A DNA stretch of 64,000 nucleotides from Amoebophrya sp. A120 (lineage: Eukaryota; Protista; Dinoflagellata), in the NCBI GenBank assembly GCA_905178155.1, contig CAJINV010000016.1, forward strand, positions 558,001 through 622,000, read 5' to 3'. Shown in pieces: positions 1-64,000 of this stretch (the stretch's first letter is position 1; the number at the start of each line of letters is the position of its first letter). The position numbers and the translations under genes were made by a program. Below the pieces are notes generated by a model. The model saw only the letters and a program-made list of their open reading frames with translations, did not search any database and was not told the origin of the DNA.

Positions 1-1136
1 TCCGTGGATGTTTTCCTGCATTTTCTTCTCCAAAAATTCCTTCTCCTTCTCCACCTCGTCGTTCTTGTAGTTGTGCTGGATCGCCTCTTTCTGGTTTTCA
101 TCTTTATTCTCCTCGACTTCTTCGTCCAAACCGATTTTCATGTGCTTTCTCTGCTGCATCTTAATCTGCTCGATCTCCCGCTCCGCTTCCCTTTTTGAGG
201 CCTCGTTTTTCTTCCGGATCATGGTCTTTATGTCTTCTGTATGCACAGCAAACGTAGAATCGCAAAGTCTGGCGCATGAATTGCAATAGTACAAAGTTTT
301 TCAAAATCGCAAATTGGAATACAAGCGACCGACCACAGTGCAGATAGTTTTCTTGTCTCAATATGCAACATTGCAATTCGCACGGCTTTATACGATTATT
401 TTCCACCCGGCGCATACTCTTCCTTCTTTGCAAATGTCGTTTTCCTCTTCTCCGCCTGTTTCTTCCGGATCATGTCCAAATCTTTCTTCACCAACTGCTC
501 CGGGGTCAGGTTTATCAACTGTAAAAATGTCTGGGTCTGGAAGAGTGTTAAACCTGTCATGCAGGTTTTCCATGACCCATGAGGTCTGGAATGCGGGACC
601 TAGCATGACAGAGTCTGTGAGGTCTCTGCTATGCCTATCCTGCATGAGAAACTCCCTCCCAACTTGGTCGAAAGTGAACAGCATTTGGCCCTCATGCAAC
701 ACAGATTTTCGCATTATTCGGATTTAGCATGACAACTTGCAATCTTCCAGACCCAGACATTTTTGCAATCCATAAGGTTTTCCTTCTTCTTAAACGCGCC
801 CGGCCGTTCGTCTTCGGGTACATCCCCGGAGATCCCCTCTGAGATCTCGCTTGGCGTGTACGCGTGCATGTCGCCGGTTATTTGCTGCATCATGGGCGGG
901 GCGTTGTGCCCAGTTGTCAGCTGTTCATGGTCCTGTCCATCGAGATTCAGCACCGCGGCAGACACAAAAGTGACTGCGACACAGGCGAGCGTGGTTAAAG
1001 GTTGATTCGTCTTTCGGGGGTTGAAAATTCTAGTACCGCCGCTTGCCGCTGTAGAGTTGTACGAGGGTCGTCGTGCTGTGCGGCATGACAAACCGCCGCC
1101 GCGGTCTTTTTCTTTTCTCCGCCGCGGCCGATGCAT
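1..1136 (-). CDS. Hypothetical protein, 3'-partial (runs off window start); N-terminal hydrophobic segment, then charged/coiled-coil-like region
   Basis: ATG at 1136. Exons about 775-1136, 418-507 and <1-268. Removing introner 513-774 plus one AGGTT gives ...KKKENL|TPEQLVKKDLDMIRKK.... A putative GT-AG intron at 269-417 then gives ...KKEE|LCDSTFAVHTEDIKTMIRKKNEASKREAEREIEQ..., open to the window edge. Hydrophobic stretch LTTLACVAVTFVSAAVLNL. Confidence 0.65.
269..417 (-). other. Putative canonical GT-AG intron containing a decayed family-C-like inverted repeat
   Basis: Minus-strand GA|GTATGC...GCGCCAG|ACTT joins two open frames and avoids a TAA. Internal IR GAATTGCAAT (278-287) / ATTGCAATTC (370-379). 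Confidence 0.5.
513..774. mobile_element. TIR introner, family A (262 bp)
   Basis: TATCAACTGTAAAAATGTCTGGGTCTGGAAG...CTTCCAGACCCAGACATTTTTGCAATCCATA; TSD AGGTT/AGGTT; removal restores frame. Confidence 0.9.
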
Positions 1137-1936
1137 CTTGTATTCTAATCTCGGCTCTTGATAGATTTAAGTTTTATCGAATGACGTCATTCTCCTTTTT
1201 GTAAAATCACAACAACTGTAAGTGGTCGGACACCTAGAAGTAGAAGAGGTCGGCACTTTTTTTGTGATTTTTCAGACTCAACAGTAGGACATGACTTCAC
1301 ATTGCATATCGCTCTGTCACGGTTCCTCTCCGTTTCGTGATCCATCAAAACCACTCAAGGGCTCGTCTGACTACTGCCGCCCAGAATAGTATTAGAGCCG
1401 TTCGGTGACCTCACTACATATCAACCAAGCTTGCTGCTCATCCCTCTGTCTCAGAAAGAAGAAGGGCGCACCAGAGCCCGTTTTTACGCAAAATCAACAA
1501 ATCTTGGCTCAACAAGTTCGTCCTGCTCTCAGAGACAGAGACAGACGGGTCTTGAACAAGAAAAAAGTGGAAAACTGCTCCGCGTCTCCTTCAATACCAG
1601 CCAGACCGGTGCAGCCTACTGGAAGACTGATATCTTGTCCATGTGTGTCTATTTCGCGTAAAACTGAGAGGAAAAACTGCGTTGCATTCAGGCACGAAAC
1701 GATTACGACTACCTGGATCTGTCGTCCTGAATTCGTGTTTCGTTGATTGTTCATTGAGTCTTAAATATTGTTGTCGGTAACTTGACGTTGTAATCTTGTC
1801 TAAAATAGTACGAGTACCATAGTACCTACTTACTTAAGTAATTGTCGAACTTCTGCTTCATCTTCAAACAAACAATGCCTTCTAAGAGGCACCTGGCTGC
1901 TCACAATGAGCTGCACCGTCTACTGTCCCACACTTC

Positions 1937-4900
1937 CTACTCCAAACACCGTCCCGCCCGGATCTGGTCCACGCAACAGGCGGGTGAAACTTTGGCCTGA
2001 ATTTCTCTCCGGTACTCTTCTTCAACCAGCGACTATGCAAAGAAAAAAGTGTTACAGTTACACATTTGTTGTCAATTCAGCAACACAAATTTATCTGCAT
2101 GAGAAAGAAAACTTGCAATGCAGAAATCCTACGGGAAAACACCTATGAAACGAGGCTGCTATGCATATCCGGCATGACAGAGCTTGTCTGTCTTGCTTGG
2201 CCTGCAACACAATGTGTAACTGTAACACTTTTTTCTCGCGATAGCGACATCCGCATTTTTTCCGGGTCGTACCTGCTTCCCAGTCTTCCTTTATCCTTCA
2301 ATTTCTGCCCGTGCCGCCACTTTTTCGCGAGAAATCTTTCGAAATCCCGGTTTGTGATAGACGTGGGGACCTCCACCTTTTGATGTTGTTCACCTGTTGA
2401 ATCCCTACTGAATCCGCTTTTCGAAGTAGCACGACCTCCTGCTGTACTAGCAGTTGTATCGAAAAACAATAATTTCATCCTTGATCTCCTTTTCTTCTTT
2501 TTTGCGAACCTGTCCTCCTCAAAAGCGATTTTCAAATCCTTTTCACTTGGCCGCTCGAACCGATCCAAAATCTGCAGCGCAATGATGACAAAGAGGATGA
2601 AAAAAAACAGCAAGGTGTCGAACGTCGTGATGCCGACAAACACTTCCCGGGTGGTGAAATCGACAAATTTGTAAACTTCCTGCGCAAAAATCGCGCAAAC
2701 CCGGCAAAAAAACCGGTTTTCGTTTTTTGACCGGAAGTACCGGATCATCCCGTCCTTGCCGTAGTGGTACTCCGGCTGGCCCATGAGTCGCTGCAGGGAC
2801 AAATGCGCCGCTTCGGTCTCCTTCATGCGGTTCCGTTTGCGGTGGTAGATCTCTTTCTGTTTGTTTCTTTCTTCTTCCTGCCGGGCGCGGTCCTCCTCGA
2901 GGATTATTTGGGCGTGGTTGTAGTTTTTGATATTGTAGTTGTTTTTGTCGTCCGCCTGTTTTTTCTCGCCTGCTGCTTCATCTGGATTTCCACCTTCGGA
3001 AAAAGATTGCACGTTGGAGCCACCACCTCCTATTGTACCCCCATGAAGATCAACGGGGGTCGAACCTGTTGCAGTAGACCTGACATTTTTATCCATCGCC
3101 GTTTTACTCCCCAATTGTCCGTGCTCAGAGCGAGAAGAGGGAGAAGAAGAAGTAGTGCCGGAATTATTTCTACCACCACCACGACCTCCAGAGTTAACAT
3201 GATTTTCCCTCTCCAGCAATTCGCTTTTCCGGACAATGTTCTCGACCGCGTGCTTCCTTGTCAGCGCCGCTTCCCGCTCCTGTTCCTCAAAATCGAAAAA
3301 CCAGTCCGGCTTTAACCCTTGATCCGGCCGCGCCACGTTCTTATTGGTCGCAACTTTCCTGACCGGTCGCTTCGGGTCCACTTCTAGCCGGACCGAGTCT
3401 TCTGTGGCCGCCTTCCGCAGTTTTTCAATAATGTTGTGATACACCAGCTTCACGTCCAAAATGTCGTCGGAGGTTCTGGAAATGTGTCGTAGATTTGACG
3501 CAAGATGACCTTGTTCGCCGTGTTTGTTTTTGCTCGTTGTCTTCGACGTACTCGTGCGATCATCGGTCGCAGGGTCATCGTGGTTGTTCATTTCAGTTTC
3601 TTGTGGATTACCGCGCTTACTAGTACCATCCCCACGCGGTTCCGTCTCCTTCCCCCGTTCTCGTCGTTTCTTCCGTCTTTTCCTCGCCGCCCGCCCGTCC
3701 TCGGTGAAGAGCGTTTCCAGCTCCTTTTCGCTGACGGATAAGCCAATTATCCAGTGCAAATATGTCTGGGTCTGGAGATATTGGAACTTGTCATGCAAAC
3801 TCTCGATCAGAGAAAAGTTTGTGTTGCGTCAGCACCAAAAGTTGTCCATTTTTGCCGCACCCAAGCATTTAGCTTCTCGTGCGAGACAACCATTACGAGA
3901 CCTGGACAAAGCTCGTAATGCTTTTGCGGGCATTCCAGAGCATCTCCGTGATCCAAAAGATGCATGACAAACTCCTGCTTTCTTCCAGACCCAGACATAC
4001 TTGCATTTGATACCAATCAACAAGTCCTTAAACCCGAAGTCCATACTGATCGCGTCGTACGGTGCGCGGGAGTGGTCCGTGTGTCCCTCGATAGAGAACA
4101 CCCGGTTGTTGATCTTCAGGAAGAGCTTTTGTAGCTTCGAGAAGGTAAGTAACGGGTCGTTGAGGAGGGACACGGGCATTTTATACTCCACCTTCACGTG
4201 CCGCCACCAGAGAGGGTCCGACGCTGGTCTCTGCTGTAACTGTTGCCGATCTTTTTCGTAGAACAACGCTCCGGGGTTTGGTTGCACCGGCGTCCCGTCG
4301 GGAGTGACTGTAGCTGGTGTTGCGCTTCCGCCAGTATGAAAAGAAGTCCCCCCATGATCGCCAGCAGCGGCAGCAGCACCGGCGAAATTCGCCTCCCCAG
4401 TGGCCCCGTCGCGGATAAACTGAAATTCGTTACCTCCGGTGGTTTTCAGGGCGTCCACGATGATTTTTTGCCACGTTTTCTTCACTTTCACCGTCTTCAT
4501 CACAGTGACCTTTTGCTTGTTGTCCCGAGGACTTGCTGGTGTTGCTGGTCCATGCAGCCCGTTGGACGGAAAATTATTGTTAATAGCCTTGTCTTGCTCC
4601 CCCGTCGTGGAGCGAAAGAACGCACTGTCCTGATCAATATCGGATCCCGCATTGGAGATGATCGAATCTCCCCCCGGCGTCGATTTCCGCATAAACGTGT
4701 TCGGGTCCGCCATCTTGAAGCCCGGTGGGGGTTCTAACGGGGGCAACACAACTCCGGGGACATTACTGAAACGTTGTGGCGATGTTGATGAAAGTGGTAC
4801 TCCTGCGAAAAAGGGCTTTGGTAGTTGGTGTGCAGCTCCTAACAACGAAGATCTTCCCGCGGGGTTCATTGTTGCACCACCACCTTCACCCAGCGGAGAA

Positions 4901-7900
4901 GCAGGGGGGGAGGAGTTTGGACTAGACCAGGGGGGTAGATTCGGAGGCGTGAAGGGCGCGGAAGATGATCCGAGATTCGAATCCGAATGTTCATCATGAA
5001 GATCAGCTGTGAAATTACTGGAAAGCAGTCCCGGACCCGACAGCACGGACGAGGAGCCCGCGAAGTCTCCTGATGAACGACCTGATGGGCTTGTTCCGGG
5101 AAGCTGCCCGCTGCCACGAACTATGCCAACATCTCTTTCGAAGTCAGAACCGGGGTCGTTGTTAAAAGCGCCGCCAGCTGCAGCATTTTGCGCCAGGACC
5201 GAACTGAGTTGTAGCTGGTCGTTCCCGGCTAGATTTTCAGGATTTTCATGGCGAGGACGAGCACCAGTGGCAGAGGTTCTAGTACCCGCAGCAGCACTAC
5301 TGTTCCCACGAACATCACCAGACACGCGGTAGGTCTCCGTACTTGGGACTTGGATGTGTGCTATCAAATGTAAAAATGTCTGGGTCTGGAAGGATCCGAA
5401 CCTGTGATGCGCATTTTCGAACACAGAAAAATCTCTCATGCATCGGTAGCAAAAGCTGCCCAATTCTGTCGCCAAAATGGGGGACTTTTCATGCCGGTTC
5501 GGCATTGCGGAAGCTTCTCGAAACCTGTGATGCTAGCGCTTCCATGCCAGACCTTCTGTGTCATGCAAAAACAGCATGAATCTTCCAGACCCAGACATTT
5601 TTACACTTGATATGCGCGTAGGCGAAGTCGCTGCTGCTGTCAATTTCTGAGTCGTTGTCTCCGTTGATACTTTCATCCTCGAACTCGTCCCCGTTGTACT
5701 CGGAGTATCCTGAGAAAAAACGTCCCCACACCAGAGTCAACATGGAAAGTCTGCTATACAAATCGCACAGCTTTGGTTGTTTGGCATGACAAGTTTGTCC
5801 TCGTAGTGTGATCCTGTTTAGCTAGCTCAGAAGCATCACAGATCTAGCATATCATGCTGATCCTAGCATCACACGGTCCCAAATACGAATAGAAAATGCT
5901 TCTCATGGGGCTCCGCATAAGAAACTTTTTTGGCATACGGAATTGCATGACAACTCTGGGGTGGGCACGTTTGTACACTGGATACGGAGTTCAAGAAGTT
6001 TTGCAGGTAATACCGCCACTTTTCCTGGAAATTCGCCCGCTCCTTCTTCCGCGCGTTCTCCTCCGCGGTGGGTAAATGCGGCAGCTTCGGCGAGTTGCAG
6101 CCGAACCCCAGACCCCACGCGGATTGGAAATTGAACGGACTGGGTGACTATCAAATGCAAAAATGTCTGGGTCTGGAACAAAGCAACCTGTCATGCTGAA
6201 TCTGAATCATGTAAAAATCTGTGTTGCATGATAGCCAAAAGCTGTCCACTGTTGACCTAATCGAGAGGCAGTTTCTCATGCAGGGTAGGCATGGATGATT
6301 GAACTCTCACAGAATCTGTCATGCTATGTCCTACATACCAGACCTCATGGGTCATGGAAAACCTGCATGACAAGTCTGGCATTCTTCCAGACCCAGACAT
6401 CTTTGCAGTTCATAGTGACTCGTCCCCGGAATCTGGCGCGGACTCGAGGTCAATGCTCCCGTCGGGATTTTGCTGCAAGAAATTGCCCCCCGGCGTGCCG
6501 AAACTGAAGCGCTCCCCGGAGGCGGAAACCTGGATGTTTTGGTTGCTGCGGTTCAGTAGATTGTCCGAAGAGTCCCGGGGGGCAGCGCCGTGATTGGAGA
6601 GGCGATTGTTGTTTCCCCACGAGTTTCTCTGGCCTGCGAAGCTGTTTCTTTGCTGTCTCTTCAGTTGCTTATACGTCGGCGTCTGGAGTTTCGGCATCAT
6701 GCACCGCATGTCGTCTTCCGATATCAAATGTAAAAATGTCTGGGTCTGGAAGGGTGCAAGGTTTGTCATGCTTGTCTGGCATGACTGAAAAGTCTGTGAT
6801 GCGTGTCCAGGAAGAGACCCTTTTGCTTGTCATGCAAAAACGCAGTTTGTCATGCGGAAAACGCAACACTAAGCCCCGGAAATATTTCTCATGCTTGGCT
6901 ATGCATTAGTACGGACCATTCACTATTCACAACTCAGCATTACAAGTTTCCAGACCCAGACATTTTTACATTTGATATCCGAAAAAATTTCCTCAAACTT
7001 CTCCCGCTCAGTGATGGCATTCACGTCGATCTCCCCGTTATTTGTGGAAAAAGGGTCGCCGTCGTCCCGTTTAGACGTACTTTTGTTCTTCCCCACGACC
7101 GGGGAACCTGGATTTGCTTTGTTCCCTTTGTAGTTTTCACCCCGCAGATAGCCGTCGCGCTTGTCGAGGAAATTCTGCTCCGCACCGCGGGATTCGGACG
7201 CCGGTCGGAAATTCGACCCAAAGTCCGGGACCGGAGCGAGGCCCATGGGCGTCAAATCATCGTTGTCGTCGTTCAATGCCCCGGGCCTTCTTCTGTTCGC
7301 TTTCGGTCGAGGAACTTGTTCTGTAGATAGCTGTTTTCCAGTTACCGCAGCTAGTGCAGCAGGAATTTGTGTTGGTAGTCCGCTGGTCGTTGCTGTACCT
7401 CCGGGACCACCAGCGGCACCTCCGGGACCACGAGTCAAACCAGGAGTGGCAGCCAAGGCGGAGGAAGACGACGACGACCCTTCTGTCGCCGTTGTTCCCA
7501 CTTCTTGATGTCCTTGCGAGGACGAGGAGGTAGACGCCTCGTCAGGTCCTCCTTCGGGTGTGCGCGAACGCGAGCTGCGCTCATGGTAATGACTGTCGTA
7601 CTGCACCACAGGGCTCCGATGTTTCGCCAATATGGCGCTCACACGCCCGGTGAACAAAGGTGAAGACGACCCAGCACCACCTGGAGTTGCTCTCTTCGGT
7701 TCGGACGGGGGCTGACTCGTACTATGACCGGCTGGTGCAGTTGCTGTTGCACCCGCCTTCGGCGTGGCTGCAACAGGTGCTGGAGTACCAGCAGCAGTCT
7801 CTACTCCACCGAAAGCAGTATGTTCCCCATGATGACCTTGTTCCTGCCCCGCACTACTAGTACCTGGGGGCTGCACTCCTGGGGACGGCGCGCCTTCACT

Positions 7901-10900
7901 CGATCCGTTCCTACTACTCTGCCTCTCCTCCTCGAATTGCACGGCCGCGCTCTCGACGTGATCCGCCATGAGCGACGTCTTGTTTTCCATTAGCCGGCTC
8001 TGTACGTAAAACCGGTAGAAATACTTCAAATTCGCGACTTTCTTCAGGTGGGCAAAAATCTGAAAATCCCTTTCCGATTCCTCCCGCAGGTCCTGTCTCG
8101 CAACCGCGTGATCTTGTGACTGCGGCGCGAAGAGAAAGCACCCATTCCCGTTGGTGTTCGACGTTGGTTGCGGCGTCTGTGGGGGTTGGATCAAATTCCC
8201 CGCGGAATCTATCCTGGATCGGATCGGCTCCTGCCCCTCGTGGGATGGGGAGAGGTTCCGCTTCGCTGCTCCAAAACCCGCGGCGCCGCTCCCCGCAGAA
8301 TCCCCGCGCTTCAGAAGTTTCAAATTTGCTAACACTTGTTGTCCCGCTTGCTGAAAAAGCTTCAGCGGTTTGTCGTAGCCGTCGCAAAAGTATGAATTGC
8401 AAAAGTATCGCACTCGTATAAATGCATTACAAATTTTCTCAGCATGAGAAAAGAAATTTGTAATGCGAATTTACCTTTAGGAAAACATTTGTAATGCATG
8501 ACTGCAATACGAGTGCGATATTTTTGCACAGGATAAAAAGGATTTCACCGCAGACGTGATCCACTGGCCGCGGCCGGGTTTTCCCCCCTTGAAAATGTCC
8601 ATATTGCGGAAGAAATCGTCCGGCTCGGGCTCTACCGGAGGTTTGGGCTTGGGCTTCGGAGCACCAGCAGTACTATGTTTCGGCGTGCCGTGCTGCAGAG
8701 CCGCTCTCGGAAGCATCGCAGTGGGACTGGGTTTTGGTCGGGGCGGAAGATGTCCTTCTTGTTGCGGGTGATTTATTTTGCTCATCCCACCTTCGTCTTT
8801 TGTCCTGCTATGCAGTTGCTGCTCTGCCCGCGCCCTCGCTGTTCTCGACTTCGGTGTCGGCTGCGCTCGGTCTTTAGTTGTACTCGGTGTCTTAGTATTG
8901 CGACGGTCCGCGAAGCCTGCGTCGCTTCGGTCGAAATCGGGCTCCAAATTGTCCAGTTCCGGTGGCGGTGTGCGAAGCCTGGTTGTTCCAGCAGTTCCTC
9001 CGCGCACAATGTGTCCATCTACCATGTAAGCATTGTTACCACCTCCAATTCCACCACCACCGCCAATATCCCCCGCAGCAGCCCCCGGCGCAAGATTTCT
9101 TTTAGGCCCCCCAGCAAGCTCCTTCGTCCTACTCCGCGCCGGGGGCGTGGGCATCGCACTAGTACTTGCCGTTCCCACCGACGCGGCGCGAGAGGTGGTG
9201 AAACTGATCGAGGATTTCGGCTCTTTTGCAGGATCATTTTGATAGCCTTCCTCATCCGTGTCTACGTATTTTCCGTCGATAAAGGTGCTATCTTCCACCG
9301 TGCCCTGGCCGATTTGGATCCCGCACACGAACAGCGTCGCGGCGGCAGCTTCCTTTTTCCGCTGGTTTTTCGTAAGTTTCTTGGAAGTTTTTTTCTTTCC
9401 CTTCTTGATAGTACTATGTGCCGAAGCATCTGTCTTAGTGTTCGTTGGCATCGTCCTGTTCGCGCCGATTTTTGGGCTGTCGAGATTCGAGTCCTGCGAG
9501 CCCAGATGCGAAGAGCCCAAGGAAGCCCGCTCTGCTTCGGTTTCTGCGGTTGACGTTGAGGAGTCCCGCACTAGTTCAGGCGCATTGAACGGAAGAACTC
9601 CACTACTGTTCTTTCCCGGGGGCGCGGAAGAACTTCCAGCTGCAGGTCCTCGTGATGAAAAACCCACACCTTCTCCCACATTCTCTAACTTTTTCCTCCC
9701 AAGGTCACTTGCTGGTGACGCTTGTCTACTTTCCTTGTCCTGCTCCCTTCTTCTCTTGTCTAATTTTTCCCGGCTCGTGGTCTTGCAGTTACCATACACG
9801 GCGTCTTCGTAGATCTTCTGAAACGACGGGTTTTTCTGTCTTTCCGCTACAGTGAAGCTGTCGCAAGAGGGGATCTTTTTGTCCCAACTGTTCGGTATGT
9901 CCACGATTTCGCTGTCGCGGTAAATCGCGAGGTGGGTCAGACTGGTTCTTTCCTCCCTTTCGTTGAAGGTGAAAAACCGCAACGCATTCCCCATCCGCCA
10001 CTCCACCGAACACCGGATGGAATGCAGTCCAGCCATCGACTGGTACGATGCGCCCTCCATGCCCCGCTCTTTCATCGGAACAGAATTTTCGCTAGCTCCT
10101 GCTGGTGCGCCAGTGTGGTCAACACCCGGGGGACTAGCGCCGGTTGTACTAGGCTGTGTTGCTTTCTTTTTCCTCGGGTCTTCCAAAACCGCCCGGCTGT
10201 GCGGGATGGGCGCCGCTTTGCTCGGGTAATATCCTGAGTAAAAACGTCCCCACACCAGAGTTGTCATGCAAATCTGCATGCCAAAAAAGTTTGTCATGCG
10301 GAGCGCCATGAGAGGCATTTTATAGTCGTGCTTTGGAATTTGTGACGCTACAATCCGCATGATATACTGGATATGTGATGCTGCTGAACTACCTAAACAG
10401 GATGACACTACGAGGAGAACCTTGTCATGCCAAACGACCAAAGCTGGGTGATTTGTCTAGCAGATTTCCCATCTTGACTCTGGTGTGGGGACGTTTTTAC
10501 AAATGATAGGTAAGCCCACGGGTTCATGTGGTCGCTTTCCAGATGCAGCAAATCCAGCGCCACCATGTTCTCCGCAGATTTACCAAACAGCGAAATTTGG
10601 TCCTCCACCGGCATGTCGAGCATGCTACTCAGGTGCTGCCGCGGTCCCAACGACGGGATAACGACCGGAAGAGCTTGCTCGCTGTTGGTGGTTTGCGTTC
10701 TACTGTCCGGGGGAAGGGGAACTCCTGCACCAGCAGTACCAGCGGCCGGAGCAGTTTGCTGGGTGAGACTCCGGCGCGGCGGTTGTGCAGTCGCAGCCGC
10801 AAAAGAACCTCCTTCACCGCCACCTCCGAAAAGTCCGCCCTGAGAAGGTGCACGACCCTGACCCTGACTGATACTCTCAAAAATTTCCTTGTCTGTCATG

Positions 10901-13900
10901 CCTTGGAAAGTACTGTGCGTCGTGCTCTGCGCCTGCTGCTCCACACTTCGCTCCTGATTGGCCGTCCGCTCCCTCGCTGCCCTCCGCGCGGTTTGCTCAG
11001 GGGACTCGGGGCGTGTTTTCGGGACCGTTTTGTCGATGGGAAAGATCCGTAAGGGCCACTCCTCCCGGAAAGATTCCTCATCGCACGTGAACCGTAAGAA
11101 CAAAACCACCCTTAGCCTTTCACTCGCGATAGACTCCGGCGTGACGATTTGATTCCGCGCAACCAGTATGAACTGCAAATATGTCTGGGTCTGGAAGATT
11201 GCCAGGCTTGTCATGCGTATTTTGTATAACCCATGACGCCTGTAATGCATGCCCTAGCATCACAGATTTTTAGAGGGCTTCCTGATTCTTATTCCGCATG
11301 ACAAATGCCCTCTCTGCGTAGCACAAACTGGAGTGCTCTTGCTAGTCATGCAATACAGATTTTTTTTGGAATCCAAAGACAGCATCACAAGTTACCACCT
11401 TCCAGACCCCGACATATTTGCAATGCATAACCAGCGCCGGCCGCTCCACTTGCAGTTGCTGGAAGGAAAACATGGATGTGTGGGGGAGCCAGGTTAAGCC
11501 TAATTTCCCACAGGAATCCACCACCGCGGTCTTCCACTCAAAATCCTTTCGCGGCTCACTAGCGTGCGCCCACGTGTGCAGCACGTCCTTCGGCCGGTAG
11601 GACAGCACGATATTTCCGAGTTGCGGGGGCGGTTGGTAATATCCTGGGTTGCGGGGTACGACTAGGGGCTTGCGTCGAGTGCTTGCTTTGGTGCCAGAAG
11701 ATGTACTAGCTTGCTGGTCAGGCAGAAGATTTTGATTCGTACCGGCCATCAACCGGCGGTGCTGGGCACGAGTTGTACTCGCAGGAGCAACAACCCCACC
11801 GGTAGCAGTTCCGTGTACTGTTGTTGGGCCACCGGCGGGTGGAACAAGTCCTCCAACACCACCAACCCCCGGCGAAGCAGTGGACGACGCCCGCTCTGTC
11901 TCGTACAGCTGCCAATAGTCTTTTTTCTTCCGCTTCTCCGCATCTTTTTTGTCCTGGTCCGAGGTGTTCGCGTCGAACCGCTTGCTGTTATGAACTGCAA
12001 AAGTAACGTACTAGTATGAATAGCATCACAAATTCCCTCAGCATTAGAAATGGAATTTGCAATGCTAATTTACCTTAGGAAGAAGATTTGTCATGCATGT
12101 TTGCAATTAGTACGAGTACGATGCTTTTGCAGTTCATAGCTGTAACTCTTCATCAAATTCTGCCAATGGTCGTACACCAAACCCCGTTATGCATTGCAAA
12201 TATGTCTTGCTCTGGAAGGTTGGACCTTGTAATGCAGGTTTCCCATGACCCATGAGGTCTGGAATGCGGGACCTAGCATGACAGAGTCTGTGGGGTCTCT
12301 GTCATGCCTCTCCTGCATGAGAAACTCCCTCCCAACTTGATCGAAAGTGGACAGCGCTTGGCACTCATGCAACAGAGATTTTTGCATGATTCGGATTTAG
12401 CATGACAAGCTGCAATCTTCGTCTTCCAGACCCAGACACTTTTGCATTTGATACCCGCTCCTTCAGGATTTCCTTCCGCGCCTTCTGGATCCACATCACG
12501 CTCGCGTCGATTTCGGGCGTATCAAATGTAAAAATGTCTGGGTCTGGAAGAATGCGCGATTTGTCATGCAGTTTTTTCATGACCCCTGAAGCGTGGAATG
12601 CAGGACCTAGCATCACAGACTTTTGGAGGGCTCCCTGATGCGCCTTCCGCATGAGAAATGCCCCCTCCGCGTAGCACAAGCTGGACCTTTCTTGCTGGTC
12701 ATGCAACACTAATTTTTTTAGAATCCAAAAACAGCATGACAAGTTGCATTCTTCCAGACCCAGACATTTTTACATTTGATAAGGCGGGGAAAGGTGCAAA
12801 TTATTCCCAGACAAGCGGTTATATCCGTTCTGGTTGATCTCCATGCCCTCGTACTCCTCGTGATTGAAAAAATAATTCGGCCCCTCCGCCATCGACCGCC
12901 CTCCCTGGTTCTTCTCCATGTTGAAGTGAAACATCTGCGGGTCTTTGATCCTCCCGGTTGCTTTGAACCGATTGAAGTTTTGTTCGTTCATCGCTCCGGG
13001 GTAGGGGGTTGTCGACGCCGTCCAGGTGGAAGTGGCGTAAATCCTGTCAGCTAAATCTCTTTTCCCTTGTTCCAATCTAGCGTGCTCAGGTAAAAATTTC
13101 TCGATTTGCAAATCGGTCAATTCCTGATCGTAAGCCGGCCGCTCGATGTTCCAGCATAAAATTCTCGTGCAAATCAGCGGCTGCGTGTTCTTCCTCCGGT
13201 CTTTCAACGAGATTTGCTTTTGCGAGTCTTCGTCGTACGTCATTTTTTCCGGTGAGAACAGCATATCCACTTCAACGGGGCTGAAAAAACACCGTTGCAC
13301 CCGCGCGCTTGCCATGATCGTACAGCCATGGGCCTCCAGTTGCTGTCGGAAGCGGTGCAAAGTTTTCTTCCGAAAATAGTTCAAATTACTGACTTTTTTC
13401 TCGTAGTCCACTTTCATTTTGAAATAGTTTGGGACCGAATCGTCCAACGGGTTGTGGCTCATGTACAGCAATTGCATGCGATGCAGCTGCTGCAATTTTA
13501 CCCACTCGTGCTTCCGCCGCGCGTGGCTTTTGCCGGTGTTGGTCGCGGCCTCGGAAAGCATAGCTGTTGTTGCCCCCTCCGAAGTGTACTGTGGCGGCTG
13601 GTCGTGCGCGAAAGGATAATTGTCTGGAAGATGCTGTTCTCCATTGCTGCTACCACCACCAGGTTTTCCGGTTCCGCTGTTGGTAGTCGTGCCGCTGTTT
13701 TTTGACGATGACCTCGTACCTGGATTTGTGGTTTCAAAATGGAGTTTTGAATGGTGCTGCTGTGCTGCTCCTGATCCTGCTGCTGCCGGGCTTGCTGGCT
13801 GCTCGGTAGCTGCTGTTTCACCAGTTCCTGCACCCTGTCTCAAATTTTTGGATGCACTCGGGCTATTTGGATTGGAGTCCTTCTCTTCGATCCTCGATAA

Positions 13901-16900
13901 CTTCAGCGAGTCCTTGAATTCATGGACAAACACGCCGGTTTCTTCGTCCCACTCAGACCTGTAAATCTGGTCAAGTTCCGCCGCCGACTCCACGTCGTTT
14001 CGCATAAAGATCTGGTAACTTTTCCGAATCTTGTGCTCGATGATGTTGTGGTTTTCCTTCTCAAACGCAACCCACTGCTGCTTCCGCGCGAAACATTCGA
14101 GATACAGGTCGAGAAACATCGAGACGAGTCTCTGCATATCCGGCAGCTCCGCCCGCTTGAACCGCTTTTCCACCTGTTCAATGTAGTGCCCGACCTTGTG
14201 ATATTTCTCCTCGGCGAACAGATCGTGGAGTAGAGACGATTGCGGCCGTTGTTGTCCTCCTGCGGCGGCGGAAGACCCAGCAGAGGAGCTGGAAGGCCTT
14301 CTTAACGGCGCACGAGCGGTAACTGATGGATTTATCGGCGGTCGACGAGGACCAGCTCCGGTGGCTGAAAAACTTGATGGAAAAACAAATCCGGGGTCGT
14401 TGTTGGTGCCAGCATTTGAAGGCGCAGAAGAAGATGCTGTGCCTACTCCTTGAGGTGCGTCTGTAGGCGGCTCCGCAGCAGGTGGCGAATCGACAACTCT
14501 ATCGCTCTCGAAACCAAAGGGAAAAGTTGTGCTTCCGCCGTTTGCTGCAGCGGAGGTCGAGTGTCTTGGCGCGCGACCGCCGGTGGAATCTGTCGCACTC
14601 GCACCCCCGACGCTGCTCGGCGACGGCTCTTTCGAACTACCGGTTGCCAGGGTCAAAGGGTCAGGAGCGAGCTGGCGAGCGGGTGGTGGTGGGGGGGCGA
14701 AGTCGGGGGTCATGATTTCATCGGGCGGGGTCTTTTCTTGTGGTTCTCCTGAAGATGCAGAAATTCCTGGTGGTGGGAATGGGGGCGGGTCAGCACTGGT
14801 TGTTGTGTCCTCCGTTATCCCCGTCGTGCCAGTCACTGGCACTACGATGCCCGGAAGCAATCCCGTTGCACCAACATCGTTTACAGGAAAATGGACCGGA
14901 AAGGACGTCGCTGCACTACTCGATTGCGCTGTTGCAGTCCCGCCCTCTGGTCTTCTTTCCTCTTCCCCCCGCAAGGCCGCGGCTGAAATGATTTGTGGCA
15001 AGTCCGGCATAGTTGGCGGCTCAACGATAGGTCCTTCTACTTCCTCTTCCTGCTCCTGCTGCTGTACTAGTTCCGGCCGAACGGAGAGTTGCTGTCTTAC
15101 CTGCTCTGCCAATGTAGCTTCCCGCGCCGCTTTTATCTTGTCCGCGAGCTGTTTTTTCAGCATCGCTTCTCGTTTCGCGATTTCTTTCCTTTGTGTCAGC
15201 GTTTTCACTGATCTCTGCAGGTTCTCCTCTTGCCGCGCCAACCGAATGTACCGCTCGATCAGTTGCTTGAGCGGGCCTAACGACCATTGCGCTTCTGGCA
15301 ACGCCGGTTTGTCTTCCACCACCTCTCGGTATTGGGAAATTGTCATCCGGTTTAGCTGGATCTGTAAAACGTTTTCAATCAAGGTCCGGAATTCGATCAA
15401 GCGCAACAGATTCAGCCGGTGTTTTTCCTTGCTCCACAACGCCGTTTGCTCATCGATAGTTGTAGTTCCTGTGAGAGACGAACCAGCCTGTGCCTGCTGA
15501 GTGGTGGCAGTAGAAGTTGCAGTTCTACCCTGCTGTTGCACTCCCTGCTGCTGCGGGGGCTGTTGATTACCTGCGCCGGAAGTTGTTGTAGACGACGCCG
15601 GTGCAGCTGCTGCTCCTGCTGCTCCTGAGATAGAGATCCCACTTGTAGTACTGCCAGGAGCTTCTAGCACCATGCCGCCCGTAGCAGTTGTGCCCTCGCC
15701 TTCCACCAACGCACCAACACCCCCCGCAGTTGATGGCATTTTCTTCCCTAAATTCGGCACCCAAAAGCGCGCGTGCATCTCCAACATCCAGATCCGGAAC
15801 GGGATGTAGAATTTTTGTTGTAAAGTGTACAGTGCTATGCATTGCAAATATGTCTGGGTCTGGATGGATTCGAATTTCTGATGCGAATTCTACATCATCT
15901 GTCATGCATGGTCAGCACAAGGCCCCATTTCTTGTTTACAGAAAGGGGGCATTTGTCATGCGGATTAGGCATTTTGGGATACCTGCTCAGAATCTGTGAT
16001 GCTAGGGCTTGCATGACAGACGATCTGGCCTAGGCAAAAACTGCATTACAAATGTCTAGACTCTTCCAGACCCAGACATATTTGCATTCCATAAGTGCCA
16101 GTTTGAAACTCACCAAGTCCATCTCGACCGGTTTTTTCAGTTTCGCGAGATACTTCCGCACGTACTCAATTTTCCGCCTTTCCTTCTTCAGAACTTTGTT
16201 TTCCTCCCACAGTTTCTGCCTCGCGGTCCTCTGAAGCTTCGTCGCTCTCGTGGACTTTGTGAGCCCAGCCAACGGGTCGTGCTCACTGCCATAGTGGGAA
16301 ATCCCGCTCACTTGCCGGTCGAAAGTGGGGTTCTCGGAGAGATTTTGATTTTCGAACGAAACTTGCCTGGACCATTTCATCGGAGAGAGGATGGGAGACG
16401 GCATGCCTCTTGTTTTCACGCTGGTTTTCTTGCTATCAGCCCGGGTAGTTGCAACAGGGTCTTCTTGTGGGTCGAAATTTGATACTCCTTCTGGATCTTT
16501 CGGAGATAGGGAAAACTCCATTTCCCCCTGCGCTTCTTCCCCCGCCTCGCCTCCATTTTCCTGATATTTCGCCGCCTCCGCTTTCCCCGCAGCGGACAAA
16601 ACGTCCGCCCTTTCGTGTAACAGCATGAACTCCCGGGCGTGCGTAATTTTCACAGTCGCGGTTTCCAAATCCCCTGCCTCTCGCGCCAATTCCTTCTCAA
16701 TTTGCGCTGCCAAATCTTCGTTCCGCCCGAAGGAGTGACTGGAGGGGACCGCGAAGCGAAAGGCGAGTGTGAACTTCGGCTCCTTAAGAAAGGACATGCG
16801 CTTCTGCACTTTGATCAAATCAAAGCCGTTCTTCATTGTCGTGCCAGTTCCGGAATAAAAGTAGTTCCCGGTCGTGGTACCTTCTACACTCGTAACAGTT

Positions 16901-19900
16901 CCGCCTAGACCCGTGTCCTCGCTGGCGTACGGAGTTTGCTTGCCCTGGTGCCCAGCCCCGGGAGCATCGAGTAAATCGAGGTCCGTGGGGTTTTTTCCCC
17001 GGACATTGAAATCGAAATTCGTGTCTTCCGAGGCGTACATCGCTTGCTGGGGAACAAGCGGGGAGCTCCCGTGCGGACTGTTTATCCCAGAGCTGCTAGT
17101 TCTTGCGCCTCCGACTGGAGGAACCCTGGTACTACGTGCGAGCTGCCTACTGGTCGTCGTGCCATGCTGATGCTGATGCATAGCGGTACTATTGCGGTCA
17201 CCTTCTACCGTGGGACTGATGTTCGGCCCAAATGCATCTAGAAAATCGGACTCGGTCAACGATTCACCGTCGATCGATTTTGGGGTGGCGACGTATCTGG
17301 CGTTAAACTTCGAGCGCGGTGGCAGCTGATTGGAAGGGAAATGAGGTGGTGCATTGAATGAACCCGACACTGCTCCCCTGCCCATGGTTGTTGCACCTCG
17401 CGCCTCTCTCGCTGCTGCATCCTTCTGCAGAAGGTCCTCCCGCTGCAAACCCATCCTGCCAGAGAACATCATGTCCCGCATGTTTGCACTCCTGTCTCTG
17501 TCAGCGGTCGCACCGGGCTGATCTGTTAGATCCTCCTTGCTACCATCGTTTTCATCGTCATCCTCAACTCTATTTCTCTTCCTGTTCCGATTCCCGCCGG
17601 ATCCTGATGAAGACCCCGGCGGCTGGATTTCCCAGATGACCGACCTCCCAATGCCGGAGTAAAACAACGCTTGGAACATCCCCTCCAAAACCTGTTTCGG
17701 CAAGCGCCACTGCAGTTGCGAGCACTGGAACCAGGCACCCCAGTCGCCGAGGCCCCGCCAACACTCCCACTTCTTCAAATCTTCCAACTCCCGCATATTT
17801 GTCTGCAGCAGCGCGAACCACCGGAAGGAGATCTTCGGAATATGGAAAAACTGCATCTTCTCAATCGCAAAGCCAACGACAGAGTTTTTGTACAACTCCT
17901 TCGAAATCGATGTGGAGAGAAGTTTCTCACTTTCCTGCTTCTCTATCCTTTCCTGCTCGTTTTCCCAAAGTCGCATCTGGTTCACCTCGTGCCAATGGAG
18001 TCTGGTGCGGTAGTGGTCGCTGTCCGGAACATCATTCTGATCGTCCACCGAAAAAGTACTAGATACAGATTGTTCACAAAGCCCACACCAACAGCCAAAC
18101 TGCACGAACCACGCCCGTATAGAGTCGTACGTAGCGTCAACCCACGCTGCGTATTTCCAAAAAAGATTTTCGAAAACTTTAAACACCGGTACAGACTCCT
18201 GCGAATTTTTACCAAAATCAACATCGCTGGGCGTCGACGAGTAACGGTCGGCTTCTCGCTGCTGCTCCTGCTGTTGGTGTAATAGCAGTAGTTGCTCTTC
18301 TTCTTTCTCCCATTTTTCTTTCTCCCTCTCCCGCATCTCGTCTACCGCGATGTTTTCCAGAAAGATTTCCTTCGCTTCATGGAAATCCAAAGTCCGCAAT
18401 ATTACAGCGAAAAACGCCCCCACCCCCGAATTTGGGAGCATTTGTATTGCAAACCTTTCCAACAGAAACATTCGCCCTCTTGCATCTACCAGCATCACAG
18501 GTTTCCAATCGTGAATAGCAAAAATTTGTATTGCAAAAACCCCAGCAAAAGCGGCGCTTGTCATGCAAGCGATGCGATATGCGCGCACACCTAGACATAC
18601 TCCTTTCATGCATGACAAAAAGTTTTCATTTGGAAACTTCGCATCACAAATTTTTGCAATTTCAGGGGCGGGGGGCACTTTTCCCTGTAATACGCAAATC
18701 GCGATTCGCCTTCTCCTTTCTCGCGCCTGATTTCGACTTCTCCAAAAAGTGCCAGCCCTGCGCGGCGGCCGCGGAGGGAGAGGAGGAGTCGAGGCGGAAG
18801 TCCAGGCAATTTTTCAAACCGTTGGTCTTCTCGTAGATTTCTTGGAATTTTTCTTTCACTTTTTCCTTTCTCATTTCTTTCGCATCTTCAAATCTCTCCG
18901 CCAGCTCCTCCTGGTGGCTGAGGAGCAGATCAGAAGAAAGATACGGCACTTGATGTTCTGAAGCTGGGGAGGTGGTCATCTTAGGTCCTAGCTCTTCTTC
19001 TCCCACAGGGGACGACGCTCCAGCAGTTGTCCTCGCAACTGCCCCTGCAGAAGATGTTGAACCTTTTGAAAACTTTCTGTTCCTTTCGTTGTCCACTATG
19101 CAATACAGATTTTCCATGATTTTCGTGTACCACCCATTGCCGTTCGCCGTGCGGAAAAACTCGCCGGTGTCCGACGCCAGCTGCTCGTAGTACAAATCAG
19201 ACCGTAATGCCAGCAACCGCTCCGCCCGGTAATCTTTGTCCGAGAAAAGTTGCAACACTCCGGACCCGGTATCCAGATCTGACTCATTATCATCGTAGCC
19301 GAAAGCGCCGTCCTTACCAGAAGATGACCCTCTACTTCCGGCGAAGGAATTATTCTCGCTGTTCATCCCTGTCGCTCCTGTAGCGCCAGCACTGGAGTGC
19401 GAGTTCGCTTGTCGCCAGGGGGGACTCGAACCCAGCTCGAAAGACCTCTGTTTATGATAGTTTTTACTCGTCGGAACCTTCTCGACCACGTCTTCTCGGC
19501 TCAGATTGGTCTCTTCAGACTCCTGCCGCGCTGGCATAGCAGAACCTCCAGACATCGGAGCATCAGCGCCTGTTGGGGATATAGGATTTTGCAGCTTACT
19601 TTGTTCCTCTTTCTTGTAATATCCCTTGTCCATCTTCCTGGCCCTCTTCTCGTTCTCCTCCACCGCGTTTATATCCACGGTTTCCAGGCCGATCAAGTAT
19701 CAAATGCAAAAATGTCTGGGTCTGGAAAAGTGCCGAGTTTGTCATGCATATTTTCCATGACCCATGAGGTTTGGTATGTAGGACATAGCATCACAGATTC
19801 TGTGAGAGTTCCATCATGCCTATTCTGCATGAGAAACTGCCTCTCGAGTAGGTCAAAAGTGGACAACTTTTGGTAATCATGCAACACAGATTTTTACATG

Positions 19901-22900
19901 ATTCAGATTTAGCATCACAAGCTCCAACCTTCCAGACCCAGACATTTTTGCATTTGATATCAAGTTCCGCTGCATGATATCCGCCTATCCAATGTAAAAA
20001 TGTCTGGGTCTGGAAGAATGGAAGGCTTGTCATGCTTGTCTGGCATGACCCATGATGCTTGTAATGCATGACCCAGCATCACAGATTTTTGGAAAGCTTC
20101 CTGATGCCATTTCCGCATGACAAATGCCCTCCTCGCGTAGCACAAATGTGGCTCCTCTTGCTGGTCATGCAATACAGATTTTTTTAGAGTCCAAAGTTAG
20201 CATCACAAGTTCCAACTTTCCAGACCCAGACACTTTTACATTTGATACCGCCCCGGTCGCCGCGAAATGGCCGAAAGCCGGGGCGAAGTGCGCGGACAAG
20301 TTGTCAATCTGCGAATTCACGGCGTTGTGGAGTAGTTCCCGCGTGATTTGCAAGTAATCTGGATTTTCGTACTCCGTTTCCAGATCTCTGTACGTCGCAG
20401 GCGCGTGGATCAACTCCGTCGTAATGCCCCAATCCCGCGCCTCGTAGTGCCAAGAGAACAGTTGTCGGAAATACCGCTTCTTTTTTGTTCGGCGCTTCAT
20501 CGGGGGCATCAAACCTGATGCGCTAGTACTTTTCGTCGGCTGATAAAACGCCGCGGTAATGCTATCGTCCGTGATCGTTGGAGATTGGGATGATGAAGAA
20601 GAAGTTCTTGCAGGTAATCTTTGTTGCCCAACAAGACCTACCCTCGCACCACCTCCACTACTCTCACTCGCGCCGACCGACCCGGGCGGGCAATTCAATT
20701 TCCTCCAACGGACCAAACTTTTCCACATCTGCTTTCCCCGTTCGTTGTTCATCTCGATTTCGCGGTCGCAGTCACGGTGCTGCTGCATCTTCTCGTACAG
20801 CTTAACTTTCCCTGTCGGCGGCGGCCACTGTTTCAGCAGTTCTTTCTCCTTCCGGACCGGCCACGTGACCACCACCGCCGTTTCTTGCGGAACCAGCATG
20901 TGCAGCGCGACTTCTTGGTTCCGATCTAAGTTTTGCTTCATGTTTTCCACCATCTCCATCTTGTCGCTCTGTTGTAGATACAAATACGATTTCTCCGCGT
21001 TCACCACCACCCTGGCAGAGCCATACACTCTGGGTTTCAACGTTATCCCTGACGGGAGCCATGTCAACGGGTCTTCCGCCTGAACCAAATCTCCAAATTG
21101 CCGATCCAACGCGTTGGTGATTTTCCAGGTGGAGTTGATCGCGGAAAGTAGAAACTGATCGTCCATGTTCCGGTCGAATTTTTCTTTCGACATCCACGCC
21201 GTCCGGTATTCGATCGGCTGCCGGACCTGTCGCCGGAACTGCTGGCGGAAGAAAACCGCGTTGTAACTATATGGATTGCAAAAATGTCTGGGTCTGGAAA
21301 CTTGTGATGCAAGTCTGTGAATGATGGGCGCACTACAATATGCAGCCAAGCATGACAAGTTTTTGCACGTGCCATGTGCTTCGTTTTCTGCATGGCAAAC
21401 TGCATTTTTGCATGACAGGCAGGAGGCCCCGTTGCTGCTTACGCATCACAGATCCAACTGTCATGCCAGACAAGCAAGACAAGTCCTGCATTCTTCCAGA
21501 ACCAGACATTTTTGCAATGCATAAACTAAACGGGAAAACGATCTGCTTGTGCTCGAAAAAGAGAAACTCCTGCGGGAAGAGAGTCGACAAGGCATTCGTC
21601 AGCGTGTTCGCGAGGCCGGAGCCGGTTTGAATTACCGTTGCTCTCTGCTCGGGGGGGAGTTTGGAGTAAATCGTGTTCGCGGAAGCAGCTTTCGACAGTC
21701 TGGAACTCTGTTGTGAAGATGATGATGTTCGCTGCAGCTGCAATCGCTGCTGGTTTTGCAGGGATGAGGGGGAAGTGGTCCAGCTTAAATCCGCGTGGTC
21801 GATGTACGCGTCGGCGATAGAACAGGTGGTGACGCCGAAGCTGTTGTGGGTTAGCAAATTCGTCGGGGAAAAAAGTTTCGACCTCTGGTTGTCCGCCGTG
21901 CTCTGCATTTTCGAGAAAGCGGTATAGAGAAACTTTTTTTCCAAAGCGGCTCTCGAGGCAATGGCGCGCATGTTCGTTCTGGTAGTTGAGGAATTTATTT
22001 TCGTAATTTTTTGCCTCGCAGATGAAAATGAAAACTTTGACTCCTTCTGTGTCCATTTACTTCTTACTTGGTGTTGGTCCGCAGAAGTACCCTTGCTGCA
22101 AGTCGTCATCCCAGCCGCGTTCACACTGCAGCTCGTACTGGTTTTTGAGTTACTCGTTCTCAAACTGCTATACGACCGATACAAGTTCGTGTTGTAGCTG
22201 GACAATCCCCCCAGCGCTTTCTCCGTGTTGGGTCTCGTCGTGCAGTACAACTGCCTCGTTTTCATCAGGTGCGACATCAACGACCGTTTCACGCGCTGTT
22301 CCACCATGCTCTGCATGCTCGGATCGACCTCGTCGAGAAAGAAAATCGGGGACCGGATTTTCGCCGCGACCAGCGAAATCCGGCGCTCCTCCGCGGCCGC
22401 GCGTTTCGTGGGCGATTCATTCGCCGCACTCATCCAGCCCAAGTCAGATTTCACTTCCTGAGTGGTAGGCCCGAAGCCACCGAGGCTCGATTTCGGTTGC
22501 TGGCTCCCGTAGCGGTTCTCCACGCCGCGCGTAGAGTACGTCGACTCTTCGCTGCTGCTATCGTCCTTTGTCTGTTTCTCCGTGTCGCTGGTGTCCTCAC
22601 TCGTGTCCTGAAATTGCGGTAGTGACTCCGCGGTAAGCACACCGAATCTGTCTTGAGTTGATGTTGTTCCCCCAGCTGCGAGGGCAGCGTGCTGGTCCTT
22701 CTTACGAGAACCACCGCCCGCGGCGCTGCTCCCAGGAGCTTTGGGATCTGGAGCTCCTGCTGCTGTTTTTGCTTTTGACTCGGCAGAGGGCAGACTTGGG
22801 ACGAGGGCATTTTTACCAGACGCTTTTGCACCACCTGCTGCAGCAAGGTCGCCGGGTCTTTTCGGCGCTGGGGGTGGCTTTCGCTTTTTTCCCGTTGCTG

Positions 22901-25900
22901 GCACCTCGTGGCGGATCACGATCACTCCCGCCGCGCCGGGCACGCCGTACGTTTTTTCCACGAATTTGGTTCCCGATTCTGCGGAACCGCCGCTGCTCTC
23001 TTGACGCGGAAGAATCTGCTTCCCCGAAGCCGGATCCACCGCGCGGAAAGATACCATCCCACCCGAACCGGCACTCAGCTCGCCCGGCGTCTTCTGCCGG
23101 CCCCACGTGATTTCCGGAAATTCCGCATTCGAAATCGCACTGCGCTCGCCTGGCGTGATCTGTTTACGCATAGAGAAGCTCGGCAAGCTTCGTGTCGACT
23201 CGGGCGGAGGAGACACCTCTCTGGTCCACGGCCTCGAAGGCAGACTTTGTGCCGACTCGGGCGACATCTCTCTGGCCCATGGACTCGTGCTGAACTGCCG
23301 ATCGACCAAGGAACCAGCTGTAGAAGCAGGTGGCTGTGTTTCTTGTTCTCCCCCCCGAGTTCTTGTGCTCGTTGCATTCTTTCCTCCAGGTAACAAGCCG
23401 AACCGCTGCAGCGCTGCCCGCTGAAGCGCTTCCTCCGGACTCATTCGGGACTTGCTACCCGATCTTGAGGCGGGCGACTTCGAATCCTCCCGCTTCTGCT
23501 TCCTCGTGTGTTTTGCCAATTCCTCTGTCGAAACCAGCCGCCGGTGATGTTCACTCGACGCGGGAGTGGGACCCACAGCCTCATGATGACCCACTACTTG
23601 GTCCCCGCCATTCCTATCCATTGCAAAAGTATCGCACAACTCGTATAAAAAATCATTATGGCAGTCTTGCATTACAGATCTAGCTTTTTAATACCTGAAG
23701 CAGCATGACAAACTCCATTTTTCCTTATGGAAATAAAATTTGTCTTGCGATTCAGACTAGTACGATAGTTTTGCAATGCATAGTTCCCACTGTAGAGCGA
23801 ATCTCCACTTCCAGTATCACCACCGCCCCCGACGCTACTACCAGTTCCTTGTTGAGTAAAAAAAACTGCTCCGAGGCTGTTCTATCAAATGTAAAAATGT
23901 CTGGGTCTGGAAGATTGGAACTTGTCATGCTGTTTTTGGACTCTAAAAAAAATTGTATTGCATGACCAGCAAAATGGGTAAAGTTTTTGCTACACAGACA
24001 GGCCATTTCTGATGCGAAAGGTGCATCAGGAAGCCCTCTATAAGTCTGCGATGCTAGTTCAAGCATTACAGGTATCATGGGTGGTCATGAGAAATATGCA
24101 TGACAAATCTTGCATTCTTCCAGACCCAGACATTTTTACAATGCATATGTTCACATTTCTCGCCAACGCGCCGGAGACCGCGTGAAAGGACGCGTCTTCG
24201 GTTATCCTCAGTAAAAGCGTCCGCACACCAGAGTTCTCATGCTGATTTGGATATACAGGAAGGTTTGTAATGCGCATCCCCATGAGAGGCATTTCTAGTC
24301 ACGTTTTGGCATTTGTAATGCTCGAATCAGGATAAGCAGATGGATTTGTGACGCGGCTGTCCTCGGCAACCTGCACTACGTTACGGACTGCAACTTGTAA
24401 TGCGTGACTCCCAAAACTTCTAGGCTTGTGTTGCAAAATCACCATCTTGATTCTGGGGTGGGGACAATTTCACATAGGATATCGGTATCTGTTTCCGATT
24501 TGGACACCTTCGGCCGGTGGGTTTTGATCACCTCAATCAACGTCGACAGTTTGCTCGGAGACGCGCCTTTGGGTAGAACATTTGCAAAATCCTTGTACAA
24601 GTGCGCGTCCTCCTTGGTCTGCGCCAACAGCCGGCCGCTCTCCGTCAAGAAGTGCTCTCTGTCCCCGTGCTGCCACTGAACCTTGATGCTGTTCGGTTTC
24701 AAGTTCCACTCCGAGCGGTGGACCCGCTCGCCGATAACGCAGAGAAAAGGCGTGTCGTCGTTCTGTCGCAACTGCGCCACGTCTTCGGCAGTGGAGAGGG
24801 TGTGGATGTACTATCCACAGTAAATTTCCTGCACATGTACAAATGCGGTTTCTGCATGACAAAGTTTCCATTCACTTCTATTCAGCATGACAAGTGGCGT
24901 GCTCCAAGTTGGTGACATTTGTGATGCATTTTGTACGTGTACAGGGAATTTGTGTTGCATATGTACTCCCCGAGGTAGATCCGGATCAGCCTCTCCTGCC
25001 CCGAGGGGCTGGGCTCGTCTTCCCACGTGTCTTGGTCGTGGGGGTCGTAGCTGTCATCTAAATCATCCTGAAAATTATGGTCCAGAGTGCGATCGAGGTC
25101 ATTTTGATGTCCAACACCTACAAAAGCAGCACCAGCAGCATCAGCACCCGGCTGATCACGATAACGACGACCTTTGAAAAGATTATCCTCGTCTTCCTCG
25201 GACGCCATTGCTTCTATCTCCACCCAAGGACGCTGCGTGGTCGTCCTCGACTTTGTTGCCTTGCCGGAGTCTGTCGCTAAACTCGCTCCAGGAGACTGTT
25301 CTTGGTCCGTGCCACCACTAGCGTCAGGGCGGTTTTTCTTTCGTTTGTGCTCATGATCTTCTTGCGAAGTAGAACTCAGTCCGGCCACTTCTCCTTCTAG
25401 CTCACCTGGGACAATTCCTTCCGGAAGCAGGTGGAGAACGTTTGCAAATGATGGTAGCGAGTCGTAAATCGTTTCAAACACGGGAATGATAAAATCGGAC
25501 ATGGACAGCGCACCCTCGCTGCTGTACGCGAGACCCGGGTGGCTTAGTTCTTCCCGCTCGTATGGAAACCGGTCGAAGAGCGGCCCACTAGACTCGTCTA
25601 CGCCTTTCGAGCGAGAAAATACAGTGGGACCACGTCCTGCAGGTGGTGGTCCCATGCTGCCATAACCCGGTCTCTTTCCCCCACCATTACCGCCATGATC
25701 GCCGCCGCTGGGCGGGGAAAAGTCATTCAAGCCATCACCTCCATTACGCTGGTCTAGAAGTTCGCCCGCCCCGGGCATCAGGCCGCCAGCAACCTGAGCT
25801 GCTACAACCCGTTCCTCCTCCTCCAGCTCAGCAAGTAAGGACTTCTTCTCCAGATTTTCGTTGAAGTAAAACAGCCACCGGCCGTCCTGGTCGACAAACC

Positions 25901-28900
25901 CGTCACACAGATTCCGCGTCACGTCAATCGGGCTCGGGAGCTCGCCCGGTGCGACCTGCATCACGCTGTTGTAATTCGCTAAATCCAACCCGTTTTTCAT
26001 CATGTGCTCCTCCTCCTGCGGCGACAAACGCATTGTCCGAACCGGTTTCAGTTGTTCTTCGATGATCACTTGCTTTTTTTTCGTTCTCTCGAGCAATTTC
26101 ACAAACGCCCGCCAGTTTTTCAAATGCCCGGACTTCTGGAGTTCTGACAGAGAGGTGAGTGCTTCATAATGGTTCCCGTTTTCGCCGTCCTCATCTGCAA
26201 GTAGTGCATCGTAGTCGTGTGGGTCGTTGGACATACCGAAAAAATTTTGGCCTGAAAAGGGAGAAGTGGGCATTTCCGTGTTGAGTTGCCCAGGGACGTA
26301 GGCTACTCCTCCTGGCTGAGTCGTTCGGTAAAACGAAGATGAACTTTGCGTCTGCCCCTGATTATATGGTGTGTCAGTATTGATACCAGTGTCGCCTGGA
26401 AAAACACCAGCGGTGCCGCTTCTGCTGAACGAGATTGGGGCAGCTCCGGCACCGTCCGGGCCTATTCGGGCAGAGTCCGGATGACTCCGTCCTGGCTTAT
26501 TGTAGCTCGAGCGCACCATGTTCGCGTAGTCTTCGTTCTCCGGCCAGTCGACGTGCGCGTCGGTTTCCAAAACGCAGAGAACCCGGTGCCTGATTTCACT
26601 GGTCCCGAAGTCCTCCCGGTTTTTCACGATTAGAACCACTGAATAGTCTTTTTTGATGAAAACCGAAATCGTTGTCTCCCCCGACCGATCGCGCCCGGGC
26701 ACGGTGTTTCTGTTCCTGTTCATGAACGCTGCAGCATTCGATGTTCCGTCGCGATTGAACTGGTTTGTCGAGGCACTGAACGGCGAAGCTGGTGAGGACC
26801 CATCGTTGTTCATCATCCCGGTTGCGGCTGCGCCGGGGCTGTAGTAGTTGTAGTTCACGCGGTCGTTATAATAACCTCCGTGCTCGCCTGGCGAAATAAT
26901 GTCCTGCACGGGCGCGCCACCGATAGGAAAATCATGGTCGTCGTGGGGTAGTCCTCTGTTGTTCCTCACTGTCACGTCAAACGCGCCGGTTGGCGTGGCT
27001 TCTTGCAATCCTCCACCTCCGCCATGGAAGCTGTCAAAAGCATTGTAATTCATCACGAGCTGTTCCGGTTGCGGTTTTACTCTCTCAAACGGGGTTTCGT
27101 CACCTTCCGGTAAGGGCGCATCTGCGGCCACTGCACCGCCCTGTTCTGGAACCACGCTCTTGCCGTCCTCGTCGGGGAGCTTCGTATTCGTTTCGTCGTG
27201 TCCACTCGTTACTTCATCTTGCACCGCTCCCTCCTTCGAACCGCTTCCTTCGCCGAGCGCACGCTTTCCCTTGCGCGTGGTGTCCTTGATGTCCTGCTTT
27301 CGCGTGGTTTTCTCGCGTAAAGAACGCCTTTGTTTTTGTTCCAGTCCCTCGGATGGAGGAGCTGCTTGGTCTGCCGAGTGCTGTATTTTTGCTGCTCCTT
27401 GTTCAAGACCAACACCTCCCCCGCTAGCGCTGCCGGCCCTTACGGTGGTACTGCCCTTCGTGTTTGGTCTTTCCCCTTCTTTTCCTTCACCTTGATCAAG
27501 GCGGTTCTTCTCTAACCACTCCGCGACCCGCTGGTGCGCCCGCCCCCGATGCCCGCTGCGCACGCTCTTCTGACTTGCCTTCTTCTCGACTGCCATAGCA
27601 TGATGACCAGCACTCTGTGGGGTAGTAGTCTGCTGGCTTCTCCTACTTTTTTCACTCATTTTCTTGTCCATGCGTGGTGTCCTCGTTCCGCGTTCAAATT
27701 TATTGCTCGTCACTACTGTTGTACCAGCTGCACGTAGTTCTTGCCCAGCCAGCATTTTTTCCTGCTGGTCTTTCTGTTTTTTCCGCATCAAAAGCGCATT
27801 CCGCAACTGGTTCACCTGCTCTTTTTTCAACTTTTTCTCCCTTTCCAACTCAAAAATGGGCTTGCGTTTCTTCGGCTGAATCCCCTCGTACATGTACTCA
27901 TACTGCGGATGCAAGTGGAGGTCACTCGCAGCTCCTGCCCGGCTGCCGGTACCGCCCATATTATTCGAGGAAGCAGCAGCTGCTCCAGTGTCTAGAAACA
28001 CGCGGACTTTCGCCCGGCAGCCCTCGTCAAGCAAAACGTAATTCGGTTCGCGGAAATATGCGCCGACCCACTGCTTTCTCTGTTTTTCGGAAACCCAATC
28101 GGGGAGATCGTCAGGGGTTAAAAAGAGAACATGTGCGATCTCTTCCGGGTGCAGCCGGCCCACGTTTTCGACGAAATACCCATCCGCTTGCAGATCATAC
28201 TGCTCAATTGGGACGCGAGCAGGCGTTCTCACCTCGCTGTTGGTGTGATCAATGTATGTGTTGAAATCGCTTTCGAGCTTGGTTACTGCGGAATAGAGGA
28301 AATTCGCGAAGCGGAGTACGTAATGTGTTAAGACAGAAGTTCTTCCGCCATCCTCGTCATTCGACGTGCCTCCAGAACTATACGGCACGATGTTGGCAAC
28401 AAGCTGCTCCCCGCCTTGGTCATGTGCTATTTTCTGTGGCTCAGAAGATGAAACTATGTCCACCGCGAACATCTTCTCTTGCCAGAAAAACTGCAAGCAG
28501 TCGTGACACATCTGCGCTCCGGATTTCCATTTTCGAAACTGGCTGGAATAGTAGTGGTCCCGCGTGTTTAGCATTTTCTCGAAAAACATCGCTTTCACGT
28601 TACTGCTCCCACTCGTCAAGCGATTCACCCGCTGCACAGAACTGGAACGGGAGGCGTAGCAGGTCGCTTCGTTCCCGTTCGGAATGGTGGCTTTCCGCGA
28701 GCCGGCAGAGGTTTCCTGCATAGGATCGTGTAAGCCCGCAGCGTTACTTTGGTAAGAGCCGTTCGCTTGTCCTCTTCTGCGTCTACTTCTCTTATCCTGT
28801 TTCTCATCCACACCGCCGCTGAGCTCAAACCTCGCTTGCTTCAAAATTTTCTCTCCGCCGCTGCCGTACATATTCCGGTAGGCCGGGACCCCACTTTCCG

Positions 28901-31900
28901 TCCGCACGGCGTGCGCAACTTGCTGCGAGCCCCGCATGTTCACCATTTTCTGATGCGCTTGCAGCATCGTGGCATACGGGCTGATTTGTGGCTGGCTGTT
29001 CTCCTCATCGTAGTAAGTCTCTCCTCCGAAGCTATGTCGGATCCTTTTCCTCACTTCGGAAATCACTCTGCCAACATTTTGCCAGGAGGAAGTGAGACCC
29101 GAATTGGTGGACTTAGTGGTGTCGTCTTTCATATTCGAAGCCAAGCGGCGCGACGCGGGAGGTGGCCGTTTTTTCGAAACAGCAGCTGCCGGTGGCTTCT
29201 TTCCCTTCGCTTGTTTCTTCCCTGGCAGAGGATCATCCCCACCAGCACGACCGGTCCCGCCACTACCGTATCATAAGAAAAAGTGTTGACGTTACGGTTT
29301 TCGGGTTTTTGGAAAAAAAAAATTTTGTGGGTACTGAGCACCATCATTTTAATTTTTTTTTTTCTCGCCGCCGCGCAGCCTCATTCTTTGCCCCTGCGGG
29401 GCTCTAAAGTGGTAAAACTCTGGGAGAGGAAGCTAGTGCACACGGTGCGAAAACTATGAGGCCCCGCCACAACATTGCGCCCCTTCAAGCCCTGAAATGG
29501 CTGCCCAATCCCTGTCCGGGCTCAAGAGCCATGATGGCTGTAAGCCGGTGGGCCAGGGCCCCGGCACTGCTGACAAGACCCGCCCACCAACGCGTCGCAA
29601 CGATCGACGCCGGAGATGGACCTGCTTTAGTGAGGGAAAATGGACCATAGCATGCTGTCCAGCACCGTCAACGCCTCATCTAGACAGCACGCTATGATCC
29701 ATTTCCCTTCACTCAAACCGGTGCGGGCACGGGAGCGCAGCTTCTGAGCAGGCAAATCGAGCATAGCCTGCTGGCTAGATGAGGCGTTGACGGTTTTTTG
29801 GTCGATTTCATGCAAAAAAGCAGGCTTCTGGAAGACCCGATCGACCATGCCGTCGTGTCTAGATGAGGTGTTGACGGTTTTTGGGGTGCCTGCAAATTTT
29901 GGGCATTTTGGTACCCAAAGTTTGCCCATTTCCCTCATCCTCGAAAGTGCCACCTTTTCTTCAGTCATGGAGAAAATTTGACAAAAAGCGCCAAAAGGTC
30001 CGAGATGGAAACTTGCACAGCCGCACAGAGCTGAACTGGCGGAAACGCCATCTAGATGCCAGCTCATAGGTCCACACGTCCGAGGTTTAGCCACGGTTCG
30101 AGGTTTGAGCGTTCTGGCCCGGATCTAAGAGCCGGCGGCGAGGAGAAGGCACGGCAGGGGGCGGCCCCGGTCGCCGAAGTCCTACGCCGTCATATTTTGT
30201 GCACTAGCTAGGTCAAACCAAGCGAGCTCCGTCGCAGTCCCGCGAGAACGAATAGCGGGAATGGGTCGACTTACAAACCAAAAACATACCTCCAGCATAC
30301 ACCCAAAATTTTTTTTTTCCAAAAAACTTAAAGCCGTAACGTCAACACTTTTTCTTTCGATACTGGCAGAGGATCATCCCCACCCGCACGACCACCCCCG
30401 CCACTACCGGTCCCAGCCTTCACCTTCTTCTTCTGTTTGTTCAACTTGGCTTTATTGCGGAAAGCCAAGGCCTGTTGTTTCTTTTTCGTTTTCCTTTGTT
30501 TCAACCGTTTTCGCAACAGATACTTCCTCAGTTGCAGGGCCCGCTGCATGCTGCCGTACTCGTATTCATCTTTCGCGACGATATCGAGCAATTGGTTTGA
30601 GCTTTCGCAAATGGCCTCGTCTTCGCTTGCCGCACGAGAAGACCCTGGCTCCACAAACAACTGGCTTTCCTCGTAGCACTTGTAAACTTTCTGCCGGAAG
30701 ACGAACGCCTCGTAGAGATGGAGCAGCGTTTCCTGGTTTTTCCGCGTCTTGAGCAGCGGCTCGGGCTTGAAAATCATGCCATCCGTGTTTGGGTCAATGG
30801 CTGAGGGCCTTGTGCCAGCAGCTGCTTTTTCTTTGGGGCGTGCAACCTCGGTTTCTGCTAGTAACCTTGCAGGGTCCGTAGCGGTCCTCGCGCCAGCTGC
30901 GGCTTCAGTCGGTTCTCCAGCTCTCCGTAGTGGGTCATCGGCAGCGATGATGTTCTCTTCCGCTCCTTGGGCCTGCTGCTTCGCTGGGGTCAACATCGCT
31001 GTTTTCCCTCCCTCATCTGGTGTGTTTATCCCCTTCGTCCTCCGCAGCAGTGTGTTCTTCCGGATCGACCGAATGAAATCCCGCAAATTTTCCCCAGTTC
31101 TCAACTGCCTGACCAGCCCCGGGTAGACAGTCAAAATCGGAACTAGTAGTAGAAACAACACGTACTTCGGCACAATCATTGTCGGTTGGGAGAGAAACGC
31201 CGGCGGTTTGGCTAGTAGTTCGGGAGGAAGGTCTTTTGTATTCTCGGTGTTGCTTTTATTTCCAGCACCGTCGTTATTTTGTCCATCAAATGCAGTAATC
31301 AACCCGTCATCTAGTGGAGAGTCGCCGCCACTGCCGTTTCCCTCTACGCCACTTCTGGAAAAGAGCCCGTCGTAAGAACTGCTGCCCGCGCGCTTCTTCC
31401 TGTTTCCAGGCACAAAAACTTTCGACTGGTGTCGGCTTCGACAATTTTTCTCCGTTGCTGGGCTGCGTGGGAGGTCTGGCGCGCGTTTCACATCAAAATC
31501 GCAATCGGACTCGGATGGTGGTGGTGGTCGCTTGTTTGGCATTTCTGTCTCGACGACTCCCGGGTGGCTCTGATTGCCTGCTCTGAGTATGATTTCTTGA
31601 TCCTGCTCTAGTATATCTACTTCCGCGTGCTGGTCCTGACCACAAGCTGCTTCCATCCCGGATTTCCGCTCTGGCAAGAAAAGTTTTGCGCAAGAGCTTG
31701 TGCTGACTCTCGCGCCACCTGAGCTGCTACTGTGACTGTCCTCAGCAGATCTGTCTTTCTCCACGCGCTGATGGGAAGCATACTGCTCCGCGCTGTCGCG
31801 ACAGCTTTTCCTGGCGCCTCTCCTGCCGTCGTCGTCGTTGCCGTCGTCTCTAAAGTAATTAAAATTACTCGGCGCGTCAGAGTCCTGCGATAAAAGCCTC

Positions 31901-34900
31901 TCCAGTCGATTCTGAGTCCGAGAGACCTTTGAAACTACGGCTTCATGATCGTCCTGCTTGATGTGGTTCCTTGGACCTTGTACAACGGGATGCTCTTGCG
32001 CTTTTATTCCTCTAGACATGCCGCCATCTTCTTCCTGCATCCTCCTCTGTTCGTCAATCACTGCCTGACGCTCTCGTTCTGTGGAAGGTCGACGTGAAGT
32101 TCGATTCATATTACTCTCGCACCGATCGCCGCCCTGAGCAGTCCTACCCGCGGTCGGAGGAGGTTCGACGTCGTGTTCTTTTTCTCCTAACACAACAAGA
32201 ACTTCTGCCTGTTTTATTTTCTCATCACCCGGAGGTGCAGCTCTTCTATCTCCCTCGACGCAATTTGATTCTTCTTTCGCACCGCCGGAGAGCTGCACCA
32301 CTCTCGATTGATGCAATGCGAAGTGCGGCGTGGGCGACGTACTGATGGCGGACAAGATTTTCTCCTCTGCTTTATGCTCATAATCAGGCGAAGCGATCGG
32401 AATTTTTGGCTTTGCTGCTACTGCCGCTGCAGGCTGATTTATTTTCCGCTGATTTTTTTCGTTCATCTCAGTGTCCGCACGCTGGTCGGCCTGGTAACTC
32501 TGATCTCTTCCCTTGTTGGCCACATCAGGCGCGGCTTCCTCAAGCAGCGTCCTGGAACAAAGCTTCAAAGTAGTAGAAGCGGGTTCCTTATTGTCTATTT
32601 GTCTTTCTCTTTCCACAGCCGTGATGTTTATTCCCTCGTGATCTTCAGCTTGTGTTCCTTCGTGTTGTTCCTGCTCCTGCGCATGAGATGAATCATCTTG
32701 TCCGAAGGCACTACCGACAGGTCTTCCGGGAATCGATTCATCCCGATCAGAACAAACCGCGGACTGTAGCTCTTTATCCTCCCCCGCTGATCCTAGTTCT
32801 TGAACTCGCGCATCACCGTCCACAAGGCTTCCGAACTCGGCCTCTACAGAAGGAATCACCGCGAGGACAATCGCGGCCGTGTCTTCTACGATTTGATCTT
32901 CCTGAGCACCACGAGGACCTGCTCCAACAGTCTTACTACTTCCGGCTGGGTTCCTCGCAGCAGAGTAGCTGTCGTTCTGAAGTTCGAGATTCTTGTGGGT
33001 CAACAACATTTTCTCAGAGTTGTCCTTCGCAGAATTCTGATCATCCGCAACACTGGATAAACTTTTCACCTCTTGCACGGCACATAAGACAGGCGGTGCT
33101 AGTACAACAACTCCCGTGACGTCGCTCCGGCTGCTGGCGCCGTAGCTCTCATCCAAAGGCGTGTTCCGCTGACTGGCAAAAGACTGGATGTGGCCGTAAT
33201 GCGCCGGACTCCGGAGCGCGTGGTCTACATTGCAGAAGCTGTACGGCTCCTGAAAGGCGGGCTCGATCGGTTTTGTCCGCGACCTCTCTCGGTCGAGCAC
33301 GTCCTTGACCTGCTTTTTCCGATCGGACCAGTAGACGACAAGGTCTTCGGTTCTGCCGTATGTTCGGCTTGGGTGGTCAGTCACCAAGTAGGACCACCGC
33401 TTAATTGGTGGAATCCGCTCCCGTATGCATTGCAAATATGTCTGGGTCTGGAATCATGGAACTTGTGATGCTAGTCCTACATTCCTGTAAAATCTGTATT
33501 GCATAACTAATAACAAGGACGCCCTCTTTGGTCGTACAAAAGCGCAGTTTCTCATGGAGACTGAGCATGAGAGAGCGTTCTACAAACTTGTCATGCTTGG
33601 CTGCATTGGCAAATATTTCAGTCGTCCACAGTTCAGCATCACAAGGTCCCAGACCCAGACATATTTGCAGTTGATATCCCGAACGTTCGCCTGGATCTTC
33701 GCGACAAAATTGCGAATCTCGTGCATAAACACATATCCTGCGTAAAAACGTCCCCACCCCGCCAGAGTTGTCATGCAAATCTGCATGCCAAAAAAGTTTC
33801 TCATGCGGAGCCACATGAGAAGCATTTTCTAGTGATGTTTTGGGATTTGTGATGCTATAAGTCCCAAGATATGCTAGATCTGTGATGCTGCTGAACTAGC
33901 TAAACAGGATTACACTACGAGGACAAACTTGTCATGCGAAACAACCAAAGTTGCCTGATTTGTCTAGCAGATTTTCCATCCTGACTCTGGTATGGGGACG
34001 TTTTTACAAAGGATAACACAGGCAACATTTTCTTCTTACTACTTTTCGCAACACCATCACCTTCGGGTCCTTTTACTTCGGCTGCCGGACTGGGGCAGTA
34101 GGGTAGGATCGGCGAGGGCGTTTTGTACTTCTCTAATTCTTCCCGCCGTTTTTGTTCCTCCGCCGCGAGCTCCTTTTCCATTTGGAGAATCTCCGAATCC
34201 AGGTCCGAACTTTCAGTCGAGGAAGAAGAGGAAGACGAGGTGCTGGAAGATCTGGTACTTCTGGTATTGCCTTCTTTTGTTGATAAAGTCGCTCGTAGTT
34301 TCTTCTTGCGCCGCCTTCGCCGTCTCTTCGCCAAAATTTTCGTGCCCCCGGGCGTGAGGGCGGTAATTTCTGCTCGCGGGGATTTCATCTCGGCGAAAAT
34401 TTCTTCGTCCTCTTCCGCCTTTCTCTTCCGGTCTAGCTATCCTGGGTAAAAACGTCCCCACCCCATAGTCAAGATGGGAAATCTGCAACACAAGTCTCCA
34501 AGTTTTGGGAGTTCTGCATGACAAGTTTCCATCTGCAGTGTAGTGCTGGTAAGCAAGGGGAGGCGCATGAGAAAGCCATTTTTTCATTCTGTTTACAGCA
34601 TTACAAATACAAACACACGATTGGAAACGCCTCTCGTGGAGATGCGCATTACAAATGTTCCCGTCATTCCACCTTTGCATGACAACTCTGGGGTGGGGAC
34701 GTTTTTACAAAGGATACTAGCGCGAGCTTGTTCTGCTGCTCGATCTCGTGCTTCATTTCTTTCGCGCGGACGGTCAGTATCAACTCTAAAAGTGTCTGGG
34801 TCTGGAAGATTCTGACACTTGTCATGCAGGTTTTGCATGAGCCATGATGTCTGTGTTGCATACCCTAACAATACAGATTTTTTGAGGGCTTCTTAATGCA

Positions 34901-35570
34901 TATTCGGCATGACAAATGCCTTCTCAGCGTAGCAAAAATTGCACTCCCGTTGGTACTCATGCAATACAGATTTTTTTGGGAATCCAAATGCAGCATCACA
35001 GGTTGCATTCTTCCAGACCCAGACATTTTTGCACTTGGTAGTCAGAATCCGGATGACGAAGAGGTAACAGAAAATCGACGCCCAGCAGCCCATTTGGTTG
35101 GTTTCGGAGGTGTTCAGAAACCACAAGTCAGTCGCTTCGATTACCGGCCAGGAGTAATTTAATGCCGTGTCGAGGAATAACAAAAGCAGGCACTTGAAGA
35201 ACAGCACCAAGCTGAAGAGCATTTGAAGCAGTTTGATTTTTGAAACCCGCTTTTCAAAATACCGGATCAACATCTTTTCCTGCCCGTTCAAATAGTCGTC
35301 GAGGGAAGCAGGAGGACGGTGTTGCAGATCTTTCTCTGCGGAGGACGTCGTGCTGTCTTCGTCCTCGTGTTTTTTTCTTTTCTTTCTCCCCAAAGGGTTC
35401 GCCGGTACGGGGTCCACGTGCAGTAGATCGTTCTTCCGAAAATACAGATCATCCAAATATTCGGTCGCGCGCACCGTCCGGGGGGGCACCCGGGGGAGCG
35501 GTTTATCCGCCTCCTCGGGGCGAATCGAGGGGCGGAATATGATGTCGCTGAGCATCTTTGGCACAGGCAT
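1937..35570 (-). CDS. Giant hypothetical membrane-associated protein (~8,735 aa, 27 exons), paralogue of the gene at 37662->63746
   Basis: Exons with each TSD counted once: 35041-35570, 34717-34772, 34016-34432, 33677-33728, 30363-33418, 24962-29221, 24482-24806, 24148-24197, 23783-23877, 21524-23609, 20248-21264, 19960-19980, 18693-19692, 16094-18394, 12782-15830, 12454-12514, 12139-12182, 11430-11983, 10509-11161, 8536-10224, 6978-8385, 6415-6716, 5985-6143, 5613-5700, 4013-5356, 2244-3742, 1937-2028. Sum 26,208 nt = 8,736 codons, with all 26 junctions in frame and a TAG at 1937-1939. The start (MPVPKML, 35570) is the first ATG after an in-frame TAA and could be extended by an upstream exon. 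Hydrophobic segments lie near the N-terminus (LLQMLFSLVLFFKCLLLLFL; WASIFCYLFVIRIL), at ~31140 (YVLFLLLVPILTVY) and near the C-terminus (LLFFFILFVIIALQIL). No recognisable family. Confidence 0.8.
2034..2243. mobile_element. TIR introner, family D (210 bp)
   Basis: IR AGAAAAAAGTGTTACAGTTACACATT / AATGTGTAACTGTAACACTTTTTTCT within TAT...ATA ends; TSD GCGAC; junction RMS|LVEEEY in frame. Confidence 0.88.
3748..4012. mobile_element. TIR introner, family A (265 bp)
   Basis: TGTCTGGGTCTGG / CCAGACCCAGACA TIR core; TSD CCAAT; junction DLLIG|LSVSEK. Confidence 0.9.
5362..5612. mobile_element. TIR introner, family A (251 bp)
   Basis: Family A TIRs; TSD TGTGC/TGCGC (1 mismatch); junction FAYAH|IQVPS. 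Confidence 0.88.
5706..5984. mobile_element. TIR introner, family B (279 bp)
   Basis: TATCCTGAGAAAAAACGTCCCCACACCAGAG...CTCTGGGGTGGGCACGTTTGTACACTGGATA; TSD CGGAG; junction NFLNS|EYNGD. Confidence 0.88.
6149..6414. mobile_element. TIR introner, family A (266 bp), opposite orientation to 19698-19959
   Basis: Family A TIRs; TSD GTGAC; junction SGDES|PSPFN. Confidence 0.9.
6722..6977. mobile_element. TIR introner, family A (256 bp)
   Basis: Family A TIRs; TSD TCCGA; junction EEIFS|EDDMR. Confidence 0.9.
8391..8535. mobile_element. TIR introner, family C (145 bp)
   Basis: TATGAATTGCAAAAGTATCGCACTCGTA...TACGAGTGCGATATTTTTGCACAGGATA; TSD AAAAG; junction AVKSF|CDGYD. Confidence 0.88.
10230..10508. 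mobile_element. TIR introner, family B (279 bp)
   Basis: AAAAACGTCCCCACACCAGAG / CTCTGGTGTGGGGACGTTTTT; TSD GGTAA; junction NPWAY|PSKAA. Confidence 0.9.
11167..11429. mobile_element. TIR introner, family A (263 bp)
   Basis: Family A TIRs; TSD ACCAG; junction RPALV|ARNQ. Confidence 0.9.
11989..12138. mobile_element. TIR introner, family C (150 bp)
   Basis: TATGAACTGCAAAAG / CTTTTGCAGTTCATA perfect 15-bp ends; TSD GCTGT; junction MKSYS|KRFDA. Confidence 0.88.
12188..12453. mobile_element. TIR introner, family A (266 bp)
   Basis: Family A TIRs (left slightly degenerate); TSD CCCGT/CCCGC; junction ILKER|GLVYD. Confidence 0.87.
12520..12781. mobile_element. TIR introner, family A (262 bp)
   Basis: Perfect TIR TATCAAATGTAAAAATGTCTGGGTCTGGAAGAATGC; TSD GGGCG/AGGCG; junction HLSPP|EIDAS. 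Confidence 0.9.
15836..16093. mobile_element. TIR introner, family A (258 bp)
   Basis: Family A TIRs; TSD AGTGC; junction FKLAL|YTLQQ. Confidence 0.9.
18400..18692. mobile_element. TIR introner, B-related variant (293 bp)
   Basis: TATTACAGCGAAAAACGCCCCCACCCCCGAA...TTCAGGGGCGGGGGGCACTTTTCCCTGTAATA; TSD CGCAA; internal GCATGACAA/GCATCACA motifs; junction NRDLR|TLDFH. Confidence 0.85.
19698..19959. mobile_element. TIR introner, family A (262 bp)
   Basis: Family A TIRs; TSD TCAAG; junction MQRNL|IGLET. Confidence 0.9.
19986..20247. mobile_element. TIR introner, family A (262 bp)
   Basis: Family A TIRs; TSD CCGCC; junction AATGA|DIMQR. Confidence 0.9.
21270..21523. mobile_element. TIR introner, family A (254 bp)
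   Basis: Family A TIRs; TSD AACTA; junction VFPFS|YNAVF. Confidence 0.9.
23615..23782. mobile_element. TIR introner, family C (168 bp)
   Basis: TATCCATTGCAAAAGTATCG...CGATAGTTTTGCAATGCATA; TSD ATTCC/GTTCC; junction LYSGN|GGDQV. Confidence 0.85.
23883..24147. mobile_element. TIR introner, family A (265 bp)
   Basis: Family A TIRs; TSD TGTTC; junction ARNVN|SLGAV. Confidence 0.9.
24203..24481. mobile_element. TIR introner, family B (279 bp)
   Basis: TATCCTCAGTAAAAGCGTCCGCACACCAGA...TCTGGGGTGGGGACAATTTCACATAGGATA; TSD TCGGT; junction SETDT|EDASF. Confidence 0.87.
24812..24961. mobile_element. TIR introner, family F (150 bp, single copy here)
   Basis: TATCCACAGTAAATTTCCTGCACATGTACAAA...TTTGTACGTGTACAGGGAATTTGTGTTGCATA; TSD TGTAC; two GCATGACAA motifs; junction YLGEY|IHTLS. 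Confidence 0.83.
29222..29268. repeat. 47-bp direct repeat, copy 1 (duplicated exon sequence flanking the 1.1-kb element)
   Basis: CTGGCAGAGGATCATCCCCACCAGCACGACCGGTCCCGCCACTACCG; 4 mismatches to 30363-30409. Confidence 0.92.
29269..30362. mobile_element. Long non-autonomous TIR element/intron (1,094 bp), termini related to family D
   Basis: ~60-bp imperfect TIR: TATCATAAGAAAAAGTGTTGACGTTACGG..TTTTTGGAAAAAAAAAATTTTG versus CAAAATTTTTTTTTTCCAAAAA..CCGTAACGTCAACACTTTTTCTTTCGATA. Flanked by a 47-bp direct repeat. Removal joins ...GGDDPLP to GKKQAKG...LASNMKDD. No transposase-like ORF inside. Confidence 0.85.
30363..30409. repeat. 47-bp direct repeat, copy 2
   Basis: CTGGCAGAGGATCATCCCCACCCGCACGACCACCCCCGCCACTACCG; encodes GSGGGGRAGGDDPLP on the minus strand. 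Confidence 0.92.
33424..33676. mobile_element. TIR introner, family A (253 bp)
   Basis: Family A TIRs; TSD TCCCG; junction QANVR|ERIPP. Confidence 0.9.
33734..34015. mobile_element. TIR introner, family B (282 bp)
   Basis: Family B TIRs, interior very similar to 10230-10508; TSD ACACA; junction KMLPV|FMHEI. Confidence 0.9.
34438..34716. mobile_element. TIR introner, family B (279 bp)
   Basis: Family B TIRs; TSD CTAGC; junction NKLAL|DRKRK. Confidence 0.9.
34778..35040. mobile_element. TIR introner, family A (263 bp)
   Basis: Family A TIRs (right end GGTA rather than GATA); TSD GTCAG; junction IRILT|VRAKE. Confidence 0.88.
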
Positions 35571-35823
35571 TTTTGTTTCAGTTTGTTTGCGCAAGTTTCT
35601 TCGAAATTGATGCAGAAATAACCGGGTTGTAGTACTGGCTTATGTTCTCTGTCGCGTCGTGCCAGCACCGAGAATGAACCAGCCGCTCCCTGTGCGCTGT
35701 GCAGTTCTGCTGGTGCCGGTTGGTCCTTACATATTAGTTCCAATGCGTATGCGATTGCCAACGACTGGTGCAACTCCGGCCTCTAGTCGCAATTAGGTCC
35801 CCTTCATGATCCCGGCTACCCTT

Positions 35824-36294
35824 TCAGGAAGTAGGAGCAACTGCTCCAGCGGCATTCTCAATTTGTAGTGGATGATCCGCACGACCCTCAGGTTGCGCCA
35901 CCACGGACGCAGGTGCATGATCCGCTCCTGCTGCAACCGGGGCCTGTGGCTGTCCCTGCTCTTGTCCCTCCACCTCTTGTGGACCACGTCGCTCGTCGAC
36001 AGGAGGCGGCAAATCCGCTTGAAATCGCCTGTGTGCAGCCTCCGCTTCTTGCCGCGCAGGAGGCCGCTCCTGATCCTGCAGGGGAGGCAGGAGCTGCTCC
36101 CCAATTTCCCCCTGTTGCCCCCCGACAGGCTGCTGCTGCTGCTGCGGACCTCCCGATTCAGGGAGTTCGATCGTATCTGAGGGCGGCGGCAGCTCGGAGA
36201 CTGTGGATTCCGAGAGCGAGATGTCGCTGCTGCTGGTCTCACTGCTGTCGCTATCGCTGTCCGTCACAAGCGCAGCGATGAGCCTCTCCGCCAT
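35824..36294 (-). CDS. Small acidic, low-complexity hypothetical protein (~156 aa); might instead be an upstream exon of the giant gene
   Basis: ATG (MAERLIAALV) at 36294 to TGA. S/D/E/Q/P-rich composition like the neighbouring real exons, on the same strand as all other genes. No homology evidence. Confidence 0.4.
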   Translation of the reverse strand: MAERLIAALVTDSDSDSSETSSSDISLSESTVSELPPPSDTIELPESGGPQQQQQPVGGQQGEIGEQLLPPLQDQERPPARQEAEAAHRRFQADLPPPVDERRGPQEVEGQEQGQPQAPVAAGADHAPASVVAQPEGRADHPLQIENAAGAVAPTS

Positions 36295-37661
36295 TGCTGA
36301 GGAGGTACTTATTATCCAGTACACAAAATAGTTTGAAGGTGTTATTGAAAAATTTGTTTCGATTGGGTGAGACAGCGCCGGTCCACAAAAATACGATTGT
36401 AATCAGATCAGAAACTAGGATGGTGCCGGTTCGTAGTCACGTACACGACCTTATCGTTATTTATTGTCAACAAGAAGAACTTCCTACGTTATGGATTGCT
36501 CAAAGGCAAGCAGCTTCAAGTTCTTGAATAGTGCGAATCGGACCAGCTCCAAGCTGTCAGTGGTCGACACTGACATACGGCGACACCACATTTTCTTTCA
36601 AGTGGGAAGCGTATGCAACACAAAACTACACAAAACCGCCAGAACATCGCGGGATGAACCAGGCACGCACAGTTGCGAGATCTTTGTCTAAGGTGATCTA
36701 GAGGACGCAGTTGAGCGGATCTTGTCTGAATCACTATCACGTCGCTTCATCGCCTGTAGCGCAATAGATCTATCGAGAATCTCAATTGCCGAGATCCGCA
36801 ACTCAAGTGGACCGATATGTTTCCGCAGATCTAGTAGACGAGAAAAAAAGCATAACCAGTGGCTGCGCCATCTTTTCCTCTTCTTCGCGAAGCTTGCGAC
36901 TGGGCGTGAGTGCTACAGCGGATGAGAGTTAGGAATATCTGTGCATGAACGCTCCAAAGGTTTGAGGTTTGCGTTCAGTTTGTGCGAAAGCAGCAGAACG
37001 GTTCTCTTTGTCAAGCAACGACTTGCGATGCGTTTTTAACACCGATATACCGGGAGAGTGACACGACGATCTCGCACTGTATCAACACGTAGGGCAAGTC
37101 TGCGGCTGCTGACGCGACCGCGACGTCGAATCCAGTAGTGCAGGATAGCACCGTGCAGCGTTCAACATCTGCACTTTTCCTTTCCATTTGTTTCGGCGTC
37201 GTTATTTGTGTAAGGCGTTCCCGGTCATGTTCGCCGGCGTTGTTCATTTCCTTCAAAGAGATGCACGTTTAAAAGCGAAAGGACGCAGCTCACTCGATGA
37301 CACAACTAGCAGTATTCGGGCACTCAATGAAGAGACTTTTCCGCTTCAAACTCAGAACCAGAACCTCCCTGTCCCGAAGGAAGGGGAGGGCATAACTCGT
37401 ACAAATCACTAGATTTAGACCTTCGGGCAAAAACGCAAATCACTCTGACTAATTCTATTTTTTTGACTTGGGACCTTGCGACGTCCACTTTTGACAATGT
37501 CGGTAACTTTCGCTTTCTCTGCTTTCAGGTGTATGTAACTTTGCTTTTGACTGTAACTTTTATTTTAGCTTTAAACTTTACGAATCTGTATGAAGGTTGT
37601 GCCGAAGGAAGCTTCTATTTTGCAGTTGCTTCTCAGCTAGATCGAAAGAAGCGTTGTCGTT

Positions 37662-40600
37662 TTACTCAGCTTCGTCAAACATTTTCTTTGCCGCCTTCAG
37701 CCTTTGCTCGGCCGAAGGCCGCAACCACGATATTGCATTCTCAGCGCCCAGGAGGTTATCACTCGGATCATGTGTTTCCACTCCTGTCCTCGGGTGACTT
37801 GTTTCCCGCAACAATGGAACGGACGGGCCAGGCGCTTGTGCCGCATTTTCATTCGTCCGTGGACGAGGCACAAAAACGCCAGGGGCCAAAGGCGACGCAG
37901 CAGGCACCGGCGGGAGTACGAGTGGACCTGCAGCGCGGCCTTGCTCTGGCGCGCCCGGGACTTTTGTCGCATCTGTTCCTGCATGATCTCGACTTTCTTC
38001 ATTATTCCGTGCTTGGCGGTCTCTGGAGGTCCTATTGTTCATATTCATCTTCATCCGCGACCGCGGTCCTTCTTCCGTATGATTCCGACCACGTTCTTGC
38101 CGCCCCCGCTTCTTTCTTCTACTACGATGCCACTCCGCATGCTGCTTTACTACTGCAGGATCACTTCTTAACCGCTTTATCGGCAGCGTCAGCGGTGGCG
38201 CCTTCACACCTTCCTTGTTTTCTCGTGCTCGAACGGTATCTTTCGCTACATTCACAACGTCGACTACATTCGCAAATGCGCACACACCGGTGCTGGAGAA
38301 GCAAACATTACGAGCGCGGTCATCAGCTCTTCTTGACGTCGGAGCAGCAGCAAGTCCTCTACTTGCGTTCTTTTTCTTCTTTCCTTTCTCGAGAGGTAGT
38401 TTGGACAGCAACTTGCTCTGCTGAAGCTTGTAGCCCGAGTCTTCCATGTGCTTCTGCTTGTGCGTTGGGGGAGGCGGTGAAACAATCGCAGGCCCAGCCT
38501 GGAAGCAGGAAATCGGAAATAAAGTGTTCATCTGCAGCGAACCCGGCACAGCAGGCGCTTGTTGCTCATGCGATTTTCGCGCATCTTTGACAACATCAGG
38601 CCGCGTGCAGAGGTTTCTATCTTGAGGCGCGAAACAGGATGCGTCCTGCTCGATGTGGTTCTTTATTCGGTTCAAATACTTTTCCTCCTGTTCCCTTTCG
38701 TCGCTTTTGCCCCTCATCGCATAGTCGAAGGCAAACGTCTGCCGCACCGGCTGACCACTCGGTGAAGTTGTGCTGTCGCGAGGGAGATCATGCTTAGAAG
38801 AGTGCATCGTTGCCAGCTCCACTTCAGAATTACCCAAAACCTCGTCGCCCTTTCTGGTCTTCTGCCAACTTCTTTGTCTTTTCTCCTTTTTATCACTGCT
38901 GTTATTTCCGAAGGCATTGACCCCAAACCTCGGATCAAAAGACGAATCCGTATGGTCTAATATCTCTCCCTCGTTTTTGTTCTCAGACACCAGCAACGCC
39001 GACGTTCTCCTCCCCATTTTTCCGAGTTTCCCCGCGAAAGCTTTTACGAAGTTGCCGAATCTACTTCCCCGTCTCAAATATTTCTTTTCCATTGCTTTCT
39101 CCAGCAAGTTTTCCAAAGACGTGCTGGCGTACTGGTACAACACGGATGCTAATCTTGGTCTAGATTTTGAATTCAACGAAGAAGAAAGACACCGCCCACT
39201 AGAAGTCGGCGGACTTTGATGTTTCTCGTCCAGTGGTTTTCTTTGCGCAGCAGGAGCTCCCGCAGTTGTACTTCTTTTCGATTTCGACGACTCTTCGGTC
39301 TTCGGTGCTCCTTCAGCATTTTCCTTTTCCCGTTGCCGTTGATTCTTCGCAATTTGGTTTTGCACCCACGCTTTCAGAAATTGTTTCACCTCGAGGATTT
39401 TTTCGTCCTTCCACTCAGAGCGAAGAGTCTCCTTTTCTGCATCTGCGTCGTCGTCGTCGTCCTCCTCCTTCACACCGTGGAAATAGTACACGACAAGCAT
39501 GCGGAAGATCCACCAGGACAACAGGCACAGGTAAGCGATTTTGTAGTAGGAAATCCAGAACTCCACGTATCCTGAGTAAAAACGTCCCCACCCCAGAGTT
39601 GTGATGCAGATTTGCAAAGACAGGAAGACTTGTAATGTGCATCCCCATGAGAGCCATTTCCAGTCGTGTTTTGGAATTTGTGATGCTGTGAACAGGATGA
39701 GCAGATGAATCTGTCATGCGGCTGCACTTGCTAACCTGCACTACACTGCAGAGTGCAACTTGTCATGCGTGACTCACAAAACTCCCAGGCTTGTGTTGCA
39801 AAATCCCCATCCTGAGTCTGGTGTGGGTACGTTTTTACTCAGGATACCACGTGGCTTTTCATCATAACGATCAGTTCCAGAAGCGCTTCCATATAGCGGA
39901 TGAAACTGCGGCAGAACATCCGCACATCGGGGTTGGAGCGGAAATGCAGCTCCACGGCCTGCTCTCCCGTGTAGTACCGGGCGGATTTGTGCCCATACGC
40001 GAGGTTGTTGGTCGTCACGTAATGTTTGCTGTGCTTGTTTTTTCTCCGGGCGGCACGGGTTCTACTGCTGGAGGACTTAGCACTTCGGCTTGATGCAGGT
40101 CTTCTATTAACCGAGGAAGCTGTTGCGAGCTTTGTGGCTGTTGTTGTTCCTGCCCTCGTCCCCATTGTGCTGGAACTGGTACCGATCGGAGCTTGTTGTC
40201 CTGTGTTTGCTGCAGCGCCGCCGCTGAGATTCGAGGCTCTTGACCCGCTTTGATGTTGACGTTCTGCTGCTGTGCTTTCGTTGTAATCAGCATCGTCGAT
40301 TAGACCACCACTGCGGAGGGCTTGTGGGGACGCACTTGCTGCAGCCGCTGATTGTTCCACCCCAGATGGTTGCTGCGGAGGCTCGTCTTGGGCAGCTGCT
40401 GCGCCAGAAATTGGAGGGCCTTCTTGCGCAAGAACAGGCCCTATTCCACCTTGCTCGCCGGAATGTCGTGGAGCTGCCCGTCGCTTTTCGCTTTGTTCAC
40501 TCGAGGTCTTACTAGTGTATCCTGTGCCAAAGTATCGTACTCGTACTGATCGATTGCAGCCATGCATAACAAAGGACGTGCTTCGATATCTGATTCTAAA

Positions 40601-43600
40601 CGACAAGCTCTGAAAAATATGTAAACGTGAAGCAACCACTACGTAGTACGATAGGACATACAACTTTTGCAACGCATATACTGGATCTAGCAGCGATCGG
40701 AAGTCGAGTAGGGGACGACACCCTAGTACTCCGTGAGGTGCTAGATCGGGTCGTGGCTTGAAGTGCTGGACTATCTCTGCTATCAGCTTTCTTCACTGCT
40801 GCCTGCTGCTCCCCACTGTCGCTGTCACCCGAAAGAGTCGACAATGTCGCACCGGAAGCGGATTCCGGCATATTGCTCCCCGACCCGCCACTCCTACTGG
40901 TCGTTGAGCGGCTGCGACTCCCGTCGAAATCGCGCCGAGAACCTTTTTCGTTGTTTTGCTACTCGTGCATTCTATGCTGAGAAGGATTTGCATAAGTACT
41001 AGCAACAGAAATCTAACTCCACTAGCTTAGACGCGCAAGACAAATCTTCCTTCCAATAGCAAATACCGCGCTTCGACGGAATCGAAATCGGCGCAGGCCG
41101 CTTTGCGTCTAACGGAGACGCCCCGTCCGCCACTAGGTGACGCTTTGTTGATGTTTCTCCTGGTGCAGTACGATCTGCTACTTCTTCAGCGTCGCCGGCC
41201 ATCGCGGAAAATCGTGGATCAGGTGCACCATCAACCTGTATTTCGCTCCTATCCTGCTCTAGTTCGCCGTCTCTACCAGCACGACCAGCAGCTGCGTCTA
41301 CTGCCGTAGTGAAGCCCTCTTGCCGGTTTACCCTCGCCCGCTCCCTCGCAGTAGTGCTAGGTGCGGTGCTGGGACGGAGCATCCAACTCTCGTCTTTTGG
41401 TGAGGAATCCGACTCTTCGCTGCTACTACTGGACGATTCGGTCGACGAAGGCATGCCGGCGACGTCTGGGTTGAGATTGTTTCTCACGGTGGCAGCGGCG
41501 ATCGTGGTCGCAGCAGCAGCAGCAGCAGCGGATTTTTTAGCAGCCGCGGCTGTGGTCGCCATTGCAACAGCAGGAGCTGCTTTTGACGTTAAAACAGTTC
41601 TACTCCCTGTAGTTGCACTACTTCCGATAGCACCACTGCCCCAGTTGGTATTACTACTAAAAGAACCAGCCACGCCAGCGTGACCAGCACCGATCAGCGT
41701 CGCGGTGGAACCTACTTGCTGCCGCACAATGCTCTGAGAAGAGGTACCAACAGTTGCAGACGTTTTCACCTTACTCAAACTGGAGATCGGCACGGTTGAC
41801 CTACTTAGGCGGCTACTGATTGTAGTAGGTCCCCCACCGGGCATAATTTTTGTTGTTGAAAAGCGCCGGCTGTTCCAAGTCAATTCTTCCATAGGATCAT
41901 CCTCGAACACACTCGCCTGGTCGTCCACAAAGGGCTCCGCGATAAAAACCGACTGGTAACGCACTTGCCGGTAATCCAAAGCTGGTTGTTCTCTGCGGAT
42001 TCTAGTCGGAGGTTTCTTTGCTGGGAAAGATGAAGCGCCACCGTTTGGTTGATCCCCACCAGTACTCGTGGTCGAGGCCCGACTTGTCAAGGATTGCGAT
42101 TTTCCAAATGGCGGAGGTCCTCCGGCGCCACTATTCATCTCTCCAAATATTTCATCGCCCTTTTTCTCTATTAACGGAGAATGGTGAATTGTTACCGGTC
42201 GCCGCTGCTTTCGGTTTGCAGCAGGGAGACTCAAACTGCTAGTGGAAGCTAGCCCTGCTCCTTCTGGACTGTCGTCATCCGCTGCAGCGTATCGTAAGGA
42301 AATATCCCCCCTCCCCATATTGAAAACGCATTCGTCTGAAAATTTGTGATGCAGATTTGAGGTCACAAATCCTGTCTGTCTTGCAAGAAGGCAAAGCCAG
42401 AGAGTCCGCCGCATTATGCCGGCGGCTTGTGATGCTGTTGGGCTTACAGAGCCGACATCTGTCACGCTAGTCCCGTACGTCAAAACCTCTCGACCCAGGC
42501 TTAGCATATGCCTGCAGTCCTCTCCAGCAAGACAGACTTGATTTGTGTACGCAAATCCAGCATCAGAAACTTCGTTTCGATATGGGGAGGGGGGACTTTT
42601 CCTTTTGATACAGCGGAAGAAGAGAAATCGTTTGAGTTGTAGGAAGTCTTGCTGTCATTCCTTGTATACACAGCCCCCTCGGAAATGTAGTGATGCACGC
42701 TCCGATGCCCGCCGACCGATACGACCCTCGGCATCGCCCTGGGCCCGACGCCAAAGGACGTCTTCATCGCGGACCTTTGCTGATGCAACAAGGAGTCCGA
42801 CCCGAGCCCGCCGAAGGAGACCGTCCTCTTCGTGATTCCAGGGTGAAAAGAGGCAGAACGGGAGAATTTTTTCGGCTGCCGATGGACCAATTCCAGGACT
42901 TCCTCCGGCTGGCTTGATCTCTTCGGCGTGATGCGGTCATAGGGCGTGGCGTCCGCAGCAGAATTCAAAGCGTCGTCATCTAGCGGCGGGGGCGACGGGC
43001 TGGTTTTGGGCTTAGTAGTTGCACTTCCTCGCAGGGGCTCAGCTTGCGCTTGCAATTCTTCGATTCCGGATTTTTTCGACACATCTTCTTCCTCATTGTC
43101 CTGATTTGTTTCACTTTCCAAGTTTAATGCGCTCGATCCCACTTTGGCTTTTGGTGCAGCAGAAAAGGTCTGCCCTGGAGGATCGTTGTGCACCGGAGGA
43201 GCCGCCAGCATGCTCTGCACGGACCCAGAAAAACGATTGACGACTACATTGCCCTTTCCCCGGACTCTCGCATGATCCCCCACCGGGCGCTGCCGCCACG
43301 GCTGGGCAACCGGCGGAGCATGCAAGGCGACGGAAGGGCTTTTGGGTTGCGAGGACTGGAAAGACGAGGACGTACGATCGTAATCATCTCCGCCTGCGGA
43401 CGACGATAGCGAGTTGAAGGACGGAAAGTCTCGAGCAGTGCCTTCACCTCGTATAAACCCCTGCAAAAGTATTCTTGCGCTCGTAGTTTAATTGCAATCA
43501 TGCATGACAAACGTGGTTTTCTACCTCAACCTGCATGAGAAGTTTCATTTTTCCTTCAGCAAAAATCATTTCTGATGCAAAAATTCCTACTTCTAGTGAA

Positions 43601-46600
43601 AAACTTTTGCAATGCATACCTCGCACCGGAAGTCTGATACTGGTCGGCGTCGACGCAGATTTTGGCCCGCCGAGCCGGCCGGCTAAACGAGACAGGTTGG
43701 CAGGCTCGGACTGCGCTAGAAGCGGGTTCGGGATCGCGCTTCGGCTTCGCAGAGCGTCTACTTGTCCTGTACTTTGCGGTAGTTGTACCAAGCCCGCCCC
43801 TGAATGCCGCGCAGATTCAGAAATGAAGTCAGGTGGCACTGACGATGATCTCGCTGTTGCTGATCCACCTACTACGCCACTGCCAAGCCCTCCACTTGAT
43901 CTCTGTACCTCTCCCTCCGGGCTGCTTTCCGGCGAGGCAACATTCCCAGTACCCAATTCGTACGCCAAATCTGGACTATTATCATCATCACCGAAGGGGT
44001 CCTCGCCGTTGCCTTCCCGAACGGGCGAAAGTTGCGGATCTCTAGTAGAAGTTGTATCTGCGTCATGAATATTCGCCGCTGCTGCTGCACCCGCCGTTGG
44101 GGCCGTTGGTCCCATACTTGTTCCGAAAGACCCGTCCTCTGTCGAGCCCGAGGGGAAAGCGCGAGTAAGCCCAGCACTTATTGCTCCACCACCACCACCA
44201 CCCAGCGGGTCAGAAGCCGCCCGGGCCCACAGTGCCGAGACCGCGGGTAGATCATCATTACTGGTCCCGCTTGGCACCCCGGTTGCAATCAGTTCATCGG
44301 ACACCGGGCGGGGGAAGGGGTTCGTTTTCGTGCCTGGAGTAGAGAAATGCGCGGGTCTCGTCATCTGCGACGCAGTTGTACTAGGACTAGCCGGTTGTCT
44401 GATCATATACGACGAGGCTGTTGCTGCTGCTGCTGCTGCTGGTCCTGCTGCTATCCCTTCTCGACGTCCACCATCTTCCGTCGGCGGCGAAGCACTGTCG
44501 GACAAAGGCGTTTGAATCACCTGCACGTCCTGATTCGCGGTCTGCTCTTGTAGCTGTTGAAATGCGGAAACCGAGAGTGTCGGAGGAGAACTAGCGCGTG
44601 GCCTTCTCACGCGCGCTGCTGTCATCGGAGACAGTAAATCCTCGCTTCGCTTCTGTTTCGCGATAGAGTTACTGGAGTGTCTCTCTTCGTCGTCACTCTG
44701 CGTGGATCCGGACTTTCTCTCGGGCTTGTCCTCAACATCGTTTAGAAGTTGTTGCTCAAGCTCACCGCCGTCAGTGATACCGCCGTCAGTAACAGCACCC
44801 GCCTCCGCCGGCAACCCGAGCAGCCCCCCGCGAACAGAGGTAGTTGTACTAGAGTGGTTTCGTCCACCTGCAGCACTACTACCTCCGCCACCTGCCCCGC
44901 CCGCTGGGCTGGACACAAACTTCGCCCGGTCTTTGAACGGCGACCGCCTTTTCAACATCGTGGGCGATCGGGCGATCGGCGTGCGCGTGATGATCTCCGT
45001 GCTCGACCTTGTGAGATGATGCTGGTGGTACTGACTGATTTCTTTTTCCCCGCCGCTAGACGCGGTGTTCCTGTCATGATTGCTGTGCCTGGTCGTCGCA
45101 GCTCCAGACATTACCCCACTGGCCCCATAATTGTGGGTCAAGTGCCCAAAACCACCTCTGTGGTCTGTCCGCCCCCGATACTTGTTGCGCCGACGTCGAT
45201 CCAAGTACTGCTCCTTGAGTAAGCAGACGGCCTTGTCTTGAAAGAGATCGAACCCCGTGCGCGGGTCAGACCACCGGTGCTCGATGAGGAGTAGGTCTAG
45301 CGAATCCAACGCGTCAGACAGTTGTCGCATCATCTTCCTGGCCTCGTTGTTGTTCGCATATTCAAATTCCACGGTGACCGCGACTTGGCGAAAAAGGAAA
45401 TAAGATTTTTTGTTTGCCGGGACAGAAGTATTGGCATTGGAGGTATTTTCATCGGCAGCAGTTGTAGATGTACCAACACGGGGCTGCTTCTGCTCCTTTT
45501 CGCGAAGATCCTGCTGCTGCGTGGAATCACCATTGATGTTACCAGCTGCACCACGGCTAGTTCTACTCGCATTGTTTGTGGGAGTCGCCGGCGCTTCTGG
45601 CGCTTCTTTGCTACCATTTCCGCCTGCTTTTGCCTTGCTCAGCCTTTGCTTCCTCTCCACAGCCTCTGCGGCAGTACTAGAACTGGACCCTGTTGAAGAA
45701 GCCGTGTTGCTCATACCACTAGAAGAGGACCCATCACTAGCGCCTGCCCCGCCGGGAAGGAACATGGCCCGCAGCAAATACGTCGTCATGTCCGTGCCTT
45801 TCGGGATTCCGCCGGAACTCAGCGCCGATCCGGTCAGAAAGGACTGCATGCTGGAAATTGCAACGGACAAGACACTGTCTGCACTGGCGGTAGACATCCG
45901 CATACTGAATCCCCCCGCCGAGTCTGCGGAGATCCCCCTCGCCCACGCGACGTCGCCCGCTTTCGGATGTTGAAACGGGGGCTGCACCAAAGGAAAGGTT
46001 GGCAGCGCATTGTACGGCGGTAAAACACTGTCCAGAAAATTCGTCAAGTTTTCCTCCTCCTTCTTTCTTTCACTGGAAGCGACTAGGTAGTCGACAAGTG
46101 CATTTGGGAACTCGTGGAATCCACGATCTGGTTTGGCTGCTTTATTGCTGTTGTTTAGCGACTTGTTGTCGATAGGGCTTTCCTTGCCAACATTGCCACT
46201 ATTTGTTCCTCCACCTCCTGGAGGGGATCCTCCACCTCCATGCCCCCCTGCGCCGGTAACAGCTCCCGACAGATTTGGACTATTGTAATTGTTCACCCCT
46301 CCAACAAAAGTCGTACTCCCGCCACTCCCTTGTGTGTCAAAAGTCCTCACAGTTGAAGAGCTTTGCGTCAAATCGTTCCCCGTCCTCGCACCACCCAAAA
46401 CACTAGTACCTGCCAACCCGGAGGAAATCGACATTGACAAAGCTGCTTCCCCGATCAACGAGGGGTTGTAGGCGTGGGTGTGCTATGCATTGCAAATAGG
46501 TCTGGGTCTGGAAGAATGCAAGGCAGTCATGCTTGTCTGGTACGACTGAAGGATCTGTGATGCGTGTCCAAGAAGAGAACCCGTTGCTTGTCATGCAAAA

Positions 46601-49600
46601 ACGCAGCTGTCATGCGGAAAGCGCAACACTAAGCCACGCAAATATTTCTCGTCATGCTTGGCTGTGCATTACAGAGCATTTACCATTCACAACTCAGCAT
46701 CACAAGTTTCCAGACCCAGACATATTCGCAATCCATATGTGCAGCCGGTGATGGACACTTTTTCCCGTCCTTGCCGCTTCCCTCCGCGCTGCCTCCCGCT
46801 GCTCTAACTTTTCCAACTCCTGAATGCGTTCCCGCATGGCGACATCTTCCAGTAAAGAGTTCGCCGCGCGGCGAATCCACCTCACGCCCATGAGTCTGTT
46901 GCGCAGGTCCGCGGTTTGCTGGTTTAGTTTCTGATAATCTTTCACGTAGTTGAAAAAGTTTTTCCCTGCTCCGGTCTGCTTCTCCGCGGGACAGTAACCC
47001 GGCATTAAATCCTGCCGGTCGGGAACGTCTTCGTCAATGTAGTGCGGTTTGTTAGCCAAGTTCTCAACAAACGGGTTCGGTACGTAGTCTTTTTTATTTT
47101 TTCCAAAGATCGCACTCGCCCGACAAGACCCTTGCCCGACCAGCACCTGACCGCGCGAAATGCTGGATGGCGTGATGATCGACAAGCCGGGACTTTTTCG
47201 CCGGTCGCGAAGACTAGTACTAGTACCTCCACCTCCTCCGGTGGAAAACGACCGTGGACTGGTTGCTCCGCCTCCGTAGCTCCTACCCCCGCCGCGGGGG
47301 GATGTTGACAATGCCCCCTCGTGCCCGAAAAACTTCATCATGGCTGCGTTGGCCTTTGCTTTCGCAGTCCCCGCTGCGTCTGCTTTTGGCGTTGTCTGTG
47401 GCGTCGCCAGCTGCAGGGGTCTTCCGCCAATCCCCCGTCGCTCGCGGAGGGAGAGGCCAACGCCTGTTGGCGTTCCGCCAGATTGTACTACACCTCCGGG
47501 GGCTTTGGCCTTCGCAGGGATGAAAGTCGGCGGCAGCATGGCAGACTGAGGATTGGCCGCGGTGCCTGTCGACTGCTGGTGTGCCGCTTCAGGAAGAAGT
47601 GCAGCTACACCAGGTATTTCTCCGGCTGCAGCCCCTGCTTTCCCTTTCGCTGCTGCTTTCGCCGCGATCGTCGAGAGAATCGCTGAGGCTGCCTTTGCAA
47701 CCGCTGGAGGCGGGACTGGAACTCGTGCTGCATCACCCCCGGCCGACTCTGAGAACTGCACCGCTTTGATGCCACCAGGCAACGGCCTCGGTTGATCGTC
47801 ATCTGTACCCGACAGCGGTGGATCTTGCAGCCGTAAAGCGCTCGGCCTCGACGCTCCTTCCTGTTCATGTGCGGCGCCAGCAAGTGGCGTAGTGCCCGCT
47901 TTATTCAGATCGTCCCAACTCAACGCCAAACCTTCTTTTCTCGCCCCCTTCTCCTTTTTCAAACCACCCGCACCACGAACGTCCTTCGGAGAATCGACCT
48001 TCGATTTTCCAGCAGTCTTTGCCGCAGATGTGGTTCCTGGAACAGCAGCGGCAGCCGGAGTAGGCTTGGCTGCTGATGCTGTCCGAGCAGCACTCCCAGC
48101 GGCCTTCGCTTTATTTCTAACGACCTGCGAAGTAGAAACGAATCGGTTTGACGAGACACCAGCCCCAACTCCATCTTTGTTTCGACTTTCCGCGGAAAGC
48201 CTGCTTTCCTCAGTGTCTCTGACTTTATGCGGCAATGCACTGGTGCCGCGCGTCAGCCGTTCGCCGTCGTCGAGGGGGTTTCTCCGATTTTTGGACTCCT
48301 TGTCTAAATTGCTAAACCGCCAGAAGCGTTGCAGTAGCTTCTCGAGAAAAATTTGGCTCTTCGGGGACAAATCGATGTCCTGTTTGATGGAAGGTTCGAA
48401 ATGGGCCCCGGCTAGGCCACCCGGATTCCTATTTTTCTTGTCCAGCACGGCATCACTCGGGTTCACAATGGTACTGCTTGTCAGCGGCGTCGTTTCGCGA
48501 ACAAGCTCCGGGGTTGCGGGTCGGGTTGGCGGGCCGGAAGTTCCTCCAGTAGACGAACCGAGGTCAGGGGAATCGGGACCTGTTTCTGGTGTCGCACGAG
48601 CAGCAGCAGCTCCGGTGGTTGCGCTCGCCTCTGTTCGAATTCCTGCTTCACCAGTTCCGGCAACTGCCGGAACCATATCACGACCCGCTCTCGGGGTCTG
48701 CTCCGGTGAGGTCTCGCCACCGACCGGTTCGTGTACAGGGGCAGAAGATTGCGCAGGTTTTGCGGTTGGCGCGGCACCTGATCCGGCATTTCCCCCGGGC
48801 GGCCCTCTTTCCCCCGCAGAACTTCCCCCGCCGCTCTGATCCCTACTAGCTGCAGAATTTTCCTTCGGTCCCTTTTTCGCTGGTATCTGCGGACTCCCTG
48901 GTCCAGCACTCCCCCCGGTATCTGCGGGGGAGTTGCGGCCACTGGCAGAATATGTTGTGCTCACACCACCTCCGCCGGACCGGCGCTTTTTCACTTTCTC
49001 CAGCTCCTCCTTCAGCTGTTCCTCGGATGATACACTGTGTTTGCACACTAACGGGTACACTTTTTTTTCCTCTTCGTGCTTGTACCTGTGACTGTGATGA
49101 TGTCGAGAAGCAGTAGAACCATGCTGGCCACCATGGTGCCCCCCGTGGCCGCCAGCACCGGCCGCAGAACCATTACTTCTGTGCCCGTGAACATGGGGAA
49201 GATGCTGATGAAACACCCCAAACTTAGTATCTTTTCTACTCGGCTTCTTGTTCTCATCCAATTTCTCAAAGGATTCAATCGGCTGCCCGAATAGTGAGAA
49301 TCTCTCCTGAATGATCGCCAAGTGCTTTTCGTGCCGCTCCTTCATCAGCTGTAGTTCGTCGATATCCTCCTTTGCCTCCAAGACCGCAACCGGGACGGTC
49401 TCCGATTTTCTCCATTTTTCCTTTTTCTTCTTGGATTCGTAGGAACTAGTACTTCTGTACTCCTGCGACTCAGATCTAGACCCCGTAGTCCCGCCGCGCG
49501 TCTGTGCTCGAGTATCACCACCTGTGCTGCCCGTAGCCTGTCCCTTGGTTTCCGCAGTGGTGGTCCCAGCAGCCGTCTCACCCCCATTAGCAAACCTCGC

Positions 49601-52600
49601 GCCCGATGCGTCTCCTGCGCCACCGGAAGCAGGACCTTCTCCACTGTTGCTCGACGTCCCGATACCTCCTGTAGTCCCGCCGCGACCAGCAGAAGTCTCC
49701 TCCCCCTCAACATCTTCCAACGACACCAGATACAAGTCTTCCCCCGTCTGCGGATCCTTTTCTCCGATTAACAACCTCCGCACACTGCCGTGCTTGTTGT
49801 GTAAAACCGCCTGCCCGTTCGCGTTGACGGAAATCCGTCGCACCGCGGTGTGCTCGGCGAAGGGATGGAAAATGTAGCCGGGATTTTCCACTTCATTGAA
49901 AAGTGAATCGAATTTCATCTTCGTCAGGGTTTTTTCCAAGTGGATCAAGTATTTCAAAAACCCAACCAAATCCGCAACCGTTTCGAGTTGTATCGATCTC
50001 CGCACGTTCTCGACCGAAAGACGGAATTCGTACTGCTCTCTGTTCTTCGCCGGTAGGGGTAACAATGGGCAGGTCTTTGTCGTCATCTGCTGTTGTTGCT
50101 GCTGATTTATTCTGCCGTCATTTTCGTTTTGATGAACAGAACGAGCTTTACCACTACTACTCTCCACCTTCGCAGCTCTTTCCTTCCCCAAAATCTCTTC
50201 GGTCGGGATCAATTTTTTCAAAACCTTCTGCCTTGATTTCAGCGCCACGTACCCCACGCCCAAACCAAGAGGCTCCAACCCCTCTTCCCTCCGCACGTTT
50301 GCCATGACGCCGGGCAGAATTTTGTAGAAATTCGGATTTTCCGCCGGGAGCGATGTGGCTTTGTCTTTGTCATCAAAGTTGATGTCCCGGACCACATCTT
50401 GATACGTCGATTTTGGCACTTCGTGGAGCACGTCTAATGCGTAGAGCGGAAAGGGCCGGCCGTCGTTGTCGCGGATAAAGTGGCCGACTTTGTTGTTGTC
50501 TGGGTTGGGAGAGGAGGAAATAGTTGGTTTTCTTGAAGATTTTCCGTCAACAGACTGCGGTTCGTCATTGGGATCCTCATCGTCAAAATCCATTACCGCG
50601 GGAAGAATCCAGGAAGCAGAACTGCTTCTGCTTTCGTAAAGATCAGCTCCAAAAAGAGAGTGCAGCCCGCCTCTCCGGTCAACATTTCTTTTGCTGGACG
50701 ATGCTGCGCTGAAAGCCCCGTCGGATCTCCGATGCGTCATGCTGGCTCCCCCGTCTGACCTCCGATGAGTCATGCTGGCACCGCCGTCAGATCTCCGATG
50801 CGTCATACTGGCGCCGCCGTCAGATCTCCGATGCGTCATGGCAGGACCACCGCCTCTGCTAGAGGCGCCCGGAGCTGGTCGTCCTGCACCTCCACCACCA
50901 ACCCCGGCCGCGTCTACAATATGGCCCGCGACGACCGTCCGCTTGGTACTTCCAGCTTTTTTCCGTTTTGGGCTGCCTGGTTCATCGTCGTCATCGCCCC
51001 AAATGCCCATATCCGCCACAAATCTCCCCTCCGCCTTCGCCGACCCGCGAACGGGTAGTTCGATCGCCCTCGGTGCGTGCGGAACCACGATCCGTCTGGT
51101 CGGAACTTCTGGAGGGCCCAAACTCAGAGAGGAGGACGAGTCAGAGGAATCCGAATCCTCGGATTCCTGGTGCACTTGCGCGCCGACTTGTCTGTGGTGC
51201 TGCGGTTGCAGCTGCTGCTGGGGCCCTGCAGGTAGTCCTCCAACCGGAACTCTCACTAGCGGAACACGATCATGCGGGTGATCGTCTCTCCCCCCCTCCT
51301 CCTCACCCCCGCCTTCCGTCTCCACCAGCTCCCGCCTGAGCAACATTCTTGGGTTGCTGTGAAATTTCTGCCTGTTCGGCGCAATCCGTTCCCTCGAGCG
51401 ACTTCGCACCGGCGGCCTTCCTTGCCGCCGCAGAGAACTCGTCATGCCCATCGGCAAAGGAGATGTTGGCGGGGTGAAAACTGAATTCAGGTCTTCATCG
51501 GATGTGTTTGGCCCGGGATCCAACATGCTCGCAAGCCGGTCGGATAACGAAGGCGCTCTCGAACGAACACTCCACGAACTGTCTGCACTCAACCGGTAGT
51601 CATCAACCGCCTCTCCTATGTCAGAGAGCGCGCCGTTGGTGCCGCGAAAGTTAGGACTGTTGTTCCCAGGAAGTTCTAGATTTGGCGCTGCAACGCCCAT
51701 AGCGGCAGCTTCGGAAGGACTCAGTGCCTCGCCGTCAATACTGAGCGACGGACTGGAAGGGGATGGTCGGTGGAAAAGGGACGTGACATTCGGAAGATGG
51801 TCTACGGTGAAAGGTGCCATTGGATGCACCCCGCGAACGCGGGTTGTACCACTCCTCGCATTACCAAACATGTGCTCCAGTGTAATCGGATCTGAGGCCT
51901 GTGACGCATTCCTCGGCGCAGCAGCTTGTGACAAACTCATACCTTGTAGTCCCGCTCTCGTACTTTTCGCGGCAACCGGCATCCGCGGAACGTTGTTGAA
52001 GTTGTTTCTTTGCGTAGTCCCTACCATCGGCGTCTGCACCACCGCTGCTTCCGCCAACCCCACATTCATCTCCGGCGTGTTTTGGCGCATCGAGCCCCTT
52101 CGCGACAAGGTTCCCGCGCGGGAGCGCGTCATCGTACTGTAATTCGAGCCCTGGGATTCCTGCCGTTGCATACTGTACATGTTGCTCAAAGACGCTTGCG
52201 ACCGAGTTAAAAGTAGCTGGCCCTGTTCCTGGTCCCCCGAAACTGTAGCAGCGTTTGCAGCCTGCACTTCCAACGCGGAAGCGGAACTGGAGTGAGAATT
52301 ATTTCTCGAATTGTTATGATTTTTCGAACCCTTCCTACTCATGTTTGTTGCACCACCAGAACTTGCCTTCGCCGAGCTGGCTTGCGATTTTGTCTTGGAC
52401 GGCACGCGGTGCGAGGACGACGCGCGATCAAAGGGACTGCTGTTGAGATCGTCGGTGGCAAGTGACTCACCGTCAATTGGCGGGTAGTCGGAAACCGGGC
52501 TAGGACCGTTAAAGAACCCGGTTCCAGTACCAGCAGCAGCAGCAGGTCCAACATTTGCGCCGCCATCTGCAGCGTTCTCCCCGCCAGTACCCGACTCAAC

Positions 52601-55600
52601 GCCGGATCTTTTGGCATCCCCTTTGCTGCCTCCTCCCCCGTCGGCATTTTCTTCTTTACCGCCAGATCCAGTAGCACCAGAATCACCAGGCAGCTCTGGT
52701 TCAGCACCACCTTCCGCGTAGTTGTGTATCGTCGTCCCGTCATCGTCGTCAAAATACCACAAACACGCCGCAAACTCCTCGTACACCCGACGTAACACTT
52801 GGTATTGGTACTTCAAGTCCGGTCGTAACTCCTCGGCTAAAAGCCGCAAGTACTGCTCTTCCACGTCGTAATGCCACCTCAAGTCGCGTTCCAAATGCCC
52901 GGGGACGTGCTTTTTCGTTTCCGTTTTCTTGTCCCACAAATCGGAAAACTTGTTCGTCTTCAGCCGCTCCTCCCGGCTGTAGCGGATATTTGCTTTCCGG
53001 ATTTCTCGGTAGGGTTCCTCCGTTTCGCCGTGGCAGAGGAGAAAAAGTTGAAAACTGTACGCGGATTGCCCGTTTTCCTTCACCCCCTTCACCGTGGGAA
53101 CGGTCAAGGGAACGCAGGGCTTCCCCACTGTGTACAATGCGGCCGCTGTCAGTTTCTGCCCCTCGAAGAAATCGAAGTCGCCGAAAATCGACACTTCGGA
53201 AGTTGTCACGCAGTCCGCGAAAATGATGGAGCTGTAGCTCGCTTCCACCTTGGACTTCACTTGAAATCTGTCATAGAACGTGGTCAATTGAGAATTCTTC
53301 ACGATAGACTCCTCAAACTCCGCTAACGATCCGAAATTTGGGTCGTCGAAAACGAGAAAGTTAAACTGTGCGACGACGGTCCCCGGATTAGAAAGAATTC
53401 CGGTGTTGGAAGTGGAAGACGAACTCGCAATAGACTCGATCGCGCGTCGCACGGTCAAGAACGTCGCCCCGAAAATGCCCTGGGCGTTGATCACAGATTC
53501 TGAATTAGAAGCGGTAATGATCGCCTGCTGTTGCTGCTGTTCCTTGCTGGGGGTGCTCGTCGCTTGTTGTTGTCCAGTAGTTGTCCCTGGAGCAGCATTT
53601 GCAGCAGCTCCTACCGCGTGGTCTATTTTCTGCTCGTCCTGAATTTTCACGACATGTTTTTTCCACTCCGACCACTGCTGCTGCATAATCTGGTCCCAGC
53701 ACTGGATACTTGCGTCTTTTACGTCCATCTGGTCTCGGTGTTTTTGTACTTTGTACAAAATCCTATGGGACCTTTGCAGTCGCTGCTTTAAATAGTAGGG
53801 GAGTAAAGGCTCGTCGTCGAGTTGTCCAGCGCCAGGAAACTGATCAACCATGGCGAGCTGTTGGCTCTGACTTGTTTCTGCAGTATTCGCAACCCCACCC
53901 CCGCCTGGACTATTCGAGGAATCGACACTATCTCCGCGGGCACTCAACTGCGTCGGGTTGAATGAGCCAGAAGCAGAACGGGAAACCGTACCTGCAATAG
54001 CCGCGGCGGGCGTCGGCTGTGCTGCTTCGCTAGTAGAAAATGAGTCATCAGCAGATCCACCTAACGCGCCAGCTCCGCCAGCAGCGCCACCTCGGACGAT
54101 CGGGAAAAAGTGCCACCACATAATTGGAGAGGAGACCCCCGCTGCTCCTGTATGGCTATTGCTTGTTGTGTATTCGCTAGCGGAAAGATTTTCCTCTTCC
54201 GTTCCTACCAAATGGAATTGAAAATTTCCGACCGTACGCTGGTACTGCTTCACACTGTGGACGCTCCTGCTCGTGGTCTCTTGTGCGTTTTCGAATTCTG
54301 GTGCTCGACCTGGAGAATGAGAATCTAAATCCTGAATCAAATCCTCTTCCTCCAGAACCTCCGCATACCACCCGTTCGCGCCCGCAACTTTCAACTCAAT
54401 CCCCGGGTCCATCGGGTGGCGTAACGTGTCGAAGATTAGATTTGTCCCATTCAGCAAGTTATAAAATGCAAAAGTGTCTGGGTCTGGAAACTTGTGATGC
54501 TGGTTGAGAAAGACGAGGACGCCTCAATTGACTGGCAAGCATGACAAGTTTTGCTTTTGGAGGTGCTACAGTCTTGGCTTTTCTGCATGACAAAGTAAGC
54601 TTCATCTGCATGACAGAAAAATAGGGCTTTTGGGTAATTTGCATAACAGACTTGCGAGTGATGTCAGACAAGCATGACAAACTTCCATTCTCCCAGACTC
54701 AGACATATTTGCATTTGATACAAGTTGAACCCGTTCCCATATCCTTCCACATCCGCGAAGTCGACTTCTTCGAAATTATCTTCGCTGCCGACACCATCGT
54801 TCCCGATCGGGTTGTACCACTGGTGCTCGCGGGAAAGCATCCTTGACAACCACAAGGTTTCATCGACGAAATTGCCCTGCCCCCGCGCCTTGCTCTTCTT
54901 GATCTTCGACGGGGTCATGCCGTAATTCAAGAAGTTCAGGTGCTTGTGGTAATTCGCGATGTCCGTCGCGACTTTGAAAAACTTCTTCGTTTGGTCGTCT
55001 AATTCGATCTTCGAAGTAGAACTACTTCCTCTGGTTCCATCGTCGTCGTCAAAATCCTCGAAATTGTCATAAGCATCGTGGAATCTCGCCGCGGTGAGCA
55101 TCAGCCGGAGGGTTTCGGGGAGGTATTGGTAGTACCAGGGATCTTTGTTCTTCTCGTAGTACTCGTCTTCGAGTCGTTCCCTCAATCTTTTCTGCTCCAA
55201 CCGGTAGGCGCGCTGCTCGTCGAGGGTGTCGAAATCGGTGGCTTTCCTATGGTTCCCGCCACTGAGGATAGAGGGGTTTTCGGAAACCCATTGAGGGCCG
55301 CCATGATCCGCGTCTGCAGCATCACCGTTTCCAGCCGTTGGTGAGGAATTTGGCTCCTGCCCCGCCGTGTTTCCTGCTTCATCACCTTCATCATTTTCCG
55401 CCGCACCATCCAGGTCATTTTTACCACCGCGGCCCGCATACTGTTCGACATAAATGTTGTCCCCATTCCCGATTCCGCGACTAACCAAAAACTCACTGTT
55501 TTTACTCCGATAATCGCTCGCGGAAAACAGTAAGTGATCCACCACTAAAGTTTTCAACGCTTCATTCAAAGCCCGTTTCCTTGTTTTCTCTCCACCGTCC

Positions 55601-58600
55601 ACATGCCACAATACCGAAACGGCCAAATCCGGGTGCGGTAAGAATTCCAAAGCTGGGACATCGGATAAAGCCCGTCGTTCCATCGACCGGTCTAGTAACA
55701 AATTTTCCCTGGAAACCAAATCCACAAACCCGGAATGCTGCTGATTCGTCGGGATCGTCTGCATGCCCATCGGGTAATACCCCGGCGCCGCCGCCAACCC
55801 CAGGGCGGAATTGCTCCGGGATAAAGTGTTCTTCGGAATCGCTTTCCCTGTCTCATCAGTCGCGGACGTCCTCCCGTCGTAGACCCGGGGGGCTAGAGGG
55901 GTGCAGCGCGGGAGCCAGGTGAGCGGGTTGTGCTTCACGATGCTGTCCCCGAGGGTCTCGTTCCGGATGCCGTCGACTAAATTGTAGTCGGAATCCAGCA
56001 TGAAGTAGAGTTTTTTCCAGTCAATGATCGTTTTCTCATTGGTGATCTTCTGCCAGGTTAGGCGGATCGGCTCGGATTTGGTCAAGGAGGTTTGCCGGCT
56101 CATGTCATCAAAATCGCCGCAGTTTAGCAATTGGTGGGAAATGCGCGCATCTTCCTGTAGGTCTTCGGACAGAAGTTCAATTTCCAACTCGATTTCCTGC
56201 TGTTTTATTTCTTCAAGGCTAGTAGTCTTGCTTTTGCTTTTGCTTGCATGATCTTCCGAGGAATTCTTCCCCTCGGTTCTTGGCGCACTGGCGTAGACAA
56301 GTCTCTTTGCTACCTGCTGTGCAGAAGTAGATGCAGCAGTTGTAGTAGGCACAGCCTCTCCAGAGGCGGAAATCGTAACAGCAGCCGCTGTGGTGCTTGA
56401 TGTAGTTCCACCACTATCTAGCTGCGACTGGGCCTCTTTCGCCTTGCTGTAGAGTTCCTCCAGTTGAAAATGTACCGCGGATTTTTCCATAAGCAAATCC
56501 AACGAAGTTGTCTCCTGTTGCGGCATAAATTCGGCGCGCATCTGCACTCTTTTCAGCTTCTGCGCCTTCCGGGTACCGCTGCTCCCTTCTGGATTTAGTA
56601 GTTGTCCACCCTGATAGAGCCGTTTTTTTTCTTCATCTGCAGCCGCATACAGTTGCTGCAAAATCTCTTTCCTCGTCTGCAGACGAAAGTCTTGCTGGGG
56701 CAGCTTTTCAGCAGCATATTGATTTCTCTCCGCTTGTTGCAAATTCTCCTCATTTTGTTCACCGGTAGCTTCTCGTGGACCCGGTAGATCTTGTTCGTTT
56801 CCAATCGGACCTCGAGTGGCTCCCCGAGCAGCTCCGCCAAAGCGATCGATATTCGCCGGCGCACGATCAGGAGCGACATGATCATCTGCAACTACGTCAG
56901 CAGCAAAATCTTCAAACTTTCGGCTCATTTCTGGCGCCCCGGGCGCCCGGCTCTCCTTGTCGGCGTAGTATTCATCTTCCTCGCGACCGGCTGCACCTTG
57001 CTGTGTGTTTCCTGTGCCGCCAGGAGCGCCGTCATCAGCTACAGCAAGCGGCCCCTGCGAAGAAGATGCTCCGATCTTCGCAGTGCTGCTCTGCGCATGA
57101 GCCGCGTTATTGACCCCAACATCGAAGTTGAACTCATCCCCGGGCGAGTTGAAGTATTCCGCCGCAAACCTGATTTCCGCGATGCTGGATTTCAAATCCT
57201 TCGCATATTTCGTCGCGATGTCGTCAAACTCACCCCCACCGCCGTACGTCCTGCCATCAAAACCCATCCCCATAGCGGAGTTCGCACTTCTCATCGATTG
57301 GAGACTCGCAACTGTGTCTAAGGAGCTGGATGTGTGGGATAATTGTATCGTCCCCGTTTCGCTATCGCGAATCACGTGGTCCAGATCACCATGCGCGTTC
57401 TTCACATCTACCCCCGACTCGCCTAACCTCTTGAATTCAAAGTGCTTGTAGATTTTCGCCTCGGTACTGTGTTTCTCAAACAGGCTCGCTTCGCCGATGA
57501 CGCACGCGATCTTCTCGGATTTTTGCAGAAACGGTGAGTTTTGCTGCAGCTTTTTCATCCGGATTTCCTGAAACCGCATAATCTGTTCATGCCTGAGCTG
57601 CAAGTCCTGCTCGAAAGTGAGGTCTGACAGGACTTCTATCGAGTCGGTCGTCGCATAAATGGTGCTGGAAGCACCGACCCCCGCAGGCATACCGTACTGC
57701 ATGGCCTCGCGGAATTTTCGAGTGGAAACTGCGGGCCTGCTGCGCGAAGCCGGACGAGTCTCTGCTGCAGGAGCAGCACTGGTGGAGGAAGATCCTCTTT
57801 GCCCGGCGGGACCACCTGCTGCTTCTTTCGTATTGCCCCTGCTGGGGCCAGTAGGATCATGGTGCAGCCCTTCTGCAGTAGCTTCAGCCTCCACCTCTGC
57901 ATCACCACTGACGCCCGCATGATCTTCTTCTTCGTCATCCCCCCCTCTTGGTACGCCCGGCGGACCACTAGTAATACTTCCTCCATTACCATTGTCTCTC
58001 TGCACGCGAAACCCGGAGTAGTAAATGTTCGGGCCAAATTTTCTATGCACGTGGTAGTACGTCTTCATTTCCAATGGTGCGTCCTTTTTCTTCTCGCGCA
58101 GCTTCATTTCTTTCAAGTCGCCCCTTTGCCTCGTCCGCGTCCGGTCCGCTTCGAGAATTTTCAATTCCTGTTCTTTCGTCCTTTCGCTCGCCCTCTCCGC
58201 GAACTTCAAACACTGGTAACCGAGTTCCAGTTTGTACGAAATCGGTCTCGCGATCTCCTCCTGCAGCAATTTCGCAAATTCCCGCATGACAATCAGGAAC
58301 AAGTCCCAGCCCTCGCCCTGGATCGGCTGTCTTTCCGGCAGGGAAGTCGTGTCAGCTGCCTCTTCGTAGACGACTTTCGGCGGCTTCGTTCCAAAGGAGT
58401 GGAACCAACCGGAGGTGTACAGAGGAAAATCTTGCTTGGAAAGGTATTGTTTCTCCTTTTCTGCCTTCTCTTTCTCTTTGTCTTGCTCAGCACTACCAGG
58501 AGCTCTGGAGGATGAATTGCGTTCACCTGTTGTCGCTCCTGAAGAGGTTCCACCACCAGCTTCTCCGCCGGGGTAGCTCCCGCTCGACGGGGCTGCATCT

Positions 58601-61600
58601 TCACCTGCGCCGGAAGATCCAGCGGCATAATCACCTGCACCGCCACCAGCAGCAGTGGGAACAGGAACAAAACCAACAGGACCACCGCCGCGCAAAGAAG
58701 AAAAATTGGGCTCTTCTTCCTCCTCCGGAATGTGACTGCTCGAAGACGATCTCATCCGACTGACCGGCGGCATTAATACACCGGCTTCTAAAACTACCGA
58801 AGCTGATCCAGACTGTTCCCGTTCTCTATCCCTTTGCTCCCTCTTCATCAGCTTTTCCTCAAAAGATTCAAAATCCGTCGTCCACTCGATTTCCCAATGC
58901 ACCAACACGGCGCTATCCAATGCAAGAGTATGATCGCACTCGTACAAATTATCGCAGTCTCGCATGACAGGTGTTGTTTTGCTTCCCAATTCTGCATGAC
59001 AATTTTCAATTTTGATTCTAAAAAAATTTGTGATGCATTCACTATCAGCGCGACACAACTTTTGCAACGCATACGCTCCCTCGCGAAGCAGATGCTCGTC
59101 CTCCCGGTATTTCCGGTTCACGGGAGAATCAGCACTGATCGAGCTCGTACTCAACACCCAAACCCGGTCCATCGGTAAGGTCATTCCTAAAGGGGATATC
59201 AACTCGTTCCGTTCCGTGAAGTGCAGGCTGTTCGTCAGAGCAAAAATGTGCTCCACAACATGTTCGCCCGTGATCCGGGTGTCTTCGACAAAATCTAACG
59301 TCACAGAGATGACTTCCTCGCCGGCCAGGCGATAGAAGTTGCTCTCATCGTGATAACCGAATAAATCTACACCTGTGCTGTGTGCTGCCATTGAAGACGC
59401 AGCTTGCGGGAAGATGTTGAAAGACGAACTTCCCTGCTGGTGCCAAAATGAATCTTCTCCCTGCATGGTGCAGAAAGCCGGGCGGTTTTCCCGCGATTTG
59501 CTGTTCGAATCCAAATCCAATTTCTCTTTCCCTTCCCGGCTGTGAAACGCGTACAGCATCCGCCAGGGGAAAAGCTGCTGGGTTTCTTCCCGGATCTGCT
59601 GCCGGGATGGGAATTTGCTGGACAACTGTTTCCCTTGTTTCAACAATTTCGAATACTCCTTTTGCACGTCGGTTGCGAGCGCAATGTGCCGCGCGAGCAC
59701 GGGTCTGTCGAGGTGGTCCTGCGCTTCAAGACGCAGCAGGTTGCTGGGAGAACTGCGGCTCCGCAGAGCATCTACCGACGGGGAGGACCTGTTATTTTGT
59801 GCTGCTGGACCATGCCGAGCAGAGCTGCCTACTTGCGGAGTAGATCCCAAGTGCGCAGCCGCGTCCCGCTGCGCCGCGATAGTAGATCTTTCCATCCCAA
59901 GCATAGAACCAGAGACTGCTTGATGTCGCGTAGCAGAAGACCCTCCTCGAGGAGCAACTCCTTGTCCTAGCGCGCTCTTCGCTTGCGGTTTTTTTCGAAG
60001 AATTGTACCAGCCTCGAGGACAACTACATCCTCGAACTCTTCTTCCTCCTGTTGAGGCTTTGCTTTCGAAGCAGATTCGTCTGTGGGGATATCACCCTCC
60101 CCTTCTCTAAACTTCCGCTGCTTATCTAATGCGTCCTCTAGCAATTCCTTCTGCGCCCGCTCCGCCGTCCGTTGCTCACTGGTCGCGGAGAAATCCACCA
60201 TGGCGGTGGAAATCTCCAGCTGCGGAAAGACATTCCCGTTATTTGCGTTCATCTGCAAAAACACCGCCAGCGACTCCCAGGACCGCCCGTAGGAGTAGGT
60301 TTGCTCGATTTGCTGCGAACTCGACCCAGGACTTTGACCGGAACTACTGCCACCGCTCCCGCCGAAAGAGGAAGACTGGGAAAAGTGGACACTGTCAACC
60401 GACGGGTTCTTGCGCAGCCGCTCCGCGTCCCTCTTCAAGGACGCGGCAACGGCTCCGTGCTTGCTTTCCTTACCGTCTTTGGCTTTTGTGGCATCTTCTT
60501 TGCCGGTGATGAGCATGCTACTTTCTGGAGCACCGTCGTCACCACCGTTTGAGGTCAGCGCATCTCGAATCTGCTCCATGTCCGGAGGGGGAAACGTGAA
60601 TAAGTCTATGTCAAACCGGTTTTTCAGCTGCTGCTCGGAAACTACCTTGTTCCTGTGGTCCACTATCCAAGAAAAAAACTGTGTAAGTGTAACTTTGTGT
60701 TGCAGAAAATGCAAAACGGTGACACTTGTCATGCTGGACATGCATCAGAGGCAATTTTCGTGCGTGTTTTCACGTACTAGGTACGCATGACAGGTTTTCT
60801 GTGTCATGCAGAGCAAACTTGTGATGCTATTCCTCCAAGAAACTTACACTTACACAGTTTTTTTCCTGGATATCCACCGGTTCTGGCGTAGTAGTGCTGG
60901 CGGGGTCGTCGTGCTGACCACTCTGGCTGTTGTCATTCGGGTGCTGAACATCTTCGACAGGCTCATTGCCAGTACCAGCACCTGCTCCGGAGGGCGCACC
61001 AGCCGCTTGGGAGTTCTTGTCAGCTGCGTTCTTGTTTATTTCCTCCTCGGATTGTTCTCCCTCCATGACCTGTTGCTGCAACAACGGCCCACCAAACGTG
61101 TGCACGCTATTCATCATGATGTGCGACAAATTTTTCTTGTTGTCAACGTCAGTGTTCTTCGCGATCGTTGTGCCGAAAGTGAAATCCTGCCCGTTGTTGT
61201 GCGATGAGAAAGTCGACCCATCGTGAAGATTATGCCTACTGCCCGTCCCCTTCCCATACATCTCCGAAACCGAGTCGTGACCCGCGCACTGTAATAATTC
61301 GTTCCCGCCACTGCCACAACTGTTCATGGCGAATGTGTTCGCACTGTCGACCGTTCTCGCCTTCCAGTACCTGATGCTGTGATGCCGCTGCACGATCCTG
61401 CGGTCCGATTGGGCGATCTCCGGGCCGAAATGGAGATTGAACCAGGCCTGAAAATTTTCCCAAAACGGGTCCACGCTCCGGGAGTTGACTATCCCGCCAG
61501 AGTGGCTGCTGTCCCGCCTGTATTCGTTCCATTCGTTGAATTGTAGAACTTGTTTCAAGTCTCGGCTCATCGAGAAGATTTTTCCCGCTTGCACTACCCC

Positions 61601-63746
61601 GTCGGGATTTGTATTTACTGCTCCACTGGACGAAGTCCCAGCAGCTCCTCTCCCGCTAGTACCGTGCGGATAATTATTTCCACCAGTAGTTCCGGACGCT
61701 GTTGCAAAGGACTGCTGACTCGCCATCCCTCCACCAGCAGCTACAGACCCGCCCACCAGCGACTGCAATCTAGAAAGTGGCTGAAAGTGCGGCACCGAGC
61801 TCGAACGCATAAAGCTACTACTGAATGACCCTGGCGGGGGCCCTGCACTACCACCACCAGTTCCTCCGAGACTGATCGACGCGCTGCGCTCCCGCGCACC
61901 AGCTGCCGACACCCCCGGAGCGGCTGCAGCCCTTGGGGACGACCACGGATTTGCTCGGTTTAAGACCGCTTGGGCTCTCCGCGCCGCGTCGAACCCGAAG
62001 TCAGATCTGTTTAAGAACTGCTTGTGTTGGTCGAAAACCCGTCTCGCGTCGCTACGGAAAGCATTATACGTGTTGCTATTCACGTATTCACTCATCATTT
62101 TATTGTTCACAAAACCGAGCTCGCTCGTCAACCCTAACCGCAGGAAAAACCACTCGGAATCGGGTAAGTGCGTTCCGTAGAGTTCCGGATCGGGGGACTC
62201 ATCTAGCATAGAAATCAGCGCCTGCAAAAACTTCCCGAGCATGTCCCGAATCTGCACGGAATCCATTACACCGTCTTCCAGCTCGGGTTTGGGGAAAAAG
62301 CAGTCTCTCTTGTGGCATTTCAGATCCGTTTCAATATCTTGAATCGGGTCCCGTTTGATCCCCGCCTGGTTCGCGAGATCCTCAATTTCCGGCGGTAACG
62401 CGCCGGGCACAGCAGCCAACACCATCGGGTTGAGCTGAATCTTGTGCGCCGCGGTCCTCGCGGCGGGTGGTGACCGGGGGTGTGTCGTAGTCATTTTCGA
62501 GGGCGTCGAACTGCTGTGGTACAGGCTCGCACCGGCAACTCCCCGGCGGTGCGCCGGATGCACGGCACCATTATGGGGTAGTGTGGATGAGGGTTGTATC
62601 GTAAGGAAAAATCCTCCCTCCCCATATTGAAAAGGTATGTTTCCGGAAATTTGTGTTGCTGATTTGAGATCACAAATCACCTTCGTCGTGCAAGAAGACA
62701 AGGGCAGAAGCTTCCGCCCCATTATGGAAGCGATTTGTCATGCTGTTGGGCCTAAAGGGGAGGCGTTTGCCATGCTGAACAACTAGACCCATACGCCCCT
62801 ACCTAGCCTGGGGGCCTGGCCGCAGTGCCTCCCTGCAATACAAAGCTGATTTGTGTACACAAACCCAGCATCAGAAGTTCCGTTTTGATATGGGGAGGGG
62901 GGATTTTTCCTTTCGATAGGTTGCTCGGGGGGCCCAGCTGCCCCAACTACAGCCCGCGAGGTAGTAGACCGCTGCTGCTGCCCTCGCTCTACTGCCGGCT
63001 GTTGTTCACCTGCAGGCCCGTGCCGCCGGTAGTAGAGTTGCTGCTCTAAAGGGAGGCGCTGCACCCTTTGCGGCATAAAGCTCCTTGGTGGCGCCGCGTG
63101 CGAGAAGATACCCTGGCCTGATTCCTCCTCGTCATCAAAGAGACTCGAAGTTGACCCCCTCTGATACGGCTCGTACGCACGACCTTGGGGACCGCCAGAA
63201 AAAGCTGCACCGCCCCGAGCGAAACCTGCTGAAGCTCCACCTCCCCCGTAGTTCATCGTGTTCACAACTGCTGCACCACCACCAGTTTTCGACCCGCCAA
63301 ACGTTGCTGTCATGACGCCGCCCTCCTGCTTTTTCTGCTTCAAAAAATCGGACTCCATCTTCCGCTTCATGCGTCCCATCATGCGGTTTTTCAACGTGGA
63401 AAAATCCTTGTAGAAGTTCTCCATATCAACTGCAAATATGTCTGGGTCTGGAAGATTGCCAAGCTTGTCATGCATATTCGGCATGGCCCATGGTGCCTGT
63501 AATGCGTGCCCTAGCATCACTGATTTTTAGAGGACTTCCTGATGCCTTTTCCGCATCACAAATGCTCTCTCCACGTAGCACAAAATCGACTCCTCTTGCT
63601 GCTCATGCAATACAGATTTTTTTCCAAATGCAAACACCGCATCACAAGTTGCAACCTTCCAGACCCAGACACTTTTGCAATGCATACTCCACCCCGGTCG
63701 ACGATTCGATCGCGGACCGGATGGAGTCCAGAGTCCCCACAATCAC
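37662..63746 (-). CDS. Giant hypothetical membrane-associated protein, 5'-partial (>7,800 aa in window), paralogue of the gene at 1937-35570
   Basis: Exons about 63687-63746, 62919-63418, 60873-62591, 59074-60658, 54721-58908, 46738-54454, 43619-46478, 42611-43446, 41067-42284, 40679-40942, 39847-40512, 37662-39562; total 23,514 nt = 7,838 codons. Ten introner junctions are in frame. The junction near 40943-41066 is uncertain. Hydrophobic segment IAYLCLLSWWIFRMLVVYYF at ~39480-39540. Confidence 0.75.
39568..39846. mobile_element. TIR introner, family B (279 bp)
   Basis: TATCCTGAGTAAAAACGT / ACGTTTTTACTCAGGATA perfect 18-bp ends; TSD CCACG; junction MKSHV|EFWIS. Confidence 0.9.
40518..40678. 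mobile_element. TIR introner, family C (161 bp, degenerate)
   Basis: TATCCTGTGCCAAAGTATCGTACT...AGTACGATA[~10-nt insert]CTTTTGCAACGCATA; TSD TAGTG/TACTG; junction AARSS|SKTSS in frame. Confidence 0.75.
40943..41066 (-). other. Putative intron (possibly GT-AG) containing a decayed TAT...ATA inverted repeat (40973-41058)
   Basis: The upstream ORF stops at 40999 and the downstream frame has a TAG near 40960, so an intron is needed if this is one gene. G|GTATTT...AAAAAG|GT gives PSKRG|SRRDFDG in frame. Weak IR TATGCTGAGAAGGATTTG / CAAATCTTCCTTCCAATA. Confidence 0.4.
42290..42610. mobile_element. TIR introner, family E (321 bp)
   Basis: TATCGTAAGGAAATATCCCCCCTCCCCATATTGAAA...TTTCGATATGGGGAGGGGGACTTTTCCTTTTGATA; TSD CAGCG; junction FSSSA|AADDD. 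Confidence 0.88.
43452..43618. mobile_element. TIR introner, family C (167 bp, degenerate)
   Basis: TATAAACCCCTGCAAAAGT...ACTTTTGCAATGCATA; TSD CCTCG; junction LPVRG|EGTAR. Confidence 0.8.
46484..46737. mobile_element. TIR introner, family A (254 bp)
   Basis: Family A TIRs, interior similar to 6722-6977; TSD TGTGC; junction HHRLH|THAYN. Confidence 0.9.
50717..50839 (-). repeat. Coding 33-bp tandem repeat, ~3.7 copies (MTHRRSDGGAS)
   Basis: Visible in the translation of ORF 46700..54457 and as CCGTC(A/T/G)GA(T/C)CTCCGATG(C/A)GTCAT units at a 33-bp period. Confidence 0.9.
54460..54720. mobile_element. TIR introner, family A (261 bp)
   Basis: Family A TIRs; TSD CAAGT; junction NGFNL|LNGTN. 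Confidence 0.88.
58914..59073. mobile_element. TIR introner, family C (160 bp), stop-free and in frame, so hidden inside ORF 54664..60741
   Basis: TATCCAATGCAAGAGTATGATCGCACTCGTA...CTTTTGCAACGCATA; internal GCATGACA x2 and TTGTGATGC; TSD GGCGC/CGCTC (2 mismatches); removing 165 nt gives LLREG|AVLVHW. Confidence 0.75.
60664..60872. mobile_element. TIR introner, family D-like (209 bp)
   Basis: TATCCAAGAAAAAAACTGTGTAAGTGTAA / TTACACTTACACAGTTTTTTTCCTGGATA; TSD TCCAC; junction PEPVD|HRNKV. Confidence 0.88.
62597..62918. mobile_element. TIR introner, family E (322 bp)
   Basis: TATCGTAAGGAAAAATCCTCCCTCCCCATAT / ATATGGGGAGGGGGGATTTTTCCTTTCGATA; TSD GGTTG; junction PPEQP|SSTLP. Confidence 0.88.
63424..63686. 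mobile_element. TIR introner, family A (263 bp)
   Basis: Family A TIRs; TSD CTCCA; junction STGVE|NFYKD. Confidence 0.9.
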
Positions 63747-63747
63747 G

Positions 63748-64000
63748 TATGAAATGCAAATATGTCTGGGTCTGGTAGGATCCGAACTTGTGATGCGTGT
63801 TTCGGATCCTACAAAGATCTGCGATGCATAACGTGCAAAAGGTGCCCACTTCTGGCCATGCTGAGAGGGCACTTCTCATGCAGAATACGCATCACCAAGG
63901 AGCTGCAGAGCCTGTGATGCTAGGCCCTGCATTCCAGACGTGGGGGAGCTTGGAAAAACTGCATGACAAATCTCGGAATCTCCCAGACCCAGACATTTTA
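63748..64000. mobile_element. TIR introner, family A (truncated by window end)
   Basis: Left TIR TATGAAATGCAAATATGTCTGGGTCTGG; right TIR core CCAGACCCAGACATTTTA at the final bases; TSD not checkable. Confidence 0.8.

Follow-up and report, generated by a model that had tools for sequence, protein, structure and literature searches.

The closest described counterparts of the elements studied here are the introner elements of the marine parasite Amoebophrya, strain A120 (Farhat et al. 2021, PMC7789003; Gozashti et al. 2025, PMC12130899). These have ends of TAT, seven nucleotides and AAA, TIRs, direct repeats at their junctions and a length of about 150–320 bp; they lack GT-AG borders and coding capacity, and their removal is supported by RNA. 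One A120 family carries integrase-like frames between its TIRs and is stated to lack Ginger termini (PMC12130899). The introners of strain A25 have different ends (TTA), and U1 snRNA is undetected in A25 or A120 (PMC7789003). Euglenid nonconventional introns (PMC12501133, PMC11282704) also combine TIR-paired ends with direct repeats that blur the junction, and both a MITE origin and a removal apart from the ordinary spliceosome have been proposed for them. Their own features are a Y|R junction preference, a CAG/CTG code and excision as circles. MITE-derived introners of Micromonas, Aureococcus and Polarella are likewise non-autonomous TIR elements that become introns upon insertion, with carried or co-opted GT/GC and AG sites. 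Ciliate IESs are transposon-derived sequences with symmetric ends that leave the DNA and exactly restore the reading frame. Finally, Ginger-like or integrase-type DDE transposons are comparable in their TIRs and short fixed target duplication.

The elements in the window, i.e., the whole 64,000-nt stretch of DNA that was analyzed, show no difference in kind from the A120 introner elements. The initial annotation had pointed to a class reported from Amoebophrya, and ends, TIRs and direct repeats bear this out. That class has been in print since 2021, backed by RNA-seq, so the elements are of little value as a discovery. What is still to be explained is the removal, in a eukaryote, of tens of thousands of introns without splice-site dinucleotides and apparently without U1. 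The window narrows this question, as the element and 5 nt appear to be taken regardless of flanks or orientation.

Composition of the elements

The window comprises 37 complete TAT…ATA elements and one truncated copy (Table 1). The complete copies recur as families: A (n = 18), B (n = 6), a B-variant (n = 1), C (n = 6), D (n = 2), a long element (n = 1), E (n = 2) and F (n = 1). The recount thus agrees with the 38 elements in at least six TIR families listed initially, the coordinates of which hold, apart from a degenerate 39th element (240–416) that had been overlooked. A strict search (exact termini, exact 5-bp duplication, TIR) yields 28 matches in the window versus 0, 0, 0, 1 and 0 in five block shuffles; a match at 29033–30007 in this search was discarded as chance.

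Table 1. Elements and host reading frames in the window (duplication: matching positions of the flanking repeat).
Feature	Position	Strand	Remarks
host frame 1	1..1166	-	at least 239 codons once 2 elements removed; exits window's left end
degenerate element	240..416	.	3/5 duplication; host frame 1 becomes open on removal with +5 (mod 3)
family A	513..774	.	5/5 duplication
host frame 2	1940..35639	-	8,758 codons after 26 elements removed; no Pfam match
family D	2034..2243	.	X3 record 9 skips element +5 nt
family A	3748..4012	.	5/5 duplication
family A	5362..5612	.	4/5 duplication; silent mismatch at sense position 3
family B	5706..5984	.	orientation opposite to 10230
family A	6149..6414	.	orientation opposite to 513 and 19698
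family A	6722..6977	.	X3 record 13 skips element +5 nt
family C	8391..8535	.	5/5 duplication
family B	10230..10508	.	5/5 duplication
family A	11167..11429	.	5/5 duplication
family C	11989..12138	.	5/5 duplication
family A	12188..12453	.	4/5 duplication; mismatch at sense position 1
family A	12520..12781	.	4/5 duplication; mismatch at sense position 5
family A	15836..16093	.	5/5 duplication
B-variant	18400..18692	.	5/5 duplication
family A	19698..19959	.	5/5 duplication
family A	19986..20247	.	5/5 duplication; 26 bp from 19698..19959
family A	21270..21523	.	5/5 duplication
family C	23615..23782	.	4/5 duplication; mismatch at sense position 5
family A	23883..24147	.	orientation opposite to 12520
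family B	24203..24481	.	5/5 duplication
family F	24812..24961	.	sole site with a stop after +2 but none after +5
long element	29269..30362	.	1,094 bp; TIRs about 60 bp; 47-bp duplication
47-bp duplication of 29269	29222-29268 and 30363-30409		43/47 identical
family A	33424..33676	.	5/5 duplication
family B	33734..34015	.	5/5 duplication
family B	34438..34716	.	orientation opposite to 39568
family A	34778..35040	.	one terminus mutated (sense 5' end TAC)
host frame 3	37665..40958	-	948 codons after 2 elements removed; no Pfam match, homologue search empty
family B	39568..39846	.	5/5 duplication
family C, degenerate	40518..40678	.	4/5 duplication; retained copy also spanned by open frame
host frame 4	41002..63746	-	at least 6,916 codons after 8 elements removed; no Pfam match
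family E	42290..42610	.	5/5 duplication
family C	43452..43618	.	only window copy able to slide to GT-AG
family A	46484..46737	.	5/5 duplication
family A	54460..54720	.	5/5 duplication
family C, degenerate	58914..59073	.	3/5 duplication; frame-neutral and stop-free when retained
family D	60664..60872	.	orientation opposite to 2034
family E	62597..62918	.	5/5 duplication
family A	63424..63686	.	5/5 duplication; about 20 upstream codons inside window
family A, cut by window's end	63748..64000	.	

The published TAT-N7-AAA end motif of A120 introners occurs on 66 of 74 ends. Such invariant ends might serve the transposase alone. While the A120 paper describes direct repeats of 3–5 nt and variable borders, setting the ends at TAT…ATA gives 5 bp in nearly all copies here. 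The 5-bp target duplication proposed at first is exact at 30/37 complete copies; five match at 4/5 and the copy at 58914 at 3/5, so that 36/37 reach 3/5 or better, the exception being 29269 with 47 bp. The latter had been labeled a long D, which is doubtful because the internal motif found in the other families is missing from it and its interior bears no similarity to D. Its end has no match in 165 loci. Element lengths modulo 3 are distributed 13/11/13. With TIRs able to fold into a hairpin, a target duplication of fixed length and no coding frame, the elements have the hallmarks of MITEs. No transposase frame is seen in any copy in the window or the 165 loci, unlike in Ginger-like transposons. 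The A-end pattern has no match in viral contigs, and a search of Rfam yielded none.

The same families are present in a second public assembly. Among 286 TIR pairs found there without a duplication criterion, the 5-bp duplication is exact in 221 and differs at a single position in 31, and duplications of other lengths do not stand out; the remaining 34, with at most three matching duplication positions, were set aside, and many of these join the ends of adjacent copies wrongly. Strand could be called for 125/261 copies in this assembly, and 150 of 152 exon pieces were taken to Pfam. The copies at 43452 and 29269 were excluded from the pooled 160-site, frame-call and G·U tests.

The base preceding the sense-strand TAT varies as initially described (G13, A10, T7 and C7 in the 37 complete copies), and G precedes TAT at 47/160 pooled oriented sites. 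The 26–28% of 'gt' starts in the published A120 family table match this chance. A GT-AG pair, the absence of which as a conserved feature had likewise been claimed, is reachable in 1/37 window copies (43452) and at 6/160 pooled sites; this is unlike the introners of Micromonas, Aureococcus and Polarella. Neither flank shows a conserved dinucleotide in any register (window and pooled sites), and there is no clear target-site preference. The flanks are arbitrary and the ends are TAT…ATA, without the Y|R or CAG/CTG features of euglenid introns. Elements lie in genes in both orientations (forward and reverse copies number 47 and 55 in the second assembly, and 10 and 18 in the window). These two orientations, the 6/160 GT-AG sites and the absence of a G·U bias (below) are apparently unreported in the literature examined.

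Reading frames and the extent of removal

Deletion of the element and 5 nt opens the frame at 37/37 complete copies, whatever their length modulo 3, and reproduces the junction peptides predicted earlier (DLLIG|LSV and NPWAY|PSK). Retention disrupts the long frame at 35/37, including 18400, which was scored as broken because the frame shifts. The claim of universal restoration stands, except that 58914 and 40518 are open anyway and neither demonstrates removal. With the copy at 58914 retained, the frame is intact over 6,971 codons, and this copy is possibly exonised. At 34778 the open frame continues, even though one terminus is mutated.

The frame test resolves the extra deletion modulo 3 only. 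Removal of 5 rather than 2 nt is distinguished by frame at 24812 alone, and additionally by two RNA-like contigs. At 29269 the frame is kept with both +5 and +47. In the pooled set, +5 is best in 88/100 confident frame calls. One copy in the second assembly interrupts DNA ligase I 13 codons ahead of the KxDG motif, where only +5 keeps an ungapped register with human LIG1. A KIN17 junction in locus L046 (5594–5850) was rejected as support: with +5 the product is one residue longer than human KIN17 at this point, so +5 is not favored over +8 there. A search of the C-terminal part of KIN17 gave nothing useful. As for host identity, the 18 window frames contain no Pfam family, and no homologues of two host exons were found, which is weak evidence.

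Removal had been proposed to be guided by the TIRs together with the duplication. The part of the duplication is weakly supported, as copies with 3/5 and 4/5 matches still lie in open frames. Silent changes make up 17/30 duplication mismatches, which leans above the expectation for a fixed cut (p 0.004–0.2 depending on the null) and hints at a sliding cut.

RNA-like and DNA-like contigs

None of the listed runs that contain the stretch is on record as RNA. Run X3 is RNA by guess, presumably cDNA, and X1 is a DNA-like run. The skips in X3 records 9 and 13 measure 215 and 261 nt, respectively, each exactly the element plus 5 nt, and the bridging contigs are continuous across the junctions. Among the contigs listed, this concerns 2/17 elements of the mapped stretch; for these, the absence from RNA with non-GT-AG borders that typifies A120 introners is found insofar as X3 is indeed RNA. 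Depth in X3 is 15 near the 3′ end and about 0 in element-free bins past 13 kb, whereas X1 remains at 24–40; this fits the expectation for poly(A) RNA. In the raw RNA runs X9 and X10, 5 and 9 reads matched out of roughly 3 million per run; all are element fragments and speak neither for nor against removal.

In all eight X1 pieces listed, the exon continues into the TIR, and 16/16 listed exon–element junctions of 11 elements are uninterrupted in this run, which is possibly the window's own source. No element-free allele occurs among the eight pieces and 15 joints listed for this single run, which has 1,327 further joints. The skip in X3 together with retention in X1 favors removal from RNA over IES-like DNA excision, which the initial annotation had offered as an equal alternative. 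We consider removal at the RNA level very probable.

Mechanism of removal

Taken as a whole, the reading that we favor by a modest preference is that short TIR transposons are removed from pre-mRNA as the element plus 5 nt by a predicted machinery that reads the ends and ignores GT-AG. Copies would move in trans by an integrase-like transposase whose cuts are staggered by 5 bp; its probable binding site is the repeated internal GCATGACA-like motif. After transcription, pairing of the TIRs would form a long stem that ends in the shared TAT-N5-G-N-AAA. Cutting and joining may then be the work of a dedicated activity distinct from the ordinary spliceosome, like that proposed for Euglena nonconventional introns, with cuts at set distances from the ends, so that five flanking nucleotides are lost with the element. 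As the duplication is exactly 5 bp and 5 nt are removed, any insertion would be silent. The TTA ends of A25 are unaccounted for by a fixed TAT-specific ruler. The stems of the two copies skipped in X3 score z = −8.0 and −5.6. Selection for RNA pairing is unsupported, since sense-strand TIR mismatches show no excess of G·U over A·C (135:121, p 0.42) and only 22/36 copies have the sense strand as the better-folding one. More specifically, a spliceosome-independent RNA system that reads the transposase's symmetric ends and measures 5 nt by a ruler is put forward as a tentative, rather doubtful variant; its parts may be a domesticated transposon protein and an RNA ligase. Every insertion would then be silent in both orientations, and a single rule would replace the published 'no splicing motif, 1,954 families'. 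Such scar-free, sequence-independent RNA excision would, if true, amount to a novel form of splicing that might also serve as a tool.

A re-tooled major spliceosome without U1, for which the TIRs supply the 5′ site, branch point and 3′ site from the same sequence in either orientation, is a serious possibility, albeit not the outcome we would expect. The spliceosome pairs the first and last intron bases. Arbitrary bases would have to be accepted in this pairing, no flank dinucleotide is conserved in any register, and the signals would be masked by a 30-bp stem. On the other hand, the 3′ arm has a U-run and an invariant CA in every case, A120 is reported to have 83/89 spliceosomal proteins and U2, U4, U5 and U6 with U1 undetected (PMC7789003), and PMC11282704 reports spliceosomal removal of non-canonical TIR/TSD introns in Fritillaria.

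Precise DNA excision in a transcribing stage, with RNA copied from the edited template as in ciliates, is improbable. It would account for ends that are symmetric, for the indifference to orientation and for an empty site that is restored exactly, and the word 'excision' is absent from the main text of PMC7789003. There is one DNA-like run only, contigs lose rare variants and the 1,327 joints lie beyond those listed; nevertheless, X1 crosses its listed junctions unbroken, so that the likeness to ciliate IESs stops at the ends and the restored frame. To our knowledge, the parasite Amoebophrya has no separate germ-line nucleus, and copies excised from DNA would therefore be permanently lost.

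Hairpins with short direct repeats are a classic substrate for template switching. It is nonetheless most improbable that the skip is a reverse-transcriptase artefact and the elements stay in the real mRNA (the genes being dead, or ribosomes hopping between matching codons, one whole codon always lying within the 5-bp duplication in any phase), despite the false introns seen only in cDNA that PMC8240250 describes, as the 8,758- and >6,916-codon frames are open across 26 and 8 copies, a copy lies so close to the DNA ligase I motif, the bridging X3 contigs show no break at the junctions and the shared codon is not spared by mismatches (18 inside, 12 outside, 60% expected).

For the favored end-reading machinery, the window holds natural test cases. 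The mismatched duplications at 12188, 5362 and 12520 bracket the cut within one gene, the copy at 58914 may have turned into exon, and the 47-bp duplication of 29269 separates a ruler from guidance by homology.

Element Inventory and Anatomy

Judged by motif match, the window elements belong to the introner elements described from Amoebophrya strain A120, a class already known, as the initial annotation held. In the accessible text of PMC7789003, A120 has 66,565 RNA-supported introns (>60% non-canonical, 29,850 repeated), and its introner ends read TAT + 7 nt + AAA with direct repeats of 3-5 nt; 66 of the 74 window ends match this motif. The accessible part of PMC12130899 classes as TIR DNA transposons most of the A120 rows covered here (22 out of 58), and its element lengths (including 149, 208, 260, 278 and 320 bp) are like those in the window. 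Excerpts of other papers report mostly GT-AG introns in another strain (PMC12005148) and describe a euglenid analogue (PMC11282704, PMC12501133).

Searching for TAT…ATA pairs that have inverted ends and are flanked by 5-bp repeats yielded 28 strict matches, versus 0, 0, 0, 1 and 0 in five shuffles. With degenerate copies then added by hand, the total is 37 complete elements plus one cut by the window end, the same count as initially annotated. Of the 37, 30 have a perfect 5-bp duplication, five match at 4/5 positions and one at 3/5. One more degenerate element, the 39th, emerged from a position-weight scan at 240-416; its ends are barely paired and its duplication is 3/5, yet the frame needs its removal, which suggests that removal of old copies continues when most of the TIR has gone.

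All families (A to F) end in a terminal TAT followed by variable, poorly paired positions 4-7 and by AAA at positions 11-13, with G at position 9 in 68 of 74 ends. A GCATGACA-like motif is concentrated in the elements, with 143 occurrences in their 10,166 bases compared with 8 in the 53,834 bases outside them. Long terminal stems form in the two copies folded with controls (z -8.0 and -5.6). Families A, B and D each have members both ways round on the same coding strand. The long copy 29269 lacks the motif, contains internally repeated 20-mers and is flanked by a 47-bp duplication in place of 5 bp. It holds no transposase-sized frame (longest internal frame: 165 codons), and no relative was found among 165 loci of a second assembly.

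Reading Frames after Element Removal

Each element was deleted with 5 extra nucleotides (47 for copy 29269). Besides the two long frames tabulated below, this opens minus-strand frames of 948 and at least 239 codons (two elements each), whereas uniform extra deletions of 0, 1, 3, 4 or 6 nt yield at most 2,664 codons. The frame defines the extra deletion modulo 3 only, and +2 is ruled out by a stop at one site. The earlier claim that such deletion restores the frame stands, with a qualification on retention. If kept, 35 of the 37 copies disrupt the long frame; the outcome is ambiguous at 40518, and retention is harmless at the degenerate, frame-neutral and stop-free copy 58914 (58914-59073), which may be exonised as 55 codons. 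Consistent with the described lack of a conserved GT-AG, sliding to GT-AG is possible only at 43452 in the window.

Coordinates of the long reading frames and the long element copy
Feature	Window positions	Strand	Description
Frame, 8,758 codons	1940-35639	-	after removing 26 elements
Frame, at least 6,916 codons	41002-63746	-	after removing 8 elements
Long copy 29269 with flanking duplication	29222-30409		1,094-bp element, TIRs of about 60 bp

The two tabulated frames are very long, low-complexity orphans across which no conventional intron is required; they gave no Pfam match, and the one exon searched gave no homologue. Upstream, the 8,758-codon frame has an ill-defined edge (region 35640-36300): frames switch near 35640-35760, perhaps at a decayed element or a short GT-AG intron. 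Coding sequence at 50720-50840 contains a tandem array of three almost identical units, each about 39 bp long.

Related Elements in a Second Assembly

A search with the end pattern of family A returned 165 loci, and a single assembly (JACKZZ01 contigs) accounts for them all. Families A to F have relatives there, the best matches being 70-95% identical, and of the 37 complete window copies 34 are matched; the 30 non-element rows listed all span elements, so they reveal no shared exon. Among 286 TIR pairs called without using the duplication, a 5-bp duplication is exact at 221 and has one mismatch at 31, while element lengths modulo 3 are 80/91/81. The best extra deletion was +5 in 88, +4 in nine and +3 in three of 100 confident frame calls (261 tested). 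Pfam searches on 150 of 152 exon pieces returned conserved eukaryotic host genes, including DNA ligase, KIN17, SNF2 helicase and ABC transporter. In the ligase gene (locus L012), a copy with family-A ends sits 13 codons ahead of the KxDG motif; the exons align with human LIG1 to residue 294 and resume at 297, and the two residues missing in between are accounted for by +5 alone. The KIN17 junction was dropped as support for +5, which there yields one residue too many.

In four long copies (L031:632-1465, L035:4314-4770, L065:571-1051 and L066:3862-4492), the internal motif is the site of unrelated inserts. Several of these end in (ATG)n or (ATGA)n tracts, and they resemble retro-inserts targeting elements. 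In 72 of 125 copies across the 165 loci and 16 of 33 in the window, the duplication starts at codon position 3, a skew perhaps due to target composition or frame-calling bias.

Removal Mechanism

The window elements narrow the question of how removal occurs and provide sharp tests of it; subscription papers aside, we found no paper resolving the mechanism in the literature on Amoebophrya/Syndiniales introns. Across 160 pooled oriented copies (125 from the second assembly, 35 from the window), there is no flank consensus or clear target-site preference, GT-AG is possible at six, and orientation is near even (47:55 for 102 of the 125; 10:18 for 28 of the 35). The removal signal is therefore predicted to lie in the symmetric ends. 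Neither orientation independence nor a uniform element+5 rule was found in the open published text, although either might appear in figures S19-S25 of PMC7789003. G·U is not in excess over A·C among sense-strand TIR mismatches (135:121, p 0.42), and selection on fine RNA pairing is therefore not apparent. Guidance by the TIRs plus the duplication, as first proposed, needs amending: mismatches occur and are tolerated at all five duplication positions, and removal therefore does not depend on a perfect repeat. Such mismatches are silent in 17 of 30 cases, above the 32-47% that would be expected were a single copy of each base intronic (p 0.004-0.2, depending on the null), which hints that either copy may reach mRNA.

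We somewhat favour, as the likeliest account, MITE-like copies that would be mobilised in trans with a 5-bp stagger and form a terminal stem in the transcript, from which a cut-and-join activity that reads the ends and is distinct from the ordinary spliceosome would take element+5 nt out of the pre-mRNA. Eleven sequencing runs matched, none recorded as RNA, and four were compared over 350-20340; junction figures rest on 16 pieces listed among >20,000. In X3, RNA by guess, 2243-3360 is joined to 1650-2027 (record 9) and 6978-7854 to 6415-6716 (record 13), each gap being element+5 nt; at least two of the 17 elements in this stretch are thus bridged among the pieces listed. X3 depth drops with distance from the gene 3' end, and bins beyond 13 kb that contain no element have almost none, a profile expected of poly(A) RNA. 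Runs X9 and X10 gave five and nine partial reads, which are uninformative on removal.

A U1-less spliceosome reading TIR-borne signals is a serious but less probable alternative. The accessible text of PMC7789003 reports U1 as undetected in A120 and leaves intron borders undefined; large families start with 'gt' in 26-28% (PMC12130899, in part), in agreement with the chance rate (G before TAT at 47 of the 160 copies). A spliceosome-independent ruler system appears slightly less probable still; the difference between the 47-bp duplication and 5 is a multiple of three, which a ruler would require but which has a one-in-three chance anyway. Excision from DNA is improbable: in X1, a run of unrecorded kind that has the flat exon depth typical of DNA and may itself be the source of the window, each of the eight pieces listed continues at both ends from exon into a TIR. 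Together they cross 16 junctions, belonging to 11 elements, with the elements kept. False introns do arise in cDNA (PMC8240250, in part), and an artefact of this kind, with dead genes or ribosomal bypass, is the least credible reading.
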